Shown one piece after another: positions 1 through 64,000 of a DNA stretch of 64,000 nucleotides (positions within the stretch are counted from its first letter, which is position 1; each line of letters starts with the position of its first letter). Below the pieces are notes generated by a model, which had not been told where the DNA came from, made no database searches, and saw only the letters and a program-made list of their open reading frames with translations. Both the position numbers and the translations under genes were made by a program. The stretch covers positions 1 through 64,000 of IMG/VR virus record IMGVR_UViG_3300033121_002101; one strand, written 5' to 3'. The stretch comes from a virus (taxonomy: Duplodnaviria > Caudoviricetes).

Positions 1-224
1 CGGGTGGCGTTGAGGGTGGCGTCGCGGGTGGCGTTGCGGGTGGCGACGTCGGTGGCGGAGTAGGTGGCGTCGCGGGTGGCGTTGAGGGTGGCGGAGTAGG
101 TGGCGTCGCGGGTGGCGTTGCGGGTGGCGTTGCGGGTGGCGGAGTAGGTGGCGTCGCGGGTGGCGTTGCGGGTGGCGTTGCGGGTGGCGTTGCGGGTGGC
201 GGAGTAGGTGGCGTCGCGGGTGGC
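1..224 (-). repeat. Coding 12-bp tandem array, 18 full units plus 1 partial, GCCACC+NNNNNN
   Basis: Units GCCACCCGCGAC, GCCACCTACTCC, GCCACCCGCAAC, GCCACCCTCAAC and GCCACCGACGTC encode ATRD/ATYS/ATRN/ATLN/ATDV. The array is truncated by the window edge. Confidence 0.97.
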
Positions 225-509
225 GGATTTGGAAGCACTGCCTCCGCGCCACTTCCAAATCGCGTCAGTAAAGCTCCCCGCAACCGCCATCACCAGCGGG
301 CTCGGGACCACGATCACGTGCGGCTCGTCGAGATTGCTTGCGTAGTACAGGCCGCGGATCGCCTCGCCGATCGCCTGTTGGTCGATCGGCTCGGTGCGAA
401 GGATGCGGCCGATCCAGAGCTTTGCGTGTTCGTCGAGCTTGATGCGCTCCTCGTCTGTGATGCCTCCGGCGGCGAAGTCGTGGCGGCGGATGATCTTGGG
501 CGTCGTCAT
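1..509 (-). CDS. DUF6745-like protein with ATxx tetrapeptide repeats (partial, runs off window start; missing from ORF track)
   Basis: ATG at 509 after an AAGGAG SD. Translates MTTPKIIRRHDFAAGGITDEERIKLDEHAKLWIGRILRTEPIDQQAIGEAIRGLYYASNLDEPHVIVVPSPLVMA... then (ATxx)n. The N-terminus (T.P.D...A...I..LY....L..P..I.V.SP) resembles DUF6745 proteins. The C-terminal domain lies outside the window. Confidence 0.75.
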   Translation of the reverse strand, partial: MTTPKIIRRHDFAAGGITDEERIKLDEHAKLWIGRILRTEPIDQQAIGEAIRGLYYASNLDEPHVIVVPSPLVMAVAGSFTDAIWKWRGGSASKSATRDATYSATRNATRNATRNATRDATYSATRNATRNATRDATYSATLNATRDATYSATDVATRNATRDATLNAT

Positions 510-510
510 G

Positions 511-681
511 TCAATTCTCCTTCACGGTCATCAGGGCTGCGCGCATGTCACGCTTCATCTCCTCACGCACACTCCTTGTCGCTGCGTCGACAATCTCGCG
601 CGTAGCCTTTTCGATGGCGTCGCGGGTAGCGACGCGGGTGACGTCGTACACGGCAGAGGTTGCGTCGTCGGTTGCAGCCAC
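511..681 (-). CDS. Small helical protein with degenerate ATxx repeats (56 aa)
   Basis: GTG at 681 after GGAGG, sits tightly between its neighbours. MAATDDATSAVYDVTRVATRDAIEKATREIVDAATR... Confidence 0.65.
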   Translation of the reverse strand: MAATDDATSAVYDVTRVATRDAIEKATREIVDAATRSVREEMKRDMRAALMTVKEN

Positions 682-683
682 TG

Positions 684-1031
684 TCAGTCCTCCACCCGGC
701 GCCAGCCATCGGGCGTGTACTCTCGCTGCCGGCGGATCTCCCACACGACCTCGCCACCGTCTGCCAGTAGCTCGAGCGTCTCGTGGGTATCTGTCGAGCG
801 ACGGTGCTCGACAACGACCGGCGCTGACGCCACGAGGTACGCGACGAACGGATCCGGCGTGGTGTAGTAGGTGCCGCCGAGCGCCACGTGGTGATGGCCC
901 GTCTCGCTGTGGGCCACGATGTGCTCGGGCGCATCCTTGCGAGTGGCGCCTGGCGGCAGCGCGGCGACGCGGCGGAACATGACGTCGCCCTGGAATGCCG
1001 GGGTGCCGTCGGGGGTGATGGTCTTGGTCAC
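684..1031 (-). CDS. Conserved His-rich hypothetical protein, typical DUF6745 partner
   Basis: Motifs QGDV, HSETGHHH, EH..TH and RRQREYTP..WRRVED. GGAG SD upstream. Confidence 0.8.
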   Translation of the reverse strand: MTKTITPDGTPAFQGDVMFRRVAALPPGATRKDAPEHIVAHSETGHHHVALGGTYYTTPDPFVAYLVASAPVVVEHRRSTDTHETLELLADGGEVVWEIRRQREYTPDGWRRVED

Positions 1032-1104
1032 TGTTGTTCTCCGTTGGTGGTTAAATTACGAAGTCTTTGATTGAGCATTTTAAATTTCCTTATTTTTAAT
1101 AGTT

Positions 1105-1569
1105 TCAAATATGTTCATGAATAGCAAGCAGTGTACCATCTGGCAAAAAAGTTGCTTCTACGATTTCGCCATCTGTTGGAAATTTCATTTGACTGCGCGG
1201 GTGATAAGATGTAGAGTGAAATGCAAATTGACTATTCTCTCTATCTTCAATAACACCCCAACCAGTTTCATTGTTAAACGAATTAACAACCCAAAGCTTT
1301 TTATTTTTGTTTTTCATACTAAGTTCAGCATTAAGTGTTTTTAGTTGTTCAACATTGTTTAGCAAGTTGTTAATCTGATCAACAGATAAAACAAATCTTG
1401 CACAGTACGGATTTGGATTATGAGTCACAAATTCAATGTCTGGATTAAAACTTGTAGCTTTATATCCAGTAAAAAGCTCTTCAACTTTGCTTCCCAATTC
1501 TATCCATGCATTTGCGTATACATCTTCATCATATGTCATTTCGCCACTTGGAAGCATTCTTTGTCTCAT
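1105..1569 (-). CDS. Hypothetical protein with C-terminal cold-shock-like OB domain
   Basis: VVNSFNNETGWGVI..FAFHSTSY..DGEIVEATF resembles CSD RNP1/RNP2 motifs. Confidence 0.55.
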   Translation of the reverse strand: MRQRMLPSGEMTYDEDVYANAWIELGSKVEELFTGYKATSFNPDIEFVTHNPNPYCARFVLSVDQINNLLNNVEQLKTLNAELSMKNKNKKLWVVNSFNNETGWGVIEDRENSQFAFHSTSYHPRSQMKFPTDGEIVEATFLPDGTLLAIHEHI

Positions 1570-1703
1570 AACACACCAATGTTTTTTGCAAATTTTATAT
1601 TTTGCATTATAAAATATAATACATTTTAAACAACAAAAACTGAGAGCTTATAAGAAAGCATTACAGTTTGCCGCGAGAATTTGTTTGAACAGTGCTCATA
1701 AAC

Positions 1704-1949
1704 TCACTCTACGATTTCACCAGACACTGCTGGAGGTTCATCTCTTACAGTTATTGGTAGCTTTAATACAGACAGTGCAATATCTTTCCAAGCATCTGGT
1801 AAATCATCACGAATTGGTTCTAAACGATCACAATCATTTTTTGGAACAATTGAAAGCATTCTGCATGAACATTTTGGGCATTGATATCTAGAAAATTTTG
1901 GATCATCAGACCATCCGCAGTTCATACAAATTTCAATTACTTTAATCAT
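1704..1949 (-). CDS. Zn-ribbon hypothetical protein
   Basis: CxxC...CxxC, overlaps its upstream gene. Confidence 0.6.
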   Translation of the reverse strand: MIKVIEICMNCGWSDDPKFSRYQCPKCSCRMLSIVPKNDCDRLEPIRDDLPDAWKDIALSVLKLPITVRDEPPAVSGEIVE

Positions 1950-2233
1950 TGATTTTCCAATTCTCTAACTTGACGTTCTGCGCGTTCAATTATCTGATTA
2001 ATTTCACTGATCATATCAAGTCTATTTGGAATTTCTTCTAATGTTATATCATAATACATTCGAAGACTTTCAAATTTACTTTTTATCTGAACAATCTGAA
2101 TTGGATAATCTTTTAATTTTTCCAATGCGGCGAAAACAATTACATTCCAAGATGCTGGAACGCTTGCTCCGCAATATACGTTATTGCATATTTTCGGATA
2201 TAGTTCTTCTATTATCTCTTCAAAGCTTTTCAT
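1946..2233 (-). CDS. Conserved phage hypothetical protein
   Basis: QIKSKFESLRMYY matches the common phage QxKEKFGxLRxY family. Confidence 0.7.
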   Translation of the reverse strand: MKSFEEIIEELYPKICNNVYCGASVPASWNVIVFAALEKLKDYPIQIVQIKSKFESLRMYYDITLEEIPNRLDMISEINQIIERAERQVRELENQ

Positions 2234-2484
2234 CTGTAAAATCCATTTAGATTGTCATATGTTTCAGAAAGAATAATCCATAATGAAATTTCAGATGTTG
2301 CAGAAATTTCTCCAATTTTGTTCTTTCTTAACATGTCATATGTGTCAAAGCCATAGTTTGCTTCAAACATTTTCATTGTTTGCTCAATGACATATCGTGC
2401 ATCTTCTTTACATGCAAAACCAGCTGTAAAAATTGCATCATCAAAACTATCTTTTAATTCTTCAGATGTATACTTCTTTTTCAT
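2230..2484 (-). CDS. Hypothetical protein
   Basis: ORF track. Start moved to MKKKY because of the small upstream ORF. Confidence 0.6.
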   Translation of the reverse strand: MKKKYTSEELKDSFDDAIFTAGFACKEDARYVIEQTMKMFEANYGFDTYDMLRKNKIGEISATSEISLWIILSETYDNLNGFYR

Positions 2485-2491
2485 TTTTATG

Positions 2492-2587
2492 TCACCAATA
2501 CTTTGACACGAAATGCGCAATTACATAAACAACAGTTGCTAAAAACAAAGTATACATGATAAGATATGCAGCGACAATTTTGTTCAT
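2492..2587 (-). CDS. Small membrane peptide (31 aa, not in ORF track)
   Basis: MNKIVAAYLIMYTLFLATVVYVIAHFVSKYW, AAGGA SD upstream. Confidence 0.6.
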   Translation of the reverse strand: MNKIVAAYLIMYTLFLATVVYVIAHFVSKYW

Positions 2588-2631
2588 AATTTCCTTTATT
2601 GATTAATTTTAACACATTAGATTAAACATAA

Positions 2632-2669
2632 ACAAAAACGTTACGATTTTCTTATCGTAACGTTTTTGT
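2632..2669 (-). terminator. Intrinsic terminator-like hairpin
   Basis: Perfect 16-bp inverted repeat ACAAAAACGTTACGAT / ATCGTAACGTTTTTGT with a 6-nt loop, just downstream of 2690..2905. Confidence 0.7.
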
Positions 2670-2689
2670 CAAAAAACAATGTCTGCTTT

Positions 2690-2905
2690 TTACTTTTTTG
2701 TTTTCTTCTCAACTAATTCAAATTTAGCTTCATAAACATATTCTTTTAAATTTTGAAATTCAGCGACAAAAACATTATCGCCGTCATCTAAACAAAAATC
2801 ACCAGATTTTACATCTTTTACAAAGTCTTGCATACTTTTGTATACTGAACAGTTATCCATGCAAGCATCATTAACACCTGGTTTATCTAAAAATACTATA
2901 ATCAT
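2690..2905 (-). CDS. Hypothetical protein
   Basis: ORF in a co-directional gene string. Confidence 0.6.
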   Translation of the reverse strand: MIIVFLDKPGVNDACMDNCSVYKSMQDFVKDVKSGDFCLDDGDNVFVAEFQNLKEYVYEAKFELVEKKTKK

Positions 2906-2935
2906 TTTGTACTCTTTCTTTTTTGTAAATTCATT

Positions 2936-3193
2936 TTATCTAAAAGATGCAATTTTATCAATTGCAAAAACTCTTTCTTTCATTTTTGCAATTTCTTTTT
3001 CAAGTTCACTTAGTGGCCAACAAATGAAATGAAGTGTTTCGCCATATGAGTTTTGTTCATCATCAACCCAAGCATTGTCTTCTGCTATTGAAAAGCCTAA
3101 CCTAATTGCTTGTTCAATATATTCTGCAATTTGTTCTTTAAAACTAAAATCATCTAGTGCAAGTAAATCAGAAAGCTTTTCAAAATCTGTCAT
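2936..3193 (-). CDS. Hypothetical protein
   Basis: ORF with ATGA overlap. Confidence 0.6.
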   Translation of the reverse strand: MTDFEKLSDLLALDDFSFKEQIAEYIEQAIRLGFSIAEDNAWVDDEQNSYGETLHFICWPLSELEKEIAKMKERVFAIDKIASFR

Positions 3194-3372
3194 TTTATTC
3201 CTTTGCGCAAATCTTTTCTTTTTTTTCGTTTCTTTTGCTTGGCTTCGTATCTTTTAAATTCTCTTAACTCACGTCTTGTTTTTGGAATTTTTATTTCTAT
3301 GAAAAATTCAGTAATAGCAGAACAGCTTGCATCATGCACATGATAACCAAACAAAGGAATTACTCTGCTCAT
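3190..3372 (-). CDS. Hypothetical basic protein
   Basis: ORF coupled to its neighbours, K/R-rich C-terminus. Confidence 0.55.
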   Translation of the reverse strand: MSRVIPLFGYHVHDASCSAITEFFIEIKIPKTRRELREFKRYEAKQKKRKKRKDLRKGIK

Positions 3373-3716
3373 TACAAATCTTTATTTCTTTCTTTAATTT
3401 CTTTAATTTTCTGTTCAGCTCTACAACCAGCACAATTAGACGTACATCCAGGCAAATAATAAGATTTTGTATGGCCTTCTCTGCTAATCACAGAAAAATA
3501 AGCTAATTGGCATTTATCTCTATTAAGGCAATCATGTAAATTACAAACAAAACATTTATTTTTTTGATCGATTTTTGAAAATTCTGATATTAGATTGTTT
3601 GCAGCTAATATCATGTCATGCAATGAATACGCATCACTGTGCGCAACATTTCTTAATCTTATAATGTGTTCTTTAATTGCATTCCAGTTTTTTGCATCTT
3701 CAACTACGTTGCTCAT
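3372..3716 (-). CDS. Cys-rich hypothetical protein
   Basis: ORF with several Cys/His clusters. Confidence 0.6.
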   Translation of the reverse strand: MSNVVEDAKNWNAIKEHIIRLRNVAHSDAYSLHDMILAANNLISEFSKIDQKNKCFVCNLHDCLNRDKCQLAYFSVISREGHTKSYYLPGCTSNCAGCRAEQKIKEIKERNKDL

Positions 3717-3747
3717 TTTTTTCCAATAAAGGCTTTAGCTAAAAACT

Positions 3748-3873
3748 TCAAAGAATTGCTGGAACATCATCATCACCATCATCATATTGACTACCATCAA
3801 AATGATCAGCTATTCTGTATGCAACACCTGCACCCAACATGTAAACAGCAAGTACAACAATAACAGAAATCAT
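3748..3873 (-). CDS. Small membrane protein (41 aa, not in ORF track)
   Basis: ATGA overlap with 3870..4085. MISVIVVLAVYMLGAGVAYRIADHFDGSQYDDGDDDVPAIL. Confidence 0.5.
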   Translation of the reverse strand: MISVIVVLAVYMLGAGVAYRIADHFDGSQYDDGDDDVPAIL

Positions 3874-4085
3874 TTTACGCCGCCATGTTCAGCATGAGCT
3901 GCTTCACCTATAAGCAATTCAGCAAGAGCTACAGCTTCATCTGGTGTTAAGTGAATTACTTGCCCACTTGACGGTCTGCTAAAAGAAACATATGGTGTAG
4001 AGTGACTCAAATATGATTTGTCTCTTGATGGATGACCACAAATATAAAACCCACAAGAAAGTTTTGCAATATGCTCTTTTACCAT
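3870..4085 (-). CDS. Hypothetical protein
   Basis: ORF ending IHLTPDEAVALAELL, a common small-phage-protein ending. Confidence 0.6.
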   Translation of the reverse strand: MVKEHIAKLSCGFYICGHPSRDKSYLSHSTPYVSFSRPSSGQVIHLTPDEAVALAELLIGEAAHAEHGGVK

Positions 4086-4088
4086 AAT

Positions 4089-4379
4089 TTAAATTTCTCC
4101 GCGCATTTTTCTTTGTGTAAAACCATCATAGTTTCTTAAACACAATTCTTTACTTGTTACTTCAATTGCTCCAAGTTTTACTGCAAGAGCTCTTTTTGAT
4201 GGAGTTATATCATAGTGATGAGCTGTTGCTTTTGGCCTTTCTTGCGACCACTGTCTTTTTAAACCAAGTTTATCTGCAAACTCATAAAGTTCTTCTGCTG
4301 AGATATCTGATACCATGTGACTAAATTTTTTATATCTTATTGTCGTATTGTATTCAGTTATTTTGTCTATTAAAATCAT
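4089..4379 (-). CDS. DUF4031 family protein
   Basis: SHMVSD..EELYEFADKLGLKRQW.Q...HHYDITPSKRALAVKLGAIEV. Confidence 0.85.
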   Translation of the reverse strand: MILIDKITEYNTTIRYKKFSHMVSDISAEELYEFADKLGLKRQWSQERPKATAHHYDITPSKRALAVKLGAIEVTSKELCLRNYDGFTQRKMRGEI

Positions 4380-4384
4380 AGAGA

Positions 4385-4657
4385 TTAATCAATCATAGAC
4401 ATTTTTGGCAAATTAGAATTCAATTTCTTTTTTGAAAACAAAAATCTAACTTTCATTCCGATTGTAAATGATTTTTTGGCGCAATAAAAAACTAAAAACA
4501 TAATTGCAGATATTGGCCAAATTATAGATGAAAAAATTAAAAGCTCATTGTCATCTTCAGTATAGTCATCTGATTTTAACAAACTATAAATGAGCCCGCA
4601 AAACATTGCATATAGTGCAATTAAAGATAAAATATAAGCTATTGTGTACATCAACAA
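4385..4657 (-). CDS. Small two-TM membrane protein
   Basis: Two hydrophobic segments and a WP motif. Confidence 0.6.
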   Translation of the reverse strand: MLMYTIAYILSLIALYAMFCGLIYSLLKSDDYTEDDNELLIFSSIIWPISAIMFLVFYCAKKSFTIGMKVRFLFSKKKLNSNLPKMSMID

Positions 4658-4854
4658 TCTCCAAAAATATCAATAAGCGATTCTAAAAACATTTTCATAT
4701 CATCATGTGATATAAAAGTTTCATATGCATATTGATTATCGTCACTGTATATTCTTGTACCATAAACCGGTAAACTACCAATTTTGTCTTTAATTCTCTT
4801 TCTTTCTATTGCAATCGCAGAATTGATAATATTTTTTATTTCTTCTTCTGTCAT
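4651..4854 (-). CDS. Hypothetical protein
   Basis: Start moved to MTEEEIK. The longer ORF-track call runs through tRNA-Ala. Confidence 0.6.
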   Translation of the reverse strand: MTEEEIKNIINSAIAIERKRIKDKIGSLPVYGTRIYSDDNQYAYETFISHDDMKMFLESLIDIFGDC

Positions 4855-4858
4855 TACG

Positions 4859-4931
<73 letters not shown>

Positions 4932-4943
4932 TTAAACTTTTTG

Positions 4944-5030
4944 CGGAAGGCATGGGACTCGAACCCATAACGCTTTTTTACGACGCACTTGTTTAGCAAA
5001 CAAGCCCCTCATCCATGCCGGATACCTTCC
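4944..5030 (-). tRNA. tRNA-Ser(GCT)
   Basis: GGAAGGT/GCCTTCC-G acceptor, CTTGT-TTGCTAA-ACAAG anticodon arm, long variable arm, ATGGG-TTCGAGT-CCCAT T arm. Confidence 0.9.
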
Positions 5031-5057
5031 AATTATAACACGTTATAAATTACCTTA

Positions 5058-5390
5058 TTACTCAGCGATTCCACGCAACACTTCTTTTGTTGATTGCGAA
5101 ACAGTTATTTTAGCAAGTCTATATGTGTTATATTTTCCGTCATTTGCTAAAAATTTTTCAACTAAATCAAAACAACTTATTGCTGCTTCTTTACTAAGAA
5201 AGCCATAAATTCCATAAAGCTGCCAACAAGCTCCGCTGGCTATTTGCTCCCATTTTTCTGGATAAAGCCGTTTAGAGTATCCATCACCTGAACATGGTAA
5301 ATCAAAGCTGCTCCATTGCTCTCCAACTTGGCGTTGCCATTGATAAATCTCTACATTATCACAATCTTTACGAAGAAAGCTCATTTGCAA
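5058..5390 (-). CDS. Hypothetical protein
   Basis: ORF track. Confidence 0.6.
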   Translation of the reverse strand: MQMSFLRKDCDNVEIYQWQRQVGEQWSSFDLPCSGDGYSKRLYPEKWEQIASGACWQLYGIYGFLSKEAAISCFDLVEKFLANDGKYNTYRLAKITVSQSTKEVLRGIAE

Positions 5391-6010
5391 TCCTTAAATC
5401 TATTTTCGTGTGGTATAAAAATACAAAATTTAACTTTTCTATTATCTTCATCACAAACAATTGATAAGCTTTCATTGATCTCAGCATATGCAATTGCTTT
5501 CACTTTGTTTTTTTTATATTCACTTTCAGTAATAAATTTTGGAATCAAATTATTGTTTTCAATAACACTGAAAATAAATTTGTGTCTATTATGTGCTTCA
5601 GTTAAGGCTTTTACTTCATTTTCTAAAAGAAGAATTTTTACTTCATTTTCTAAAAGAAGAATTTTTGCTTCTTTTTCTAAAAGCTCTTGTTCAAGTTTTG
5701 AAATTTGCAATTCAAATTCATCAATAAATGAATACGAGCCAGCAGTCTTTTTTTCTCTAAAAACTATCGCATATTCAAATTCAGTGTCATCAAAATCATA
5801 AGAAACATTAAGAAAAATTGAATCAATTTCTATTTCATCAGCAAAATCATCAATTTGTTTTTGTGTTACATACACGTAAGAATGCATACGTGATTTATTA
5901 TTCTTGCTTTCTTTTGTTCTATCTTTAAGATAGCAATTGTCGCAAGGTGCAACTGAAACCAGCAACAATACACCTTTTCCAGGTGCTCCACAAGAAGGGT
6001 AATCAAACAT
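5381..6010 (-). CDS. Hypothetical coiled-coil protein
   Basis: ORF containing a KILLLENEV duplication. Confidence 0.6.
   Translation of the reverse strand: MFDYPSCGAPGKGVLLLVSVAPCDNCYLKDRTKESKNNKSRMHSYVYVTQKQIDDFADEIEIDSIFLNVSYDFDDTEFEYAIVFREKKTAGSYSFIDEFELQISKLEQELLEKEAKILLLENEVKILLLENEVKALTEAHNRHKFIFSVIENNNLIPKFITESEYKKNKVKAIAYAEINESLSIVCDEDNRKVKFCIFIPHENRFKDCK
5609..5683. repeat. 27-bp in-frame tandem repeat, about 2.8 copies
   Basis: ttttacttcattttctaaaagaagaat twice, then a degenerate partial third copy. Confidence 0.9.
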
Positions 6011-6034
6011 ATTACATTACTCCAAATTTATTCG

Positions 6035-6105
6035 TTCGGGAGCAAGGACTCGAACCCTGATAGTTTGATCCAAAGTCAAACGTCCTGCCATTGAACGACT
6101 CCCGA
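6035..6105 (-). tRNA. tRNA-Gln(TTG)
   Basis: TCGGGAG/CTCCCGA acceptor, TTTGA-CTTTGGA-TCAAA anticodon arm, CAGGG-TTCGAGT-CCTTG T arm. TATAAT lies 10 nt upstream. Confidence 0.92.
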
Positions 6106-6112
6106 GTATTCG

Positions 6113-6238
6113 TTAATTATACTTTATTAAGTTATTCTTAAGTCCGGGATATGTTTGGTCTGCCCACGGATAATCTTTTGACCATGTCGGTACAGACAAA
6201 TACCACCATTTTTCTTTAAACAAATCAAGCTGTACCAT
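6113..6238 (-). CDS. Small Trp-rich protein (41 aa, not in ORF track)
   Basis: MVQLDLFKEKWWYLSVPTWSKDYPWADQTYPGLKNNLIKYN fills the gap between genes. Confidence 0.4.
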   Translation of the reverse strand: MVQLDLFKEKWWYLSVPTWSKDYPWADQTYPGLKNNLIKYN

Positions 6239-6677
6239 TGCAAATTTCCTCTAGTTTTGCTGGACAATTCATGTCATGAACACTTGGCCTATAGACAACT
6301 ACTTCATCCCATTCATTGATTAAATTAATGCTGCCAAAACCATCAGCTCGCAATCTAATTCCAGATTCAGATACTATATCATGACTTCCGTCTTGGAACT
6401 TTGCTACTGAGAAAAAATCAGATACTTTATTTTTCTTACAACATTCATGCATTATTAAATCCGTAATAATTTTTTCTAGTCCCATAACTCGACTTTTAGA
6501 GTTATCAACGCATTCTCTTAAAAGAAGAGTAGAAGAGCCGTCAACTTGTCTAGCTGTTTCAGCACTCATTAAACAAATTAAGTCATCTTCTAAATTCAAT
6601 TTAGAACAATGAAAACTATTCAATAGTTTTAATATCTCTTCTTTATTGATCATTTTCTTATTCAAAATAAGCTGCAC
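6225..6677 (-). CDS. Hypothetical protein
   Basis: ORF track. Confidence 0.6.
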   Translation of the reverse strand: MQLILNKKMINKEEILKLLNSFHCSKLNLEDDLICLMSAETARQVDGSSTLLLRECVDNSKSRVMGLEKIITDLIMHECCKKNKVSDFFSVAKFQDGSHDIVSESGIRLRADGFGSINLINEWDEVVVYRPSVHDMNCPAKLEEICNGTA

Positions 6678-7332
6678 ATTCCAAATCAGAGAGTTTTAGT
6701 TGTACATTAACCCATGAACTGTTATTGAAGAATTGAGTGACAACATTTAAATTGTCATCAACAATCATTCTCATTTTTTCAAGGAATTTATTTTCCCAGT
6801 AAATCAGACTGTTTGAAAATTTCGTATACATCATTAGTGTATTTACAGTTGTTTTGAACAAATTTGACGAATTTTTACTCTCAGTTTCAATTTCATCTGC
6901 ATGGTCAATAGAGATTGAATCTTTGTCCAAGCTCAATCTAAATGGAATAATTCTTCCATAACCTTTGCCTGAATCAAGCGTTTTTATCCAAGGGTTGACA
7001 ATATACTTTCTGCTGAAAGAATTGCCGTGAAAACATTTAATACTTTCGTCAAAAATGTCTTTAATACTGTCAATTGTTTTTAACTCAAAACGAGTCAACA
7101 AACCAGTATCATATTCTTTTATCTCAGGAAAAGTATTTGTATGACCAAGAACAGCTGCTGGCCCCCTATCATATGCAAAATAACTAAGTCCAGTTGCTGT
7201 ACGTCCTAACCTTCTGTAGACTTCAATATCGATAATGTACAAGTACCAGCTCAATCTTTCATCTGGTAAAAAATTTGTTTTGCTTTTAAGAATTGAAACA
7301 ATGTGAGGTAGTTTATTATCTGAAATAAGCAT
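6658..7332 (-). CDS. Panacea/SocA (DUF4065)-like protein
   Basis: LYIID...YRRLGRTATGLSYFAYDRGPA...PW matches the Panacea pattern LYxxD...G..iTG..Y.....GPV...PW. Confidence 0.65.
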   Translation of the reverse strand: MLISDNKLPHIVSILKSKTNFLPDERLSWYLYIIDIEVYRRLGRTATGLSYFAYDRGPAAVLGHTNTFPEIKEYDTGLLTRFELKTIDSIKDIFDESIKCFHGNSFSRKYIVNPWIKTLDSGKGYGRIIPFRLSLDKDSISIDHADEIETESKNSSNLFKTTVNTLMMYTKFSNSLIYWENKFLEKMRMIVDDNLNVVTQFFNNSSWVNVQLKLSDLECAAYFE

Positions 7333-7346
7333 ACAGTCTCACTTTT

Positions 7347-7544
7347 TTAGTTGTTTTCAAAAAACAAAGCTTTAATTGAAAAAATTAAGACAAGAATAAT
7401 AAAATACAGAAAGAAAAATGGACTGAAAGAAAAAAGAATTATGTGACCAAAAACTGTAAAAATATTTTTATGATATGCAGTGAAAATAGCTGTATAAAGG
7501 AATGCATAGAAGAATATCCACAGAAATATAATAGAGATTATCAT
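7347..7544 (-). CDS. Small two-TM membrane protein
   Basis: Highly hydrophobic ORF. Confidence 0.55.
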   Translation of the reverse strand: MIISIIFLWIFFYAFLYTAIFTAYHKNIFTVFGHIILFSFSPFFFLYFIILVLIFSIKALFFENN

Positions 7545-7546
7545 TT

Positions 7547-7759
7547 TTATTCTTCTTTGTAAATATACTGTATTTTTGTTTTACCACAATAAAAGCACTG
7601 CAGTTCTACAAATTCATCTTCAACAATTGCTGAAAATTGAAAATCGTGTCTCAGTTTACAAAGCTGCTCACGAAAGAAAAATTTAATATGTGCTCTTACT
7701 TTGTTCAGCATAATATAAAATATTACAGTATGATTGTTTCTAGTAAAATACCATGACAA
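7547..7759 (-). CDS. Hypothetical protein with C..H / CxxC
   Basis: LCKLRHDF...CFYCGK. Confidence 0.55.
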   Translation of the reverse strand: MSWYFTRNNHTVIFYIMLNKVRAHIKFFFREQLCKLRHDFQFSAIVEDEFVELQCFYCGKTKIQYIYKEE

Positions 7760-7890
7760 GACGTTGGTATTTTGTCTTTTGTATTTTCATCTTTTACATA
7801 GACAGCTATGCTATTGTTTACAATATCACCATAGCCTAAAATACCATCGATGCATTTTAGATATGAAATTACTTTTTCTTTGTAACTCAT
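7723..7890 (-). CDS. Small hypothetical protein
   Basis: Start moved to MSYKEK to avoid overlap with the divergent gene. Confidence 0.5.
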   Translation of the reverse strand: MSYKEKVISYLKCIDGILGYGDIVNNSIAVYVKDENTKDKIPTSCHGILLETIIL

Positions 7891-7901
7891 AAATATATTA
7901 T

Positions 7902-8501
7902 ATGACATCGTGGTACACTCCATTTAAGCACATGTATGAAGGCATTGGTGCCGCGGGAAGCGGCCCAGGATCTAGTGAAGAATACACTAGAGAGTGGAGA
8001 GCTTTCGTTCAAGAATTTATATCAAAAAATACAGTGATGACAATCGTAGATTGGGGATGCGGCGATTGGACACATTCAAAGCTTATAGATTGGAACAATG
8101 CAAAATATTTTGGAATTGACATTGTCCCATCATTAATAGAAAGTCTGAATCAGCAATTTGCTGATGAAAATACATCGTTTCATCTTTTTGATCCAGACAT
8201 CATATCATCAAGAAGTCTTATATCAATAGTTTGCCAGAATGTTGATGTCATTATCTGCAAAGACGTAATTCAACATTTGCCAAATGATGTTTCAATAGAA
8301 CTGTTAAAAACATTCATTGATTCATGCAAGTTTTTAATCTTGGTAAATGACATTAAAGGAAACCCAAACGTTGATACACACATTGGTGGTTGTAGACATG
8401 TCGACCCACGTTTACCACCGATCAGCATAACATCAGATGATCCAGAAATTATGCTTGGCGGCGGAGAAAAAGCAGTCTTTGTTATAAAAGGTAACAAGTA
8501 A
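7902..8501 (+). CDS. Class I SAM-dependent methyltransferase
   Basis: GSGPGS, IVDWGCGD, YFGIDIV and ICKDVIQHL motifs. Confidence 0.88.
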   Translation: MTSWYTPFKHMYEGIGAAGSGPGSSEEYTREWRAFVQEFISKNTVMTIVDWGCGDWTHSKLIDWNNAKYFGIDIVPSLIESLNQQFADENTSFHLFDPDIISSRSLISIVCQNVDVIICKDVIQHLPNDVSIELLKTFIDSCKFLILVNDIKGNPNVDTHIGGCRHVDPRLPPISITSDDPEIMLGGGEKAVFVIKGNK

Positions 8502-8702
8502 TTAAAATACTTTTTCTGGTGTTTGTTTGCTACAAAACCATTCACCTTCAGGATTTTCTTTTACAATTCCGCCACTGTTTCTACAATCTCTTTTATCTTC
8601 AGATATTCTCCATCCGTGAAGCATAAGAAGTGATAATCCTACAACTATCATTACAGCAATTGTAGCAATTAATGCGACAAGCATTTTCTCAGTATAATAC
8701 AT
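8502..8702 (-). CDS. Small membrane protein
   Basis: N-terminal TM, then C..SGG....C. Confidence 0.6.
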   Translation of the reverse strand: MYYTEKMLVALIATIAVMIVVGLSLLMLHGWRISEDKRDCRNSGGIVKENPEGEWFCSKQTPEKVF

Positions 8703-8713
8703 TTTTTATTCCT

Positions 8714-8944
8714 TTACTTAGTCATTTGATACAAATCTCTAAAACCGTTTAAAATGTACAAAAGTCCGCAGCACAAAAAATAGAATACAGTAAGCGGCCA
8801 AAAAAGAGATCCAGCAAAGACAACAGATGCAACAGCATTTTGTGTGAACTTTCTTTGATTGAATAAAAAGAAGTATCCCATTAAAGCACAAGCCGTCAAC
8901 ATTGTAAACATCATGTATAAAAAAGATAAATCAAAATTACTCAT
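8714..8944 (-). CDS. Small two-TM membrane protein
   Basis: Two TMs and an FWP motif. Confidence 0.6.
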   Translation of the reverse strand: MSNFDLSFLYMMFTMLTACALMGYFFLFNQRKFTQNAVASVVFAGSLFWPLTVFYFLCCGLLYILNGFRDLYQMTK

Positions 8945-9300
8945 AACTTTTCTCTTGCTCCCGCGAAATAATGACCATTTCCATTATGGTGTACAACGAC
9001 TTCTTCATTGTCATATAAAACAGTGATTGATTTTTCGATAGCAGCAAAAATCTGTTGGTATGCTTCATCTCTAACTGGTGGTGGAAATTCATTCAACGGT
9101 ATCCATGATATTCCATCATACCAAGATGCTATGCGCCCGTTAGAAATTATTTGATTAATTTCTTCTTTTACAATATCTTTAAGTCTAATCTGCGCATAGC
9201 AAACAGAACATTCACTTGCATGTGAAATGCATTCTGCTGTTTTTCTCTTTGAACAGTCAGTCATATTCAGTTCCATAATTGTATTCATCTTCAATCTCAT
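8941..9300 (-). CDS. Hypothetical protein
   Basis: ORF with Cys/His cluster. Confidence 0.55.
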   Translation of the reverse strand: MRLKMNTIMELNMTDCSKRKTAECISHASECSVCYAQIRLKDIVKEEINQIISNGRIASWYDGISWIPLNEFPPPVRDEAYQQIFAAIEKSITVLYDNEEVVVHHNGNGHYFAGAREKL

Positions 9301-9505
9301 CCAAGCTTTTTTCTAACTTTTCATAGAAGTCATTTTCTATAATCCACCAACCACAAGCTGTATTGTCGTTATTTTCAACACTCTCTAATGTAAACAATTC
9401 TTCGGCGTAACACCCTTCTGGAACAAAAGGTTTTACATTCAATTCATAATCTTCTTTTACAGACAGTAATTCGTTACGATTAATTCTTTGGTAAAGATCA
9501 AACAT
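9257..9505 (-). CDS. Hypothetical acidic protein
   Basis: ORF track. Confidence 0.55.
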   Translation of the reverse strand: MFDLYQRINRNELLSVKEDYELNVKPFVPEGCYAEELFTLESVENNDNTACGWWIIENDFYEKLEKSLDEIEDEYNYGTEYD

Positions 9506-9599
9506 GTTGGTCTTTTTCTATTAAAGAGATTGCAAAAATTATAATATTAGCAACTGCTAACAATAAACCCATCACTACGTCTCTTGCAAGTTCAATCAT
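9498..9599 (-). CDS. Small membrane peptide (33 aa, not in ORF track)
   Basis: ATGA overlap. MIELARDVVMGLLLAVANIIIFAISLIEKDQHV. Confidence 0.5.
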   Translation of the reverse strand: MIELARDVVMGLLLAVANIIIFAISLIEKDQHV

Positions 9600-9997
9600 A
9601 CAAAACTCAAAGCAAACAGCGCACATTCATGAGAAAACTTTTCCTGATAATCCATCAGGTCTTCATGGCAAATTTTCTTTTCAATTGCTTCAATGTCTGA
9701 GTGAGTAATGAGCGGTTTGGCGTAATGCTCAAAGACTTTATTGCAGACGAATGTCATTGCAATAATTTCCATATTTTCATTGATAGCTTCTGGAGAAGAT
9801 TCTCTTAGCAATGAAATTGCCTCTAAACGCTTTTTCATTGCGAACGAAATGATTTTTTTATTCGCAAGGTTCACTACAGAACTTGCACAATTTGGACACA
9901 AGTCTAAACAAACACGCTCACCCCAATAAGGGATTTCATTTACAGTTTCAGACTGTTTCCCAATCCATGCACATTTTACACAACAAAGATTATTCAT
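9596..9997 (-). CDS. Zn-ribbon hypothetical protein
   Basis: CVKC...CPNC. Confidence 0.6.
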   Translation of the reverse strand: MNNLCCVKCAWIGKQSETVNEIPYWGERVCLDLCPNCASSVVNLANKKIISFAMKKRLEAISLLRESSPEAINENMEIIAMTFVCNKVFEHYAKPLITHSDIEAIEKKICHEDLMDYQEKFSHECALFALSFV

Positions 9998-10023
9998 TTT
10001 GCGCTCTTTTCATTAAAAAAAAG

Positions 10024-10079
10024 AAACCACAAACAGTGAAATAATAGCAGCCCGCATACTATCTCACTGTTTGTGGTTT
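10024..10079 (-). terminator. Long hairpin / intrinsic terminator downstream of rIIB
   Basis: Perfect 16-bp inverted repeat AAACCACAAACAGTGA / TCACTGTTTGTGGTTT, extendable inward with G-U pairs, followed by a T run on the minus strand. Confidence 0.75.
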
Positions 10080-10159
10080 GAAAAATTAAACAATAACAAC
10101 CATATGATATACATCATACAACATTATTATTTACGTGAAAATGAGCGTAAATTGTTACA

Positions 10160-11209
10160 TCAGCGATTTTCGATAATCTTCAGAACAAGATTGTATTTTC
10201 CGCCAGATATCTTAGACGCATTTACAATCTTTAAACACTTAGAAGCATAGTTTCTAAGTTTATCAGTCGATTGACCCAAAAGCTCATCAAACGACATTGC
10301 ATGGATTTTTCTAAACTGCTTTGCAATTTTTCTAGCGGGCTGAGTTTGCTTTTTGTCTTCAACTTTGTAAACGCCGTGTAATGTACTGTTTGCTTCTCTA
10401 CTAACTTGGCAAAAGTCATCGTCGAGGTCGTCATCAAAGTCGTCATCATAATACTCATCTTCTTCAACGTCAACGTCTTCGTAGCTGTCAAAATAATGAG
10501 ACGGAAGAACTTCAGAGTAAATCCCAACAACTTTGTATTTGCATACTCTCATCTTTTGGTGAGAGTAATCATTCGGTACGCTTACAACAAATTCTGGATC
10601 TACTTCACAGATAAGCATTTTTTTATTGCCTGAACCGAATGAACTTGCATACTCAAGTGAACCCACATGGAAACCAAAATGGCATGGAGTGTTCGGATCA
10701 TCAGAAACGAGATTTCTTTCCATCTCGTGAACAGAGCCAACAGTATTTAAAACAGTGCCAGAGTGGTGATCTAAAAAGTCACCACGTACAGACTTATACG
10801 CAAGAATATTTCCATCTTTGTTCACTGGAATTCCAGCATGACTCATAAACGGAAAAAGCTGTTCAACTGATCTAGAAGATGGATTGCGCATCAACTTTTT
10901 CCAGAAATTTAAAAATGGCTCTGGCGACTGACCATTTCTTGCTGCTTCAATTATCTTATCAGATAAAGATTGCGGCAGCTCACGGTTTTTCATGAAAACT
11001 TTGCCGCTGACAAGCTTAAACTCGCCACTGCTCCAAGACGACATGAACGCATCACTTTCCAATGACTGTTCAATTATTGCATCATCATTTAGCAGCAATG
11101 CACTTCTAAGCACAGAAAAGTTTAAATCATTCGGTGTAAAGCATAACATTTTACCATTGTGAAAAATTGTAATAGAATCGTTTGTTATTGTATAGACATA
11201 TTGAGGCAT
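10160..11209 (-). CDS. rIIB: rIIB-like protein
   Basis: PFLNFWKKLMRNPS..SVEQLFPF, DGNILAYKSVR, C..GFHVGSLEYA and KMRVCKYKVV. Lies downstream of rIIA. Confidence 0.88.
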   Translation of the reverse strand: MPQYVYTITNDSITIFHNGKMLCFTPNDLNFSVLRSALLLNDDAIIEQSLESDAFMSSWSSGEFKLVSGKVFMKNRELPQSLSDKIIEAARNGQSPEPFLNFWKKLMRNPSSRSVEQLFPFMSHAGIPVNKDGNILAYKSVRGDFLDHHSGTVLNTVGSVHEMERNLVSDDPNTPCHFGFHVGSLEYASSFGSGNKKMLICEVDPEFVVSVPNDYSHQKMRVCKYKVVGIYSEVLPSHYFDSYEDVDVEEDEYYDDDFDDDLDDDFCQVSREANSTLHGVYKVEDKKQTQPARKIAKQFRKIHAMSFDELLGQSTDKLRNYASKCLKIVNASKISGGKYNLVLKIIENR

Positions 11210-11235
11210 TTAAATCTTCTTTCTCTTAAATTTTT

Positions 11236-13434
11236 TCAAGCTGTTAGTTTGTCTGTTAAATTATTAAGTCGCTGTTCTAAAAGTTGTTCGTTATGCTTAT
11301 CGATTATTTTAACATAATCTACATATTCACAACGATGTTCACCAATTAGCGCATACATGTTTTTAAACAATAAAGGATACTTGCTATTGATTTGATCAAT
11401 TTCAGAATGGTTGTCAGTTAATATCAATTTATAGTTTTCATTATAATTCAATATTTTTCTAAATGTTTTTTTTACATTTTGTGAACTGTACTCTTTGTTG
11501 ATCACTGTAACTGAATCAATATATTTTTCACAAAAACGAGATAAAATATGGTCAGCACCCAACGCACACTTTACTGATTCAAAAGCAGTCTTTGAAAATA
11601 AATTAACACCGTAGTCTGTAGCTGCTTGATCATTTGCAAATTCACTAATCTTAAGAATACTGTTGTAACTACTATTTGACAGTAATTCATCAACAAAAGT
11701 TTTCAGCCAAACTTCGTATCTAATACCCACTCTTTTTGTGCTATTTCCTATGTGATCTTTTTTAATTTTGTATCCAAATATTCTTGGAGCTTTCTTCCCA
11801 ATCTTGTCACAAATGGCTCTAACTGTTAAAATAGTTTCTTCTAAGATAGAGTCTTGCGTTTCGAAATTACAAATTTCGACATACACATCATTTTTTGTAA
11901 TACTTCTATCAGAAAGCTCCCAATTATTTGATCTAACTGTAGTTTCAACAAATTTAATATTTTCTTTCAAAGAAAATTCTTTTTTGCCAGCAAGAACTGA
12001 TTTTTCTTTCTTTTCTGGCAAAAGGCTTTCATCAATTTTAAGAGATGATGTAAAAACTATTTCTATGCCCTCAGCTTTGTTTATTTCAACATGACTGAGA
12101 ATATCTTTGTAAACGCTAAGATATTCTGATTTGTTTATTGGCGTTGCAATATATGTTATATTATCTTTGAAATTGTGAGTGTAAAATTTCAAAGCTTTTT
12201 TAGAATCATGTATTACAATTTTTGTATCTTTATGAACATTAATTGAATTGGTTTTATAGCTGTGTACAATAGAATCTCTTCTTCTTCTTGAAGAATATGA
12301 ATACTCTGCAAATGAGTATCCAACACTTTTACCGTTAAAAAGGTCATTTGGGAATAATTTGACATGAGAATCTAAAAAAGATTTATCCATGTTTTTATCA
12401 ACAATTGAAAAACTAAAACCGGAATTTTTCAATGAAGATGCGAACACTCTTTTTTCCCAATTTGTCTTTGCTTTTGAATTAATCAATTCATCGACAAATT
12501 TTGAATACTGTGAATGCAACTCGCAAAATTTGTCGATGATTGCATTTTTAGTTTTGTCATTATATTCTAAATCTTCTCTTGAAGCATTAAAGTTAATGTC
12601 ACCAATTTCAAACTTTAAATAACCAGAAGAGTAACCAACAAAATCTGGAAATTTAACATTTGATTTGTTTATCCTGTATGGAATAGAACCCATCAGGGCA
12701 TACCATTCTTCAGAAGAATTATAGTTATAACTATGATTTACTGCTTTATACGTTTTATCATTTACAATACCAGCAGGAAGATCTGCTAATATATTTTTTT
12801 CTCGAAAAGAAATGTTACCAATGTTAAAATTGGGTTTAGTCATTACAGTAGAAAAGAACAAAACAATCTTGTCATAAAATTGTTTAACATCATGCTTTTT
12901 TACTGGAATTTTAATTTCTAAACCAGTTTCATTTTTATCTTCTAAATCTGATTCGTTTAGAAGTGCAATTGTTCCATGTTGAGATTCATCAATGAAAGCA
13001 GAATACGTTCTAATCTTTCCTTGATTTTTTGAAATTACAATAAAAGAATCTGAATAACAAAATGCTGATTTTGAACCAATGCCAAGCATTCCCACGTAGT
13101 CATCTGAGTCTCTCTTGGTGCTTGCTCCATACTGAGTGTATATCATTACAACTTCATTATGCGAGAGCCCTGGCCCACAATCTGTCACACTAAAATACAA
13201 TTCTGAGTCAGTTGGAATGTGAATAGTAATTGGTTCATTTTCTTTTCCAACTGACTTATTCGCATCAAATGCATTGGCTGAATACTCTCTGATAACAGCC
13301 ATGATCTTGTCTGAATAAATTGTATTGCGCAAAATATTAATGATATGTGCTGAATTCTCAGCAGAGATACCAAACTTTGTTGCATCAATAGCACCACCCA
13401 GCGCAGAATTATTCTTTTGATTTTGTGGTATCAT
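11236..13434 (-). CDS. rIIA: rIIA-like protein (GHKL/HATPase N-terminus)
   Basis: IYSDKIMAVIREYSANAFDA, DCGPGL, YGASTK, GMLGIGSKSAFCY and SREDLEY. Confidence 0.9.
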   Translation of the reverse strand: MIPQNQKNNSALGGAIDATKFGISAENSAHIINILRNTIYSDKIMAVIREYSANAFDANKSVGKENEPITIHIPTDSELYFSVTDCGPGLSHNEVVMIYTQYGASTKRDSDDYVGMLGIGSKSAFCYSDSFIVISKNQGKIRTYSAFIDESQHGTIALLNESDLEDKNETGLEIKIPVKKHDVKQFYDKIVLFFSTVMTKPNFNIGNISFREKNILADLPAGIVNDKTYKAVNHSYNYNSSEEWYALMGSIPYRINKSNVKFPDFVGYSSGYLKFEIGDINFNASREDLEYNDKTKNAIIDKFCELHSQYSKFVDELINSKAKTNWEKRVFASSLKNSGFSFSIVDKNMDKSFLDSHVKLFPNDLFNGKSVGYSFAEYSYSSRRRRDSIVHSYKTNSINVHKDTKIVIHDSKKALKFYTHNFKDNITYIATPINKSEYLSVYKDILSHVEINKAEGIEIVFTSSLKIDESLLPEKKEKSVLAGKKEFSLKENIKFVETTVRSNNWELSDRSITKNDVYVEICNFETQDSILEETILTVRAICDKIGKKAPRIFGYKIKKDHIGNSTKRVGIRYEVWLKTFVDELLSNSSYNSILKISEFANDQAATDYGVNLFSKTAFESVKCALGADHILSRFCEKYIDSVTVINKEYSSQNVKKTFRKILNYNENYKLILTDNHSEIDQINSKYPLLFKNMYALIGEHRCEYVDYVKIIDKHNEQLLEQRLNNLTDKLTA

Positions 13435-13463
13435 TTCTTTCTTTCTTTCTTGTTATAAAGAAG

Positions 13464-13615
13464 TGGGTATACTGGGATTCGAACCCAGATCCAACGCTTG
13501 TCGAAAGCGTTAAATGTATTGTGATCTCAAACCGTCGAATGAGAAATTTAATACACCTGTTAAACACATTCTGCAGAAGCATTTAACAAAGCATTAAGCC
13601 ACATGCTTCATACCC
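13464..13615 (-). ncRNA. tRNA-like structured RNA, 152 nt, with three internal hairpins
   Basis: GGGTATG/TATACCC-A acceptor, AAGCAT-GTGGCTTA-ATGCTT D-like arm and perfect CTGGG-TTCGAAT-CCCAG T arm. The interior folds into three stems. Confidence 0.75.
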
Positions 13616-13640
13616 GAAGCGTGCAATGCACGCATTACAA

Positions 13641-14795
13641 TCAAGCTTTCTTCAAAACAGCAGTACCTTCAGTGAGTTGTCTAGTGTAAGATGTAGACTG
13701 AATAAACACAGAGAATTCTCCAAGGTTACCAGGTGTAAGCTTAATATCACCCTTTGTGTTTGAAATGTTTAGAAGGCTCTTTGCAGAATCCCACCCTTCA
13801 TAAAACTTACCAGTCTTTTTATCTTGAACAATAATCTTCTTATACGGTTGGACAGTTTCCTTTTTCGTCAACTGATAGTATAAAGATCCTTTCTCAAAAC
13901 TCTTCCAATTCTTTTTCGCAAAATTTCTAATTTCACGATCTTTCCTTGAAAGATTGTCTGGCACTCTAACAACTTCAACACTCTTTGTAACATCATTCAA
14001 ATTTGTTGCAAGATTCTTAGCAACTGAATTTGCATTCTTATTGCCTAGGTCGACATAGAAATTATTACTACTCATTACACCAGCAGATCTAGATGTAGTG
14101 TATGAGCTAGCAGATAATGTTGCTGCTTTCGCATAACTCTGTACACCGTCGAACGTTTGTTCCCACGCTCTAACATTACCGTGCGGAATTCCAAGATTCT
14201 GGACATCTGTAACGCTTTGCACCGGACAGTTTGCAACAATTGTCATACGACCACTTAAAGAAATATTTTTAATCTTTTCCTTAATAGAAAAGTGAGTTTC
14301 AACCCTAGATTGATTCTCTTGACCGTCTGTAATGACAACAATAAGGTAAGCCAAATCCTTATTCGTCATCAAGCCAAGTGCAGCTGTATCTAAAGCTACT
14401 CCCATTGCATCGTATAGCGCAGTCATACCACATGTATATGACGACGGAATTTTAAAGTTTTTTACATCTGAAAAGCCACTAAATTTTTCAACGGTACTAC
14501 CGAAGAATATTGTACCCACATTATATTTTGTATTTAGCGGAGCATTTCTCATTACTTCAAGTTGAGATTCAATTGCATTATTCATTGGCGTCTGTAGTCC
14601 ACACATTGAATCACTCTTGTCGACTACGAAGATTACGTTTGTAACCATCGTTTCAGTTGAATCATCAACTAAGAAAAGCAGATGACCTTTTTCATCCTTT
14701 TCTGTTTTAACTTTTCCAGATGCTGCCCACTTCCTTGCCGTATCTGGGTGTATGTTTTTTAACTTCACAAACTCACCAGTTTTTAATTTCTTCAT
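13641..14795 (-). CDS. HTH - vWA domain protein with conserved C-terminal domain
   Basis: N-terminal MerR/excisionase-like HTH (IHPDTARKWAASGKV), MIDAS DKSDS, TALYDA, ITDGQEN, and C-terminal YYQL...FIQSTSYTRQL. Confidence 0.85.
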   Translation of the reverse strand: MKKLKTGEFVKLKNIHPDTARKWAASGKVKTEKDEKGHLLFLVDDSTETMVTNVIFVVDKSDSMCGLQTPMNNAIESQLEVMRNAPLNTKYNVGTIFFGSTVEKFSGFSDVKNFKIPSSYTCGMTALYDAMGVALDTAALGLMTNKDLAYLIVVITDGQENQSRVETHFSIKEKIKNISLSGRMTIVANCPVQSVTDVQNLGIPHGNVRAWEQTFDGVQSYAKAATLSASSYTTSRSAGVMSSNNFYVDLGNKNANSVAKNLATNLNDVTKSVEVVRVPDNLSRKDREIRNFAKKNWKSFEKGSLYYQLTKKETVQPYKKIIVQDKKTGKFYEGWDSAKSLLNISNTKGDIKLTPGNLGEFSVFIQSTSYTRQLTEGTAVLKKA

Positions 14796-14848
14796 ATGTT
14801 CGATTATTATAATTCACTTTTTTTACATTAAAAATGTACATTAATTTG

Positions 14849-15391
14849 TTAGTGTCTCTTGCCAGTAACATAAAAACTCCATCCTTTTGAGTTAGTCATT
14901 TTTATAATGCGACCAGCGTATCTCCAAGCTTTTCCTTTAAATGTAGTCGCTTTTCCACCGCCAGCATAACCAGTAATTGCGCAACGAATATTATCTACAC
15001 CATGACCATTGTCTTCGCAATATTTAAACCACTCATGTAGGTGTAATGATGCACCTTTATATTGCGCGCGCACGTCATAAACAATTTTCTTACAGCTTTT
15101 AACCGTAGTCGCTTTTAATTGCGTTGAGCCACAAAAGTATGGACCGTGTAGGGTATGAATTTTGTTTATGTTGCTGTTTACTCTTTTGTTAGTGACATTG
15201 TCTACACCATTTACAGATTCATGCAAATATCTAGATTCCTGATCAGCTTGCGCGAGCAACTGAAATGCTTTAACTTTTTCTGTCTCTGCTTCCATTGCAT
15301 ATGACACATGATTCAATGGTGCACCACTCATATATGAGAGCACAACAAGTTTAATTATATAAGGATGCATTTTGCAATAATAATACAACAC
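14849..15391 (-). CDS. Lytic transglycosylase (SLT)-like protein
   Basis: LLAQADQESRY (catalytic E-S), GSTQL (GxxQ), AITGYAGG (AYNxG-like) and YAGRII. Confidence 0.65.
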   Translation of the reverse strand: MLYYYCKMHPYIIKLVVLSYMSGAPLNHVSYAMEAETEKVKAFQLLAQADQESRYLHESVNGVDNVTNKRVNSNINKIHTLHGPYFCGSTQLKATTVKSCKKIVYDVRAQYKGASLHLHEWFKYCEDNGHGVDNIRCAITGYAGGGKATTFKGKAWRYAGRIIKMTNSKGWSFYVTGKRH

Positions 15392-15460
15392 AATTATACA
15401 TTGTAAGAGTGCAACAGTGTTACATTGTTTTCATTTTACACTTGTATTAAAATATTAAAA

Positions 15461-15655
15461 ATGGATGAAAATACAAATATCGAAAACATGCTAGCGCAAC
15501 AAATTATTGTTTTTCTCGGAGATTATGACGAAGAGACAATAATAAAAACAATTACAATATTGGCATCAGCACTTATTGTAACAAATACAGTTACTCATGA
15601 AGAACTTTCTGAATCAATACGACAAACAGTCTTAACGTACAAAGAAAAAAATTGA
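15461..15655 (+). CDS. Hypothetical protein
   Basis: First gene after the strand switch, ATG at 15461. Confidence 0.55.
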   Translation: MDENTNIENMLAQQIIVFLGDYDEETIIKTITILASALIVTNTVTHEELSESIRQTVLTYKEKN

Positions 15656-17262
15656 TGACAAATAAAACGTGGCGAGAGTTTTTTCCATTAAAGCAACCGA
15701 GAAAAGAGCAGGAGTATATTCTTGATAGAATTGTAGAAAAAATCAATTCTGGAGAAAAAACTTTTATTCTTGAAGCTGGCACTGGAGTAGGAAAATCTGC
15801 GATTGCTGTTTGTTTGGCAAACTACATAACAGCTACAATAACAGGTTTTGACAAGTACAAAAAAGGTGCATACATTCTCACTTCTCAGAAAATTTTGCAA
15901 GATCAGTATTTAAGAGATTACAAATCTGCTTGTGATATTAGATCTTCTTCAAATTTTTCTTGTCACAGTGGGCCAGGAGAAACTTGCGGTCAAACTATAA
16001 GATACAACATTTATTCCAATAAAAAAGAAAAAGATCAGCAAAAAACTTGTCCTAATTGCCCATACAGAAATGCAAAAGACAATTTTATATCCGCACCGCT
16101 TGGAATTACAAACTATTCTTATTTCATGTCAGAAACTGTTTATGCTGGCGAAATTGAACCAAGAAAACTTCTTGTTTTAGATGAAGCACATAACATAGAA
16201 TCTGAAATGAGAAGATGGTCAACTGTAGAAATTGATGAAGAAACAGTTAACAATGTTGGTTGCGAATTTCCATTCAATTCTTCTAGAAATGACATAATTG
16301 ACTGGCTTACTGAGGTTTATAAACCTACATTAGTGTCACATGTTCTTAGCTTATCAGACAGACTTGAGTCACTTGAATCAAAAGGAATCAAAAAAGGTAT
16401 TTCATCTTTAATCGATGAGCTTGACAAAATGGATAAGCACATGTGTGCTGTCAATAGAATATTTGATGATGAAATGAAAATTGATCGTGATATGTTAATG
16501 GATTGGTCTGAACAGCAAAACGGCAGAAGAAAGTTACAAATTCAGCCGTTAGAGTCTGGAAAAATAGCGAAAGACATGCTATACACACTCGGTGAATATA
16601 ATTTGCTGATGTCAGCTACAATTTTGTCAAGTTCAATTTTCAAGAAAAGTGTTGGAATTGACAATTGCGAGTTTGTTTCACAACCGACTCCATTTCCGCC
16701 AAAGAATTTTGGTCTTGTTTATAAACCTGTCGGAAAGATGTCTAAGGCATTTATTTCAAAAACTATGCCTAAAATGATAAACGCAGTAAAAGAAATTTTG
16801 AAAAAGCACCCTCTAGAGAAGGGAATAATACACTGCGCGAATTATGATATTACTAAAGCGATAGCTTCTATAAATGATAGAAGACTATTAATACAAACGA
16901 CTGCGAAAGACAGAGAAGATATTCTAAAAAGGCATAGAGAAGGCGTTGGCCCGACTGTTATAGTTTCTCCATCGATGATGGAAGGACTGGATCTAGAAGG
17001 TGATTTGGGCAGGTTTCAAATTATTTGTAAGATACCATTTCCAAATATGGGTGATCCAGTTGTTGAAGCAAGAAATAAACAGGGCGATTCATGGTATGCG
17101 TGGTATACTTCTAAATCACTAATTCAGTCTGTCGGCAGATGTGTAAGAAGTATAACAGACACTACGAATACTTACATATTAGATGAAAGTTTCGGAGTAT
17201 TTTTCGAAAAGTGGGGTCAAATGTTTCCTCCATACTTTGGAGAATTAGAAATAGATATCTGA
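15652..17262 (+). CDS. DinG/YoaA (XPD-like) SF2 helicase
   Basis: Q-motif PRKEQ, AGTGVGKS, four Cys (Fe-S), DEAH, MSAT, EGLD and QSVGRCVR. Confidence 0.93.
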   Translation: MMTNKTWREFFPLKQPRKEQEYILDRIVEKINSGEKTFILEAGTGVGKSAIAVCLANYITATITGFDKYKKGAYILTSQKILQDQYLRDYKSACDIRSSSNFSCHSGPGETCGQTIRYNIYSNKKEKDQQKTCPNCPYRNAKDNFISAPLGITNYSYFMSETVYAGEIEPRKLLVLDEAHNIESEMRRWSTVEIDEETVNNVGCEFPFNSSRNDIIDWLTEVYKPTLVSHVLSLSDRLESLESKGIKKGISSLIDELDKMDKHMCAVNRIFDDEMKIDRDMLMDWSEQQNGRRKLQIQPLESGKIAKDMLYTLGEYNLLMSATILSSSIFKKSVGIDNCEFVSQPTPFPPKNFGLVYKPVGKMSKAFISKTMPKMINAVKEILKKHPLEKGIIHCANYDITKAIASINDRRLLIQTTAKDREDILKRHREGVGPTVIVSPSMMEGLDLEGDLGRFQIICKIPFPNMGDPVVEARNKQGDSWYAWYTSKSLIQSVGRCVRSITDTTNTYILDESFGVFFEKWGQMFPPYFGELEIDI

Positions 17263-17277
17263 TTAATAAATACATGC

Positions 17278-17841
17278 ATGACAGGTAAAGACGCAGAAGT
17301 TTATATACAGTTGTTTTATAAGTGGGCAGAAAAAAGAAAAAACGATAAAATTTCAAGGATTCTTGTCGTTAATCCAGATCCTATGCAAGAATCTGTTATG
17401 AAAGCAGTTTTCCCAGGATCTAACGTTGTTTCTTTATCATATCCAACTGTTAATTTAGATACAGGTGATTTGCATGGAAACTATGACATAGTTTTTATTT
17501 CAAACACATTAATGTGTTCAGGTGATCCAGGAAAGTGGATTATGAATGCATTAAATTGTTCACGTGAAGTCTGGATACAAGAACTTGTTAGAGCATGGAG
17601 AGAAAGTAATTCTGAATTATCGCCGTTAACTGGTGATATATGCAGATTCACTTTTCCAAAAAGAAATGAAATTTCTAGAGTAGATGGATATGATTTAGAG
17701 TCTGATAATAGATTTTTAATGGAAGATATACATTTTTACAGTGATTTGCCAGGATCTGGCGATCATGATTGTAGAAAGTTTATAGCTGCTATTAAAAAAG
17801 CTGACAAAACAAAAGTTCAGTTAAATGATAAAATAAAATAA
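17278..17841 (+). CDS. Hypothetical protein, possibly a degenerate methyltransferase fold
   Basis: GNYDIVFISNTL...DP..WI resembles MTase motif IV. Confidence 0.4.
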   Translation: MTGKDAEVYIQLFYKWAEKRKNDKISRILVVNPDPMQESVMKAVFPGSNVVSLSYPTVNLDTGDLHGNYDIVFISNTLMCSGDPGKWIMNALNCSREVWIQELVRAWRESNSELSPLTGDICRFTFPKRNEISRVDGYDLESDNRFLMEDIHFYSDLPGSGDHDCRKFIAAIKKADKTKVQLNDKIK

Positions 17842-17866
17842 ACAATTTACGAAACGATTAATCATC

Positions 17867-17933
17867 AAGCTCCTTGTAACTATCTAAAATAAGATACTAA
17901 AAATCTTATTCTTTAGAGTGTTGCAAGGAGCTT
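17867..17933 (+). promoter_or_regulatory. Long hairpin sequestering the SD of 17937..18233
   Basis: AAGCTCCTTGTAAC...GTTGCAAGGAGCTT, with inner TCTAAA/TTTAGA and ATAAGAT/ATCTTAT stems. AAGGAG (17925-17930) is paired. Confidence 0.7.
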
Positions 17934-17936
17934 TTA

Positions 17937-18233
17937 ATGATTCATGAACATAGAAAATTATCGATAGAAAAAATAACTGAGATAATTTCTTATCAGATTG
18001 GTTTGCCGCAATCTGCAATTATTGAAGCAATAGCAAGAATTTTAAAGAAAACAGACGAAAGAATAAAAAGAGCTCAAAAAAAAGATCCTATATCTGGAGA
18101 AGCTGTTCTTGAGATGATGATTCTTCAATTTATGATTTCTTCTTTAGAAGATTTCCTTGAAGATGTCGATATAGAAGAAATCAAAAGCAATCGGAATGCT
18201 GCAGGCCTTCAAGAAAGAAAGTTCTCAAACTAA
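17937..18233 (+). CDS. Hypothetical protein
   Basis: ORF with AAGGAG SD. Confidence 0.65.
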   Translation: MIHEHRKLSIEKITEIISYQIGLPQSAIIEAIARILKKTDERIKRAQKKDPISGEAVLEMMILQFMISSLEDFLEDVDIEEIKSNRNAAGLQERKFSN

Positions 18234-18269
18234 GTTGATTTTGATGTTTTAATATGATAAAATCAATGA

Positions 18270-18539
18270 GTGATCATATTCTTTTTTCTATTTGGTCTTT
18301 TGTTTGATACGCTTTGGGTTCTTTGCATACATTTTGTAAGTAATAGAAAAAGACGAGGATTTCGCCATTTTGCAATGCTTACTTCAGTGCTGTTGGCCGC
18401 ATTAAGTGCCTATACCGGCGCCCAAATAGCACGTGATTTAAGCTTAATAATTCCAGAAATTCTAGGAATATCGGTTGGCACTTATTTGGGGTTATATGTC
18501 GCAGATCGTATCGATGAAAAACATGTGGAAGACGTTTGA
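18270..18539 (+). CDS. Small three-TM membrane protein
   Basis: Three hydrophobic helices, G...GTYLG motif. Confidence 0.6.
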   Translation: MIIFFFLFGLLFDTLWVLCIHFVSNRKRRGFRHFAMLTSVLLAALSAYTGAQIARDLSLIIPEILGISVGTYLGLYVADRIDEKHVEDV

Positions 18540-19032
18540 CGGCCTTCATGGTATTAACATCCCTAATTGGATCAAAACGCATTCAAAAGAAGGCCAAGAC
18601 ATCATCATAGGTACAGATTCTCAGCAAGTTGGAAATCAATTTACTGAGTTTGCAACTGTTATTGTCATTGAACGTTCAATTTCCTCAAACAGGGCAGTTG
18701 TTGCGCAGAGGAAGTGGAGAGTTCCTCGTATCAATCAATTGCGCCAGCGTTTGCTGGAAGAAACACTTGCATCTATTGAAACTGCAATTGAAATCACGAA
18801 ACCAGAAGATTTTACTGAAGAAGATATTACGAATGACAACATAATCGGATTCGGTGGACCATGTGAAGGCAGACAAATCAAAATTCACATTGATGCGAAT
18901 CAAAATATTGAATTTAAGTCTGCTTCTTGGTCGCAACAGCTTGTTGGACTTGTTGTCGGATCTGGTTATGATTGCGCTTTGAAGCCACATGCATGGGCAT
19001 CGTCTTCTGTTGCTGATAGGCTCATTAAATGA
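18475..19032 (+). CDS. RNase H-like YkuK/DUF458 family protein (true start probably later, MWKTF)
   Basis: IIIGTDSQ, RLLEET..SI, IHIDAN and KPHAWASSSVAD. Confidence 0.88.
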   Translation: MALIWGYMSQIVSMKNMWKTFDGLHGINIPNWIKTHSKEGQDIIIGTDSQQVGNQFTEFATVIVIERSISSNRAVVAQRKWRVPRINQLRQRLLEETLASIETAIEITKPEDFTEEDITNDNIIGFGGPCEGRQIKIHIDANQNIEFKSASWSQQLVGLVVGSGYDCALKPHAWASSSVADRLIK

Positions 19033-19559
19033 TTGTTATTTTAAGAGGTGCATCAGGCTCAGGAAAATCAACTCTCGCAAAGAAAGTAAAAGATTTCTTT
19101 TATTCAGAAATTTCTGAATTTGAATATTCTGATACAATCGCTAAAGATATTAAAAAATATTCTAGTGATGTAAGTGCAAAATGTGAGATAGTTTCTGCAG
19201 ATGACTTTTTTGTAGATGCAAATGGCATTTACAGATTTGATGCTTCAAAGTTAAGTGAAGCTCACTCATCTTGTAAAAATAAATTTCTTGACTTAGCAGT
19301 AAACAGTAATAATGTTATTGTCGTAGACAATACGAATACAACTTTTAAAGAAGTAAACAGTTACTGCTCAAATTTGCCTCAAGATCATGAAATCTATATT
19401 TTAGAAAAATGGTGTTCACCAGAAGAAAGTTTCAATAGAAATTTGCATTCTGTTCCTTTACACACGATAAAAAAGCAGATGAATAATCTGTCTTCTTCAC
19501 AAAAGCAAATTTTCAATATTGAAAATGTTAAAGAAATTGTTATAGTGACTTCAGACTGA
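19029..19559 (+). CDS. P-loop kinase (AAA_33, N4BP2/PNK-like)
   Basis: LRGASGSGKST, SADDFF, AH..C, VVDNTN and RNLHSVP. Confidence 0.88.
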   Translation: MIVILRGASGSGKSTLAKKVKDFFYSEISEFEYSDTIAKDIKKYSSDVSAKCEIVSADDFFVDANGIYRFDASKLSEAHSSCKNKFLDLAVNSNNVIVVDNTNTTFKEVNSYCSNLPQDHEIYILEKWCSPEESFNRNLHSVPLHTIKKQMNNLSSSQKQIFNIENVKEIVIVTSD

Positions 19560-19847
19560 ATTATCTTCTCTTAATTCTAAGAGAATGGCTGTAAATCTTA
19601 CAGATATTTCTTCAAAACAAGTAAATGTTTCTTTATGCCCGTCTGGATATTCAGCTATAAGCAGATATCCGACGGGTTTGTCTATTTCCTTCAAAAGAGA
19701 TGGAAACATTTTGCTTCTATCTGGCATTTTTTCGTAAAGCGGTCTTTGATAAATCAAAGTATACCAGCGATTCGTAGCAGATATGTATCTGCACTGTTCT
19801 TTTACTAATTCTCCAGCAGATGCTTCTGGAATATCATGATCATCCAT
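19551..19847 (-). CDS. Hypothetical protein
   Basis: ORF filling the gap, divergent from the C39 gene. Confidence 0.5.
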   Translation of the reverse strand: MDDHDIPEASAGELVKEQCRYISATNRWYTLIYQRPLYEKMPDRSKMFPSLLKEIDKPVGYLLIAEYPDGHKETFTCFEEISVRFTAILLELREDNSV

Positions 19848-19906
19848 AAAATATAATTTTATACAAAAGAATTATTCTTTAATCGCTTTTATACAATTTA
19901 AACATT

Positions 19907-20377
19907 GTGAAGTACCAAAAAACAGACTATACTTGCGGACCAGCATCGATAGTGAATGCTCTTAGAGCGTTGGGAATAAAATTATCAGAAACAACAGTTG
20001 CCGAACTTTCTGGTGCAGATAAAGATGAAGGTGTAAACGAAAAAGGAATAATCAAATCTTTAAAATCATTAGGCTATTCATATGATATTCTACCAGATGT
20101 AACAGATTCAGAAGAAGCATGGAAGTGGTTAATATATCATCTAACGATAGGGCATCCAGTTATTCTATGCGTAGAACATTTCTCTCATTGGTCATCAGCT
20201 GTCGGTATACTTGGAAATAAAAGAATAATATACGTAGATCCGCAAGATGGTTTAGAGAGTAATAGAAGAGAGAACGGAGTAAGAAGTCTTTCTAGAACAG
20301 GTATTATAAGAATATGGGGATCTAGAGGCAGAGGGTATAAAAGAAAATACTATGGAATAGCTATCTTAAATAAATAA
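19907..20377 (+). CDS. Stand-alone C39-like cysteine peptidase
   Basis: YQKTDYTCGPAS (Q..C), HW and YVDP give a Cys-His-Asp triad. Confidence 0.85.
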   Translation: MKYQKTDYTCGPASIVNALRALGIKLSETTVAELSGADKDEGVNEKGIIKSLKSLGYSYDILPDVTDSEEAWKWLIYHLTIGHPVILCVEHFSHWSSAVGILGNKRIIYVDPQDGLESNRRENGVRSLSRTGIIRIWGSRGRGYKRKYYGIAILNK

Positions 20378-20433
20378 GATAATAGTTATATATATATAAG
20401 ATATTATCTTATAATATAGTATAATATAAGATA
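20362..20433. repeat. AT-rich cluster of five TAAGATA heptamers in mixed orientation
   Basis: TATCTTA at 20362 and 20405, TAAGATA at 20375, 20397 and 20427, around a (TA)n run. Confidence 0.75.
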
Positions 20434-20490
20434 GATTTATTCCCGTCCAGTCCAAGACAGATTTTATATTGAATAATTATATAATAACAT

Positions 20491-20880
20491 ATGGCGTCAA
20501 AAAGCGAACTTGAATCACAAAATGCACTTCTTTTATCGGAAGTTGAAAATTTAAAGCAAACGATAGAATCGTTGTCAAATGGCGAAAGTGTATCCATTCA
20601 GGATAATGATAGCTCTTCAGAAAAAGAAACGATAAATGCTTTACTAAAAGATTTGGAAAACGAGAAAAAAGTAAGTGCATCACTAACAACCAAGGTAGGA
20701 TCACTTGAGAACACACTCAGTGCACTACGTGACGACCTTTCACATGCCTTGGCCGCTAATACCACTGTAAAAAACAAGCCCGTAGCGAGCACTACGGTAT
20801 ACACAGCAAAAGAGATACATTACCTCTATCATCGTAGAGAAGTTGATGATGATGTTACATTCGTTGCGTTGGAAAAATAA
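20491..20880 (+). CDS. Coiled-coil hypothetical protein
   Basis: Heptad-rich ORF. Confidence 0.65.
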   Translation: MASKSELESQNALLLSEVENLKQTIESLSNGESVSIQDNDSSSEKETINALLKDLENEKKVSASLTTKVGSLENTLSALRDDLSHALAANTTVKNKPVASTTVYTAKEIHYLYHRREVDDDVTFVALEK

Positions 20881-20894
20881 TTTATAATTTATAA

Positions 20895-21827
20895 ATGTCA
20901 AAAAATAGCGAGAAGAAGGAAATCGTAAGATTACCTGTCATACCGCAGCAAAGAGAAAAAATTTCATACAGTGAATGGCAATGTTTTAAAACTGTATGCC
21001 AATATCGTTGGTATTTAGACTATTCTCTGAACAAGAGATCTAAAGATGAAAGTCTTGCTCTTGATTTTGGAACGACTTTACACAGTGTGATTGGTGCAAT
21101 GTACTGTGTAAAAAAAGAAGATAGAATTTCTATAGACGATGCACTTTTAATGTTTGACTGCTTACTTGATGCTTCTTTAGAAAAACTAACGAATTTAAAA
21201 CAATTGCCGTATGGCCCATGGCAGCAAGATGAAGCAGGGAATTATATTCAAAGTTCAGCTCCAGAAGCAGTTAGAAAATCTGGAAAAGATCTTATAATTG
21301 CTGCTCAGGATGTTGATATTTTCAAGAACAGTGACGTTTTAAAGATTGAATGGGAAATTGCTGATTCTTTAGATAGAGATGATTCTTCGATAGGTTTTAA
21401 AGGATTTGTCGATATAATTTTTCTAATAAAAGATAAGCGCGGCAAAAATGTTATTGTTATTGGTGACATCAAAACATGCAAATGGGGCTGGCCGTTTAAG
21501 AAGTTTGAAGACCCGAATATCCTAGCTCAGGTAAGACTTTACAAACACTTTTTTTGTAAGCAATTTAAAATCGATCCAAAAAAAGTAAGAACAGCTTATT
21601 TGCTTTTCAAAAAAGAACCAAGAAAATCAGATAAAGAATTAATACAGTTTACTCAAGTACCGTCGAGTGAAAGAGACATCTCAAGAACAATATCTTCCAT
21701 GCAAGAAGATATTACAAAAATGAGATCAGGCGAATACGAAAAAAATAGAGAAAATTGTGTAAAACCATGGGGACAGTGTCCTTATTTTGGAACGATTGAT
21801 TGCCCAGCACCAGAGTCAGTAGAATGA
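20895..21827 (+). CDS. PD-(D/E)XK nuclease (Cas4/RecB-like exonuclease)
   Basis: ISYS..C, FGTTLH, E...GFVD...DIKT, QVRLY and C-terminal C....CPY...C. Confidence 0.88.
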   Translation: MSKNSEKKEIVRLPVIPQQREKISYSEWQCFKTVCQYRWYLDYSLNKRSKDESLALDFGTTLHSVIGAMYCVKKEDRISIDDALLMFDCLLDASLEKLTNLKQLPYGPWQQDEAGNYIQSSAPEAVRKSGKDLIIAAQDVDIFKNSDVLKIEWEIADSLDRDDSSIGFKGFVDIIFLIKDKRGKNVIVIGDIKTCKWGWPFKKFEDPNILAQVRLYKHFFCKQFKIDPKKVRTAYLLFKKEPRKSDKELIQFTQVPSSERDISRTISSMQEDITKMRSGEYEKNRENCVKPWGQCPYFGTIDCPAPESVE

Positions 21828-21846
21828 TTGAAAAACTAGCTAATGT

Positions 21847-23211
21847 GTGCAAAACAAGAGAAAAAAAATACTTTTACTGAGTGATCATCCACTCGCTCCG
21901 TCTGGTGTAGGTACACAAGCAAAATACATGATCGAGGGCCTTTTAAGGACTCAAAAATATAGTTTTTTGTGTTTTGGTGGTGCTATAAAGCATCCAGATT
22001 ATAGAATACAGAATATTGCACCTGATGTTTTTGGTGATAAAAACTGGTTAATCATGCCAGTAGATGGACACGGCAATAAGGAAATTATGCGTCGTGTGTT
22101 AAGAGAAGAAAAGCCAGATGCTGTTGTAATTTTTACAGACCCAAGATTTTTTTATTGGGTTTGGGAAATGGAAGATGAAGTCAGGTCTGTTTGTCCATTG
22201 GTTTACTGGCATGTCTGGGACAATGATCCAGCTCCGGAATATAATATGAGTTTTTATAACTCAACAGATTTTATTTCAGCTCTTTCGCTGAAAACATACG
22301 GTCTTCTGCAAAAGCTTGGATATGATAAATCAAGATTCAATTACATTCCTCATTCTGAACCAACTGGGCTTTTTAAGCCTCTATCAGAAGATGATGTGAT
22401 GAGATTTAGATTAGAACAATATGGACCGCATGGTGATCCAAAGAGATTTATAGTTTTCTGGAACAATAGAAATGCTAGACGCAAACATCCAGGAGATGTC
22501 ATAAGAGCATTCAACTTATTTCTTGATATGGAAGGCGTGTCTAGAGATAGGTGTTCTTTAATGATGCACACAAAGCCAGACGATGCAGAGGGTCAAGATA
22601 TTGTTAAAATATCTAGAGCTCTTGGGATAGAGAAGAATATGATATTCTCTACAGATGTTGTAGAACCAGCTCAGTTAAACATGTTTTATAATGCAGCTGA
22701 TGTTACTATTAACATTGCTTCAAATGAAGGATTCGGTTTGACAACACTTGAGTCTATTTTTGCTGGTACACCAATCATAGCAAATTTCACAGGTGGCCTT
22801 CAGTTTCAGATAGGAGATTGGTGGGAGAAATTAACTGATTTTTCTTCACAAGAAGAAATGACTGCACTTGCGAAAAAGCAATGGAATAAATTTTCTGCTA
22901 AAGGTTTTGCTGTTGGTGAAAGTGGGTCAAATTTCTGGGGAGTACCTGCTTTTCCAGAAGTAAGATCTATGGTAGGTTCTCAAGCAACTCCATACATTTA
23001 TGATGACTGTGTAAGCAATGAACAAGTAGCAAGAGGATTACACAAGCTTTATAAAATTGGAAGAAAACAAAGAAAAGCATTGGGCAAAGCTGCAAGTGAA
23101 TGGGCACACAAAAAATTCTCAATGAGTGATATGATATCTTCTTGGGACTCAACGTTAACAAATGCAATTGATAATCACAAACCAAGAGAAATATCAATTG
23201 TTTCAATTTGA
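21847..23211 (+). CDS. Glycosyltransferase, GT4 (GT-B)
   Basis: LLSDHP..PSGVG, NNRNARRK, and EGFGLTTLES (EX7E). Confidence 0.92.
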   Translation: MQNKRKKILLLSDHPLAPSGVGTQAKYMIEGLLRTQKYSFLCFGGAIKHPDYRIQNIAPDVFGDKNWLIMPVDGHGNKEIMRRVLREEKPDAVVIFTDPRFFYWVWEMEDEVRSVCPLVYWHVWDNDPAPEYNMSFYNSTDFISALSLKTYGLLQKLGYDKSRFNYIPHSEPTGLFKPLSEDDVMRFRLEQYGPHGDPKRFIVFWNNRNARRKHPGDVIRAFNLFLDMEGVSRDRCSLMMHTKPDDAEGQDIVKISRALGIEKNMIFSTDVVEPAQLNMFYNAADVTINIASNEGFGLTTLESIFAGTPIIANFTGGLQFQIGDWWEKLTDFSSQEEMTALAKKQWNKFSAKGFAVGESGSNFWGVPAFPEVRSMVGSQATPYIYDDCVSNEQVARGLHKLYKIGRKQRKALGKAASEWAHKKFSMSDMISSWDSTLTNAIDNHKPREISIVSI

Positions 23212-23229
23212 AAGAAAGGGAAAAATATT

Positions 23230-24189
23230 TTGCCTGGAGTAGTAGTTTTTGGAGGAGCTGGTTTTATTGGCTCTCATATTGTCGATGAATTGATGGTTCA
23301 AGGCTCTCAAGTAACTGTATTTGATAATCTCTCAGAAGGAAAAAAAGAGAATATTCAAAGATGGCTTGGCCACAAGAATTTTAATTTTATACTTGGCGAT
23401 ATTAGAGATGAAAATCTTGTTAGAAGAGCTTGTGATGGCAAGTTTGGAGTACTGCACTTAGCAGCATGTTCAAGAATACAACCATCTATCACAGATCCGA
23501 TTATGGCTTTTTCGCAAAACTATATCGGCACAGCGAATGTGTTAGAAGCAGCTAGACAAGGTGGAGTAAAAAGAGTAGTTTACTCAGCAAGTTCGTCTGC
23601 ATATGGAAGAAAAAACGACAAACTGTGTGAAGATAAGACTGGACTCACTGAAGATTTAGAAACAGAGTGTTTAAATCCATATTCATTATCTAAAAAAGGT
23701 GGTGAAGAGCTGTGTGCTCTTTATAACAATTTTTATGATCTTTCAACATGCAGCTTAAGATATTTTAATGTTTATGGACCAAGACACCAAGAATCTGGTG
23801 CATATGCAACTGTAATAGCGATATTTAGAAAACAGAAGAGGCTATCACAGGATTTGACGATAGTTGGAGACGGAAATCAAAGAAGAGACTTCACTTTTGT
23901 TAGTGATGTTGTTAGAGCAAACATGCTTGCTCTTTACAATCATGAAGCAGTAGGAACATTTAATGTAGGGTCTGGAAAAAACTACAGTATAAATGAACTC
24001 GCTGAAATGATAGGTGGTCCAGCTGTTCACATTCCTCCACGTCTCGGCGAGGCAAATGTTACACTTTCTAACTGTGAGAAAGCAGATAGAGTACTTGGCT
24101 GGAAGCCTGCAGTTAGCCTTTCTCAAGGACTTGAGTTAATAGATCTTTACGAAAAGAAATATTCACCAAGTGGAATTATAACTCTGTGA
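23230..24189 (+). CDS. NAD-dependent nucleotide-sugar epimerase/dehydratase
   Basis: GGAGFIG, SASSSAYG, YSLSK, LRYFNVYGP and QRRDF. Confidence 0.93.
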   Translation: MPGVVVFGGAGFIGSHIVDELMVQGSQVTVFDNLSEGKKENIQRWLGHKNFNFILGDIRDENLVRRACDGKFGVLHLAACSRIQPSITDPIMAFSQNYIGTANVLEAARQGGVKRVVYSASSSAYGRKNDKLCEDKTGLTEDLETECLNPYSLSKKGGEELCALYNNFYDLSTCSLRYFNVYGPRHQESGAYATVIAIFRKQKRLSQDLTIVGDGNQRRDFTFVSDVVRANMLALYNHEAVGTFNVGSGKNYSINELAEMIGGPAVHIPPRLGEANVTLSNCEKADRVLGWKPAVSLSQGLELIDLYEKKYSPSGIITL

Positions 24190-27100
24190 TTGGAGATATT
24201 AGTGAGTAATAGAACTGTTCATTTTTTCGGACCTGTGTTAACAGCTTCAGGTTATGGCGTGCATGCAAGACAAGTGTTAAAAGCGCTTGTTGATTCTCAG
24301 TATGATGTGTATGTTGAAGCTGTCAGGTGGGGAGAGACTCCCCAAATAGACAATCGTGAAGTAGAATGGATAAAGCCATTAATAGAAAAATGGAAAGAAA
24401 ATCCAGGTGCGAAAAGAGACATTTCTGTACAAGTTACTATTCCAAATGAGTTTAAACGTTGTGCACGTCTTAACATCGGAGTAACTGCTGGAATAGAGGT
24501 AGATCGCGTATCACCATCATGGCTTCAAAAAGTCAATGATGAAGTTGATTTGTTAATAGTGCCATCTAAACATTCAGCTGAAACATTTAAAAACACAAAA
24601 TATAAGTCGAATGACGGTAATATACTTGCTTTAAATGTGCCAGTTATTGTTGTTCCAGAATCTGTTCCTGAAGAGTTTGTAGCAGATCGTTCATTAAAGT
24701 TTTCAAGACTTGATGATAGTTTGCCAAGTTCTAACTTGCTTGTTGTTGGTCTTGGCCTCGATAGAGCAATGGGAGAAGATAGAAAAAATATTTCGAATAC
24801 AATTTTTTGGTTTTTAAAAGAATTTGCTGGCAGAGAAGATGTTGGGCTTGTACTAAAAGTTAGTATGATAAACAATACTCTTCTTGATAGAGAAGCTATA
24901 ACAAACAGAATAAAATCTATCAGAGAAGCATCTGGTGTTGGAAAGTATCCGAAAATTACTTTGTTACACGGAATGATGTCAACACCTGAAATGTGCCTTT
25001 TATACAACGATAAAAGAATAAAGGGACTTATAAGTCTTACGCATGGTGAAGGTTTTGGTCTTCCGATGTTAGAAGCACTTGCATGTGGTTTGCCAGTAGC
25101 TGCGACATCGTGGTCTGGCCATCTTGACTTTCTTTTAAATGATTTTGTACCAATTCAGTATAAAGTTGAAAAGATACCGCAGTCATTTGTATGGCCTGGT
25201 GTCGTAGAACAAGATTCACAATGGGCAAGTGTAGATGAAACATCTGCAAGACTTGCAATGAAAACTTTAATAGAAGATGATGGAACACTTGCTGAGAAAG
25301 CAATGTCTGCATCTGAAAGAGTTCGTATTTCGAACTCACAATACTCTTTATGCAGTTCGTTTAAAGATATTCTTGCAGACGCTTGGAAACAAGTAGTAAG
25401 ATTGAGACCAGAAACGAGAGAAGAAACCGTAGCTGTTTTACGTGATAATTTTACAAGAAAGCAGCATGAAGAAACGTTAATATTCACAATGCCAATGTCT
25501 GGCGGTGATGTTTATCTGTCTACAGGTGTATTAAATGCTGTTTTGTCAAAAATTGAAAATGAAAATGGTGGAATTAGACCATATGTGTTTTTTGCAACAA
25601 AACAACAATACAGGTCTATTCTAGATGACAATACTGACATAGATGAAATTATTGAATGGCAGCCATGGATGCAGGATGTTGGCTTGCTTGAAGATACATT
25701 TACGCATGTATATACACCAAACCTCCCAATACAAATGGTTTGGTCAAATTGGGTTCATAGAGGAAAAGGTAGAAATATTTTAGATGAAATGGCTGTTCAT
25801 TGTAATTTACAGCCAAATCATTGGAACAAGCCAAGAATAAGTTTAGTTCCTATCAATGGAATTAAAGAAGATTGCTTTAATGTTGTAATTCATACAGGAA
25901 GTGGCCATGGCCAATGGGGTGCTAGAAGATACAACAATTGGCAAGATGTAGTTGACAACATAAAACGACTTTGGGATGAAAGCTTTTATGGAAAAAATGT
26001 AAAGCTTAGCATATATCAAGTCGGTTTACCAGATGAGCCAGAACTCAAAAATGTTATAGACATGAGAGGTAGAACGCCATTATACGGACAGCTTGCATAT
26101 GTTGTTTCAAAAGCAGACGTTGTTGTATCAATAGATTCTATTGTGATGCATTTAGCTGCACACAATAACATTATGCATGTATCACTTTTTGGTGGTTCAT
26201 ACTCAAAATCAACCGGTGCCGTTTCAAAAGCAGCAAAACAGTGCCTAATTGAAACAGATGACAGAAATGGTTGTGAAAGAGCATGTTATAAAAATGAGTG
26301 CTCAGTTGACAAAGAGAATCCATGTATCAATAACATTTCTCCAATAAATGTTGTCGAATCATTCTTTAATGTCGCAGCCACTAAAACAAAAGACACAGAT
26401 GTAGCTCAAAAAGTTAAAAGTGAATTTAAATTTAGAACTCCAACAATTTCAGGATACACACATACTTTCAATGCAAAAAAGAATGGATACCCATTTGTTC
26501 AATCAATAAAGAGTATGTTAGGTTTCTGTTCAGAAGTTGTTGTTGTTGACGGCGGTTCCACAGATGGAACAATCGATGATCTGAAAGAAATTAACGATCC
26601 AAAGCTCAAAGTAATCCATAATGCGTGGGATGATTCTGAGCCTGGTATGGATGGAATGCAAAAAGCATTTGGAAGAATGTTTTGTGATCCATCATCAGAA
26701 TTTCTTTGGCAGCAGGATTGTGATGAGATAGTTCATGAATCAGATTATGAAAAAATCATAAGCATTGCAAAAATGTTTCCGCCAAATGTAGATCTCATTC
26801 ACTTACCTGTTGTAGAGCTGTGGGGTGATGATAAACATTTTAGAACAGATAGACATGCATGGAAATGGCGTATGTCTAGAAACGTGTTTAATGTAACACA
26901 CGGAATAGTTGATCACGCAAGATTAACTGGTGATGATGGTAGAACATACGCAAAAGAAGGTATGTCAGATGGCTGCGAATATATCGATATGCTAACAGGA
27001 AAATATGTTCCACATGTTGGCTTCTGGAATGAGAGATTAGAAAAACTTAGAGTAAATGATCCTGTTTCATACGGAAAAGAAATGAATTTGTTATTCGACA

Positions 27101-27357
27101 AATTACCATGCGTGTGGCATTATTCATGGGCAGATATCCCAAGAAAAATAAGAAATTTTAGAGATTTTTGGGATACGTGCTGGTCAAATCTTTACAGAAG
27201 GCCTCTCAAAAAGAGATTCCCAGATGTTGTAACAGATGAAGATATAGTGAAGAAAGCAAATGAAGTTAAGCTTCGTGGTGGTGAACATCAACAATCTGTT
27301 GTAATTGAACTTGAAAAATGTGCGCCAGCAATTATGGACGGTTGGATAGGACAGTAA
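24190..27357 (+). CDS. Three-domain glycosyltransferase: GT4 + GT9 + GT2
   Basis: GT4: SGYGVHAR..EGFGLPMLEA. GT9: SGGDV..ST..IDSIVMHLAA..LFG with a Cys cluster. GT2: VVVDGGSTDGT..QDCDE. Confidence 0.88.
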   Translation: MEILVSNRTVHFFGPVLTASGYGVHARQVLKALVDSQYDVYVEAVRWGETPQIDNREVEWIKPLIEKWKENPGAKRDISVQVTIPNEFKRCARLNIGVTAGIEVDRVSPSWLQKVNDEVDLLIVPSKHSAETFKNTKYKSNDGNILALNVPVIVVPESVPEEFVADRSLKFSRLDDSLPSSNLLVVGLGLDRAMGEDRKNISNTIFWFLKEFAGREDVGLVLKVSMINNTLLDREAITNRIKSIREASGVGKYPKITLLHGMMSTPEMCLLYNDKRIKGLISLTHGEGFGLPMLEALACGLPVAATSWSGHLDFLLNDFVPIQYKVEKIPQSFVWPGVVEQDSQWASVDETSARLAMKTLIEDDGTLAEKAMSASERVRISNSQYSLCSSFKDILADAWKQVVRLRPETREETVAVLRDNFTRKQHEETLIFTMPMSGGDVYLSTGVLNAVLSKIENENGGIRPYVFFATKQQYRSILDDNTDIDEIIEWQPWMQDVGLLEDTFTHVYTPNLPIQMVWSNWVHRGKGRNILDEMAVHCNLQPNHWNKPRISLVPINGIKEDCFNVVIHTGSGHGQWGARRYNNWQDVVDNIKRLWDESFYGKNVKLSIYQVGLPDEPELKNVIDMRGRTPLYGQLAYVVSKADVVVSIDSIVMHLAAHNNIMHVSLFGGSYSKSTGAVSKAAKQCLIETDDRNGCERACYKNECSVDKENPCINNISPINVVESFFNVAATKTKDTDVAQKVKSEFKFRTPTISGYTHTFNAKKNGYPFVQSIKSMLGFCSEVVVVDGGSTDGTIDDLKEINDPKLKVIHNAWDDSEPGMDGMQKAFGRMFCDPSSEFLWQQDCDEIVHESDYEKIISIAKMFPPNVDLIHLPVVELWGDDKHFRTDRHAWKWRMSRNVFNVTHGIVDHARLTGDDGRTYAKEGMSDGCEYIDMLTGKYVPHVGFWNERLEKLRVNDPVSYGKEMNLLFDKLPCVWHYSWADIPRKIRNFRDFWDTCWSNLYRRPLKKRFPDVVTDEDIVKKANEVKLRGGEHQQSVVIELEKCAPAIMDGWIGQ

Positions 27358-27360
27358 ATT

Positions 27361-28119
27361 ATGAAAGCAGCTGACATATTCATGACAACGCTTCCAGGTA
27401 GAAGCGATCTTACGTATAGATCTATTATGTCTTTGTGCGAAAACACAAAAATGTCAGATGTTAGATTTTCTGTTTATATTGACGGCCTAGGTCATTCAAA
27501 AGAAGTAATTTCTTTAATAGAAAACGTAGCAGATCATATTATAATTTCTAAAGAAAGACAAGGCTTACCACAAGCTATTAACAGAACGCTTTCTTACATA
27601 TCTGCAACAAATGATTACTTTTCATCAGTTGGAGCAGCAGATAATTCAGAAGTCTCACCGTTTATTTGCATGGTCCAAGATGATCTTGAATATACAAATT
27701 CATGGCTGAATACTATAATTTCTCGTTTTACAATATACGAGAAGAAATTTAATCTAAAATTCGCATCTGGTGTAGAATGTATAGAGCACCCAATATCTGC
27801 AGACATCGGTAATGGTTGCATTCTAAAAAAATACATAAGAGCTGCAAATATGTTTGCCAGAAGAGAGTATTGGCTGTCAATGTTTCCAATACCACGTTTT
27901 GACCCAGAAACAAGATCTATAAGGGCATTCCCAAGTAATGGAATTGGATCGGGTGTTGATTGGTGGTTTATAAGAAACCATCAGAATTCTGTAGTAAAAA
28001 CGAATTCTGAATGTCTTGTTATTCCTGGCCTTTTGAGACACATTGGGTATGCAAATTCAACATGGCTTGATAGAGAATTGCCAGAATCTGACAATGATAA
28101 GAAAGCGATGTCAAAGTGA
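27361..28119 (+). CDS. GT2-like glycosyltransferase
   Basis: R..LT...I.SL, G...AIN, MVQDD (DxD-like) and HIG. Confidence 0.75.
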   Translation: MKAADIFMTTLPGRSDLTYRSIMSLCENTKMSDVRFSVYIDGLGHSKEVISLIENVADHIIISKERQGLPQAINRTLSYISATNDYFSSVGAADNSEVSPFICMVQDDLEYTNSWLNTIISRFTIYEKKFNLKFASGVECIEHPISADIGNGCILKKYIRAANMFARREYWLSMFPIPRFDPETRSIRAFPSNGIGSGVDWWFIRNHQNSVVKTNSECLVIPGLLRHIGYANSTWLDRELPESDNDKKAMSK

Positions 28120-29162
28120 AAAGAGTGCATACAGTATCATTTACGGGTATTTCAGCGCCAGGCGGCGTACCTAGATTTAATAGGTATTTGCATAAAATAC
28201 TTTCAAAAGAAGGTTTTGATGTACAGCATTGGTGTTGGGATGACGTTAAAAGCTTATCCGCATCTGTAAATGCTATGTTATATGATGAATATAGTATAGC
28301 ATTAGAAACAGGTTCAATTCTCGCAAGAATGAATCTTGTGAAAAAAGATGACATAATAATTGGTGATGGCTTTTGGTGTCATGCATTCACGATGCTTGGC
28401 TTCAAGAATGTAATATCTGTTGCTCATGGAATATGGGGACATGTTACAAAAACAGATATAGATAAAGGTGTTAAGATTGAAAATCACGCGCTTGATTGCA
28501 TGCAAAGAGATCACAGATTAATACACAATAAAAGAAAATTGCCAATTGTAGCCGTTTCTCAGTTTATTCATGATGAAATGAATAAGCAGAATGGAATAGA
28601 GTCTATTGTAATAAACAATGCAATAGATGAATCTGAAATAAAAAAAGTTGATGAAGATGCTGTTTCTACATTTGAATTTTATGTTTTACATGGGATAAAT
28701 GACATATTAAACAAAAACAAAGGCTGGGATCACATCAGTTGTCTTATGCAGAGCAAAAGTAATATTGCATCAAGCATAATGTCATTAGATAAACTGTTTC
28801 AAATTTATAAACATAGAGGGTGTGAAACAAAAATGGAAGCTATGCAGCTTGCAAGTGTTGCAATAGCACCAAGTGGCTTTGAGGGAAATTCATACTTCAT
28901 GCTTGAATTGTTGATGTGTGGTGTTCCAGTTATATGTTATGATGTTGGCTTACCATATGAAATCAAACAAAAAGGTTTAGAAGAAAAAGTTGGCATAATT
29001 TTAGATAGAAATGAAAGATCACCAGAGTTAACAGTTGATGCATTTGATAGATTTTTTGATTCGAAAGATTTATCAAAAATAGACACAAGAAGTGTTGCAA
29101 ATGAACTTGCTAGTTTTGATAAATTTAAAGATTCGTGGATTTCGCTTGTAAAAAGCTTATGA
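28116..29162 (+). CDS. GT4-like glycosyltransferase
   Basis: GGVPRF, AVSQF, INNAID and PSGFEGNSYFMLE. Confidence 0.82.
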   Translation: MKRVHTVSFTGISAPGGVPRFNRYLHKILSKEGFDVQHWCWDDVKSLSASVNAMLYDEYSIALETGSILARMNLVKKDDIIIGDGFWCHAFTMLGFKNVISVAHGIWGHVTKTDIDKGVKIENHALDCMQRDHRLIHNKRKLPIVAVSQFIHDEMNKQNGIESIVINNAIDESEIKKVDEDAVSTFEFYVLHGINDILNKNKGWDHISCLMQSKSNIASSIMSLDKLFQIYKHRGCETKMEAMQLASVAIAPSGFEGNSYFMLELLMCGVPVICYDVGLPYEIKQKGLEEKVGIILDRNERSPELTVDAFDRFFDSKDLSKIDTRSVANELASFDKFKDSWISLVKSL

Positions 29163-29821
29163 TAATAAAAGAGCCTTTAAGAATTAGAGTTGATGATTTC
29201 CCATGCACAAAACTAAATGAATGGGAATCCGGCCAGCATTCAATTGAAAAATTTAAAGAATTTGACTCTATAATACCAGTTAAATATCTTCTTGGTGTCA
29301 TACCGATTAATTGCGAAAAAGTAGGACATTGGCCAGTATCTGAAAAAGCCGTGTATGGACTGCACGGTTTTTGGCACGATGAATCAAGAATAAATGAATT
29401 TAAAGGTTATGGTCAAAATGACATAGCTTCATATCTTATTTCAGGCATTGAAAAGATTGAAAAAAATACTAGACAAAAACCGTCTGTGTATATGCCACCG
29501 CATAATGATATAGATTTTCAAACGCTAAATGCTTGTAAATCTATTGGCATCAATACAATAACATGTGGGCCAGGAACTCATTTTACTGTATACCCTCTTT
29601 GTAATCATCTTTCAATAAAACCTCTCACAAGTAGACCTCCTGTTATGTACGGAAGAACAGATGAGATACTACAGATACTAGACAGTTCTACGGGAGAGTT
29701 TGACCCATATGAATTTGGTGGTATAATCACGTTACACTGGACATGGGAAAACAATATAGGTTTTTCTTATCTAAAAGAATTCATGAATAGAATTTCAGAT
29801 AGGTTGGTTGATTTTGAATAA
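29135..29821 (+). CDS. Polysaccharide deacetylase-like (DUF2334/NodB fold)
   Basis: RVDD, LGVIP, LHGFWH, YMPPHN and TLHW. Confidence 0.8.
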   Translation: MDFACKKLMIIKEPLRIRVDDFPCTKLNEWESGQHSIEKFKEFDSIIPVKYLLGVIPINCEKVGHWPVSEKAVYGLHGFWHDESRINEFKGYGQNDIASYLISGIEKIEKNTRQKPSVYMPPHNDIDFQTLNACKSIGINTITCGPGTHFTVYPLCNHLSIKPLTSRPPVMYGRTDEILQILDSSTGEFDPYEFGGIITLHWTWENNIGFSYLKEFMNRISDRLVDFE

Positions 29822-29860
29822 AAAAGTTCATTTTATAGACAAGTATTTTGTATACTTTTT

Positions 29861-30925
29861 TTGTTTTATCATTTTAATGTTGTTAAGCTTTATCGGATTG
29901 CAGTGCCAATGACTAGCATGAATTATCTTTTTATTGATATGAGAGATGGCGGTGATTGGTCTCTTGATTTAATGTTTGCCGGTTTTGTTAAACTACTTGG
30001 ACCAAACAATGTTTTTGATTTTCCAATTAAGAAAAAGCATAGAGAGTGGACTAGAGATTCTAAACCAGACTGGGGATTAGAGAGAAGAACACTTGGATAT
30101 ACTGAACACAATCACCTTATAAATTTTTCAATTGAAAAACTTTTTGATCTAGTAAAACAAAAAAATCTTACTGTTGTTTTAGATGAAAGAATAGAAAGTT
30201 TTACATCTTATAAAAATGCTGGGCTTTATGGATTAAAAATTCCAGTAATAGTAGTCGCTGGACATGATGAATTTTGGTTGCAGGGCGGAATTCCAAAATT
30301 AAAAGAAATGTACGGAGAAAGATTGCTTCATACATTCATAGACAATGTAATATCAGATGATCAGCTTGTTGATGGCGTTTCTTTGATAAATTTATCAGCA
30401 AATTTTGCTCATTATTGGGAAAAACCAGACATTGTAGAAAAAGAAACAGATATTTGTTTTTTTGGTTCAATGTCAAGTAAAGACAGAGTTAGGTTTGTTA
30501 ATCACGTTCTGAAAAATTATTCTCACTTGAATCTTGATATATTTTTAGATAATGGCAGAAACGGAACAGACTGTTTTTTGTCAAAAGCAGAGTATTTTTC
30601 AAGAATGGCAAAATCAAAGATATGCCTAAACATAGGTGGAGCTGCATATGGTAGAGCATTTAGATTCTATGAGATACCATGGTCTGGTTCATTCATGTTA
30701 TCTCAAAGCTTCGAAGCAAAACAGCTAAATCCATTTATCGATGGAGAACACTGTTGCTATTTTTCAGATGAGCAAAAGCTTGATGAACTAATAACTAAAA
30801 TGCTTTCAAACGACTTTGAAAGAGAAAAAATAGCAAAACAAGGAAGAGAATTCTTGATAGACTTTCATTCTTGCGAATCTCGCGCAAAATATGTTTTAGA
30901 CACTGTTGGAGCAAAAAATGGATAA
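29861..30925 (+). CDS. CgeB/GT-B family glycosyltransferase
   Basis: DICFFGS, SKICLN, RFYEI, F.DGEH and IAKQG..H....R. Confidence 0.82.
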   Translation: MFYHFNVVKLYRIAVPMTSMNYLFIDMRDGGDWSLDLMFAGFVKLLGPNNVFDFPIKKKHREWTRDSKPDWGLERRTLGYTEHNHLINFSIEKLFDLVKQKNLTVVLDERIESFTSYKNAGLYGLKIPVIVVAGHDEFWLQGGIPKLKEMYGERLLHTFIDNVISDDQLVDGVSLINLSANFAHYWEKPDIVEKETDICFFGSMSSKDRVRFVNHVLKNYSHLNLDIFLDNGRNGTDCFLSKAEYFSRMAKSKICLNIGGAAYGRAFRFYEIPWSGSFMLSQSFEAKQLNPFIDGEHCCYFSDEQKLDELITKMLSNDFEREKIAKQGREFLIDFHSCESRAKYVLDTVGAKNG

Positions 30926-31667
30926 AGAAGATCTGTATTACGCATTATCTGAACGTAAACAAGAAGATAGACATTTACTTCCGTATAACGGTGGAAATGG
31001 TAGAATTGACAGATTTCTAGACCTTGTTAGAAACAATCATGCACCAAGGGGTGGTGATGTTTTAGACGTTGGTGGATCACATGGTGATTTGCTTGAACTT
31101 GCGACAAGAGAGAAACTCTTTGATAACGGGTGTGTTTTAGACATATCTGAAATTGCAGTTAAAACAGCAAAAGCTCGTGGGCTTGTTGCATATAAAGATG
31201 ACATAGATAAAAATGGATTTGAGCAAATAAGAGGTGACAAAGACTATAAAGGATTTAATGCAATTGTTGCACTTGATGTAATAGAACATTTAATAGATCC
31301 AATTGGCTTTGCAAAAGAATGCTTTAAAGCCCTTAATCATAATGGCTATGTTTTCATAAATACGCCAAACATTTCTTACTGGAGACACTTGCAAGAGCTT
31401 GTAATCGGCGGAAGGTTTCCACATACATCTGGAGACAAAGACGTTTATCATGGTGGGCATCTTGCGTTTTACAACGAAAATGACTTAATTGACATATTCT
31501 CATCTGTTGGCTTTTTAAAGCATCAAATGAAAGTTTTCTCTGTAGATTCTGGTGAACAAGTACCACACATATGGATGAATCTATTAAGTGGCGAAAAAGA
31601 TCAATCTAAAAAAGTTAGAATGTTAAGTCAACCAGATTTACTTTTCATGTGCAAGAAGGCAATTTGA
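30906..31667 (+). CDS. Class I SAM methyltransferase
   Basis: VLDVGGSHG, LDIS, DVIEHL and INTPN. Confidence 0.88.
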   Translation: MEQKMDKEDLYYALSERKQEDRHLLPYNGGNGRIDRFLDLVRNNHAPRGGDVLDVGGSHGDLLELATREKLFDNGCVLDISEIAVKTAKARGLVAYKDDIDKNGFEQIRGDKDYKGFNAIVALDVIEHLIDPIGFAKECFKALNHNGYVFINTPNISYWRHLQELVIGGRFPHTSGDKDVYHGGHLAFYNENDLIDIFSSVGFLKHQMKVFSVDSGEQVPHIWMNLLSGEKDQSKKVRMLSQPDLLFMCKKAI

Positions 31668-32557
31668 ATATACTATTTGGGCGTGTATTTGGTATAGGTA
31701 ACGCAGTTATGTCAATACCTGCCATAAAGCACTACCGTGACAATGGTGGGCACAACTTAACCGTGTTGGTAGGTACTACCAATGACGATTATGGGTCATA
31801 CGACATACTACGGATGATAAGTGGAATAAGGGTTTTAACAGATAAAGAGCTTATTGAAAAACCAGAGCGTTTTGACGTAGGCGTATTATCAATTCCGCAT
31901 GATGGAAGATGGATTTCACTTTTCAGTAGCATATGTGATTCTGTCGTAGACGGTAGAACTAGACCAGACCCTACGACTTTTGGGTTTTCATCATGGAAAA
32001 AGCACGAAGCTTTGTACCAACTAGAAGTAGCAGAAAACATCACAAACACCAAATCAGAAAAAGTAGATTCCTCTTTCTTCGAGTCTAGTGAAATACCATG
32101 CGAAAACAGTGTGTTTTTAGGTGTTGGATACAAAAGAGATTCTGCGAATTTTTGGAATGTAAAACACTGGGGTGATGAAAACTTTTTTAGATTCGCGCAA
32201 CTAGTTTTGTCTGAAAATGAAAATACAAAAATTGTTTTGACTGGAAACAGTTTGGACATTCAAAATGCCGGAAGACTTGTTGCAATGCTTGGTAGTAGGG
32301 TTACAATCGCAACTGGGATTAGAAAAAGCATAGAGCTATTATGGAAATGCGGTTCGTATGTTGGTAATGACACTGGCATGATGCATGTTGCTGCAAGCAT
32401 GAATAAGAAAGTTATTGGAATTTTTAACTTGGAAGGAACTGAAACAAAGAATCCTCCATTGTGTGACGTTAATAAAGTTATATTAGGATATCATCCACAT
32501 AGCAATCCTAGTGCAAAATTTGTGTATGATACATGGAAGGAGCTTATTACAAAATGA
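31649..32557 (+). CDS. GT9 heptosyltransferase-like (WaaC/WaaF fold)
   Basis: GIGNAVMSIPAI, KHWG..NF and VGNDTGMMHVAA. Confidence 0.88.
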   Translation: MQEGNLNILFGRVFGIGNAVMSIPAIKHYRDNGGHNLTVLVGTTNDDYGSYDILRMISGIRVLTDKELIEKPERFDVGVLSIPHDGRWISLFSSICDSVVDGRTRPDPTTFGFSSWKKHEALYQLEVAENITNTKSEKVDSSFFESSEIPCENSVFLGVGYKRDSANFWNVKHWGDENFFRFAQLVLSENENTKIVLTGNSLDIQNAGRLVAMLGSRVTIATGIRKSIELLWKCGSYVGNDTGMMHVAASMNKKVIGIFNLEGTETKNPPLCDVNKVILGYHPHSNPSAKFVYDTWKELITK

Positions 32558-33519
32558 ATATTCTTTTAACTGGTGCGTTTGGCTTTATAGGCAGAGAAAT
32601 AGCAAAAGAGCTGACAAACGCAAAAATAAGGTTTGACGTTTGTGATACAGGGCAAAGCATTTCTAAAAATTATAGATATATGCCGCTTGGGTATACATTG
32701 ATTTATGATACTGTTGTTGGTAGCATACCAAACAATATCTTAAGAGAATATGATTGTATAATTCATTGCGGTGCAATTTCAAATTCAAGAGAAAATAATT
32801 TTGATCTTTTATGGGATGCGAATTATAATGAAGTTGGAAGATTGCTTTCTTCTATGAAGCACAATGCAAAACTTATTTTCTTTTCATCTGCTTCAGTATA
32901 TGGAGACACAAAGTTACCAAATCAAGATTATCCAGTAACATGTGCAGAATCAAAAATTTTTGATCCTCAAACAAAGTATGCATTCTCTAAACTGTCTGCT
33001 GAAAAATTGATACTATTAAACAGCGATCTTGATCAGAATGCTGTAATATTGAGACCATTTAACGTTTATGGCCCTGGCGAGTTTACAAAACAAGATATAA
33101 CGCAATCTATTGTTTATAAACTTTGTGCGTATAAACAACATTTAGATGCTTCTAAAACTGCAAGAGATAAAATAAAATTGCATTCTTTAGATTCTTCAAG
33201 AGATTATGTTAGTGTCAAAGTTGTTTCTAATCTAGTTTTAGATCTGATTAACAAATGGCCAAATAATCAACTCCTTAGTTCTAGGACAATAAACGTAGGA
33301 TCATGCGAAAAAACTTCTTTATACACTCTTACACATTTTGTTGGATTAACAAGAGATGAATATTTCGAAGTTCAAAATCCGTGGGGTAAAGACTATCAAA
33401 GTTGTACAGAAGCAAGTATAATGAATGATTATTATAGAGAACTCATATTAAAGCTTTCTAAAGAATTTAACCTCGTAGATGGAATTAAAGAAATAAAAGA
33501 AAGTATAAAAAATGCTTAA
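32533..33519 (+). CDS. ADP-L-glycero-D-manno-heptose-6-epimerase-like (HldD/GmhD)
   Basis: GAFGFIG, IHCGAISN..E, N.Y, SSASVYG, YAFSK, FNVYGPGE..K and RDYV. Gene context fits. Confidence 0.7.
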   Translation: MEGAYYKMNILLTGAFGFIGREIAKELTNAKIRFDVCDTGQSISKNYRYMPLGYTLIYDTVVGSIPNNILREYDCIIHCGAISNSRENNFDLLWDANYNEVGRLLSSMKHNAKLIFFSSASVYGDTKLPNQDYPVTCAESKIFDPQTKYAFSKLSAEKLILLNSDLDQNAVILRPFNVYGPGEFTKQDITQSIVYKLCAYKQHLDASKTARDKIKLHSLDSSRDYVSVKVVSNLVLDLINKWPNNQLLSSRTINVGSCEKTSLYTLTHFVGLTRDEYFEVQNPWGKDYQSCTEASIMNDYYRELILKLSKEFNLVDGIKEIKESIKNA

Positions 33520-33916
33520 TGTTTGTAACATTTACGATTATACACATGTTGAAAAGTCATGGGGATATGAACTATGGCTTGTAAACAATAATGAATATTG
33601 TGGGAAAGAGTTGTATTTTGATAAACCTGGTGCTCGTACATCGTTACATTACCATGTTGAAAAAAGAGAAACGATGTATTGTAGAAACGGTATATTTGTA
33701 ATTGCATTTCTAACAGAAGATGGTCAATTAGATAAAGTAAAACTAGAGCCTAGACAATCAGTTGAAATACCAAGAGAGTGTGTACATTCCATAATATGCA
33801 TTAAGCCTGGTATGCTTATGGAATTTAGCACTACACATAAAGATGAAGATTCTTATAGAGTCAGCGGCGAAGGTTGGCTAAAAGCTGATTTAAAGAATTT
33901 CAACATAGAAATTTGA
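33512..33916 (+). CDS. Cupin (sugar-phosphate isomerase-like)
   Basis: VEKSWGYELW..YCGK, SLHYH..K.ET, H and EFSTTH..EDSYR. Confidence 0.85.
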   Translation: MLNVCNIYDYTHVEKSWGYELWLVNNNEYCGKELYFDKPGARTSLHYHVEKRETMYCRNGIFVIAFLTEDGQLDKVKLEPRQSVEIPRECVHSIICIKPGMLMEFSTTHKDEDSYRVSGEGWLKADLKNFNIEI

Positions 33917-33920
33917 TTTT

Positions 33921-34805
33921 ATGATAATAAACATAGTAGGACCTCACATAGTAAACAGCCCTTTTGCAACTGAACTTGCTTTCATAAAAGGACTTGTTGA
34001 AATTGGTCATAAAGTTGTACCATTTGACCCAAATGTAGAAAGTCCAGATGTTTTAGACAGAAATGCTGATTATACGCTAATTTTTAAAAATGCACTGTCA
34101 CACAATGATGTTGTATGTTCTTTAGGACCAAAAGTTGTAGTTTATCAGCCTGACGATTTAAGATTTTCGCATGTTAAAAACATGGTAAGTGAGATGCGAA
34201 AATATTCATCGAGATTAATAACTTTTAGAAAATACAAAGACAATTTTGGCTTTATTGACGGTCTTGAACTAACTCAGTTTGAAGAACTTGCAGTTACTGC
34301 AAATCCAGATGTTTACTACAAAAAAGATCTTGAGAAAGATATAGATTTTTGTTTTGTTGGATCACTTGGCGATCCAGCATCACATTGGCAGAGAATTAGA
34401 ATGATAGATCTTCTCAGCAAAAACGGCTATAATACATTTGCTTGTGAGACAAGAGATATAGAATTTATTAGAAATATATTGTCTAGATCTAAAGTTGTGT
34501 TAAACCACGCATCTGATTTGTCACTGCCGTTCGGTCAAGGATACGGATACCAGTGCAGACATTTTGAAGCAGCAATGGCTGAATGTTGTTTGCTTTCAAA
34601 TTCAATTTTAGATGATGAATATACAATAGAAAACTTTGTTCGCTTTGGTTCATTTAAAGATTTTTTTGAAAAAGCAATAATGTTAATTGATTCTGGTGAA
34701 GGATACAGAGCAAATATTGCTAAAAGTTTTAAAGAAGAAGTAATGGCAAACCATTCGCCTAAAATTAGAGCACAACAACTTGTTAATATATTGGAGAAAA
34801 TATGA
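33921..34805 (+). CDS. CgeB/GT-B family glycosyltransferase
   Basis: DFCFVGS, SKVVLN, RHFEA and NH....RA. Confidence 0.8.
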   Translation: MIINIVGPHIVNSPFATELAFIKGLVEIGHKVVPFDPNVESPDVLDRNADYTLIFKNALSHNDVVCSLGPKVVVYQPDDLRFSHVKNMVSEMRKYSSRLITFRKYKDNFGFIDGLELTQFEELAVTANPDVYYKKDLEKDIDFCFVGSLGDPASHWQRIRMIDLLSKNGYNTFACETRDIEFIRNILSRSKVVLNHASDLSLPFGQGYGYQCRHFEAAMAECCLLSNSILDDEYTIENFVRFGSFKDFFEKAIMLIDSGEGYRANIAKSFKEEVMANHSPKIRAQQLVNILEKI

Positions 34806-35356
34806 AGCTTAATTTAGGGTGTGGAGAAGACATTAAACAAGGTTACTTGAATGTTGATTTTAGAAAAACGCATCCTCTTGTATTTGAATGCGATCTTTCT
34901 AAATTTCCATGGCCGTGGAAGACTAATTCTGTTGAAACAGTCATGATGTTAGACTTTCTTGAACACTTTAAAATGTCAATGACTGATGTATTGATGTCAG
35001 AAGTTACTAGAATATTGGCGCCAAATGGCGAAGTTATAATACAAGTTCCTGATATGGATATTTTATCCAGTGCTGTATTATGTTTGCCCGCTGTTCCGTG
35101 TAATGTTTGCGGATCGCATTTTGGTTCTGAAGATGATTGCGCAGGTGGATGTTTGCAGACAAGAAGCGGCTTAGCAAAAGCAGCATTCGGAAGAATGTAT
35201 GGTGGCCAAGACTATAATGGCAATTATCACATGACGGGCTTTAATCATTTAACGATTGTAGAGCTGCTAAAAAAGCATGGCTTCAGAGGCTTTTCTTTTG
35301 TAGAAAAAGAACATCAATTTAAAAACTGGAATTTGAAAGTAAAAGCATCACTATGA
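34802..35356 (+). CDS. SAM methyltransferase (type 11)
   Basis: KLNLGCG, GYLNVD, FLEH, RIL.PNG and VPD. Confidence 0.88.
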   Translation: MKLNLGCGEDIKQGYLNVDFRKTHPLVFECDLSKFPWPWKTNSVETVMMLDFLEHFKMSMTDVLMSEVTRILAPNGEVIIQVPDMDILSSAVLCLPAVPCNVCGSHFGSEDDCAGGCLQTRSGLAKAAFGRMYGGQDYNGNYHMTGFNHLTIVELLKKHGFRGFSFVEKEHQFKNWNLKVKASL

Positions 35357-36411
35357 GTTGCAGTTTAGCGTTCGTTGGAATTAAAAAGAAATTTTCTTCA
35401 ATAGAAAATGAGCTGCAAATATCTGTTTCAGATTTTGTCAGATACCATTTAGAGCTTCCGTGGTATTATTCTTTTTATGGGAAAAATAAAGTTTTCATAA
35501 CAACAGTCGACCAAAAAGATCAATGTTTACTTCCAAATTCGTCTGTTGACGTTACACTTGTTAATGAAACAGATCTTTCAAAATGTGCAGTTGATGTTGT
35601 TATACATTGGAGATCGTGGCAACAGTGGGCATTTGATAGTTTACCAAATTCTTTACATCTACTTCAAACGCAAGATCATTCATTTTCAAATGAATGGATT
35701 AACAATGTAACAAAAGCTATTAGAGAAAAAGCACTTTCTCATATAATAGCTTTTGAAACATGGCATGCAAATAATACACATCTTGAAATACAATCAATTG
35801 AAAAGAATTTTGATCGCAGTTCTATTTTGACAAAGCTCCATCTTGGAGTAGATACTACAATTTACAAACCAAAAGAAAAAGACCCATATAAGCTTTTATG
35901 GGCATCAGATCCAGGAAGAGGTCTACAAAAATGTATAGAAGTATTTTCTATACTTTACAGATTAGATAAAAGGTATAAACTGCATGTTTTATGCCCTGAT
36001 TATGCTAGAAATCCATTTAGCGGAATAAATCATCCCGGAATTGTTACTCACAACAATATAAGAAATTCTCCAGAACTTTGGGATATGTTCAATACATCAA
36101 CATATATCCCATATACATCAACATTCATGGAGCCTTCATCTAGAGTGCACAGGCAAGGACAAGCAGCTGGATGTTGTGTTATATACCCTGAAAATATGGG
36201 GACGCCGTCTGAGCTTATAGTTCACGGTGTCAATGGTGTAATAATGAATGAATGTTCAAAACCATTTGATTGGGCAAATATGATATTATTATTAAATGGT
36301 GATAATTCAAAATCAATCGGAAAATCATCAAGAATGTTTGCATTGACAGAAGACTGGTCTGTGCAAGCTGTTAGATTTAACAATGTTTGTAGTGAGCTTT
36401 TAAACAAATGA
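35353..36411 (+). CDS. GT4-like glycosyltransferase
   Basis: GVD, LLWASDPGRGL, YTSTFMEP, QAAGC and ELIVHGVNG. Confidence 0.78.
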   Translation: MSCSLAFVGIKKKFSSIENELQISVSDFVRYHLELPWYYSFYGKNKVFITTVDQKDQCLLPNSSVDVTLVNETDLSKCAVDVVIHWRSWQQWAFDSLPNSLHLLQTQDHSFSNEWINNVTKAIREKALSHIIAFETWHANNTHLEIQSIEKNFDRSSILTKLHLGVDTTIYKPKEKDPYKLLWASDPGRGLQKCIEVFSILYRLDKRYKLHVLCPDYARNPFSGINHPGIVTHNNIRNSPELWDMFNTSTYIPYTSTFMEPSSRVHRQGQAAGCCVIYPENMGTPSELIVHGVNGVIMNECSKPFDWANMILLLNGDNSKSIGKSSRMFALTEDWSVQAVRFNNVCSELLNK

Positions 36412-37328
36412 CAAAATCAATAAATTCCCCAGATTTTAAAAAAAGTTTTATAGACGATAACCACGTAGTTGGATTAATTGGTTATGGTTATATTGGAAAA
36501 GCCGTTCATGCATTATTTGATGGCTTTTTTGATGTGAAAATATATGATGTTGCCAACAAGAATTTAGGTACGCTAGAAGATGTCGTTAAGAATTCTAGCG
36601 TTATTTTTGTTGCAGTACCAACACCAATGAATAAAGATGGATCATGTCATACAGATATTGTTGAGTCTGTACTGAAATCAATACAAGATACTGCAATTTC
36701 TATATCAAGAGATGTAGAAGAGTTCATTGTAGTAATAAAAAGCACTGTTCCACCTGGATTCACTGAAAGAATGTCTGAAAAGCATGCTTTAAGAATAGTT
36801 TTTTCACCTGAATTTTTAACTGAAAAGGACAGTATCGGTGATTTTAAATTTGCATCAAGATTAGTTTTGGGTGGTGCTGAAGAAGATTCTGAAATTGTTC
36901 GTAGTTTTTTTGTTGTTGCATGGTCTGATAGAATACAGGATGAACGCGACAGCGGTTTAGTATTTGTATTTTGTGACAGTACAACAGCAGAACTCGTCAA
37001 ATACTTTACGAATGTCTACTTGACTACGATTGTTATGTTTGCAAATGAGTTCTATAATGTTTGCAAAAACCTTGGTGTCGACTATGACACTGTAAAAGAA
37101 ATTGCTTTGCTTGATAGAAGAATTTCTCATTCGCATCTTAATGTTCCCGGTCACGACGGTAGTTTTGGATTCGGCGGCTCTTGTTTTCCAAAAGACATCA
37201 ACAGTTTAAAGCATATTTGCAATCAACTTGGAATAAATGAAAGATTGTTTTCAGCTATTATTGAAAGAAATAATGAGCTTAGACCGTCACGTGACTGGGA
37301 AGAGTTAAAGGGCAGAGCTGTTGTATGA
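36408..37328 (+). CDS. UDP-glucose/GDP-mannose 6-dehydrogenase family (short, lacks C-terminal domain)
   Basis: GYGYIG, VPTP, IKSTVPPG, PEFL, AELVKYFTN and GFGGSCFPKD. Confidence 0.9.
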   Translation: MTKSINSPDFKKSFIDDNHVVGLIGYGYIGKAVHALFDGFFDVKIYDVANKNLGTLEDVVKNSSVIFVAVPTPMNKDGSCHTDIVESVLKSIQDTAISISRDVEEFIVVIKSTVPPGFTERMSEKHALRIVFSPEFLTEKDSIGDFKFASRLVLGGAEEDSEIVRSFFVVAWSDRIQDERDSGLVFVFCDSTTAELVKYFTNVYLTTIVMFANEFYNVCKNLGVDYDTVKEIALLDRRISHSHLNVPGHDGSFGFGGSCFPKDINSLKHICNQLGINERLFSAIIERNNELRPSRDWEELKGRAVV

Positions 37329-37876
37329 GAATATTGGTTGATGTTGATGGTGTTGTTGCCGATTTAATCGGCGAATTTTGTAAACGTTGGATGTATGGAA
37401 TAATAACACCAGAGATGATAACACATCACAAAATAGTAAAAAGTCCTGAAATAATTGAATTCCAAATAAAAACAAGCATTAATGTAGGAAAAAATTTTGA
37501 TGAGTTTATGAAAAGCTCACCGTACACTTTTGTTGAACGTATTAAAGGTGCACGTGAAGGAGTAAAAGAACTCATTAAGTTGGGGCATGAAATTGTATTT
37601 TTAACTTCATTATCAGATTATCCAGAGAGTTTTCAATCAAAATATGAATGGATTTCTAGTAATTTTGATAATTTGCCAGTCATAACGTGCCCATCATCAA
37701 TGAAACATTGGGTGCAAGCAGATGCTATAATTGATGATAGAGAAGATATTTGTAAAGCATTTGAAGATTCAGGAATGAATTCATTTTTGTTTGCGCAGCC
37801 ATGGAATTCATCTGAAAAAGTTCGTTACGATTGGGAATCAATCGTAGATTTTTTATCAAAGTATGACAATTTTTGA
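37325..37876 (+). CDS. HAD phosphatase, 5'(3')-deoxyribonucleotidase-like
   Basis: DVDGVVAD, LTS, K.EW, IIDD and QPWN. Confidence 0.85.
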   Translation: MRILVDVDGVVADLIGEFCKRWMYGIITPEMITHHKIVKSPEIIEFQIKTSINVGKNFDEFMKSSPYTFVERIKGAREGVKELIKLGHEIVFLTSLSDYPESFQSKYEWISSNFDNLPVITCPSSMKHWVQADAIIDDREDICKAFEDSGMNSFLFAQPWNSSEKVRYDWESIVDFLSKYDNF

Positions 37877-38321
37877 ATATCCAAAAGATTTAGAAAAAAT
37901 TAAAAAGTTTATAGAACACTCAAATATCGTTTTTACAAACGGTTGTTTTGATGTTTTACATGCAGGTCACATGAAAGTTTTAGATGAATCTGTTAGAATA
38001 TCTGATTCATTTTATGGAATTGTTATTGTTGGAGTAGATAGCGATGAGTCTGTTAAAAAATTAAAAGGAAACGATAGACCAATATTTGATGAATATTATA
38101 GATCATATCTTATTTCTAGATTAAGAGGAATTTGTTGTGTTATAATATTTGATACTGGCAGTTTGTTAAGTCTAGTTGAAACTATTTCTCCAAAAGTTAT
38201 AGTCAAAGGCTCTGAATATAAAGAAAAAGATTTTGAATCTTCATACGGAAATAGAAAAGTTACATTTGTTGAAATGTTTAATGACTTGCATACCACTAAA
38301 ATAATTGAGTTTTTAAAATGA
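37863..38321 (+). CDS. Heptose-1-phosphate nucleotidyltransferase (RfaE2/HldC-like)
   Basis: VFTNGCFDVLHAGH, DSDESVKKLKG.DRP, VKGSEY and HTTKII. Confidence 0.9.
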   Translation: MTIFEYPKDLEKIKKFIEHSNIVFTNGCFDVLHAGHMKVLDESVRISDSFYGIVIVGVDSDESVKKLKGNDRPIFDEYYRSYLISRLRGICCVIIFDTGSLLSLVETISPKVIVKGSEYKEKDFESSYGNRKVTFVEMFNDLHTTKIIEFLK

Positions 38322-39211
38322 AAATAGCATTGTACGGTGATTTTATAACAGATATTTATAGCTGGGCGTCATTAACAAGATTTTGCCCAGAGCAAGCAGA
38401 TGCACCAATTTATGATTTGCTGACAGATGATAGAGAATTTTTAGGCTGTGCTGGAAATGTTGCAGCAAATATCGCAGCAGCTGTTAGATTTTTTGATAAT
38501 AGTAGCGAAAATGAATTGACAATTTTTGGCTCGATAGGGAGATCTACTCTTGGGAAATTGTTTAGATCACCTATTATGAAAAATGTAAAATTAAATACAG
38601 AAAATGTAAAGTGTTACGATAATTCAATAGTAAAACAAAGAATTGTTTTAGATGAAAAAATTGCTTGCAGAATAGATTCATCAAGATATTTTTGCGGTAG
38701 TCATGATGACAGAGAAGTCACTGTTGGAAGATACGATTTACTCATTATTTCTGACTACTGTTTTGGCGGAGTTGAAGAAAAACTTTGCCGCGATCTTATA
38801 AATAATTCAGAGATTTCAGTTGTCGACACAAAAAGAAAAGACTTATCATTTTATAATGGTGCAACGGCATTTAAATTCAACAGAAGTGAATATGAAAAAT
38901 TTATTTCTGGTGAAATAATACCAAGTGACTGGATAGTTGTTTCAAAGGGCTCTCATGGTTGCTCTGTAATAGAGTCAAGCAAAAGAGTTGTAAGAACAAA
39001 TATGCCCGCCTGGCCAGCAAATGAAATAGATGTAACTGGGTGTGGTGATACATTTACATCAGTACTTGGTCTTGCATTGGCACATGGTAAAGGAATTGAA
39101 ATGGCTGCATACGCAGCAAATTACATTGCTTCAAAAGTTGTCTCAAGGTTTGGTCCAGCTGTACCAACAGGCGAAGAATTACTTACTGCTTTAGAAAAAG
39201 GAATAATATGA
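38318..39211 (+). CDS. Heptose-7-phosphate kinase (RfaE1/HldA-like, PfkB family)
   Basis: GDFITD.Y, R.CPE..AP, G.AGNVAAN, ISDY and DVTGCGDTF. Confidence 0.88.
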   Translation: MKIALYGDFITDIYSWASLTRFCPEQADAPIYDLLTDDREFLGCAGNVAANIAAAVRFFDNSSENELTIFGSIGRSTLGKLFRSPIMKNVKLNTENVKCYDNSIVKQRIVLDEKIACRIDSSRYFCGSHDDREVTVGRYDLLIISDYCFGGVEEKLCRDLINNSEISVVDTKRKDLSFYNGATAFKFNRSEYEKFISGEIIPSDWIVVSKGSHGCSVIESSKRVVRTNMPAWPANEIDVTGCGDTFTSVLGLALAHGKGIEMAAYAANYIASKVVSRFGPAVPTGEELLTALEKGII

Positions 39212-39390
39212 AATTAGCACCAGAAGTCATAGCTGAATTGATCGATGCCTTCATAGAAGGTATAACTGAACAAAAAGATATTTCAGATAGAATTAGATCA
39301 ATTGATTTAGTTGAAAATAATGATTCAAATTTAATTGATTTTTCAGATGAGTGGAAATCAAAAAAATCTCAAAGCCCAGTAAGTGAATAA
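39208..39390 (+). CDS. Small hypothetical protein
   Basis: Coupled ORF with SD. Confidence 0.6.
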   Translation: MKLAPEVIAELIDAFIEGITEQKDISDRIRSIDLVENNDSNLIDFSDEWKSKKSQSPVSE

Positions 39391-39392
39391 AC

Positions 39393-39575
39393 ATGCCTGT
39401 TTATACGTACGAATGCAAAAATGAAAATTGCAAAAAAACACAAGAATTGACAAGATCTATTTCTGAAAGAAATGATGAAGTCAATTGCGTCTGTGGTAAA
39501 GAAATGAATCTTATCATTTCAACATGCTCGTTTTCACTTGTTGGTAGCTGTTGGGCAAAAGATGGATACAAATGA
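39393..39575 (+). CDS. FmdB-family zinc ribbon protein
   Basis: MPVYTYEC....C...C.CG..M..IIS...F.L.G.CW. Confidence 0.85.
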   Translation: MPVYTYECKNENCKKTQELTRSISERNDEVNCVCGKEMNLIISTCSFSLVGSCWAKDGYK

Positions 39576-39832
39576 TATACTTTTTGATATTGAGCATATT
39601 ATTAAATGCAGTTCTTGCATTTTCTATTTTTAAGCTTTTTAAACGCTTAATAGAAGCAGAAAATTCAATGAATGATGTTAGTTCTAACATAGATTCTCTA
39701 GCAGAGTTTTGTGAATCACTAAAAAAGAAGTCATTAGCATATCATTCGCCTGAAGTTGTTGCTTTCCACAAACTTGTAGTTCAGGTATCAAATTCATTTT
39801 CAAAAGAAAAGGAAGCAAAAACAAATGGCTGA
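39551..39832 (+). CDS. Membrane-anchored hypothetical protein
   Basis: N-terminal TM followed by a helical region. Confidence 0.6.
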   Translation: MGKRWIQMIYFLILSILLNAVLAFSIFKLFKRLIEAENSMNDVSSNIDSLAEFCESLKKKSLAYHSPEVVAFHKLVVQVSNSFSKEKEAKTNG

Positions 39833-40505
39833 TTATTTTGGTCCAGAAGCTGATGTCAGTATAAAGTTTTTTCTTAACACCGTTGATCCTGAAGAAAAAA
39901 ATAGAATATTTGATACAGAAATACGACCAGTTTTTGAAAAATTAATACACAGTCTAATTTACGTCTATAGATTTCAAGGACTTGATGAGATACAAACACT
40001 GAAAGATGAGTGTTTGGCTCATTTGTATGAGAATGTTAGAAAGTTTAAACCAGATCTTGGGACAAAAGCTTTTTCTTATTTCAATGTTGTAGCTAGAAAT
40101 TGGTTTATAAACAGATCAAAAGAAATTAAAAAAAGAGAAAGAAACGAGTCTGATCTGCCAATAGGGTTGGATCACGAGCAGTTTAAAAATGACTCTACAA
40201 GTGGAAATTCTTCAAATTTTGAAGATGATGTAATAGAAAAAGAATTTTGGGTAAAGTTCTCAAAAGCTCTTGAAGAATGGCAAGACAATCCAGAAATAAA
40301 ACCGCAAGAAAAAAAGATATTAGACACAATTATCTTTCTATTTCAAAATGCAGATTTGATTTCTGTGTATAATAGAAAAGCAATTAACATATACATTAGA
40401 GAATTAACAAATTTAAGCAACAAACAAGTCGCTGCATCCTTACAAAGATTAAAAACTATGTATTTAAGCTTTAAGGATAAGTATGACAATGAAAATCCAG
40501 ACTGA
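39825..40505 (+). CDS. Phage late sigma factor (T4 gp55-like)
   Basis: YF, FEKLI, E....L....KF.P..G.KAFSYFNVVARNWFI (sigma region 2-like). Precedes the structural module. Confidence 0.75.
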   Translation: MADYFGPEADVSIKFFLNTVDPEEKNRIFDTEIRPVFEKLIHSLIYVYRFQGLDEIQTLKDECLAHLYENVRKFKPDLGTKAFSYFNVVARNWFINRSKEIKKRERNESDLPIGLDHEQFKNDSTSGNSSNFEDDVIEKEFWVKFSKALEEWQDNPEIKPQEKKILDTIIFLFQNADLISVYNRKAINIYIRELTNLSNKQVAASLQRLKTMYLSFKDKYDNENPD

Positions 40506-40812
40506 GCTTTTAACATTTGAAGATGTAGCTGCTAACATAATTTCTGAGCAAAAGGCTGATCGTGAAGGCTTTCTAGAAGTAATAAAAGGAATGAAACAGC
40601 TTGCTACTGAAAATTCTGAAACAAGCATCATGATGGTAGAACAAATTGTTAAAGCATATGATGTACTTAATAAAATGGCAATGGCAAAGCTTGGTATTGC
40701 AAATTCTATTTTAAAGAGCAATAAATCTGTTAAAGATGAAAATGAAAATGATGATGTTTTTAGTGAAATAGGTGATATAAATGAAAGGATGATAAGCGGT
40801 GGAGAACATTGA
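40483..40812 (+). CDS. Hypothetical protein
   Basis: Coupled ORF. Confidence 0.6.
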   Translation: MTMKIQTELLTFEDVAANIISEQKADREGFLEVIKGMKQLATENSETSIMMVEQIVKAYDVLNKMAMAKLGIANSILKSNKSVKDENENDDVFSEIGDINERMISGGEH

Positions 40813-40987
40813 TTTATCATCTGTACAGACAAGCGAGCTTAAAAGAAGATTAGATTCTTTGTTAAAAGAGTATGATACAGTCATGGCTTCTGCTATGAAA
40901 AATCTTCTTAAACTTGAAAAGCTTAGAGAAGAAATGTCAAATCCAATATCTGAACTTTCAAGAAGAGAAGCAGATGGTGAAAAATGA
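40799..40987 (+). CDS. Hypothetical protein
   Basis: Coupled ORF. Confidence 0.55.
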   Translation: MENIDLSSVQTSELKRRLDSLLKEYDTVMASAMKNLLKLEKLREEMSNPISELSRREADGEK

Positions 40988-41601
40988 CAAATAACTCAGG
41001 CGAGTCTATACGCAGGCCAGAACTTGTTCTTGGTGACCTGCTAAAAAAACATGCAAGAGGAGAGATAGTAACATCTGACTTTTTGCCTAAAATATTGTAC
41101 AGGGCTGTTGTGCTTGCCGTAGATGTAGAAGGTGGTAAGCTGTCTGGCGCAAATATTGGTAATGACACTGTAAACGGCGTAGGAGTTGATGGCCGCGAAA
41201 GAGATTATACAAGAATCTCAGGGCCAAGCAATCCAAGAGGAAGTATAAAAGCAATAGTTATAGATTCTGCAAGAGATTCATTTTATGATGAAGATAGTGC
41301 TAGAATCTTGTGGCCATTTTTTCCAAATGACCAAATGTCATTGCCAGTTTCTCCAGGAGAGCATGTATATTGTATATTTGAAGATGAATTAATGGAGCAC
41401 GGATTGTGGGTGTGTAGAGTTTCTGGTCATGATACTGCGAACGTATCAAAAGGTGCTGATTTTTTGTCTGGAGATAAAAAGCAGCTTAATGATTTGTTCT
41501 CTGGTGAAAAATCTAAAACAGAAATAAGAACATCTGATGATGTTTCTACAAGAATTAAACCATCTAGAAAAAGATTGGTAAAACTGTTTAATGGCGAGTA
41601 A
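40984..41601 (+). CDS. Baseplate spike/hub N-terminal (gp5 OB-like) protein
   Basis: AVV..V, GSIKA and WPFFP....LPV.PGEHVY. Position upstream of gp25 fits. Confidence 0.55.
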   Translation: MTNNSGESIRRPELVLGDLLKKHARGEIVTSDFLPKILYRAVVLAVDVEGGKLSGANIGNDTVNGVGVDGRERDYTRISGPSNPRGSIKAIVIDSARDSFYDEDSARILWPFFPNDQMSLPVSPGEHVYCIFEDELMEHGLWVCRVSGHDTANVSKGADFLSGDKKQLNDLFSGEKSKTEIRTSDDVSTRIKPSRKRLVKLFNGE

Positions 41602-42160
41602 TGTACCAATAGAAAAAATTCCAAGGTTCAAGCAAAGAGTCGGTGATACTGTTCTTGCTGGGCCTAGCAATTCTATTGTGGTTTTGGGTAGAGACAGATC
41701 AAAAGATGGATCAGATGATATGTCTGCTGCTAATGACGCAGGTTCTGTTTCTATAGTTGCGGGCAGAAAAACAGAAGGATTTGATCCTGAAATAGATGCT
41801 GCATCTGTTTACATTTGTGCATTGACAGATGTTGATAATACATTTAAAGGTACTTTAGAAACAGGAGAAGTTGGTTCTGCTGTTGTTTCGTTAGGTGATT
41901 CTGTAAGAATAAAAGCTAGAAATAGCGTAATAATAGTATGCGGTAGCAGTACAATAAAGATTACAAGTGACGGTAAAATCACAATAGATGGTGATGTTGA
42001 AATAGGCAAAGATGCAATAAGCAGAGCTGTCAAAGAGGCTGCAGTTGATTATCTTTTGACACATACGCATGCAGTACCAACAGGTGGTGGAATATCTGGT
42101 CCACCTACACCAACTGCATCGAGAGAATCTTTTTTGTCTAATAACTGCAAGCTAAAATAA
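41591..42160 (+). CDS. Baseplate central spike (gpV/gp5 C-terminal-like)
   Basis: Beta-helix-like strands and terminal THTH..P..GG.SGPP metal-binding tip. Confidence 0.7.
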   Translation: MASNVPIEKIPRFKQRVGDTVLAGPSNSIVVLGRDRSKDGSDDMSAANDAGSVSIVAGRKTEGFDPEIDAASVYICALTDVDNTFKGTLETGEVGSAVVSLGDSVRIKARNSVIIVCGSSTIKITSDGKITIDGDVEIGKDAISRAVKEAAVDYLLTHTHAVPTGGGISGPPTPTASRESFLSNNCKLK

Positions 42161-42178
42161 TGTAAAGAAAGTAAATCA

Positions 42179-42589
42179 TTGCACAGCTACTTATGTGCAG
42201 TGCCGTACAATTTTACATTACCTTTTAGTTTGTCTACTGGTTCAGGTGGTTATTTTGAAGTAACAAATGACGTATTGTCAGCTACTGCTTCAAATATAAG
42301 ATCTGTACTTGTAACTAATTGGGGCGAAAGGCCAATGCATTATCGCTTTGGATGCAACCTCAAAGAATTTCTATTTGAAAATAGAAGTGATCAGTTAAGA
42401 AGAAGAATAGCTGATAGAATTTTGAAGCAAATAAATGAATGGATGCCATTTATTGTAATATCTGAAATGGATATTTTGTTTTCATCAGATAATGCTTCAA
42501 TTGGTGAAAATGCTATAGGAATATATCTCGTGTTTAGATTTTCTGAAAATGAAGAACTCGCTTCGAGCATTTCATTGATTGTAGGGTGA
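42179..42589 (+). CDS. Baseplate protein gp25-like (true start probably GTG, MPYNF)
   Basis: SNIRSVLVTNWGERPM.YRFGCNL..FLFE and I.EWMP. Confidence 0.9.
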   Translation: MHSYLCAVPYNFTLPFSLSTGSGGYFEVTNDVLSATASNIRSVLVTNWGERPMHYRFGCNLKEFLFENRSDQLRRRIADRILKQINEWMPFIVISEMDILFSSDNASIGENAIGIYLVFRFSENEELASSISLIVG

Positions 42590-42596
42590 GGATTAA

Positions 42597-44414
42597 ATGG
42601 CTAGAAATATAGAAAAAACTAGATCTACGTCGCTTTTGAATAAAGATTTTGATTCTTTCAAAAAAGATGCGATAAGATTTATGGATGCGTATGCATCTGG
42701 AAGTATTGTAGATAAAAGCACACCATCAAGTGCAATGGTTTTAATAGAATTGATGGCTTTTATTGGAGATACACTAGCGTTTGGAATAGACCAATCATTT
42801 AATGAACTTAGAGAAGATACGTCTTCTCAAGTAGAGAACGTTGTTGAGTTTGCAAGAATGAGGGGTTATAAAGTAAAAGGAAAAACACCTGCTAGAGGAA
42901 AGCTTCCAATAATGATAGAAGTTCCTGCAGCTGTTGTTTCTGGGTCTGTTGTCCCAGATCCTCTTTATCTACCGACACTACCAAAGGGCGCGCAAGCACA
43001 ATCAAAAAATGGCGTTTTATTTGAAACACTTGAAGAAATAGACTATTCAAATTCAACTGGAAGAGATGTCACTGGATCACTTTTTAATTCAAGCGGAATT
43101 CCAACATATTTCGCTGTAAGAAAATCAGCTGAAATTATATCTGGACAAACAAAAACAGAGTCTTTTTCAATAACAGACTTTAAGCAATTTAGGACAATAG
43201 AACTGTCAGATCAGGATGTCACCGAGATCATCTCTGTTGTTGACAGCGACAACAATGAATGGGTTGAAGTGGAATACCTTGCCAACGATTGGGTGTTCAG
43301 CGCCGACTCTAATGAAACGTCTGATGCAGAAGATGTTCCATATGTTTTGAAAGTAGTAGCTGCACCCCGTAGATTCATTTCTAAATGGAATCCAGTTACA
43401 AAAAAGACGACTATTACATTTGGTTCTGGTGATGGTATTAGTTCTGATGATGAATTAATACCAAATGTCGCTGACTATTCAATACCTCTTTATGGTAAGA
43501 GAACTATTTCAAGCGTCCCAATTGATCCAAGAAACTTCTTAAAAACAAGAACACTTGGAATGAGTCCATTTAATACAACATTAACTGTTACATATAGATC
43601 TGGCGGTGGTAAAGATGGAAATGTCGAGCCGGGTTCTATAGATTCAATGGTGAAAGCTGATTTGTCTTTTGCAACAACAAATTTGGATTCTATAAAAAAA
43701 GGTGATATCGAATCATCTATACAATGTTTCAATACAGACAGAACAGATGGCGGCGCTGAAGAAGAAACTGTAAAAGAAATAAAAGCCAATTCAGCAGCAT
43801 TCTTTTCAGCTCAAGACAGATGTGTGACAAGAGATGATATGATTGCCCGTGTTCTTTCACTGCCAGCTAAATTTGGTAAGCCTGCAAAAGTTTTCGCAAA
43901 AACATCAAGACAAAATGATGGTTCTGTAGACATATATATGCTTGCAAAAAACTCTGAAGGTCATTTTATTTCTCCTTCTAACACACTGAGAAATAACGTT
44001 GCAACTTATATCAACAAGTACAGAATGCTGACTGATGGTTTTAACATTTTTAATGGAAATGTTATAAACATGAGGTGTAGATTTGGAATAGTTGTTTCTC
44101 CATCATTTAATAAAAGTGAAACAATTTCTAGATGTATAAGTGCTCTTAAAAAATATTTTGACAGTGATTTAGCACAGATTGGGCAACCAATAGTGCTGTC
44201 AAATGTTATATCAACAATTGATGATGTTGAAGGTGTCGTGTCAGTATACGAATTAAACATGACGAACGTTTTTGGTACAATTGATGGTTTACAATATTCA
44301 TCTACTAGGTTTGATTTTGAAAGTGCAACAAAAAACGGAATGATAATTTGTCCAGATAATTCTTTGATAGAATTACGTTATCCAAGAAGAGATATTGTTG
44401 GAGTTGCTAAATGA
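42597..44414 (+). CDS. Baseplate wedge subunit (T4 gp6/gpJ-like)
   Basis: KDFDSFK, LIELMAFIGD.L, GYK, ITFGSG, GG.EEET..EIK and QDRCVTRDD. Confidence 0.9.
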   Translation: MARNIEKTRSTSLLNKDFDSFKKDAIRFMDAYASGSIVDKSTPSSAMVLIELMAFIGDTLAFGIDQSFNELREDTSSQVENVVEFARMRGYKVKGKTPARGKLPIMIEVPAAVVSGSVVPDPLYLPTLPKGAQAQSKNGVLFETLEEIDYSNSTGRDVTGSLFNSSGIPTYFAVRKSAEIISGQTKTESFSITDFKQFRTIELSDQDVTEIISVVDSDNNEWVEVEYLANDWVFSADSNETSDAEDVPYVLKVVAAPRRFISKWNPVTKKTTITFGSGDGISSDDELIPNVADYSIPLYGKRTISSVPIDPRNFLKTRTLGMSPFNTTLTVTYRSGGGKDGNVEPGSIDSMVKADLSFATTNLDSIKKGDIESSIQCFNTDRTDGGAEEETVKEIKANSAAFFSAQDRCVTRDDMIARVLSLPAKFGKPAKVFAKTSRQNDGSVDIYMLAKNSEGHFISPSNTLRNNVATYINKYRMLTDGFNIFNGNVINMRCRFGIVVSPSFNKSETISRCISALKKYFDSDLAQIGQPIVLSNVISTIDDVEGVVSVYELNMTNVFGTIDGLQYSSTRFDFESATKNGMIICPDNSLIELRYPRRDIVGVAK

Positions 44415-45775
44415 TATACAGAATTTATCCAGATAAAGATACATTTATATCGAATGCTGTTGTTGCAAGTGTGCAGCAAACAGGCTCAAATTATGGATAT
44501 GCTGAATCACTTGAAGTTTTTAAAATTGCTGGTGTGTCAGGTGCGCAAAGTGTGCTGTCTGGATCGCAGCTGTCAAGAATATTAATACATTTTCAGACAG
44601 CATCACTTGATAATTTCTTGTCTACAAATCCTGTTTCATCTGCTGCAAAGTCATATAGACTTTTTATGCAACATGAAACGACAGGTGATGGTTTACCACA
44701 AGCATTTACATTAAGAGTTAGAGCAGTATCTGGTTCATGGCTTGAAGGAAGAGGAATTGACACAGTAGACAGGTCTGATTATGGTGTTGCAAACTGGTGG
44801 AAATTTGATTCTTCAAATTTTTGGGTACAGAGGGGTGGAGATTGTTATGCAAGTCCAGACCTGTCTCAAACATTTGATATAGGTGATGAGAATTTAGATC
44901 TTGATGTAACAGATGCATTTAACTTATGGTCATCAGGTACAAGGAATGATGGCTTTTGTATATCACTTGCGTCTGCACATGAGAGTGACACTGTATATGA
45001 TGATTTTTACAAAAAAAGCTTTTACAGCAGACACACACAGTGGGATGAAAGAAAGCCATATGTTGAAGTTAGATGGAATGACTTCATAGGTGATGATAGA
45101 AGCAAAATGACTTGGGGAATGACAGGGTCATTGTTCTTGCATAACATAGTAGATGGACAATACACTGCATTATCAATAGGTCAATCAGCATTAATCGTTT
45201 CAATTTCAGATTTATCAGGAACAATAACAAGAGTCACAGCGTCTGCAACACAACTTGTTGGAATATACAGCGCAAGCATTTGCCTACCAAGTGCATCATA
45301 TTCAGGTTCAATTTTTTATGACTCATGGGGTTCTGGTTCATTTGCTTTTATGACAGGCTCTTTTACTTTTAAAAGTAAAACAGCGTATAAATCTTCTCAA
45401 ACGCAACAGTATACAGTAAACGTACCGAACATTAGAGAATTTTATGATGCTGAAGAAGTAGTTAGATTCAACGTCAACATAAGAAGCAGGTCATATAGAC
45501 AAGGTGTTGTTGCAACTGCATCACTTAGAGTTACACCAGATATTGTAGAAAAATGCTACTATTCTATAGAAAATGAGTCTACTAGAAGAAAAGTCATTCC
45601 TTTTGGCACAGGTTCACAACAGCATACAAGACTTTCGTATGATGAAAATGGAAACTATTTCATGTTTCCAATGACAAATTTACATTCAGGTGAAGTTTAT
45701 AGATTATATGTTTTAGTTGACAGGGATGGCCAGAGACAAATTATCGATTGCAATTCTAAATTTAGGGTAAAATGA
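44411..45775 (+). CDS. Virion structural protein (DNRLRE/TGF-beta-propeptide-like beta-sandwich plus Ig-like domains)
   Basis: KDTFI...NYG..E.L.V, SRILIHF, W.EG.G, DVT, N.GF and FYSR...PY.EVRW. Located in the baseplate module. Confidence 0.65.
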   Translation: MIYRIYPDKDTFISNAVVASVQQTGSNYGYAESLEVFKIAGVSGAQSVLSGSQLSRILIHFQTASLDNFLSTNPVSSAAKSYRLFMQHETTGDGLPQAFTLRVRAVSGSWLEGRGIDTVDRSDYGVANWWKFDSSNFWVQRGGDCYASPDLSQTFDIGDENLDLDVTDAFNLWSSGTRNDGFCISLASAHESDTVYDDFYKKSFYSRHTQWDERKPYVEVRWNDFIGDDRSKMTWGMTGSLFLHNIVDGQYTALSIGQSALIVSISDLSGTITRVTASATQLVGIYSASICLPSASYSGSIFYDSWGSGSFAFMTGSFTFKSKTAYKSSQTQQYTVNVPNIREFYDAEEVVRFNVNIRSRSYRQGVVATASLRVTPDIVEKCYYSIENESTRRKVIPFGTGSQQHTRLSYDENGNYFMFPMTNLHSGEVYRLYVLVDRDGQRQIIDCNSKFRVK

Positions 45776-48654
45776 GTAGAGATTTATTTAGACTATTTGG
45801 AAACGGCAATCAAGCCGCTGAGGGAAAATCAGCGACTGCACCACAAAATTTGTTTGATATGACAAATGATGATGGTGAGCAAGATGCTTTACTAAAAAAA
45901 GCAGAAAAATCACTTGAAACGTCATTAAGAGTTGATTATTCTGATTTTGCAAATCACGTGTTTCTTAATAGTGCATTAAGTTATTTTGACATTACTGGCG
46001 AAAAAATATTAAGTGAATACCCAAAAGACGGCTCAAGAGGTGAGTTGGAAGCATTCACAAATGACTTGGACGGCTACCAAAAGTACATATTAAACAATTG
46101 GCCTGTAAGATCAGGTCATATCGTGTTTAAACCGTCAGTATCTTCATCTTACGTTCAGATAGATGACGTTGGAAATTTTGACAATGTAACAAAAAATGGA
46201 ATGCTTAGCCCAGGTACTGGTTCATGGGCACTAGAAATGTGGTATAATTCTGCAAGAACGCTTACTGCATCTCAAGGAATATCTGTATTAGCACAAAAAG
46301 ATGACAGAGTAGGCGTTTCTTTAACACTTTATCTAAGCGGTAGTTCTGTTTACTTGAATTTAAAATCTGGTTCAAGTACTACAGAAGTTAGTGCGCCTGC
46401 GCACATCAACACAAGTGGTTATGTTTTAGGTGTTGTTGACAGGTCACTTGTTTCTGGTACATTGACAATATACACAGGTTCACAAAGTAAATTTCCAACT
46501 GTTGTTTCAAGTGCTTCAATAAGTTTTGGAGGAGCATTGACACTTGCAAGTGCTTCTTTATTCATTGGAAGTGGCACTTTAACATCAAAAAATCACGTTC
46601 CATATTCAGGAACAGTTGATGAAGTAAGAGTGTGGAACTGTGCACTTGCGTTAGCAGATGTAACTTCGTCTTTTAATAGAAAAATATATTCAAACAAAAA
46701 TCTTGTTGGAATGTGGCGTTTCAATGAGACAGGTTCTACTGGTTTATCTGGTGTAGACAGTATAGTGGCTGATACAAGCGGTCACATGGTGAACGGCAGA
46801 ATAAAAAACTATTGGAATGGAGCAAGAGGTTCTGGCTCTTTTGTGTATGAAACGCCAGATATAATTTGTGATGTAAGATGTGCAGAGGTTCTTTCGTTTA
46901 TAGTCGAACAAAGAACATCTGGCTCAGACTATGACAGAAATAATAGCGGAAAAATAACAGATATGTTTCCGCAAGAGCTGCTAAGAGGGCAAGAAGAACA
47001 AGAACATGACATTATAAAAAACTTTTTATATGTCATGGGCCGTTATTTCGATAAAATTAGATTGTATGCGCAGCATTTACAATACTCACTTAGAGCAAGT
47101 GAATGTACATCAAATGATGTACCAGATTCAAAACTTGAAGACTTAGCAAGATTTTTTGGTATAGAATTACCAGGAAGCTTTTCAGATACAAGTGCTTTAC
47201 AGTATCTAATTGGAAGAGATATAAAACCTGGTGAACTTGGCAACTATGAATTAGACGTAAAATTAGATGAAATTAAAAAGAAAATTTGGCGTAGACTGTT
47301 AAGCAATCTTTCTACGATTTATAAGAAAAAAGGAACAAGAGACAGCGTAAATGCTGTGATGAATGCACATGGAATTCCAAGCAACATTTTTCGTTTAAAA
47401 GAATACGGTTATTTGGAAAAATCTGCAATACGCGAAGAAAGAATTCCGTCACAAATAACGACAAGGAATGTTTTTATAAATTCAACTGACACTTTGCAGA
47501 TAAAAATGAGTCAATCGTATACTGACTTTACAATAGAAGGAAGACTAAAACTTCATCAATCAACAGGTGCGCAACAAGATATGATCATTTTTGAACATCC
47601 TGTAACTGGCCAGGCAAGCGGCTATATTAGCGCTTATCAACAAGGCGCAGGATCAACAACAGGTGCACTGTATTTTTTTGCACAAAGCGGCGAATTTGTT
47701 GGTGTGACCGGCCCCATTTTTAATGATGAATGGTTTAATTTCAGTGTTGTAAAAAAATCGCTGTCATCAGATTTATCAAATTTTAAAATAGAAGTTAATA
47801 GATTTAAAGAAAACAGAATATATTATTCTGCTTCATACGAAGAACAACTTGCTGATGTTCAGACATATCAAACGACAGATCCACAATTTTATTGTAGCAC
47901 TCAACAAAACTCATATAGCTTAGATGAATTTAGATTTTGGACTAGAGCACTTGAGCAAAATGAATTAGAAGATCACTGCTTAAACTTTAGAAGTTTTGGG
48001 TCGAATTATCCGTTAAATTTAAAAAATGATTTAATCGTACATTTAAGATGTGATGAAACATTCACTTCAGGTGCTTTCACTGTTTTATTAGACCACTCAA
48101 TGCATGGGCATAATGCAATTTGCTCAGGCACACAAGTATCAGGTACTGAATATCTTAATGAATATTCTTATATGGCATCACCAGATTTAGGGTGGACAGA
48201 TGAAAAAGTGAGAGTATTCTCAGATGAAATAAATGAAGAAGATAGACCAAGAGATATACCGGTTTTGTCTCTTGAAATGAATATGATAGATCAGCTAAAT
48301 GAAGACATATCACAAATGATGTCTTCAATTGATACAATTAATGATGCAATTGGTCATCCAACGTCACAATACAGATCAACATATGATTCTTTAGATAAAC
48401 TGAAAAAAGAATATTTTAGAAGAATGACAGATAAGTTAAATTTTAGAATATTCATTGATGCACTTGACTTTTTCGATAGATCATTTATCGATGTAATTAA
48501 AAAATTAATACCTGCAAAAGCAAGATTTTTTGGTGGAGAAACAGTGATTGAATCGCATACTTTTGAAAGATCAAAAACGCAATATGCACCGCCAGCAGAT
48601 GATAATGTTGTTGATTCAATCATAAGTTGCACGATAAATGTTTTTAGGAGATGA
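45772..48654 (+). CDS. Baseplate protein with LamG domains and a gp7/P2 gpI-like segment
   Basis: DEVRVWN and DEFRFW LamG motifs, L.DLARFFG and IYKKKGTR.SV. Confidence 0.75.
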   Translation: MSRDLFRLFGNGNQAAEGKSATAPQNLFDMTNDDGEQDALLKKAEKSLETSLRVDYSDFANHVFLNSALSYFDITGEKILSEYPKDGSRGELEAFTNDLDGYQKYILNNWPVRSGHIVFKPSVSSSYVQIDDVGNFDNVTKNGMLSPGTGSWALEMWYNSARTLTASQGISVLAQKDDRVGVSLTLYLSGSSVYLNLKSGSSTTEVSAPAHINTSGYVLGVVDRSLVSGTLTIYTGSQSKFPTVVSSASISFGGALTLASASLFIGSGTLTSKNHVPYSGTVDEVRVWNCALALADVTSSFNRKIYSNKNLVGMWRFNETGSTGLSGVDSIVADTSGHMVNGRIKNYWNGARGSGSFVYETPDIICDVRCAEVLSFIVEQRTSGSDYDRNNSGKITDMFPQELLRGQEEQEHDIIKNFLYVMGRYFDKIRLYAQHLQYSLRASECTSNDVPDSKLEDLARFFGIELPGSFSDTSALQYLIGRDIKPGELGNYELDVKLDEIKKKIWRRLLSNLSTIYKKKGTRDSVNAVMNAHGIPSNIFRLKEYGYLEKSAIREERIPSQITTRNVFINSTDTLQIKMSQSYTDFTIEGRLKLHQSTGAQQDMIIFEHPVTGQASGYISAYQQGAGSTTGALYFFAQSGEFVGVTGPIFNDEWFNFSVVKKSLSSDLSNFKIEVNRFKENRIYYSASYEEQLADVQTYQTTDPQFYCSTQQNSYSLDEFRFWTRALEQNELEDHCLNFRSFGSNYPLNLKNDLIVHLRCDETFTSGAFTVLLDHSMHGHNAICSGTQVSGTEYLNEYSYMASPDLGWTDEKVRVFSDEINEEDRPRDIPVLSLEMNMIDQLNEDISQMMSSIDTINDAIGHPTSQYRSTYDSLDKLKKEYFRRMTDKLNFRIFIDALDFFDRSFIDVIKKLIPAKARFFGGETVIESHTFERSKTQYAPPADDNVVDSIISCTINVFRR

Positions 48655-48657
48655 ATT

Positions 48658-50595
48658 TTGTCAAACGTAATTCGCTTTTTTTCAGATAGTAAAGATGTTG
48701 TTGTTAATCAACAAACAGACAGCGCCGTTTCTGTTTCTGTTACAGGGACTTATCAGAAGCAAGTTACACATGTGTACGATCAAGTTGTTTTAGGCAATTC
48801 TGGAAAATATCCAAGATCAGCACCTGTTTTTGCTAGTTCATCTGTTGAAGTTTATACGTCTGTAAAAACGAAAAACGCAAGACAAAGAAAATCATTTGTA
48901 AGTACTTTAATTTCAACTGGTTCTGAAAGTACGTCTTTGATGTCAATTGGTTTGGGAAACCAAGAGTTTGTACAGAGACCAATATCAGCATCTAGACATG
49001 AAGTTACTGTTTTGGGTGCATATTACAGCGGCACAAACGTTATTGAAGGAGCTGTGCCGTATACATCATCTTTATATTACGCAATCAGCAGAGATATACG
49101 CAAAGTAACATTTAAACTAACAGCGAGCGCAGACATGGGGGGATATGTTGCGCATAGAGGTTTGTCTATTCACAGTAGTGCAAGTATAACAGCTCCGCAT
49201 ATCATTACATGCAATTTAGAAAACATGGAAAATAGCCAGGCAAAGTTTACTGAAAATGGTAAAATAATAGATATAAAAATATGGGTTGAGATTTTACAAG
49301 TGTCTGGTGCTTTAATACATCCACCGCTTGGACAGTTTGCGCTAGCAGTAAGAAGTCCAAATTTATCTTGGGGTCATGCACATCCATTAAGAAATTACAA
49401 TAAAGATGGTACAGTGTGGGGACCATATGAAGACCCGCCTGAATTTTATAAAAACTCTTTTTTGCTTTGGGAGCCCGCTTCTATATTCAGAGGCGTAAAA
49501 GTTCCGTACAGTGGATCACCAACATCTGACACAGATGGATTAGATCCTGCTTTTAGGTCACCATGTTGGGATCGTGATATGGGAATGAGAACAATTTTTT
49601 GTGATGGTGCGCAAGTAAGAAATCCAAGAGACATACACCAAGTCTATAAGAGAGAATTTTCAAGTGTTTTACAAGGAAATAGAGCATATTCAGCACCAAA
49701 TTATGGTTTGCTTCAGCTACCAGAAAACCCAACTGCAAGCATGTTTGGTAATGGGTGGCCGTGGTTTGATAGTGGCCACCTAAGTTCATCAAATGGTAGC
49801 GATTCTGGTTCGCCACCAAATGGGTGGCTTACAGGCGCTGGTGGTGTTGCAAGCGGTATTGAGTGGCCAACAACTGGGTCTAACATAGGACCAATTTATA
49901 TGCGTCCAGTGTATCCGCTGCTTGATGATATTTTCGTTAAAAAACTGTATCACACAGATGGATTTGCATCTGATGAAGGAAATGGAAATGTAAGACAATA
50001 TTGGCAGAGTTGGGTTGTTAAAAGGCCAGGACTAAGAGGAACAGACATGCTTGGCGTTTGGCATCTAATGATTGCAAATGGTTTTTTGAGCACAAAGACA
50101 TATACACCAACTTATTTTAGACAAGTTCGCTTTGAAATAACATATGAAGTTACGCCAGGTACAAAAAGGCAGCACGTCTATTCAGCAAATAGAGTTAAAA
50201 GATCTGGTGTTGTACCTTACAAAAAGGGTTTGAATTTAATAAGTGTCATATCTGGTTCAAAAGACTTTACATTTATTAAAAGTAATTTGACAGATGCGCC
50301 AGCAGATTATTATTCAACTGGCATATACATCGAAGCAGGAAGTGAACTTGAAATAAATAGAGCAATAGGAATTACAGACAGTGCTGATGATTTCTATAAA
50401 GAAAACTTGGCTGTTTATACAAGTGGTACATCTGTATTTACAACAACTGCAAGTTATGATCGTTCTCTCGTAGCATCTGTGTTGTCTCCGTCTGTAAGCA
50501 GTATGGGCCCAAGAACGCTGAAACAGATTGTAAACAACACTGATTTCATGACAACATCACAGATTGCTCAGTTGGTATTAAGCGGAACAATCTAA
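48658..50595 (+). CDS. Virion protein with proprotein-convertase P-domain-like fold
   Basis: GKIIDIKIWVEI....LGQFALAVRSP and GTDMLGVWHLMI. Confidence 0.55.
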   Translation: MSNVIRFFSDSKDVVVNQQTDSAVSVSVTGTYQKQVTHVYDQVVLGNSGKYPRSAPVFASSSVEVYTSVKTKNARQRKSFVSTLISTGSESTSLMSIGLGNQEFVQRPISASRHEVTVLGAYYSGTNVIEGAVPYTSSLYYAISRDIRKVTFKLTASADMGGYVAHRGLSIHSSASITAPHIITCNLENMENSQAKFTENGKIIDIKIWVEILQVSGALIHPPLGQFALAVRSPNLSWGHAHPLRNYNKDGTVWGPYEDPPEFYKNSFLLWEPASIFRGVKVPYSGSPTSDTDGLDPAFRSPCWDRDMGMRTIFCDGAQVRNPRDIHQVYKREFSSVLQGNRAYSAPNYGLLQLPENPTASMFGNGWPWFDSGHLSSSNGSDSGSPPNGWLTGAGGVASGIEWPTTGSNIGPIYMRPVYPLLDDIFVKKLYHTDGFASDEGNGNVRQYWQSWVVKRPGLRGTDMLGVWHLMIANGFLSTKTYTPTYFRQVRFEITYEVTPGTKRQHVYSANRVKRSGVVPYKKGLNLISVISGSKDFTFIKSNLTDAPADYYSTGIYIEAGSELEINRAIGITDSADDFYKENLAVYTSGTSVFTTTASYDRSLVASVLSPSVSSMGPRTLKQIVNNTDFMTTSQIAQLVLSGTI

Positions 50596-50618
50596 ATGTA
50601 TAGCAAGATATATAATCT

Positions 50619-51212
50619 GTGGGCTTCTTAGATCCAACAGAGCAGATAGTAGATTTAGTTCTAACACCAGAAGGCAAAAGACAACTTGCTTCTGGTGATT
50701 TGTCTTTTGAGTATTTTTCACTTCACGACGATGAAATAGATTACAGACCACTTTTTTATCTTTCATCATCATTTACAGACGCAGACATAGAATCTATTAC
50801 TCCTCTAATGATAGAAGACACTCCGATATTAGAAGCAATCGTTGGCCGCTCTCACGGTGGCTCAAATGATTCTGTAAAACCAACATCTTTTCTTTTTGAT
50901 TCATCTGGAAAAGATGAACAGATTCCATCTATGGAAATTTCTCCGAATGTTACTGGAAGTTTACTCACTACAAACCAGCAGATCGGAACCAATAGAAATT
51001 TAATAAAAGTTGACAGAAGTTCAAATGATTTTTTACTAGTGTCTGTAAAAATGATAAATGATTCTGGAATAAAAAATCAATATGTTATTTCTTTGTTTGA
51101 GTCTGGATCAGATGGGTTCAATGAAATATTCCCAATGTATGATTCAGCTGGAAGAAGGTCATATGGAAATGATTTTATTCTAGAAATTGATTCAGAGATA
51201 GGTTCAATATGA
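50619..51212 (+). CDS. Structural protein, paralog of 57871..58584
   Basis: MGFLD...DLVLTPEGKRQLA.G...YFSLHDDEIDY...P.LEA. Confidence 0.7.
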   Translation: MGFLDPTEQIVDLVLTPEGKRQLASGDLSFEYFSLHDDEIDYRPLFYLSSSFTDADIESITPLMIEDTPILEAIVGRSHGGSNDSVKPTSFLFDSSGKDEQIPSMEISPNVTGSLLTTNQQIGTNRNLIKVDRSSNDFLLVSVKMINDSGIKNQYVISLFESGSDGFNEIFPMYDSAGRRSYGNDFILEIDSEIGSI

Positions 51213-53608
51213 AACCTGTAGACACAAAAACAAATGTAGCTTCTGAGCCTATACAGAACAAAAAACTGAGATCTGGTATCTCTGTCTCATCTTCTTTTGC
51301 ATCTTCTTTTGATGTTGCGAAAATTAAGAGTGAATCTTTAGAAGTTGCAAAAAGTGTGTCTTCTTACGCTGCATCTGGAGACAAAAGATCGATAGAAATC
51401 GCTGCACTCGACATATCACAGTATTCAAATTCAGTTAAATCACTGTTGAATTCTCAAACTGTAAACAATTTCTTTAACAACAATAATGTACAAGAGCCAA
51501 GCACAGCTGAAAAAGAAATAAAAAAAGCAGGTGTGTCAATAGATTCTTGCAAAATTTCTTTCAATAAAGATAGTGGAATACTTGATGCTTTTTCAGTTGA
51601 GATAGAAGTTTCTGTACCTGAATTTGTTCAAGACATTATATTGATGAGAAGAGATAATGGATTAATATCAGATTTGTTTCCAATGTCAAAAAGAGGAATG
51701 GACTTAATATCATCACATGTCAGTGATTTTATGGGTGGCAGCCAGTTTTCTGATGTAGAACTTGCAACAACTGTGTCAAGAATTCCAGTCAATGATGGAA
51801 AATCTATTGGCGTTACATCTTTTTCTTCAAAAGATGACAAATCATCTGATGTAAGACCGTTTTTGCAACAAACAGAAAATCAATCTACGCTATCAGTTAA
51901 ACTTCTTAAAGGTGTTGTAAACCCAGCAACTGCGTCTTATATGGATGCATCTTTGGTTTATGACATAAACACAATAGAAAGACTGTCAAAAAGACAGAAT
52001 GAAGTTTCAAAAAATGATAAACTAGATGAAAAAGAAGACAATAAACCAAAAGAATTTAAATCTATTGGTAGACACGTTACAACACAGACTAAAAAAATAA
52101 GAATTGTTGACAAATCTGTTATCAGAGGATATTCTTATTCATATTATGCATATTACAAAAATAAGACGAAAGACAGTTTAAGGTCTCAAATTGTAAGTAT
52201 AAATGTTGATAAGACCAACCAGGTCATACAAACACCAACAGTTTATTCTACGGTGCTCAACACGAGCATTTTATTAAATGTTGGTATACCAACCAACATT
52301 GAAAAAATAGAAGTCTACAGGGAAAACAGCAATGCATGGTCTATCATAGGATCTGTCGATGCATCGTCTGCTGGCTGTGTGTTCACAGACAAGAATGTTA
52401 GACCGGGAATAAATTATTCATATAGAGTATATGCAGTTGACCCATTTGGGAATAAATCGCAAGTACCAGCGACATGCACTGCAAGAATACCAGTTGGTTT
52501 GTATCATCCTGTATTACCACCAACTTTAAGTGTTGGTGTTGATAGAACAACTGGTAGATCTTTCATTGATATTTTTGTTGAAGATAAAAACACAAAAATA
52601 ATCAGAATTTCAAGAAAAGATATTTCATTGTATGAAAAGCAATTTTCTATAATAGGTGGACAAGGCCAAGTTTCACTTGGTGTACATGATAAAAAAAGAT
52701 CACAAGATGGATCATTACGTGACATTTCTTCTACACAAAACGGCATATTAGAAATTAATGGGCCTGGTCACTATAAATTCTATGACGTATACTCAAGAGT
52801 AGACCACACTTATCAATATTCATGTGTTGCTATTGATAAGTCTGGAAGAACGTCAATTGATGTCGCAACTGAAAATGTTTTTGTGTCTAAGAAACCGCTG
52901 ATTACACCTCCATCAACGTTGAGTGCATCAATTGATAAGTCAGATATTACCTTGTCATGGGTTGAACAAAACTTAGCTGTATCACCAGATGAAATGTTAG
53001 GTAACAGAGAAACACTATCATTTCACTCTGTAAGAAATCTATATCAAGTTCAAAGAATGAATGTAAAAAATGGAAAATGGATAAGTTTTCCTTTAGTTGA
53101 TACAATTTCAATCATTGATTCTTCAAATGAAATTATAGATGGACGTCCAGAAGCGCCAGTTGTCGGGAATTCTTACATGTATAGAGTTGCAACTTTCCAA
53201 ACAGGTGGATATTATAGCAGCTATACTGATCCAATACTTGTTGAGATTAAAAATGAAGTGAAACAAATTGTTGATTTGAAAGCATCATTGGTTGATTTCA
53301 ACGTAAAGCTTTCTTTTAATTCTGACGGATTTGATGGTGAATGGAGAATTGAAAAAGCTACAATTGGTGCAAAAAATTCAATCGTTGAAGATTTTGTTAC
53401 TTTAGGAAGCATATACAGAGAGTGTAGTAGAATGCGCTCACAATTAGCTGATAAAATTTGTTCACTTAATAAAAAAGAAAGAATTTTTATTGACAGCGAT
53501 GTACAGAGCGGAAAAAACTATTTGTATAGAGTTACTCCAATAACAAAAGACGGAATAGTTGGCAAATCTGAAACTATTGGCATTTCATTGGCAAAGGCGG
53601 TAAAGTAA
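51209..53608 (+). CDS. Structural protein with multiple FN3/Ig-like domains
   Basis: Repeated F.D..V..G..Y.YRV..(D..G..S) motifs. Confidence 0.7.
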   Translation: MKPVDTKTNVASEPIQNKKLRSGISVSSSFASSFDVAKIKSESLEVAKSVSSYAASGDKRSIEIAALDISQYSNSVKSLLNSQTVNNFFNNNNVQEPSTAEKEIKKAGVSIDSCKISFNKDSGILDAFSVEIEVSVPEFVQDIILMRRDNGLISDLFPMSKRGMDLISSHVSDFMGGSQFSDVELATTVSRIPVNDGKSIGVTSFSSKDDKSSDVRPFLQQTENQSTLSVKLLKGVVNPATASYMDASLVYDINTIERLSKRQNEVSKNDKLDEKEDNKPKEFKSIGRHVTTQTKKIRIVDKSVIRGYSYSYYAYYKNKTKDSLRSQIVSINVDKTNQVIQTPTVYSTVLNTSILLNVGIPTNIEKIEVYRENSNAWSIIGSVDASSAGCVFTDKNVRPGINYSYRVYAVDPFGNKSQVPATCTARIPVGLYHPVLPPTLSVGVDRTTGRSFIDIFVEDKNTKIIRISRKDISLYEKQFSIIGGQGQVSLGVHDKKRSQDGSLRDISSTQNGILEINGPGHYKFYDVYSRVDHTYQYSCVAIDKSGRTSIDVATENVFVSKKPLITPPSTLSASIDKSDITLSWVEQNLAVSPDEMLGNRETLSFHSVRNLYQVQRMNVKNGKWISFPLVDTISIIDSSNEIIDGRPEAPVVGNSYMYRVATFQTGGYYSSYTDPILVEIKNEVKQIVDLKASLVDFNVKLSFNSDGFDGEWRIEKATIGAKNSIVEDFVTLGSIYRECSRMRSQLADKICSLNKKERIFIDSDVQSGKNYLYRVTPITKDGIVGKSETIGISLAKAVK

Positions 53609-53609
53609 A

Positions 53610-55181
53610 TTGTCTGATAAAAGTGATTTACAATCAATATGCGACTGCATGTTGTCACCACCATCTCTCGATCCTGGCAATCCCAGAGTGATTGCTTATT
53701 TTTCAAGAATAGATACAGCTGCGTCAATTTTTGGAATTGAACTTGCTAGTTCTTCATTTGGATTCTCAGCTAATATTATAAAAAGAAATCAATGCTTAGA
53801 AAAAATAAGAGAATGCATTGACATGTATGAAAACATATCAGCTGCTGGCTTGTTTATGAATGAAAACCCATTCACAAGAATAGATGCAATAAACTCTTCA
53901 AGAAGAGTTGTAGATGATATTGGCAATAGCAATGAAATTTTTTCATCTACAATGAAAAATATCCGTACTCTTCTTGACTTAATCACCAGAAGAGATGCTG
54001 GTTCTTTTGACATATCAGGCGCAAGGCCACAAGTAAGTGCGCTTGATATATCATTTGGCGGAATGACAGGAATACCATCATCTATTTTTAATGCAGATGA
54101 TTTAAAGCGCCAACAATCTCTTAACGCTCTAAGAGAACTTGACTTTTCAAAAAGAAAACCAAAAGTTTTATTTGTCTCTGAAAGAGAAGGAGAGACATAT
54201 GACATAGTGGTCGGCTGGCTAAAGATGAGAGATGCATCATCTTACATGTTAACTCTTTCAGATAGAGTTTTTCAGCATACGATTCACGTTACAATACAAT
54301 CACAGAATTTAGAAAACGTTGATGAAACAACTAAATCATTTTACAAGTCTGTGATAGCTCCAGTTATTGGTAATTCAATAAAAGAAAAAGATATTGCATT
54401 ATACAGATTTTCAAATGTGTTAAGAGATAGTGTGTACTCATTTTCAATTTTGCCAATGCAGAATATAAACTCTGGAAGAAATAATCTGTTTAGAATGACT
54501 CTTAATAGAGTTGTCATGACAGATAGACAAATGAGCAATATTTTATCTGCAATACAACTCGCTGGTTTTTCAAATACAGATGAAATCACTCCATATCCGT
54601 TTATATCAAAAGAACTGTATGGAACAGATAAATACGGATGGCTTTTAGCAGGCGTCAATTTGTTATCTGCATTTGACAAAAATGAGCAAGCTGCAAAAGT
54701 AAGATCATATTCGTACATTGGTGCTAAATGGTCACAAATATCGCAGCTTATTTTGTCTGGTGAATTTTATGCTCCATCAAATGTATCTTCGTTTGAACAG
54801 GCTTTGAATAATTCATTTTCAACATATGGCTTATCATCTACAATGATAGAAATTTTAGATAAGTGCGGAATGTTGCTATTTTTTGATGATAGAGAAGGAT
54901 TTGATACAACAATAGTATCAACTGGCAATTCAAATGCTATAAAAGAAACAGGTCTTGCAAGAGCAATAATTTCAGCAATAGATCCAGTTAGTGCAACTGT
55001 CACACCTAGTGCAATATACGCAGCCACTGAAATTAATTCAGGCAATTGGCGTACTTTATTTGCATCACAAGTACTAACACCAAGACTTGATAATTCAAGT
55101 GATGAAATAGATATTATTTCATATGAAGGTGTTACAAGGTTTTTAAACGTTATGATTGATGCATCAAGAAGGGCTTCATAA
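53610..55181 (+). CDS. Hypothetical protein, probably structural
   Basis: Long ORF within the structural operon. Confidence 0.6.
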   Translation: MSDKSDLQSICDCMLSPPSLDPGNPRVIAYFSRIDTAASIFGIELASSSFGFSANIIKRNQCLEKIRECIDMYENISAAGLFMNENPFTRIDAINSSRRVVDDIGNSNEIFSSTMKNIRTLLDLITRRDAGSFDISGARPQVSALDISFGGMTGIPSSIFNADDLKRQQSLNALRELDFSKRKPKVLFVSEREGETYDIVVGWLKMRDASSYMLTLSDRVFQHTIHVTIQSQNLENVDETTKSFYKSVIAPVIGNSIKEKDIALYRFSNVLRDSVYSFSILPMQNINSGRNNLFRMTLNRVVMTDRQMSNILSAIQLAGFSNTDEITPYPFISKELYGTDKYGWLLAGVNLLSAFDKNEQAAKVRSYSYIGAKWSQISQLILSGEFYAPSNVSSFEQALNNSFSTYGLSSTMIEILDKCGMLLFFDDREGFDTTIVSTGNSNAIKETGLARAIISAIDPVSATVTPSAIYAATEINSGNWRTLFASQVLTPRLDNSSDEIDIISYEGVTRFLNVMIDASRRAS

Positions 55182-57817
55182 TGCCATCTAGACAAATCAT
55201 AAGAGATAGTATAACAACTATTCTTACGCCTACACAGAATGACAGCAGAGATCTACCCTCTACAACAACAGAAGTAACAACTGTTCTTTCACCAACTGAA
55301 AACAGCGGTCATGGGTCGTCTACAACTGAAATTGATTCTGTTCTTGTTGGGTATGTTACAGGTTCATACTCAAAAAGTGTTTTTTTTGAAACGTTATTTG
55401 ATAGCTTTAATTTAAACTGTAAGCCAGTCTATAAAAAGTATACAGATGATGAATCAAAAAATGAACCAGAAAACAGTTTATCACTAGAACTAAGTGATTA
55501 TCCTCGCTATATTGAAATTACATGGAACACATGTCCAGCAATAGAGTATGCTCTTCAAGAACAAGCTCAGCAGACATTTGATACATCTGGCATTTTTACA
55601 GTTCCGCAGATAAATGATTTTATGAACCCAGGCGCGGGTTCGATGAAATTAACAACTCAATCTAAAAATAAAAATTTGCCTGAAGAGTTTGATGAAAGTA
55701 AAGTGCTTTCGTCAAATAAGATGGTAGGTATAAAAGTTTCAGACATAATCTCTAATTTAAAAATAGCAGATAGAACTGGCATTATTATTGATGACTTAGA
55801 GACAAGGGCAAAAGTACCACAAACACAGCAAAATAGTTTTGAATCTTTCTTAGACAAAAGAAGTAATGAGCTAGAGCAAACCAACATTGTAATAACACCA
55901 AAAGCTGCACTTGAATTGTTATCAGCGCCATCATTCCCAAATGATTCAAGAGAGCATGTAGAATCATCACTTGTTGTATCTGCATTTTCAACTGAGATAG
56001 GTTTAGCAGATTCTCTTGAAGATCAAATAGATCAGACAACCGTTGACCCTCCATACATTGAAACAAGTGCAATAATGCCGTCATTTTCATATGCTGGCTA
56101 TTTGATACAAAGACAAAAACTATCACGTGATGGTATTTTTGTAGATGATAAAGTTTTTAAAATAGTTGGAAGAAATTCCAATGTTTATAGAGATGTGTCT
56201 GTTGCATACGGTACAGTATACAGATACAGAATATCATCAATAGCAAAATGGGTTCATAATCAAGAATTGAGATTAGATGGTTTTGTCGATGTAGAACAAA
56301 CTACGCAAAACGGGCAGATGGTAATAAGGACAGTGAGATCTTCATGGAGCCCATATGTAAATGCTGTTGTTTTAGATACAGATTTACCAACACCGCCAAA
56401 AGAGTTGTCTATTATCATTGATAAAAAAAGAAAAGGCGCAATTTTATTTTGGAAAGTTCCAGACAATCAACAATCAGACATTATATTCTTCAATTTATAC
56501 AGAAGAAAAGTGTCAGAATTTGGACATTTTAGTGAATGGGAACAAATATCTAGAAATATAAAACCATCAAATGGATCATTTTTCAATAAATTGGAAGAAA
56601 ATGATAGTGGTAAAGTCATATATGCGATGACGTCAGTGTCTATACACGGACAAGAATCATCATTGTCTGAACAGATTTCATGTCAATCGTCTCTAATATC
56701 AAGAGATACAAACATTAATTTAGAGTCTTTTCCTGGTGTTTCGATTGAAAATCACGGAGCACTTTCTGTAAACCCACCACTTAAATCACTTGAAAAAGTA
56801 GAATTTTTAAATAGATTTTCATTAAAACCAAGAACTGGAACTACGAAAACAGTTGGTTCTGACAGGTCTGTTATTGTAAGAATAATGTCTACACAAACAG
56901 GTGAAAATATAGACATACCAGTTAATTTGCTTTATAAAAATTCTACTGTGTCTTTGCCCGCTTTTATAAAACGAGTGCAAGCAGATAGAAGAAATTTGCA
57001 AGTTCAATTTCCGCAAGACAATATATCTCAGCTTGTTCAATCACCAACTGCACAAACAACTACTGCAACAGCAGACAATACAATAATATTTCCAGACACA
57101 ATGTCTTCATTTTTATTATCAACTGGAAAAACAGTTGATGCTTTGTGGATAGGAAATGAAGCAACTGCATCTCTTACAGACAGAACTGGAAATGGTAATA
57201 ACTTAGCGCCAGTTGGTTCACCTATATACCAGTTTTTAGGACCTGGAAATCATTATGGTGTAAAATATGAAGCAGCAAACAACTTAGCTCACAGAGCAGA
57301 CGTGGGATTGATTGCTAGCGGGTCTTTCATATATGGTGCTGTGATAAGCATTGCCAGTGATATTGACTACTTACAAACATTAGTTGGTAGGTCTGCAACA
57401 GCTTTTGATCCATGTTGTATTGCTTATTTGTTTACATATATATCTCCAAGATGGCCTGTTTTATTAATTCGAGATGCAGCCGCAGGTCAGTTGATTGTTG
57501 CTATGAACACCGCAATCGATTGGATGAATTTATATCCAGGAGAATGGCTTGTTCAAATACAAGTAGATCGTGAAACAGTTCCGCCTGTCGCAAGAATGCG
57601 AGTATCTTCAAATAATTCTTTAATTGATGAAAAATCAGGGTCTATGACAGGGATTGGAAGTTTAAGTGGGTCAACTGGTGCATTTGGCTTCGGAGCGTCA
57701 CTTGGAAACAATACTGTCGGAGGAAGTGCATTCTATTATGGATATTATATGACAGGATCACAGTGCTGTGGACCGAATGTGCTAAGTTCAATTGCATCAA
57801 GTTTAGGATATGAGTGA
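55181..57817 (+). CDS. FN3-containing structural protein with C-terminal LamG/ConA-like module
   Basis: YRDVSVAYGTVYRYRI, SSWS and PTPP FN3 motifs, then a Q/T linker, then LW..NE....LTD.TGNGNNL. Confidence 0.65.
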   Translation: MPSRQIIRDSITTILTPTQNDSRDLPSTTTEVTTVLSPTENSGHGSSTTEIDSVLVGYVTGSYSKSVFFETLFDSFNLNCKPVYKKYTDDESKNEPENSLSLELSDYPRYIEITWNTCPAIEYALQEQAQQTFDTSGIFTVPQINDFMNPGAGSMKLTTQSKNKNLPEEFDESKVLSSNKMVGIKVSDIISNLKIADRTGIIIDDLETRAKVPQTQQNSFESFLDKRSNELEQTNIVITPKAALELLSAPSFPNDSREHVESSLVVSAFSTEIGLADSLEDQIDQTTVDPPYIETSAIMPSFSYAGYLIQRQKLSRDGIFVDDKVFKIVGRNSNVYRDVSVAYGTVYRYRISSIAKWVHNQELRLDGFVDVEQTTQNGQMVIRTVRSSWSPYVNAVVLDTDLPTPPKELSIIIDKKRKGAILFWKVPDNQQSDIIFFNLYRRKVSEFGHFSEWEQISRNIKPSNGSFFNKLEENDSGKVIYAMTSVSIHGQESSLSEQISCQSSLISRDTNINLESFPGVSIENHGALSVNPPLKSLEKVEFLNRFSLKPRTGTTKTVGSDRSVIVRIMSTQTGENIDIPVNLLYKNSTVSLPAFIKRVQADRRNLQVQFPQDNISQLVQSPTAQTTTATADNTIIFPDTMSSFLLSTGKTVDALWIGNEATASLTDRTGNGNNLAPVGSPIYQFLGPGNHYGVKYEAANNLAHRADVGLIASGSFIYGAVISIASDIDYLQTLVGRSATAFDPCCIAYLFTYISPRWPVLLIRDAAAGQLIVAMNTAIDWMNLYPGEWLVQIQVDRETVPPVARMRVSSNNSLIDEKSGSMTGIGSLSGSTGAFGFGASLGNNTVGGSAFYYGYYMTGSQCCGPNVLSSIASSLGYE

Positions 57818-57870
57818 AGCGACATATAAGTTTATAATCAGACTACTAAATAATCTAACTGGAGATATTC

Positions 57871-58584
57871 ATGGGAATAAATGATAATAGCGGCGAGGTG
57901 TTCATAGAAGCAACACTTACAGATCTCGGAAGAGAACGTCTTGCAAGAAATGATGGAAGCTTTAATATTGTACAATTTAGACTTGGTGACGACGAAATTG
58001 ATTATCGTTCTTGGAACGAACTAACTGGTTCTACATCAAAAGATGCGTCAATTATAGATGCACCGTTGTTTGAAGCATTTGGAAATGAATCAATAGCTTT
58101 AAAATATCCATTGATAACAATAGCTAACCCATACTTGAAATATATTCCAGAGTTTTCGTCTAGGCCAACATCTATTACTCTAAGAGAAAACATAGACTCA
58201 CTTGGCGGAGGGCAAACTGTTTCTGTATATCCACAGTTTTTAAGAAATCAGCAGGTTATACCTCCAGAAATAGTTGACGTCGCATATTCAGTTGAAGTAG
58301 ATAATGATTTACTTTTCATTTCTGCTGAATTACCAGTAGCAAAAACAAGACATGGGTTTGCAAGGTATGTGCTTCCAGCAGATAGCGGTATAACGTCTGC
58401 TGGAGGTTCTCAAGTTACATTTAATGTAAGAGTTCAAACATTAAATCCACAAATATTTGATACTATGGCCGGTGCTTCTGCTGCAAAGCCAAGAAGCATA
58501 ACAACATCAATAATTGTAACAGGACACCAAAGTGGTTTAAATGTTACAATACCAGTAACAATAACAGAATTCGCAACAAGCTGA
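57871..58584 (+). CDS. Structural protein (tail-collar/DUF3751 N-half-like)
   Basis: EATLTDLGRERLA....F.IVQFRLGDDEIDY. GGAG SD. Confidence 0.65.
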   Translation: MGINDNSGEVFIEATLTDLGRERLARNDGSFNIVQFRLGDDEIDYRSWNELTGSTSKDASIIDAPLFEAFGNESIALKYPLITIANPYLKYIPEFSSRPTSITLRENIDSLGGGQTVSVYPQFLRNQQVIPPEIVDVAYSVEVDNDLLFISAELPVAKTRHGFARYVLPADSGITSAGGSQVTFNVRVQTLNPQIFDTMAGASAAKPRSITTSIIVTGHQSGLNVTIPVTITEFATS

Positions 58585-58591
58585 GGAATGA

Positions 58592-59587
58592 ATGTCATTT
58601 AAACTTTTTGATCCAGAAAACGATATAGTTACGTTGCGCAGTTCTGTAAATGAAGTGCTAGACGTAACTGGTTCTATTATGTTGACAGATGCAAATGTTA
58701 AGTTTTTTAAAAACATTGCATCATCTTCTGTAGATCCAGACCTTGGAGGCTATTGGGAATCTGTTTTTGACAGCTCACCAACATCGTCACTCAGTACAGC
58801 ACTGTTTGATGTGACTTATGGAGTTGCAACAGGATCTTCATACAATGTTTTAAGCTCAAACAGCTCTTCACAAAGCCAAAAAGTAAAAGTTTATCGTGAA
58901 ATGGCTGGAGTTTTGCTTGGCAATAAAGATTCTCTGTTCACAATCGGCGGGACAGAAAGAAAAGAAGCTCTCTTTATCTCAGTGAAAAGAGATATTTTCA
59001 AAGATGAGATTAAAAAAGGTGCAACTTCAATAACGATTAATTCAGCTGCTCCAACACAGTATTCAGCAAGTGATGCTGGTGCAAACAGCACATTCAAACA
59101 AAGTATTGGTGGAGATTATGCGCCACTAAAGTACAACGGAACAGGATCTGAAGTTGGACAAGTTTGGTATGATGCGGGTATCATTATACTGCACCCAGAT
59201 ACAGCATATGGAGCTATTACAATTTGGTCTGGAAGCAAAACGCTGATAAATGTTCAGAGTTCTGGAAATATCAACCAAGTTGTAGATGGTTTCAGAAGAA
59301 AAACAGAAAAAGTAGTTTTCCACAACCAGTTAAACATTTATTCTACTTCTTATTATGTTAGAGCAAGGAATAGAGAATTCAATTATTCTTCAAACCCAAC
59401 GTTTACAGATGACAACATGAGAATTAGAGTAACATCTGGAAGCAATGAGCAGCTTACAAGAACGTACATAACATCAATCGCTCTTTGTGATCCAAATGGA
59501 AATATTCTTGCAATTGCAAAAACAAACAAACCAGTCGCAAAAGGTCCAGAAAACGAAGTCACATTAAGAGTTCGTTTGGATTTCTGA
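58592..59587 (+). CDS. Structural protein (DUF3751 C-half-like terminus)
   Basis: EFNYSSNPTF..TYITSIALCDPNGNILAIAKTNKPVAK...VRLDF. Confidence 0.7.
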   Translation: MSFKLFDPENDIVTLRSSVNEVLDVTGSIMLTDANVKFFKNIASSSVDPDLGGYWESVFDSSPTSSLSTALFDVTYGVATGSSYNVLSSNSSSQSQKVKVYREMAGVLLGNKDSLFTIGGTERKEALFISVKRDIFKDEIKKGATSITINSAAPTQYSASDAGANSTFKQSIGGDYAPLKYNGTGSEVGQVWYDAGIIILHPDTAYGAITIWSGSKTLINVQSSGNINQVVDGFRRKTEKVVFHNQLNIYSTSYYVRARNREFNYSSNPTFTDDNMRIRVTSGSNEQLTRTYITSIALCDPNGNILAIAKTNKPVAKGPENEVTLRVRLDF

Positions 59588-59609
59588 GGTCATCTTGTGA
59601 GGAACACGG

Positions 59610-61361
59610 ATGTCCGCAATAAAAAAATTAGATAAAACAGATGTATTAAACACTGTACTCGTACCATCATACGGAATTGAAATAGTTTCTGGAACTGCTG
59701 GGTGGACTGGTGGAGATGTTTCTGGGTCTATTTCTTTATTCGGCGGAATTAGAATACCAGGTAGGTCTACTTGTATAAGACCTACATCTGGTTCTTTTAC
59801 AACAGCTTCAATATCATATTCTTCAGTCAGATTATCTGATATTACTGAAAGTGAAACAGAAAAAGGAAATAGAACTTGGCGTACAGTAGACAGCCTTTAT
59901 AGATACTATTCTTCTTTTAATCCACTATATTCTACATCTAGTTACGATTATCAGTGTTTGTTCTTTAAAAACAAAAGCAATAATATTGCAATATGTAATG
60001 ATGCAATATCAATGCAGCCGTGGAGAAGCATAACTTCTTCGTTGTGTTTAGAAGCTTGGGTTAAACCGTTTATGTCTTCAAGCGAAGATAACAGCGGTAG
60101 AACAATCTTAAGCAGAACAGGTTTGTATTGGTTTGGTGTGACCGGTTCGGCAGGCGACATGAGAGTTACATTCTCATCGTCATTGGGTTTCTATACTTCT
60201 AGTTTAACGTTAAGTGTTGGAAAATGGTCACACGTAGCTGTTTCTGTTGGATCAAACACAGGCAGCATATATGTCGGTTTAAAAGAAACAAATAGATTTA
60301 CATACGCAGCAGCTGGCTTGGCATCATCAAATACTGCAAGTTTCAGCCCAGCGTTCTGCGTAGGCAATGTGTACACAGGATCAATTGTATCACTCGGCGG
60401 AAAAAATTCATATGAGTCACCAGATACAGTGTCTTCTGGTAGTGGAAGATCATTTCATGGGCTTATTCATGAAGTTAGAGAATGGAAAATAGCAAGAACT
60501 TGGCAGCAAATATCATCATCACATGATAAAAGAATACAATATGGTGATACTGGTTATTTGCCAATTTACATGCCAATGCTTGATGCACATAAAAGCTCAT
60601 CTGCTGGTTATGCTGTTGGCAGTGGTTCAAATTGTCCAACAATAAGTGGAAGTGCAAATGATATAGCATTTAACATAAAAGGTTATACAAACAATCCAAG
60701 TTGGTTTCCAAACGGAAATCCAAATTTTCATCCAGATAAAACAATTGCAACAGAAGCTACAAATTATGCAAGACCGCTGTTAAAACTATTGAATATACCA
60801 AGAGCAATGTATGGATCATCAATAGCGACAGGGTCGTTTACATTGACATGCAAATCATTTTCTGGTGATAATGCTGAAATCATAAGAGTAATAAAAGATG
60901 ATGGTAAAGGCCAACTGTACATGCACAGTTGCATGTCAGCGTCATTCTACGAGTCACAGTGGAGTGAGAATGTACCATGGAATAGGGTAGGCAATATATT
61001 TTATTCTGAGGGCGTGGTCGTCATCTCTGATGACTCTGTATTGGATTTGTGCCAAGATGTTGCATCTTTGTCTAAATTCCCAACAACACAAATGACAGTA
61101 TCATTTAATGGCGTGTCGCCAGTTCCTGTTTCTGTTGTATCATGTCATATTCAGGGAGACGAATGTAATTTATCTACAAATGATTCATTTTCAGAAACAG
61201 ACTCATCTGGTATTGCAAGACCTGTTTTAAATGAAACATATATTTCTTCTGTAGTGTTGTATGATAAACTGTTAAGACCAGTTGGCATTGCAAAACTAGC
61301 AATGCCGCTGAGAAAAAGAAAAAATGACAGTATAAACATACGTCTCAGAAGGGATTTCTAA
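59610..61361 (+). CDS. LamG-containing structural protein, C-terminus paralogous to 58592..59587
   Basis: LEAWVKP, WSHVAVS, FHGLIHEVREW, VGNIFY and TYISSVVLYD...IAKLAMPLRK...RRDF. Confidence 0.75.
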   Translation: MSAIKKLDKTDVLNTVLVPSYGIEIVSGTAGWTGGDVSGSISLFGGIRIPGRSTCIRPTSGSFTTASISYSSVRLSDITESETEKGNRTWRTVDSLYRYYSSFNPLYSTSSYDYQCLFFKNKSNNIAICNDAISMQPWRSITSSLCLEAWVKPFMSSSEDNSGRTILSRTGLYWFGVTGSAGDMRVTFSSSLGFYTSSLTLSVGKWSHVAVSVGSNTGSIYVGLKETNRFTYAAAGLASSNTASFSPAFCVGNVYTGSIVSLGGKNSYESPDTVSSGSGRSFHGLIHEVREWKIARTWQQISSSHDKRIQYGDTGYLPIYMPMLDAHKSSSAGYAVGSGSNCPTISGSANDIAFNIKGYTNNPSWFPNGNPNFHPDKTIATEATNYARPLLKLLNIPRAMYGSSIATGSFTLTCKSFSGDNAEIIRVIKDDGKGQLYMHSCMSASFYESQWSENVPWNRVGNIFYSEGVVVISDDSVLDLCQDVASLSKFPTTQMTVSFNGVSPVPVSVVSCHIQGDECNLSTNDSFSETDSSGIARPVLNETYISSVVLYDKLLRPVGIAKLAMPLRKRKNDSINIRLRRDF

Positions 61362-61966
61362 TGATATATTTTGGTTGGGATATAAGCACAGCGAATATCG
61401 GCATGTGTGCTGTTGATGATAAACAAAACGTTGTAGCTATCGATGTTTTACGGTTAAGCAAAGAGTCAAAAAATATAAACGAAAAATTCGTTATAGCTGC
61501 AAAAGGTGTTAGAGAATTTATAAAGTCAGTAAGAAATAAATTTCCAAATGAAATTGAAAGACATTCGATAGAAGAAAGACTCAAGAGCTGCGGCAGAGTG
61601 ACAAACAAGAATACTTTATTGTCGCTTGCATCAATTAATGCGGTTGTTACACATGTTATAATAGAGGAATGCGCTGCCAATTATTTATCGGTCGTTCATC
61701 TTCATCCAAATGAAGTAAAGAAACTGATGAATATAAAAGTCGCTAAAGGCGAAGATAAGAAAAAAATTACAGTTGACATTGTAAGATCTTTGTACCCTGA
61801 ATTTCCATTCAAACTTAACAAAAAAGGTGTAAATCCAGTTGAAGGTACTGAAGATATGGCAGATGCATATGTCACAGCTGTCGCTCTTTTGAGAAAAGAT
61901 ATTGAACAAAATAAGAAAAGAATATCTGCTAACAAAGGCGCTGGGAAAACCAGCGTCAAGGAATGA
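61361..61966 (+). CDS. RuvC-like Holliday junction resolvase
   Basis: GWDIST.NIG, SIEE, P.EVKK and DMADA. Confidence 0.8.
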   Translation: MIYFGWDISTANIGMCAVDDKQNVVAIDVLRLSKESKNINEKFVIAAKGVREFIKSVRNKFPNEIERHSIEERLKSCGRVTNKNTLLSLASINAVVTHVIIEECAANYLSVVHLHPNEVKKLMNIKVAKGEDKKKITVDIVRSLYPEFPFKLNKKGVNPVEGTEDMADAYVTAVALLRKDIEQNKKRISANKGAGKTSVKE

Positions 61967-62855
61967 TTTTAAATCAGAATTAGTATTCTTTTGCCCAAAG
62001 TGTCGTCACAAAAAACCAAAGCTATCTGTAAACATAAAAACAGATGAATACAACTGTTGGACATGCGAATCAAATTTAGGCAAGAGAACTTGTGGCAAAA
62101 CATTAACAGGATTACTCTATAATAGAGTGTCTCATGATGAGCTTGGCGAATATATCGAAAGCTTAGATGACATTAAAAACAAGCATGTAATTGCTAGTTT
62201 TGAAAATGATGTTGTCGAACAAAAAGCAGAATTGCCAGAAGAGTATAGACCAATTTTATATTCAGCAAATAACGAATATAAAAACTATCTTAAAAAAAGA
62301 AATGTGTCAGATGAAGACTCTCTTTTTTATAGAATTGGATATTGTAATACTGGCAAATTTTCTGGTAGAGTAATCTTTCCATCATTTGATGATGCCGGTG
62401 ATTTGAACTTTTTTACAGGTAGAAAAATATCTAAAAATATTGATGGACAAAATTACATGACATGTTCTTCAACAAAAGACATCATTTTTAATGATTGTCT
62501 AATTGATTGGACACTGCCAATTATAATTGTTGAAGGCCCATTTGATATGTTATCTGTTGGCAGAAATGCAATACCACTTCAAGGAAAAATGCTTAGACCA
62601 AGTTCAAAGCTTTTCAAAAAACTTGTTAAGTCTGGTTCAAGAGTGTATGTTGCTTTAGACAAAGACGCGAAGGGCGATCAGATATCAATTGAGCATATGC
62701 TTTATAAATATTGTGTAGACGTAAGAGGTGTGTATCTCGATAATTTCAAAGATTTTGGTGAAATGAACAGAACTGAGATCTTTCAAGCATTGAAAAATGC
62801 AAAGCCTTATAATCAAATTGAAAGAGTAAAATTACTGTGCGAATTATACACATAA
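61902..62855 (+). CDS. DNA primase (Zn ribbon + TOPRIM)
   Basis: CPKC.H...YNCWTC, YLKKR, RVIFP, VEGPFD, ALDKDA and KDFGEM. Confidence 0.9.
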   Translation: MNKIRKEYLLTKALGKPASRNDFKSELVFFCPKCRHKKPKLSVNIKTDEYNCWTCESNLGKRTCGKTLTGLLYNRVSHDELGEYIESLDDIKNKHVIASFENDVVEQKAELPEEYRPILYSANNEYKNYLKKRNVSDEDSLFYRIGYCNTGKFSGRVIFPSFDDAGDLNFFTGRKISKNIDGQNYMTCSSTKDIIFNDCLIDWTLPIIIVEGPFDMLSVGRNAIPLQGKMLRPSSKLFKKLVKSGSRVYVALDKDAKGDQISIEHMLYKYCVDVRGVYLDNFKDFGEMNRTEIFQALKNAKPYNQIERVKLLCELYT

Positions 62856-64000
62856 GCGATGTTCACATAAGAAACTTCAAGTATCACAAAGAATATAGAT
62901 CTGCTTTTCGATCTCTTGCAAATAGATTAAAAGAACTGAAGCCAGATCTTATAATAAACACAGGTGACACTGTACATGCAAAAACGCAAATAACACCAGA
63001 ATTGGTTGATATGCTTTCAGAACATATCATAACGATTGCAAATATTGCGCCATACAGAATGATACTTGGAAATCACGATTTGAATTTAAAAAATCTTGAT
63101 AGGAAAGATGCAGTATCACCAGTTGTGGAATCTTTAAAAAAGTCAGGTGTTGATGTCGATTTGTGGAGAGATGTTGGACCGTATGATGTAAAATACAAAA
63201 ACGGTAATGGAGCATCATTAGATTGTTTCTTTTGGGTATTCCCAATAGATTCTGAAAAGAAACCATCTGTTGAGCAGATTACTAAGATGAGAAACTATAA
63301 ACCATATTTTCCGCAAATCTGCTTGTTTCACGGTGCAATATCCGGATGCTCAACTGATTCAGAATGGACAATGGATTCATTGGAACATGACGTTTCAATG
63401 TTTAAAGATTTTGATTACGTGATGATGGGTGATATCCATAAGCATCAATCATGGAGAAACGGAAGAGTATGCTACGCAGGTTCTCTCATACAACAGAATT
63501 TCGGAGAAAGCCAAGATAAGGGATTCCTTATATGGGACATAGTAGATAAAGATAAATTTTCAGTTAAGCATGAAAAGCTTACTTGGAATGAAAATAAACT
63601 ATCTTTTCACACAGTCGATCTAGATGAAACTCTTTTATTAGATGAATCAATTGAGATACCAAACAATTCTTACGTGAGAGTAAGGACAGTAGGGTCGTAT
63701 ACAGCATCTGAACAAAGACAGATTGTGTCTTTTATAAAGTCAAAAGGTGCAAAAGATGTGATGGTTATAAAGCCATTTGATTCTTCTGCGAAGCAAACTA
63801 TCAAATTAACAGTTGGGAAAGATGAAATACAGGCATCTGAAAAAGAAAATAATGATATTCTTTTAAGAGAATACATGAAAAGCATGTTTTTGGATGAAAA
63901 TACAGTCGACACTGTTATTGAACTTGATAAGAACATCAGGGCTGAAATTGAAAGCGAAGATGAAAATAATCGCGGAAAATGCTGGAAAATAAACAAGATT
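62837..64000 (+). CDS. SbcD/Mre11 (gp47-like) nuclease, partial, probably fused to SbcC/Rad50 (missing from ORF track)
   Basis: GTG at 62837. MRIIHISDVHIR, TGD..H, GNHD, FHG, MGDIH..Q and YAGSLIQQNFGE. Still open at the window end (...RGKCWKINKI). Confidence 0.9.
   Translation, partial: MRIIHISDVHIRNFKYHKEYRSAFRSLANRLKELKPDLIINTGDTVHAKTQITPELVDMLSEHIITIANIAPYRMILGNHDLNLKNLDRKDAVSPVVESLKKSGVDVDLWRDVGPYDVKYKNGNGASLDCFFWVFPIDSEKKPSVEQITKMRNYKPYFPQICLFHGAISGCSTDSEWTMDSLEHDVSMFKDFDYVMMGDIHKHQSWRNGRVCYAGSLIQQNFGESQDKGFLIWDIVDKDKFSVKHEKLTWNENKLSFHTVDLDETLLLDESIEIPNNSYVRVRTVGSYTASEQRQIVSFIKSKGAKDVMVIKPFDSSAKQTIKLTVGKDEIQASEKENNDILLREYMKSMFLDENTVDTVIELDKNIRAEIESEDENNRGKCWKINKI

Follow-up and report, generated by a model that had tools for sequence, protein, structure and literature searches.

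What is the tRNA-shaped stretch of DNA that separates a vWA gene from rIIA in an uncultured T4-like phage, and what might its RNA do there? The locus lies in the first 64 kb of a 196,531-bp IMG/VR virus record (IMGVR_UViG_3300033121_002101) that is about 96% complete; these 64,000 nt, the whole stretch of DNA analyzed, are called the window below, and GC content is 32 to 37% over most of it. ARAGORN called 25 tRNA genes in the 196-kb genome, the nearest of them at 4858-6105, 7 kb from the element, which is located outside the tRNA cluster and between two protein genes on the minus strand: upstream, the vWA gene (13641..14795; 384 aa, with a vWA domain and, in its homologues, HTH_17), and downstream, rIIA (11236..13434; 732 aa), with rIIB (10160-11209, also minus strand) next after it. 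The original prediction, made from the sequence alone, had described a tRNA-mimicking noncoding RNA of a new kind, possibly a minimal tmRNA derivative, whose cloverleaf no simple intron would restore. Of this interpretation, the tRNA-framed, non-decoding RNA has held, while the tmRNA derivation, the novelty of the kind, and the lack of a restoring intron have not.

Architecture and fold of the RNA

Every structural element listed in the original prediction was found at its place in the sequence. The whole tRNA-framed RNA occupies 13464..13615 on the minus strand (152 nt) and is numbered here as p = 13616 - window coordinate, such that p1 is 13615 and p152, the discriminator A (A73), is 13464. 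The 5' strand of the acceptor stem, GGGUAUG (p1-7; 13609..13615, minus strand), pairs at 7/7 positions with the 3' strand, UAUACCC (p145-151; 13465..13471, minus strand). CCA is not encoded by the element, the trailer after the discriminator A being C-T-T. The D-like arm (13589..13608, minus strand) has a 6-bp stem, AAGCAU/AUGCUU (AAGCAT/ATGCTT in DNA), and an 8-nt loop that contains GG (DNA GTGGCTTA, RNA GUGGCUUA); positions 8-9 of the element are AA, versus the usual UA in tRNA. Hairpin 1 (p28-59; 13557..13588, minus strand) occupies the position of the anticodon arm, with 13 layers (one U.U and three G.U) and a CUGCAGA loop within the palindrome TTCTGCAGAA (RNA UUCUGCAGAA). Hairpin 2 (p60-102; 13514..13556, minus strand) has two parts, an outer GUGUAUU/AAUACAU and an inner UCUCA/UGAGA, and is closed by the loop TTCGACGGTT (RNA UUCGACGGUU). 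Hairpin 3 (p105-123; 13493..13511, minus strand) reads AACGCUU-UCGAC-AAGCGUU, with 7 bp and a UCGAC loop, and a linker of 4 nt connects it to the T arm, CUGGG-UUCGAAU-CCCAG (13472..13488, minus strand), which has a perfect stem and a canonical T loop. TTCGA occurs three times in the element, as had been noted.

The top half of a tRNA is thus recognizable in the acceptor and T arm (12 bp together), the UUCRANY T loop, and the GG of the D loop; positions 8, 14, and 37 are A, G, and C and are non-consensus for tRNA. Two descriptions fit the element equally: a tRNA body into which two hairpins are inserted where the D and anticodon arms meet, or a tRNA with a 13-layer anticodon arm and two hairpins in the variable region.

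Minimum free energy folding returned precisely this five-way junction (-51.9 kcal/mol, z = -5.1), and 0/200 shuffled sequences were as stable. Base-pair probabilities were at least 0.9 for most pairs in every helix, terminal pairs alone being lower (down to 0.57). The tRNA frame was evaluated separately by keeping the T arm and the 3' acceptor strand fixed while the upstream 212 nt were dinucleotide-shuffled: a 7/7 acceptor partner arose by chance in 1.5% of shuffles, and 0.025% had both this partner and a D-like arm after it. Across the 196-kb genome there are 28 occurrences of the strict T-arm motif, 23 of them within ARAGORN tRNAs and four of the other five within tRNA look-alikes (see below). 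A tRNA-framed, non-decoding RNA gene, rather than an ordinary tRNA, a coding region, or a chance fold, is the description supported by the analyses reported here.

The perfect DNA palindromes of the locus (TTCTGCAGAA, GCGTGCA-T-TGCACGC, and TCGA), along with the HTH_17 domain in homologues of the upstream gene, might instead be read as a DNA-level element, bound by the HTH-vWA protein or another DNA-binding factor, with the tRNA likeness being secondary. We regard this as highly improbable. Operator palindromes leave unexplained the perfect T arm with its UUCGAAU loop, the 7-bp closing acceptor, and the C74 signature described below, and vWA homologues in relatives occur without such an element alongside.

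Detector calls and decoding capacity

Standard detectors, which the original prediction had proposed as a check, were largely silent. No call at the element came from ARAGORN in its default mode or its tmRNA mode, or from Rfam when gathering thresholds were applied; ARAGORN's intron mode and Rfam's E-value mode did respond. The latter matched tRNA (RF00005) at 28.9 bits, against a cut-off of 29, only for 13464-13558, in an alignment that takes hairpin 3 as the anticodon arm and places a 30-nt insert in the D loop. The former reported a tRNA-Arg(tct) interrupted by a 56-nt intron, whose variable arm is long and whose D arm is poor. When every block of 30 to 99 nt was removed in turn and the remainder was submitted to ARAGORN, deletion of p26-104 (hairpins 1 and 2) left a cloverleaf of 73 to 74 nt called as tRNA-Ser(cga). 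The claim that no simple intron restores a cloverleaf is therefore contradicted by both the Ser(cga) deletion and the Arg(tct) intron-mode call. In the Rfam alignment and the ARAGORN deletion model alike, hairpin 3 serves as the anticodon arm, with the loop UUCGACA.

No arm combines the canonical anticodon geometry (5 bp and 7 nt, with U33 and a purine at position 37) with correct spacing to the D arm as well as the T arm. The loop of hairpin 1 looks canonical, but its stem has 13 layers; hairpin 3 is correctly spaced with respect to the T arm alone, has C37, and in three strains has a loop one base shorter. Read directly from the sequence, the RNA is unable to decode codons: the arm in the anticodon position has 13 layers, and the only arm with correct T-arm spacing varies in loop length between strains.

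The restored cloverleaves raise the possibility of an intron-containing tRNA, from which hairpins 1 and 2 (or the 56-nt segment) would be removed by a nuclease and the phage RNA ligase to give a working tRNA with anticodon CGA or UCU. Besides the two ARAGORN calls, this reading can draw on the Rnl1-type RNA ligase encoded by the phage and on tRNA genes of KVP40, nt-1, F86, and BUCT-ZZ01 that carry a conserved 40- to 50-nt insertion in the anticodon region and score 52 to 55 bits. Real splicing is nevertheless disfavored because of the variant data, even though a cloverleaf can be restored, and we consider it quite improbable. Three other strains have both the shortened hairpin 3 loop and A.A in place of A106-U122, so a 7-nt decoding loop is not kept; U102C strengthens hairpin 2 but disrupts the anticodon stem that the Arg(tct) model requires; and in neither cloverleaf model does removal of one segment leave an anticodon arm that is conserved among strains. 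Position 37 is C in the Ser(cga) model, and a long variable arm would be required of a Ser tRNA. In the Arg(tct) model, the D and anticodon stems are 6 nt apart and the D arm is poor, and two Arg(tct) genes are already present in the genome. For a group I intron, the insert is not long enough. An alternative 8-bp long-range helix, p29-36/p100-107, was also considered and had a pair probability of 0.

The short ASAECV reading frame (GCT..TAA) that had prompted the suggestion of a minimal tmRNA derivative, tagging proteins with ASAECV, is indeed present at p36-56. The suggestion itself is effectively refuted, and we give it almost no weight: the frame is contained in the base-paired strands of hairpin 1, ARAGORN's tmRNA mode was negative, Rfam gave no tmRNA match, and no pseudoknots are present. 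The acceptor has G3-C70, and the G3:U70 pair, already recorded as missing in the original prediction, is absent.

Strain variation, operon setting, and candidate processing

The stretch is present in 20 public runs from 12 studies (wastewater, sludge, freshwater, groundwater, and estuary), and contigs from four of the 20 runs were compared for variants; these contigs showed no joints of the kind that splicing would leave. In one Logan contig (L008), 97.4% identical over 9 kb, the element is unchanged (0/152 nt); at 2.6% divergence over the 9 kb, about 4 changes would be expected in 152 nt (P ~0.02). The only difference nearby is a 4-nt indel in the downstream AAGA repeat, with which the gene caller fused an ORF through the RNA with rIIA, to a total of 780 aa. 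Another contig, from a library labeled RNA-Seq but flagged "probably DNA," covers 13527-13750 and is uninformative on processing.

The differences seen in other strains largely leave the helices in place. In hairpin 2, A64G converts an A-U pair to G.U and U102C converts a G.U pair to G-C, the stem being kept in both cases. At the base of the acceptor, U145A (window 13471) loses G7.U145 and gains U127-A145, by which the stack of acceptor and T arm passes from 7+5 to 6+6 with its 12 bp kept. Hairpin 3 is remodeled by U122A and by 1-nt deletions at p112 and p124; in the other strains it has 5 bp and a CGAC loop, and A106-U122 becomes A.A in three of them. No variant among the four strains falls in the D arm, hairpin 1, or the T loop. 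Two of the changes weaken terminal pairs, and the refolded variants adopt the same junction at about -51 kcal/mol. A coding region is excluded because there are two separate 1-nt deletions inside the element, and since hairpin 3 does not keep a loop of 7 nt, it does not provide a decoding anticodon loop. Constraint on the hairpin 3 arm, remodeled as it is by indels, is loose. For the element as a whole, one contig (X19), whose source run has a depth of 76, has 3 substitutions in 152 nt (2.0%), versus 9 in ~232 third-codon positions (3.9%) of the flanking genes; this density is modest evidence for constraint, with four substitutions in all being too few for statistics.

Such tolerance of indels in hairpin 3 is one of several observations that would fit a decaying tRNA pseudogene, functionless and at most an accidental processing site, with an insertion of ~78 nt between the D and anticodon arms. 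Ordinary tRNA genes lie upstream of rIIA in several distant relatives, a cloverleaf returns when p26-104 is deleted, the Rfam tRNA score falls just short of its cut-off (28.9 versus 29 bits), A8, G14, and C37 are non-consensus, and the element is lineage-specific. Against this stand the integrity of all seven helices and the strong fold of the inserted part itself, which is not a repeat found elsewhere in the genome. The element also has fewer changes than third-codon positions do and none relative to L008, and the changes observed preserve the helices and the 12-bp stack. On balance, we consider decay rather unlikely.

The spacers that flank the RNA gene are short, 25 nt on the vWA side and 29 nt on the rIIA side, and no sigma-70-like promoter or terminator was found in either; promoter-like sites were found at 15380-15566, ahead of the first gene of the leftward block. 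Because the spacers are without promoter or terminator, co-transcription of the RNA gene with its neighbors is the simplest reading of the sequence. The inverted repeat GCGTGCA/TGCACGC, correctly placed just 5' of the element by the original prediction, would form a 6-bp hairpin (GCGUGC-AUU-GCACGC in RNA; 13619..13633, minus strand) that begins 8 nt past the vWA stop codon and ends 3 nt before p1. It has no U tract, a terminator search gave no call there, and its sole variant in the strain contigs is at loop position 13626. On the other side, the spacer to the rIIA start (13435..13463, minus strand; 29 nt) contains the AAGA repeat and the 4-nt indel that differs between strains.

In the reading that we favor, with confidence somewhat better than even, the element would yield a processed, stable, non-decoding tRNA-framed RNA of the same kind as T4 rnaC and T5 RNA1. 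The RNA would be transcribed within a leftward early operon comprising a 180-aa gene, the vWA gene, the RNA, rIIA, and rIIB. With its 12-bp acceptor/T stack, canonical T loop, and D-loop GG, it would be a substrate for tRNA processing enzymes: RNase P would cut 5' of G1 (13615/13616), an RNase Z/BN-type 3' endonuclease would cut after A152 (13464), and CCA would then be added by a host enzyme. T4 tRNA precursors without CCA need RNase BN/Z and the host CCA-adding enzyme, and we infer the same route for the element from that precedent. Three products would be expected, namely a stable RNA of ~155 nt, a vWA mRNA ending in the GCGUGC-AUU-GCACGC hairpin, which may protect its 3' end, and an rIIA-rIIB mRNA with a new 5' end and a 29-nt leader. 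Because the element sits inside a protein-coding operon, an mRNA would necessarily be severed by its excision. A mere processing signal would have no need of the three extra hairpins; our best guess is that the released RNA engages tRNA-binding proteins via its tRNA-like top half and that the extra arms carry a specific function, which would make it part of a wider set of tRNA look-alikes in this phage.

The 3' end of the element resembles those of the phage's own tRNA genes. All 25 tRNA genes have a C directly after the discriminator and then a non-C, with CCA in 0/25, and the element (A-C-U-U) and the other look-alikes share this C74-after-discriminator signature. No PolyA_pol-family CCA enzyme was found in the genome; with none from the phage, CCA would have to come from the host. 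T-arm scanning and Rfam together revealed at least four aberrant tRNA look-alikes besides the element. Three of these are all downstream of a Pth2 gene (99836-100192): the first (100784-100855) has an 8-nt loop, AAUUUAGA; the second (100857-100923) has a shortened anticodon region and a non-canonical T loop and scores 35.2 bits with the Rfam tRNA model; and the third (100935-101010) has a 9-nt loop. The fourth is an oversized Leu-type RNA of 106 nt at 171820-171925. A bolder reading, which we hold to be decidedly doubtful, would place the element in a deliberate set of anticodon-defective tRNA mimics, at least five in number (the element, the three beside Pth2 at 100.8 to 101.0 kb, and the Leu-type RNA at 171.8 kb). 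These would be processed, CCA-tailed, perhaps aminoacylated by synthetases that ignore the anticodon, as those for Leu, Ser, and Ala do, and kept off the ribosome, acting as decoys or sponges for host tRNA-directed defenses or tRNA-sensing proteins. The three extra arms of the element, each loop with a self-complementary UCGA or CUGCAG, would offer a docking or dimerization surface, and excision would uncouple rIIA-rIIB expression from the upstream genes.

Relatives and comparison with known RNAs

No homologues were found beyond near-identical strains (~97% identical). Searches by blastn with the element and with the 2.2 kb around it against 50,697 phage records returned nothing meaningful, pattern scans of IMG/VR (hairpin 3 plus T arm; T arm plus acceptor; hairpin 1 frame) gave 0 matches, and an IMG/VR scan with the rIIA protein gave no close relative. 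The nearest rIIA proteins are ~35% identical and the nearest vWA proteins 41 to 44%. Three contigs with vWA homologues (L087-L089; 41 to 44% identical, one of them also with a 35%-identical rIIA) have no tRNA-like RNA beside those genes. Homologs near rIIA in related phages had been put forward as a further check, and none turned up at 74 distant rIIA loci: some of these loci have ordinary tRNAs upstream of rIIA, and the element RNA is in none. Where a tRNA is located just upstream of rIIA in these distant relatives, it is Leu(taa) in one (L034) and Arg(tct) in four (L043, L047, L048, and L053), which fits a derivation of the element from a tRNA gene at that position. Within the phage's own genome, blastn-short with the element and with the insert gave no second copy and no significant antisense target. 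Full-text literature searches turned up no publication that deals with this RNA or with phage tRNA genes carrying small insertions.

Several known systems resemble the element in part. YrlA RNA (RF02553), of the Ro60/Rsr system, is likewise a noncoding RNA with a tRNA-like module beside a vWA-domain gene. The YrlA model gave no match on the element, however, and no TROVE domain was found in the neighboring protein or anywhere in the genome; unlike the Ro-binding stem of YrlA, the ends of the element form a plain acceptor stem. Membership of the element in the tmRNA, YrlA, or T5 RNA1 families was ruled out by the ARAGORN, Rfam, and model searches. In mitochondrial tRNA punctuation, plant t-elements, and MALAT1 mascRNA, a tRNA shape within a longer transcript is cut by RNase P and RNase Z, which sets the ends of its neighbors, as would be predicted for the element. 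Those punctuation elements are minimal, whereas the element has well-folded extra arms of ~95 nt in total, which are superfluous for a cutting signal.

Among T4-like phages, the "pseudo-tRNAs" of KVP40-type vibriophages and of cyanophage BUCT-ZZ01 (e.g., KVP40 tRNA-Pseudo-4 and -5), 113 to 124 nt in length, are enlarged, as is the element, by a structured insertion that lies after the D arm and before the 3' half of the anticodon arm. Their bodies are good tRNAs at 52 to 55 bits, in contrast to the 28.9 bits of the element over part of its length, and what is inserted in them is a single conserved module, in which YNCNGCAA follows a covarying 6-bp hairpin with a GNNA loop; this module is absent from the element. 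In BUCT-ZZ01, the oversized tRNAs are directly upstream of a homologue of the vWA gene. A functional link between oversized tRNAs and the vWA gene was considered and set aside, as this arrangement is not found in Cr30, Myrna, or three closer metagenomic relatives; we treat the BUCT-ZZ01 adjacency as coincidence or synteny.

The closest likenesses in design are to the phage tRNA-like stable RNAs, T4 species 1 RNA and T5 RNA1, which have been known since the 1970s; we know of no function that has been assigned to any RNA of this kind. T5 RNA1 (rna1, T5s03; NC_005859 30501-30644) is 144 nt long and annotated as "tRNA-like stable RNA with unknown functions." Like the element, it has a frame of acceptor, D arm, and T arm in which the anticodon arm is replaced by a long structured one, with one more hairpin ahead of the T arm; covariation is seen in its family, which was modeled from six homologues. 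Its D arm is of the tRNA-Leu type (GGAAUYGGUA), whereas that of the element is AAGCAU-GUGGCUUA-AUGCUU. The RNA1 covariance model had no match in the window at E values up to 10; in the same genome, it matched a tRNA-Leu at 41 bits and the oversized RNA at 171820-171925 at 29 bits.

T4 rnaC (species 1 RNA; NC_000866 70908-71046) is a 139-nt RNA annotated as a small stable RNA of unknown function. Five homologues yield a covarying consensus in which a 7-layer acceptor-like stem stacks on the T arm, a conserved hairpin (loop CGUCAA) directly precedes that arm, and the place of the D arm is taken by a hairpin that is long and variable. Similar in size to the element, rnaC shares with it the 7-layer acceptor-like stem, the extra long hairpins instead of a decoding part, and a hairpin with a CGNCAA-type loop 1 to 4 nt before the T arm; the T arms are near-identical (CCGGG-UUCGAAU-CCCGG in rnaC versus CUGGG-UUCGAAU-CCCAG), and neither RNA is callable as a tRNA. 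The two differ in that the acceptor of rnaC includes two U.U layers and its D arm is replaced by a long hairpin; rnaC also lies within the tRNA cluster, whereas the element stands alone between two protein genes. The rnaC covariance model had a single match in 82 kb, at 13463-13535 (19 bits, E ~0.005), which covers only the 3' 73 nt of the RNA; no match was obtained in a whole-genome search. Over 482 kb of other phage loci, nothing scored above 11.3 bits besides T4 itself, and a KVP40 locus (75 nt) scored 16.3 bits. The design is the same, and the sequence likeness is too weak to establish homology.

The kind of RNA to which the element appears to belong is thus already known from T4 rnaC and T5 RNA1, both annotated before as tRNA-like stable RNAs, and in this respect the original prediction of a new kind does not hold; by sequence, the element appears unrelated to both reference families. 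It differs from the T4 and T5 examples in its architecture, a five-way junction on a non-Leu frame, and in its setting, as a lone RNA gene immediately upstream of rIIA within an early operon of protein genes. Together with the Pth2 gene and the Rnl1-type ligase, the several look-alikes in this genome suggest that RNAs of this kind are not debris but a modular tool that recurs in large phages.

Spacer between the RNA gene and rIIA

The short spacer that separates the 152-nt tRNA-framed RNA gene from rIIA (13434-13463 in the window; 4119-4150 in L008, a Logan metagenome contig) carries, upstream of the rIIA start, an AAGA repeat in which a 4-nt indel differs among strains. In L008, this indel brings a spurious open reading frame spanning the RNA gene into the rIIA frame, and the resulting in-frame fusion explains why rIIA is called there as 780 rather than 732 aa. 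In a relative (contig L088, 3655-4343), 688 nt lacking a called gene lie 3' of the vWA homologue; this stretch resembles an open reading frame missed in gene calling rather than an RNA gene. At a larger scale, the first 2,000 nt of the window have a GC content of 51%, compared with 32-37% in its remainder.

tRNA look-alikes and tRNA 3' ends elsewhere in the genome

Three closely packed tRNA-like genes were identified outside the window, on the plus strand at 100784-101010 of the whole phage genome (L005:285-511), with a Pth2 gene (99836-100192) upstream of them and tRNA-Cys directly after them. They scored 32-39 bits as tRNAs, and none was called by ARAGORN in default mode. The anticodon regions of all three were abnormal: one had an anticodon loop of 8 nt (AAUUUAGA), another had a shortened anticodon region together with a noncanonical T loop, and the remaining gene had a 9-nt loop. 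Across the whole genome, a C immediately followed the discriminator in all 25 tRNA genes; the base after it was G, T, or A, such that CCA was encoded by none (0/25). A search of this genome for a CCA-adding enzyme of the PolyA_pol family found none.

Oversized tRNA-like genes in this and other phages

Clusters with 2 to 4 oversized tRNA genes of 112-123 nt were found in the T4-like vibriophages KVP40 (L086:1108-1982), nt-1 (L085:1099-1747), and F86 (L084:1129-1751) and in the Synechococcus phage BUCT-ZZ01 (L004:2685-2931); two of those in KVP40 are annotated as tRNA-Pseudo-4 and -5. All shared a single insertion module in the anticodon region, comprising a 6-bp hairpin with a covarying stem and a GNNA loop, followed by YNCNGCAA; the module is placed 5' of the loop in some tRNA bodies and 3' of it in others. 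A gp57B-like "RNA ligase" gene lay ~1 kb upstream of the cluster in all three vibriophages. A full-text literature search found no paper on this module.

The phage genome itself encodes, outside the window, a 106-nt tRNA-like RNA on the minus strand at 171820-171925 (L006:221-326). Its D arm is of the Leu type (GGAAUUGGUA), its "anticodon" arm has ~12 layers, and it carries an extra arm. A covariance model of phage T5 RNA1, built here from six homologues, gave no match to the 152-nt RNA (13464-13615) and matched the 106-nt RNA with 29 bits (E ~8e-6).

What the first reader, a model, noticed from the sequence alone, without database searches (positions are those of the whole stretch)
21847..61361. 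Candidate phage-encoded virion O-glycosylation system: glycosyltransferase island plus a [S/T]-[G/A]-S sequon concentrated in specific baseplate modules
Seen (manual counts of [S/T][G/A]S): 13 in 454 aa (44411), 12 in 583 aa (59610), about 11 in 960 aa (45772, mostly the N-terminal LamG part), about 10 in 645 aa (48658) and 6 in 331 aa (58592). Controls: 0 in the DinG helicase (536 aa) and 0 in rIIA (732 aa). There are also 0 in the Ser-rich structural-operon ORF 53610 (523 aa, many S/T-G/A-x but none ending in S) and only 2 in Ser-rich 51209 (799 aa), so Ser content alone does not explain it. Just upstream lies an 18-gene island with about 10 glycosyltransferase domains, methyltransferases, a deacetylase and sugar-donor enzymes, and no visible flippase, polymerase or lipid-carrier transferase. 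Established: mycobacteriophages glycosylate virion proteins with their own GTs, and Aah/TibC heptosylate Ser residues of autotransporters from ADP-heptose. Inference: the phage builds a complex, methylated, heptose-containing glycan in the cytoplasm on a short hydroxyl sequon of exposed virion proteins, forming a glycan shield or receptor-modulating coat.
Basis: partly seen in the sequence, partly recalled or inferred. Interest (0 to 1): 0.88.

Follow-up and report, generated by a model that had tools for sequence, protein, structure and literature searches.

The report
Candidate sugar-attachment tag on phage tails
The outer tail, baseplate and sheath proteins of this uncultured 196-kb phage and well over a hundred relatives carry the ordered tripeptide Ser/Thr-Gly/Ala-Ser four to six times more often than chance, always alongside a phage-encoded sugar-transferase island, so it may mark where the phage coats its own particle with sugars, although no chemistry shows this yet.

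Summary
Observation confirmed. The excess is order-specific, survives shuffles that preserve local composition, and occurs in proteins with almost no detectable paralogy. Over 121 related loci it is 5.8x in the g44411 homologue, 4.3x in downstream structural ORFs and 0.66x in upstream enzymes. It is absent from T4, SP-15 and a Vibrio phage, and weak in a cyanophage. The 18-gene island holds 10 glycosyltransferase (GT) domains, and the near-complete genome has no large multi-pass membrane protein.

Interpretation partly supported. The heptose, GT9 and methyltransferase genes are lineage-specific. Equally motif-rich relatives, including two complete genomes, have no GT9, so an Aah/TibC-like heptosylation of the motif is not the general mechanism. 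What is universal is an abutting pair of soluble GT-B enzymes (g21847 and the N-terminus of g24190) beside a PD-(D/E)XK nuclease.

Published LC-MS of DNA from a cultured relative (Flavobacterium phage immuto) reported no glycosylated bases, which weakens the DNA rival. No GT-less relative was found, so the link rests on a single clade, and a structural beta-turn habit remains a live rival. Nothing shows glycosylation directly. The scan has noted the same motif on other phage genomes. Two cultured relatives (immuto, Microcystis phage Mel-JY01) make it testable.

The parts
20895..21827 (+). PD-(D/E)XK nuclease; conserved left neighbour of the GT pair across the super-clade
   Evidence: Pfam PF12705, E=3.7e-15. 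tblastn finds homologues beside the GT pair in distant IMG/VR relatives, Mel-JY01 and immuto.
21847..23211 (+). Universally conserved retaining GT4 glycosyltransferase (GT-B fold); candidate acceptor-priming enzyme
   Evidence: Pfam Glycos_transf_1 and GT4-conflict. It is 35-41% identical over its full length in distant relatives and immuto and matches at E about 1e-200 in two complete distant genomes. The AF2 model has pLDDT 81.5, and its nearest folds are MshA, chlorovirus NY-2A B736L, SPS, BshA and WaaG.
23230..24189 (+). NDP-sugar epimerase/dehydratase (GalE-like best hit)
   Evidence: Pfam Epimerase, 1.2e-54. NCBIfam best hit is galE, below its cut-off.
24190..27357 (+). 1055-aa three-domain GT: the N-terminal GT-B (about residues 1-400) is the second universally conserved GT, followed by GT9 and GT2 domains
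   Evidence: Pfam Glycos_transf_1 261-314, Glyco_transf_9 627-692 and Glycos_transf_2 759-861. The N-terminal ~400 aa is conserved at 27-37% identity and the gene abuts or overlaps the g21847 homologue in every lineage.
27361..28119 (+). GT2-like protein (no Pfam hit)
   Evidence: Protein atlas feature score 0.97 to GT2 clusters. A lead only.
28116..29162 (+). GT4 glycosyltransferase
   Evidence: Pfam Glycos_transf_1 / Glyco_trans_1_4.
29135..29821 (+). DUF2334 (polysaccharide-deacetylase-like), weak
   Evidence: Pfam PF10096, 24.2 bits, below the cut-off of 26.
29861..30925 (+). Glyco_trans_1_2 glycosyltransferase
   Evidence: Pfam PF13524, 4.5e-15.
30906..31667 (+). SAM-dependent methyltransferase
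   Evidence: Pfam Methyltransf_23, 3.9e-18.
31649..32557 (+). GT9 (heptosyltransferase-family) protein; lineage-specific
   Evidence: Pfam PF01075, 2.2e-12. Its only PDB sequence match is WaaF 1psw. GT9 is absent from 17 of 21 related records.
32533..33519 (+). HldD-like NDP-heptose epimerase candidate
   Evidence: NCBIfam best hit heptose_epim, 116 bits, below the cut-off of 274.6.
33512..33916 (+). WbuC-like cupin
   Evidence: Pfam Cupin_2 and NCBIfam cupin_WbuC, both weak.
33921..34805 (+). Glyco_trans_1_2 glycosyltransferase
   Evidence: Pfam PF13524, 1.2e-9.
34802..35356 (+). Methyltransferase (weak)
   Evidence: Pfam Methyltransf_11, 3e-4.
35353..36411 (+). GT4-like GT-B glycosyltransferase (no Pfam hit)
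   Evidence: Atlas feature score 0.99 and structure TM 0.83-0.85 to GT4 clusters. Conserved upstream of the baseplate genes in relatives at 39% identity or more.
36408..37328 (+). NDP-sugar dehydrogenase (UDP-glucose dehydrogenase-like, short form)
   Evidence: Pfam UDPG_MGDP_dh and its N-terminal domain. NCBIfam NDP-sugDHase, 165 bits, below its cut-off.
37325..37876 (+). HAD/NT5C-type phosphatase (possible GmhB analogue)
   Evidence: Pfam NT5C, 4e-11.
37863..38321 (+). HldE domain II-like sugar-1-phosphate adenylyltransferase
   Evidence: NCBIfam rfaE_dom_II, 2.4e-32, 111.7 bits, below the cut-off of 181.5.
38318..39211 (+). HldE domain I-like sugar kinase (PfkB)
   Evidence: NCBIfam rfaE_dom_I, 2e-34, 119 bits, below the cut-off of 345.
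42179..42589 (+). gp25-like baseplate wedge protein
   Evidence: PHROG 261 and 43.
42597..44414 (+). gp6-like baseplate wedge protein (3 motifs, not enriched)
   Evidence: PHROG 219 and 6. 3 observed against 1.47 expected.
44411..45775 (+). Motif-rich peripheral baseplate protein: CBM-like jelly roll plus Ig/FN3-like beta-sandwiches
   Evidence: 13 against 1.47 expected. 118 homologues have a median of 10 against 1.4, and SGS298 is kept in 117 of 118. AF2 pLDDT 80.7; nearest folds are CBMs and Ig-like arrays.
45772..48654 (+). Motif-rich LamG-domain baseplate/fibre protein
   Evidence: 11 against 2.24 expected. Pfam Laminin_G_3, residues 145-297.
48658..50595 (+). Motif-rich structural protein
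   Evidence: 10 against 2.08 expected.
51209..55181 (+). Two Ser-rich structural-module ORFs without motif excess (internal controls)
   Evidence: 2 against 1.92 and 0 against 1.48 expected.
55181..57817 (+). Moderately motif-rich structural protein
   Evidence: 6 against 2.28 expected, p=0.03.
58592..59587 (+). Motif-rich structural protein
   Evidence: 6 against 1.14 expected.
59610..61361 (+). Motif-rich LamG-domain protein
   Evidence: 12 against 2.86 expected. Pfam Laminin_G_3, residues 141-302.

Best explanation
The phage makes a glycan in the host cytoplasm with its own soluble enzymes and attaches it to hydroxyl residues of outward-facing virion proteins (peripheral baseplate, fibres, outer sheath domains, probably the capsid insertion domain) before or during assembly. 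The ordered tripeptide [S/T]-[G/A]-[S/T], usually between hydrophobic strand residues, marks or forms the attachment sites. The priming step would be carried out by the universally conserved, abutting pair of GT-B enzymes (g21847 and the N-terminal domain of g24190). The rest of the island (GT9, GT2, further GT4s, methyltransferases, HldE/HldD-like sugar activation) is a lineage-specific elaboration that gives each phage lineage its own glycan, much as O-antigen loci differ. Shown here: the motif statistics, its distribution, the island's content and the conservation pattern. Inferred: that the acceptor is protein, that the motif is the site, and that the GT pair primes.
For: (1) The motif excess is strong, order-specific and not explained by composition or local composition. 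It occurs in proteins with almost no detectable paralogy. (2) It is confined to exterior virion proteins. Genome-wide the excess lies in baseplate and fibre proteins, the sheath (8 against 1.8) and, marginally, the MCP (4 against 1.4), with none in terminase or rIIA and about the expected number in portal, tape measure and other enzymes. All 8 sheath sites lie outside the conserved C-terminal core, and in three phages they cluster in the region aligned to T4 gp18's outer domain I. (3) It is clade-wide with positional turnover. Over 121 loci the ratios are 5.8x, 4.3x and 0.66x, yet only about 40% of sites in distant homologues fall on shared alignment columns. Density is therefore maintained beyond what fixed structural positions require. 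(4) Outgroups without multi-GT clusters lack the excess: T4 0.3-1.0, SP-15 0.7, Vibrio 6E35.1a 1.2, S-RIM50 1.6. The cultured relatives that have islands show it: Mel-JY01 baseplate 4.6, immuto 2.0 with one protein at 13 against 1.8. (5) The g21847-type GT is found in every evaluable relative, including two 100%-complete genomes. (6) There is no large multi-pass membrane protein and the island enzymes look soluble. (7) Virion DNA of immuto, which carries the nuclease-GT-GT triad, gave only dA, dC, dT and formyl-preQ1 by LC-UV-MS (bioRxiv 10.1101/2023.04.13.536721). (8) Precedent: mycobacteriophage virions are O-glycosylated by phage GTs (Freeman 2023, confirmed here only through citing papers). 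Che8 capsid and tail-tube proteins end in -TGS and -DGS, and the likely Corndog capsid protein ends in -VGS.
Against: No result shows a sugar on any protein. The motif-GT co-occurrence lies within one super-clade, so it amounts to one evolutionary event, and no GT-less relative was found to break the confound. The motif is flanked by hydrophobic residues and sits mostly at turns and strand edges in the model. Several sites, with their Gly, are nearly invariant. All of this is what a structural beta-turn element would look like. The GTs resemble enzymes that act on small molecules, lipids or LPS, not known protein O-GTs. Two Ser-rich proteins in the same module, and Mel-JY01's giant fibre proteins, lack the motif. 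Solvent exposure of the hydroxyls could not be computed because the tools do not give model coordinates.
Confidence: 0.4

Rival explanations
1. The motif is a lineage-specific structural habit: a Ser/Thr-capped Gly/Ala turn or strand-edge element in the accessory beta-sandwich domains of this clade. It has nothing to do with the GT island, which instead remodels a host envelope glycan (LPS core, O-antigen or exopolysaccharide) during infection using the host's lipid carrier, flippase and ligase.
For: The motif has hydrophobic flanks on both sides and sits at loops and strand ends in the AF2 model. Some sites have an invariant Gly. GT9 and HldE/HldD-like enzymes are hallmark LPS-core enzymes, and the GT9 protein matches WaaF. 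The fold neighbours of the conserved GT include WaaG and PimB'. Co-occurrence with GTs is confounded by shared ancestry.
Against: Beta-rich baseplate, fibre and sheath proteins of T4, SP-15 and a Vibrio phage show no excess, so this is not a general beta-turn preference. The excess appears across proteins with almost no detectable paralogy and its density is kept despite about 60% positional turnover. The [S/T]-A-S sites lie inside or at the ends of strands, not in Gly turns. The phage encodes no initiating transferase, flippase, polymerase or ligase. The conserved GT pair persists in hosts as different as Flavobacterium and Microcystis while the LPS-type genes do not.
Confidence: 0.3
2. The motif is functional but is not a glycosylation site. 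It could be a surface array of paired hydroxyls used for binding host polysaccharide, or a site for another modification. The GT island serves an unrelated purpose.
For: In a strand, the first and third residues point to the same face, so S-x-S presents paired hydroxyls. g44411 has a CBM-like domain and two of the proteins are LamG/ConA-like lectin folds. Hydroxyls are conserved at both flanks through S/T exchange.
Against: The motif also occurs in the sheath and capsid, which are not receptor-binding proteins. Nothing points to a particular alternative modification enzyme. This reading does not explain the universal presence of the GT pair.
Confidence: 0.15
3. The island decorates the phage's DNA (glycosylated hydroxymethyl-pyrimidine), and the motif is unrelated.
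For: A phage module of a HAD-like/kinase bifunctional enzyme, a cytidylyltransferase and a GT-B was shown to put one or two heptoses on 5hmC (bioRxiv 10.1101/2023.12.21.572611), and the window has a comparable enzyme set at 37325-39211. The genome encodes a thymidylate-synthase-fold enzyme and an RGP-family mutase. The GT pair sits next to a nuclease at the edge of the replication module.
Against: The candidate DNA-modification genes form their own cluster about 85 kb away, which by an earlier scan note (not confirmed here: Pfam finds nothing in that ORF) includes a T4-BGT-like GT. Ten GT domains plus methyltransferases far exceed the mono- to trisaccharides known on DNA. Immuto, which has the conserved triad and a five-GT island, showed canonical dA, dC and dT plus a deazaguanine and no reported sugar adduct.
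Confidence: 0.08

Closest known systems
Mycobacteriophage virion O-glycosylation (Che8, Corndog, Myrna; Freeman et al. 2023, Cell Host Microbe; not held here, seen only through citing papers, and otherwise from my memory of the abstract)
   Same: Phage-encoded cytoplasmic GTs would modify exposed virion proteins. Che8 capsid and major tail proteins end in -TGS and -DGS, and the likely Corndog capsid protein ends in -VGS, so a small residue followed by Ser also sits at the reported attachment region there.
   Different: In those phages there are a few GTs and the sites are at the C-termini of capsid and tail-tube proteins of siphoviruses infecting Actinobacteria. Here there is an 18-gene island with 10 GT domains, dozens of internal dispersed sites mainly in baseplate, fibre and sheath proteins of large myoviruses, and no chemistry. 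Homology between the GTs was not tested.
Chlorovirus and giant-virus capsid glycosylation (PBCV-1 multi-domain GTs and methyltransferases; my own knowledge)
   Same: Soluble, virus-encoded, multi-domain GTs with methyltransferases that would build a complex methylated glycan on virion proteins in the cytoplasm at non-canonical sites. The conserved GT4's fifth-best fold match is chlorovirus NY-2A B736L, and g35353's structural neighbours include Nucleocytoviricota GT/methyltransferase fusions.
   Different: Those are eukaryotic viruses with N-linked glycans on the major capsid protein. No orthology is shown.
Aah/TibC autotransporter heptosyltransferases (BAHT family)
   Same: GT9-like enzymes that use ADP-heptose to modify Ser in repeated short motifs in the cytoplasm.
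   Different: The window's GT9 matches WaaF only, not TibC. GT9 is missing from most motif-rich relatives.
GtfA/GtfB O-GlcNAc transferase of serine-rich repeat adhesins
   Same: A cytoplasmic GT4 enzyme working with a second GT-B-fold partner on Ser in S-x-S-type repeats. Here two GT-B genes abut or overlap in every lineage.
   Different: GtfA is not among the sequence hits or the listed top fold hits, and there is no DUF1975. The acceptors here are folded beta-sandwich proteins, not disordered repeats. Binding between the two GTs was not tested.
Phage DNA sugar hypermodification gene clusters (Pyle et al., bioRxiv 10.1101/2023.12.21.572611)
   Same: A HAD-like enzyme, a kinase and a nucleotidyltransferase supplying an activated heptose to a phage GT-B.
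   Different: The acceptor there is 5hmC in DNA and the glycans are mono- to trisaccharides. Here the TS-fold gene lies in a separate cluster, and a relative's DNA showed no reported sugar adducts.

Membership tests
Phage virion glycosylation by phage-encoded GTs (mycobacteriophage type) | Phage genome encodes glycosyltransferases | tested here: met
   10 GT domains in 8 proteins.
Phage virion glycosylation by phage-encoded GTs (mycobacteriophage type) | O-linked glycans demonstrably attached to virion proteins | not testable with these tools
   Needs glycoprotein staining or mass spectrometry of virions. Cultured relatives exist: immuto and Mel-JY01.
Phage virion glycosylation by phage-encoded GTs (mycobacteriophage type) | Acceptor region contains a small residue followed by Ser | tested here: inconclusive
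   Che8 capsid and tail proteins end in -TGS and -DGS, and the likely Corndog capsid protein in -VGS. The site assignment in those phages comes from memory of the abstract, and the sites here are internal.
BAHT (Aah/TibC) protein heptosyltransferases | Sequence relationship to TibC/Aah rather than to LPS heptosyltransferases | tested here: not met
   The only PDB match at E <= 0.01 is WaaF 1psw.
BAHT (Aah/TibC) protein heptosyltransferases | Enzyme co-occurs with its acceptor motif | tested here: not met
   GT9 is present in 4 of 21 related records. It is absent from complete genomes G016 and G018 and from immuto, which keep the motif excess.
ADP-L-glycero-D-manno-heptose pathway (GmhA, HldE, GmhB, HldD) | HldE kinase and adenylyltransferase domains at equivalog level | tested here: inconclusive
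   These are the best-scoring families, but at 119 bits against a 345 cut-off and 112 against 181.5.
ADP-L-glycero-D-manno-heptose pathway (GmhA, HldE, GmhB, HldD) | GmhA sedoheptulose-7-phosphate isomerase (SIS domain) | tested here: not met
   No PF13580 match in the genome. The host enzyme would be needed, or the sugar is a different one.
Wzx/Wzy- or ABC-transporter-dependent surface polysaccharide locus | Initiating phosphoglycosyl transferase, flippase or ABC transporter, polymerase or ligase (multi-pass membrane proteins) | tested here: not met
   No protein longer than 130 aa has four or more hydrophobic segments in the 96%-complete genome, and the island proteins look soluble. Use of the host's machinery is not excluded.
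GtfA/GtfB two-component O-GlcNAc transferase | GT4 catalytic subunit with a DUF1975 insertion, related to GtfA | tested here: not met
   No DUF1975 in Pfam. GtfA is absent from the sequence hits and from the listed top fold hits.
GtfA/GtfB two-component O-GlcNAc transferase | Second GT-B-fold partner that forms a complex with the catalytic subunit | not tested
   The two GT-B genes abut or overlap in all lineages. No complex prediction was run.
Phage DNA glycosylation gene cluster | GT clustered with a hydroxymethylase/TET and acting on DNA | tested here: inconclusive
   The TS-fold and RGP genes are about 85 kb from the island. DNA of relative immuto showed no reported sugar adducts. This phage's own DNA has not been examined.

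The most novel reading that the evidence does not exclude
A very widespread super-clade of 160-200-kb myoviruses (at least 586 IMG/VR relatives of one baseplate protein, infecting hosts as different as Flavobacterium and Microcystis) coats its own tail, baseplate and capsid surface with a phage-made glycan. A conserved two-enzyme GT-B primer attaches it at a short internal hydroxyl-small-hydroxyl tag, and a hypervariable gene island then diversifies it, which would amount to a virion serotype system analogous to bacterial O-antigens.
Probability: 0.3. Interest if true: 0.85.

Novelty: new variant of a known kind. Interest (0 to 1): 0.66.

Why it matters
Glycosylated phage particles are so far documented for mycobacteriophages. 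If the tag and the conserved GT pair do what is proposed, virion glycosylation would be a common trait of abundant environmental phages of Gram-negative bacteria and cyanobacteria. It would come with a sequence tag that predicts modified sites, a minimal enzyme pair to test, and a variable island that may shape adsorption, particle stability, aggregation or recognition by hosts and grazers. Two cultured relatives make the idea directly testable. If it is wrong, the result is still a striking clade-specific sequence signature of exterior virion proteins that needs a structural explanation.

Tried and rejected
(1) GT-less comparator. Two scans of viral contigs, one re-centred on the most distant, low-motif homologue, gave about 160 loci, and none had lost the motif excess. 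Whole-record GT searches found GT1-family genes in 14 of 15 records. The exception, G004, has the contig cut where the island should lie, so it is uninformative. An earlier scan note that a relative without the island has lost the motif could not be reproduced here.

(2) Cultured close relatives. megablast of the structural module and tblastn of g44411 against 50,697 phage records found nothing. Only the sheath led to Mel-JY01 and immuto.

(3) Co-expression. Intergenic k-mer enrichment, T4-type late-promoter words and the sigma-70/terminator scan were all at chance level, so timing could not be inferred.

(4) Known protein O-GTs. Sequence and fold searches of g21847, g28116, g31649 and g24190 gave only generic GT4, GT9 and GT2 relatives.

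(5) Explanations rejected by test: paralogy, local clustering of small residues and Ser content.

(6) The primary Freeman et al. 2023 paper is not held.

(7) Solvent accessibility of motif hydroxyls could not be computed, because only the secondary-structure string of the models is returned.

(8) No complex prediction was run for the GT pair, and no binding is claimed.

Full report
WHAT THE WINDOW IS. The window is the first 64 kb of a 196,531-bp IMG/VR viral contig estimated 96% complete. It is a large myovirus at about 33% GC. Reading along it: rIIA, a DinG-like helicase and a PD-(D/E)XK nuclease; then an 18-gene sugar island (21847-39211); then a baseplate module starting with gp25-like (42179) and gp6-like (42597) genes; then primase and SbcCD. 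Beyond the window lie terminase, portal, MCP, sheath and a 1402-aa fibre.

There are none in DinG, rIIA or ORF 53610, and 2 in ORF 51209. Because the motif was chosen after looking at the data, I scanned all tripeptides. TGS, SGS, SGT and TAS are the four most enriched words in the five proteins, whereas TGT, TAT, SNS, SDS and SPS are not enriched. The order matters: hydroxyl-small-hydroxyl is 4.3x enriched, while permutations of the same residue classes range from 0.4x to 2.1x. Shuffling within blocks of 6-20 residues, which keeps local composition, yields 12-13 against 52 observed, with a maximum of 26 in 1000 shuffles. The five proteins share almost no detectable paralogy, so the counts are independent. 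The exception lies outside the window: the 1402-aa fibre's 38 motifs sit at a fixed period in tandem domains. Genome-wide the excess is confined to exterior virion proteins, including the sheath (8 against 1.8) and, marginally, the MCP (4 against 1.4).

THE ISLAND. Pfam finds GT4, a GT-B+GT9+GT2 fusion of 1055 aa, a second GT4, two Glyco_trans_1_2 proteins and a GT9. It also finds two methyltransferases (one weak), a sub-threshold DUF2334 hit, two epimerases, a cupin, an NDP-sugar dehydrogenase, a HAD/NT5C phosphatase, a cytidylyltransferase-like protein and a PfkB kinase. The heptose assignment is only partly supported. HldE-I, HldE-II and HldD are the best NCBIfam families for three of the proteins, but all score far below the equivalog cut-offs, and no GmhA is present. 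No protein longer than 130 aa in the whole genome has four or more hydrophobic segments, and the island proteins look soluble. The phage therefore brings no flippase, polymerase, ligase or initiating lipid-carrier transferase.

RELATIVES. The most enriched protein, g44411, belongs to a large family of conserved length: 234 hits, with a median of 10 motifs against 1.4 expected. Some sites are almost invariant, for example SGS298 in 117 of 118. Two viral-contig scans gave about 160 loci, with at least 586 relatives in the marine branch alone. Over 121 distinct loci the homologue is 5.8x enriched, downstream structural ORFs 4.3x, and upstream non-structural ORFs 0.66x. Only about 40% of motif sites in distant homologues fall on columns shared with close relatives. 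Density is therefore maintained through positional turnover, which is more than fixed structural positions would require.

OUTGROUPS. T4 baseplate, fibre, sheath and capsid proteins show no excess: gp7 0 against 1.0, gp10 0 against 1.0, gp34 2 against 2.7, gp18 1 against 1.4. Structural regions of SP-15 (0.72), Vibrio phage 6E35.1a (1.16) and cyanophage S-RIM50 (1.62) are near expectation. Among these outgroups, the Pfam GT1 and GT2 models find only a single GT1 gene, in SP-15. A general beta-protein preference therefore does not explain the excess.

Two cultured phages turned out to be distant members of the same super-clade. Microcystis phage Mel-JY01 has a 36%-identical full-length sheath, a syntenic baseplate module with 61 motifs against 13.4 expected, and GTs. 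Flavobacterium phage immuto has a region ratio of 2.0, one protein at 13 against 1.8, and a GT island directly after a PD-(D/E)XK nuclease, as in this window.

WHAT IS CONSERVED IN THE ISLAND. tblastn of all island proteins against the islands of seven distant relatives, one close relative, Mel-JY01 and immuto shows a conserved triad. It consists of the nuclease, the GT4 g21847 (35-41% identity over its full length, better conserved than the baseplate protein) and a GT-B equal to the first ~400 residues of g24190. The two GT genes abut or overlap everywhere. The g21847-type GT is present at E about 1e-200 in two 100%-complete distant genomes. Everything else is lineage-specific. In particular, GT9 is found in only 4 of 21 related records and is absent from those complete genomes and from immuto, all of which keep the motif excess. 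If an enzyme reads the motif, it is the conserved GT pair, and the heptose and methyl chemistry is a lineage-specific decoration.

The conserved GT folds as a generic retaining GT4 (pLDDT 81.5). Its nearest structures are MshA, chlorovirus NY-2A B736L, sucrose-phosphate synthase, BshA and WaaG, and no known protein O-GT appears among the listed top hits. The GT9 protein matches WaaF, not TibC.

STRUCTURE OF AN ACCEPTOR CANDIDATE. The g44411 model (pLDDT 80.7) is all-beta: a CBM-like jelly roll followed by Ig/FN3-like sandwiches. Of its 13 motifs, nine have the central residue in coil (loops, a hairpin turn, strand ends, and two low-confidence loops), three lie in strands and one at a helix start. 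Across all enriched proteins the motif is flanked by hydrophobic residues at -2, -1 and +1. This fits a turn or strand-edge element, and it equally fits exposed sites on folded domains. Solvent accessibility could not be computed. In the sheath, all eight sites lie outside the conserved C-terminal core, and in three phages they cluster in the region aligned to T4 gp18's outward domain I.

THE DNA RIVAL. A preprint shows that a phage module of a HAD-like/kinase enzyme, a cytidylyltransferase and a GT-B puts heptose on 5hmC, and the window has a comparable enzyme set. The genome also has a thymidylate-synthase-fold gene and an RGP-family mutase, but these lie in a separate cluster near 124-133 kb, as an earlier scan note said. 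Against this rival, LC-UV-MS of immuto virion DNA gave canonical dA, dC and dT plus formyl-preQ1 in place of dG, with no sugar adduct reported. Ten GT domains also far exceed what is known for DNA glycans.

PRECEDENT. Mycobacteriophage virion glycosylation is established (Freeman 2023). The paper itself is not held, so I saw it only through citing papers. From my memory of its abstract, the O-glycans sit at the C-termini of the capsid and tail-tube subunits. In the sequences, Che8's capsid and major tail proteins end in -TGS and -DGS; they are the only two of 22 long ORFs ending in -GS. Corndog's likely capsid and tail-tube proteins end in -VGS and -GDS. This is a resemblance, not a test.

VERDICT. 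A cytoplasmic acceptor is favoured, DNA is disfavoured, and virion proteins are the obvious candidates. However, no chemistry exists, the co-occurrence is one evolutionary event, a structural habit remains plausible, and the specific Aah/TibC-like heptosylation mechanism is contradicted. The scan has recorded the same [S/T]-G-S excess on several other phage genomes, so this is a recurring feature of a large phage group and not a peculiarity of this contig.

Noticed in passing
window:1-1050: The first ~1,030 bases are 61-75% GC against about 30% for the rest of the contig, with a sharp boundary near 1000-1050. The ORFs there have no Pfam match. This is probably a chimeric contig end or foreign DNA joined during assembly.
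   Followed up: partly
L003:11557-15765 (genome 91557-95765): The 1402-aa fibre-like protein is built of tandem domains. Its 38 motifs recur at spacings of 54-15-19-43 residues (period about 131 aa), then 43/45 residues.
   Followed up: partly
L005:8648-9553 and L005:15337-16479 (genome 124648-125553, 131337-132479): A thymidylate-synthase-fold enzyme and an RGP/UDP-arabinopyranose-mutase-family protein flank the large 127866-131336 ORF. This is a separate candidate DNA sugar-hypermodification cluster, as an earlier scan note proposed.
   Followed up: partly
L111:6025-6933 (Mel-JY01 about 84.0-84.9 kb): In Microcystis phage Mel-JY01 the homologue of the conserved GT4 is an ORF of only 302 aa that aligns to residues 164-419 of g21847. 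The N-terminal domain may be split off or lost.
   Followed up: no
L112:5051-5872 and L112:7613-8422; L113:20547-21779: The capsid and major tail proteins of mycobacteriophage Che8 end in -TGS and -DGS, and the likely capsid protein of Corndog ends in -VGS. So a small residue followed by Ser sits at the termini reported to carry the glycans.
   Followed up: partly
L101:7965-11884 (immuto 47964-51883): Flavobacterium phage immuto has the same local order as this window (PD-(D/E)XK nuclease, GT4, second GT-B). The island then continues with aminotransferases, an acetyltransferase-like 'pilin glycosylation protein' and an epimerase instead of heptose genes.
   Followed up: partly
window:40464-40832 (minus strand): A 122-aa minus-strand ORF with several hydrophobic segments overlaps the plus-strand ORF 40483-40812. 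One of the two is probably spurious.
   Followed up: no
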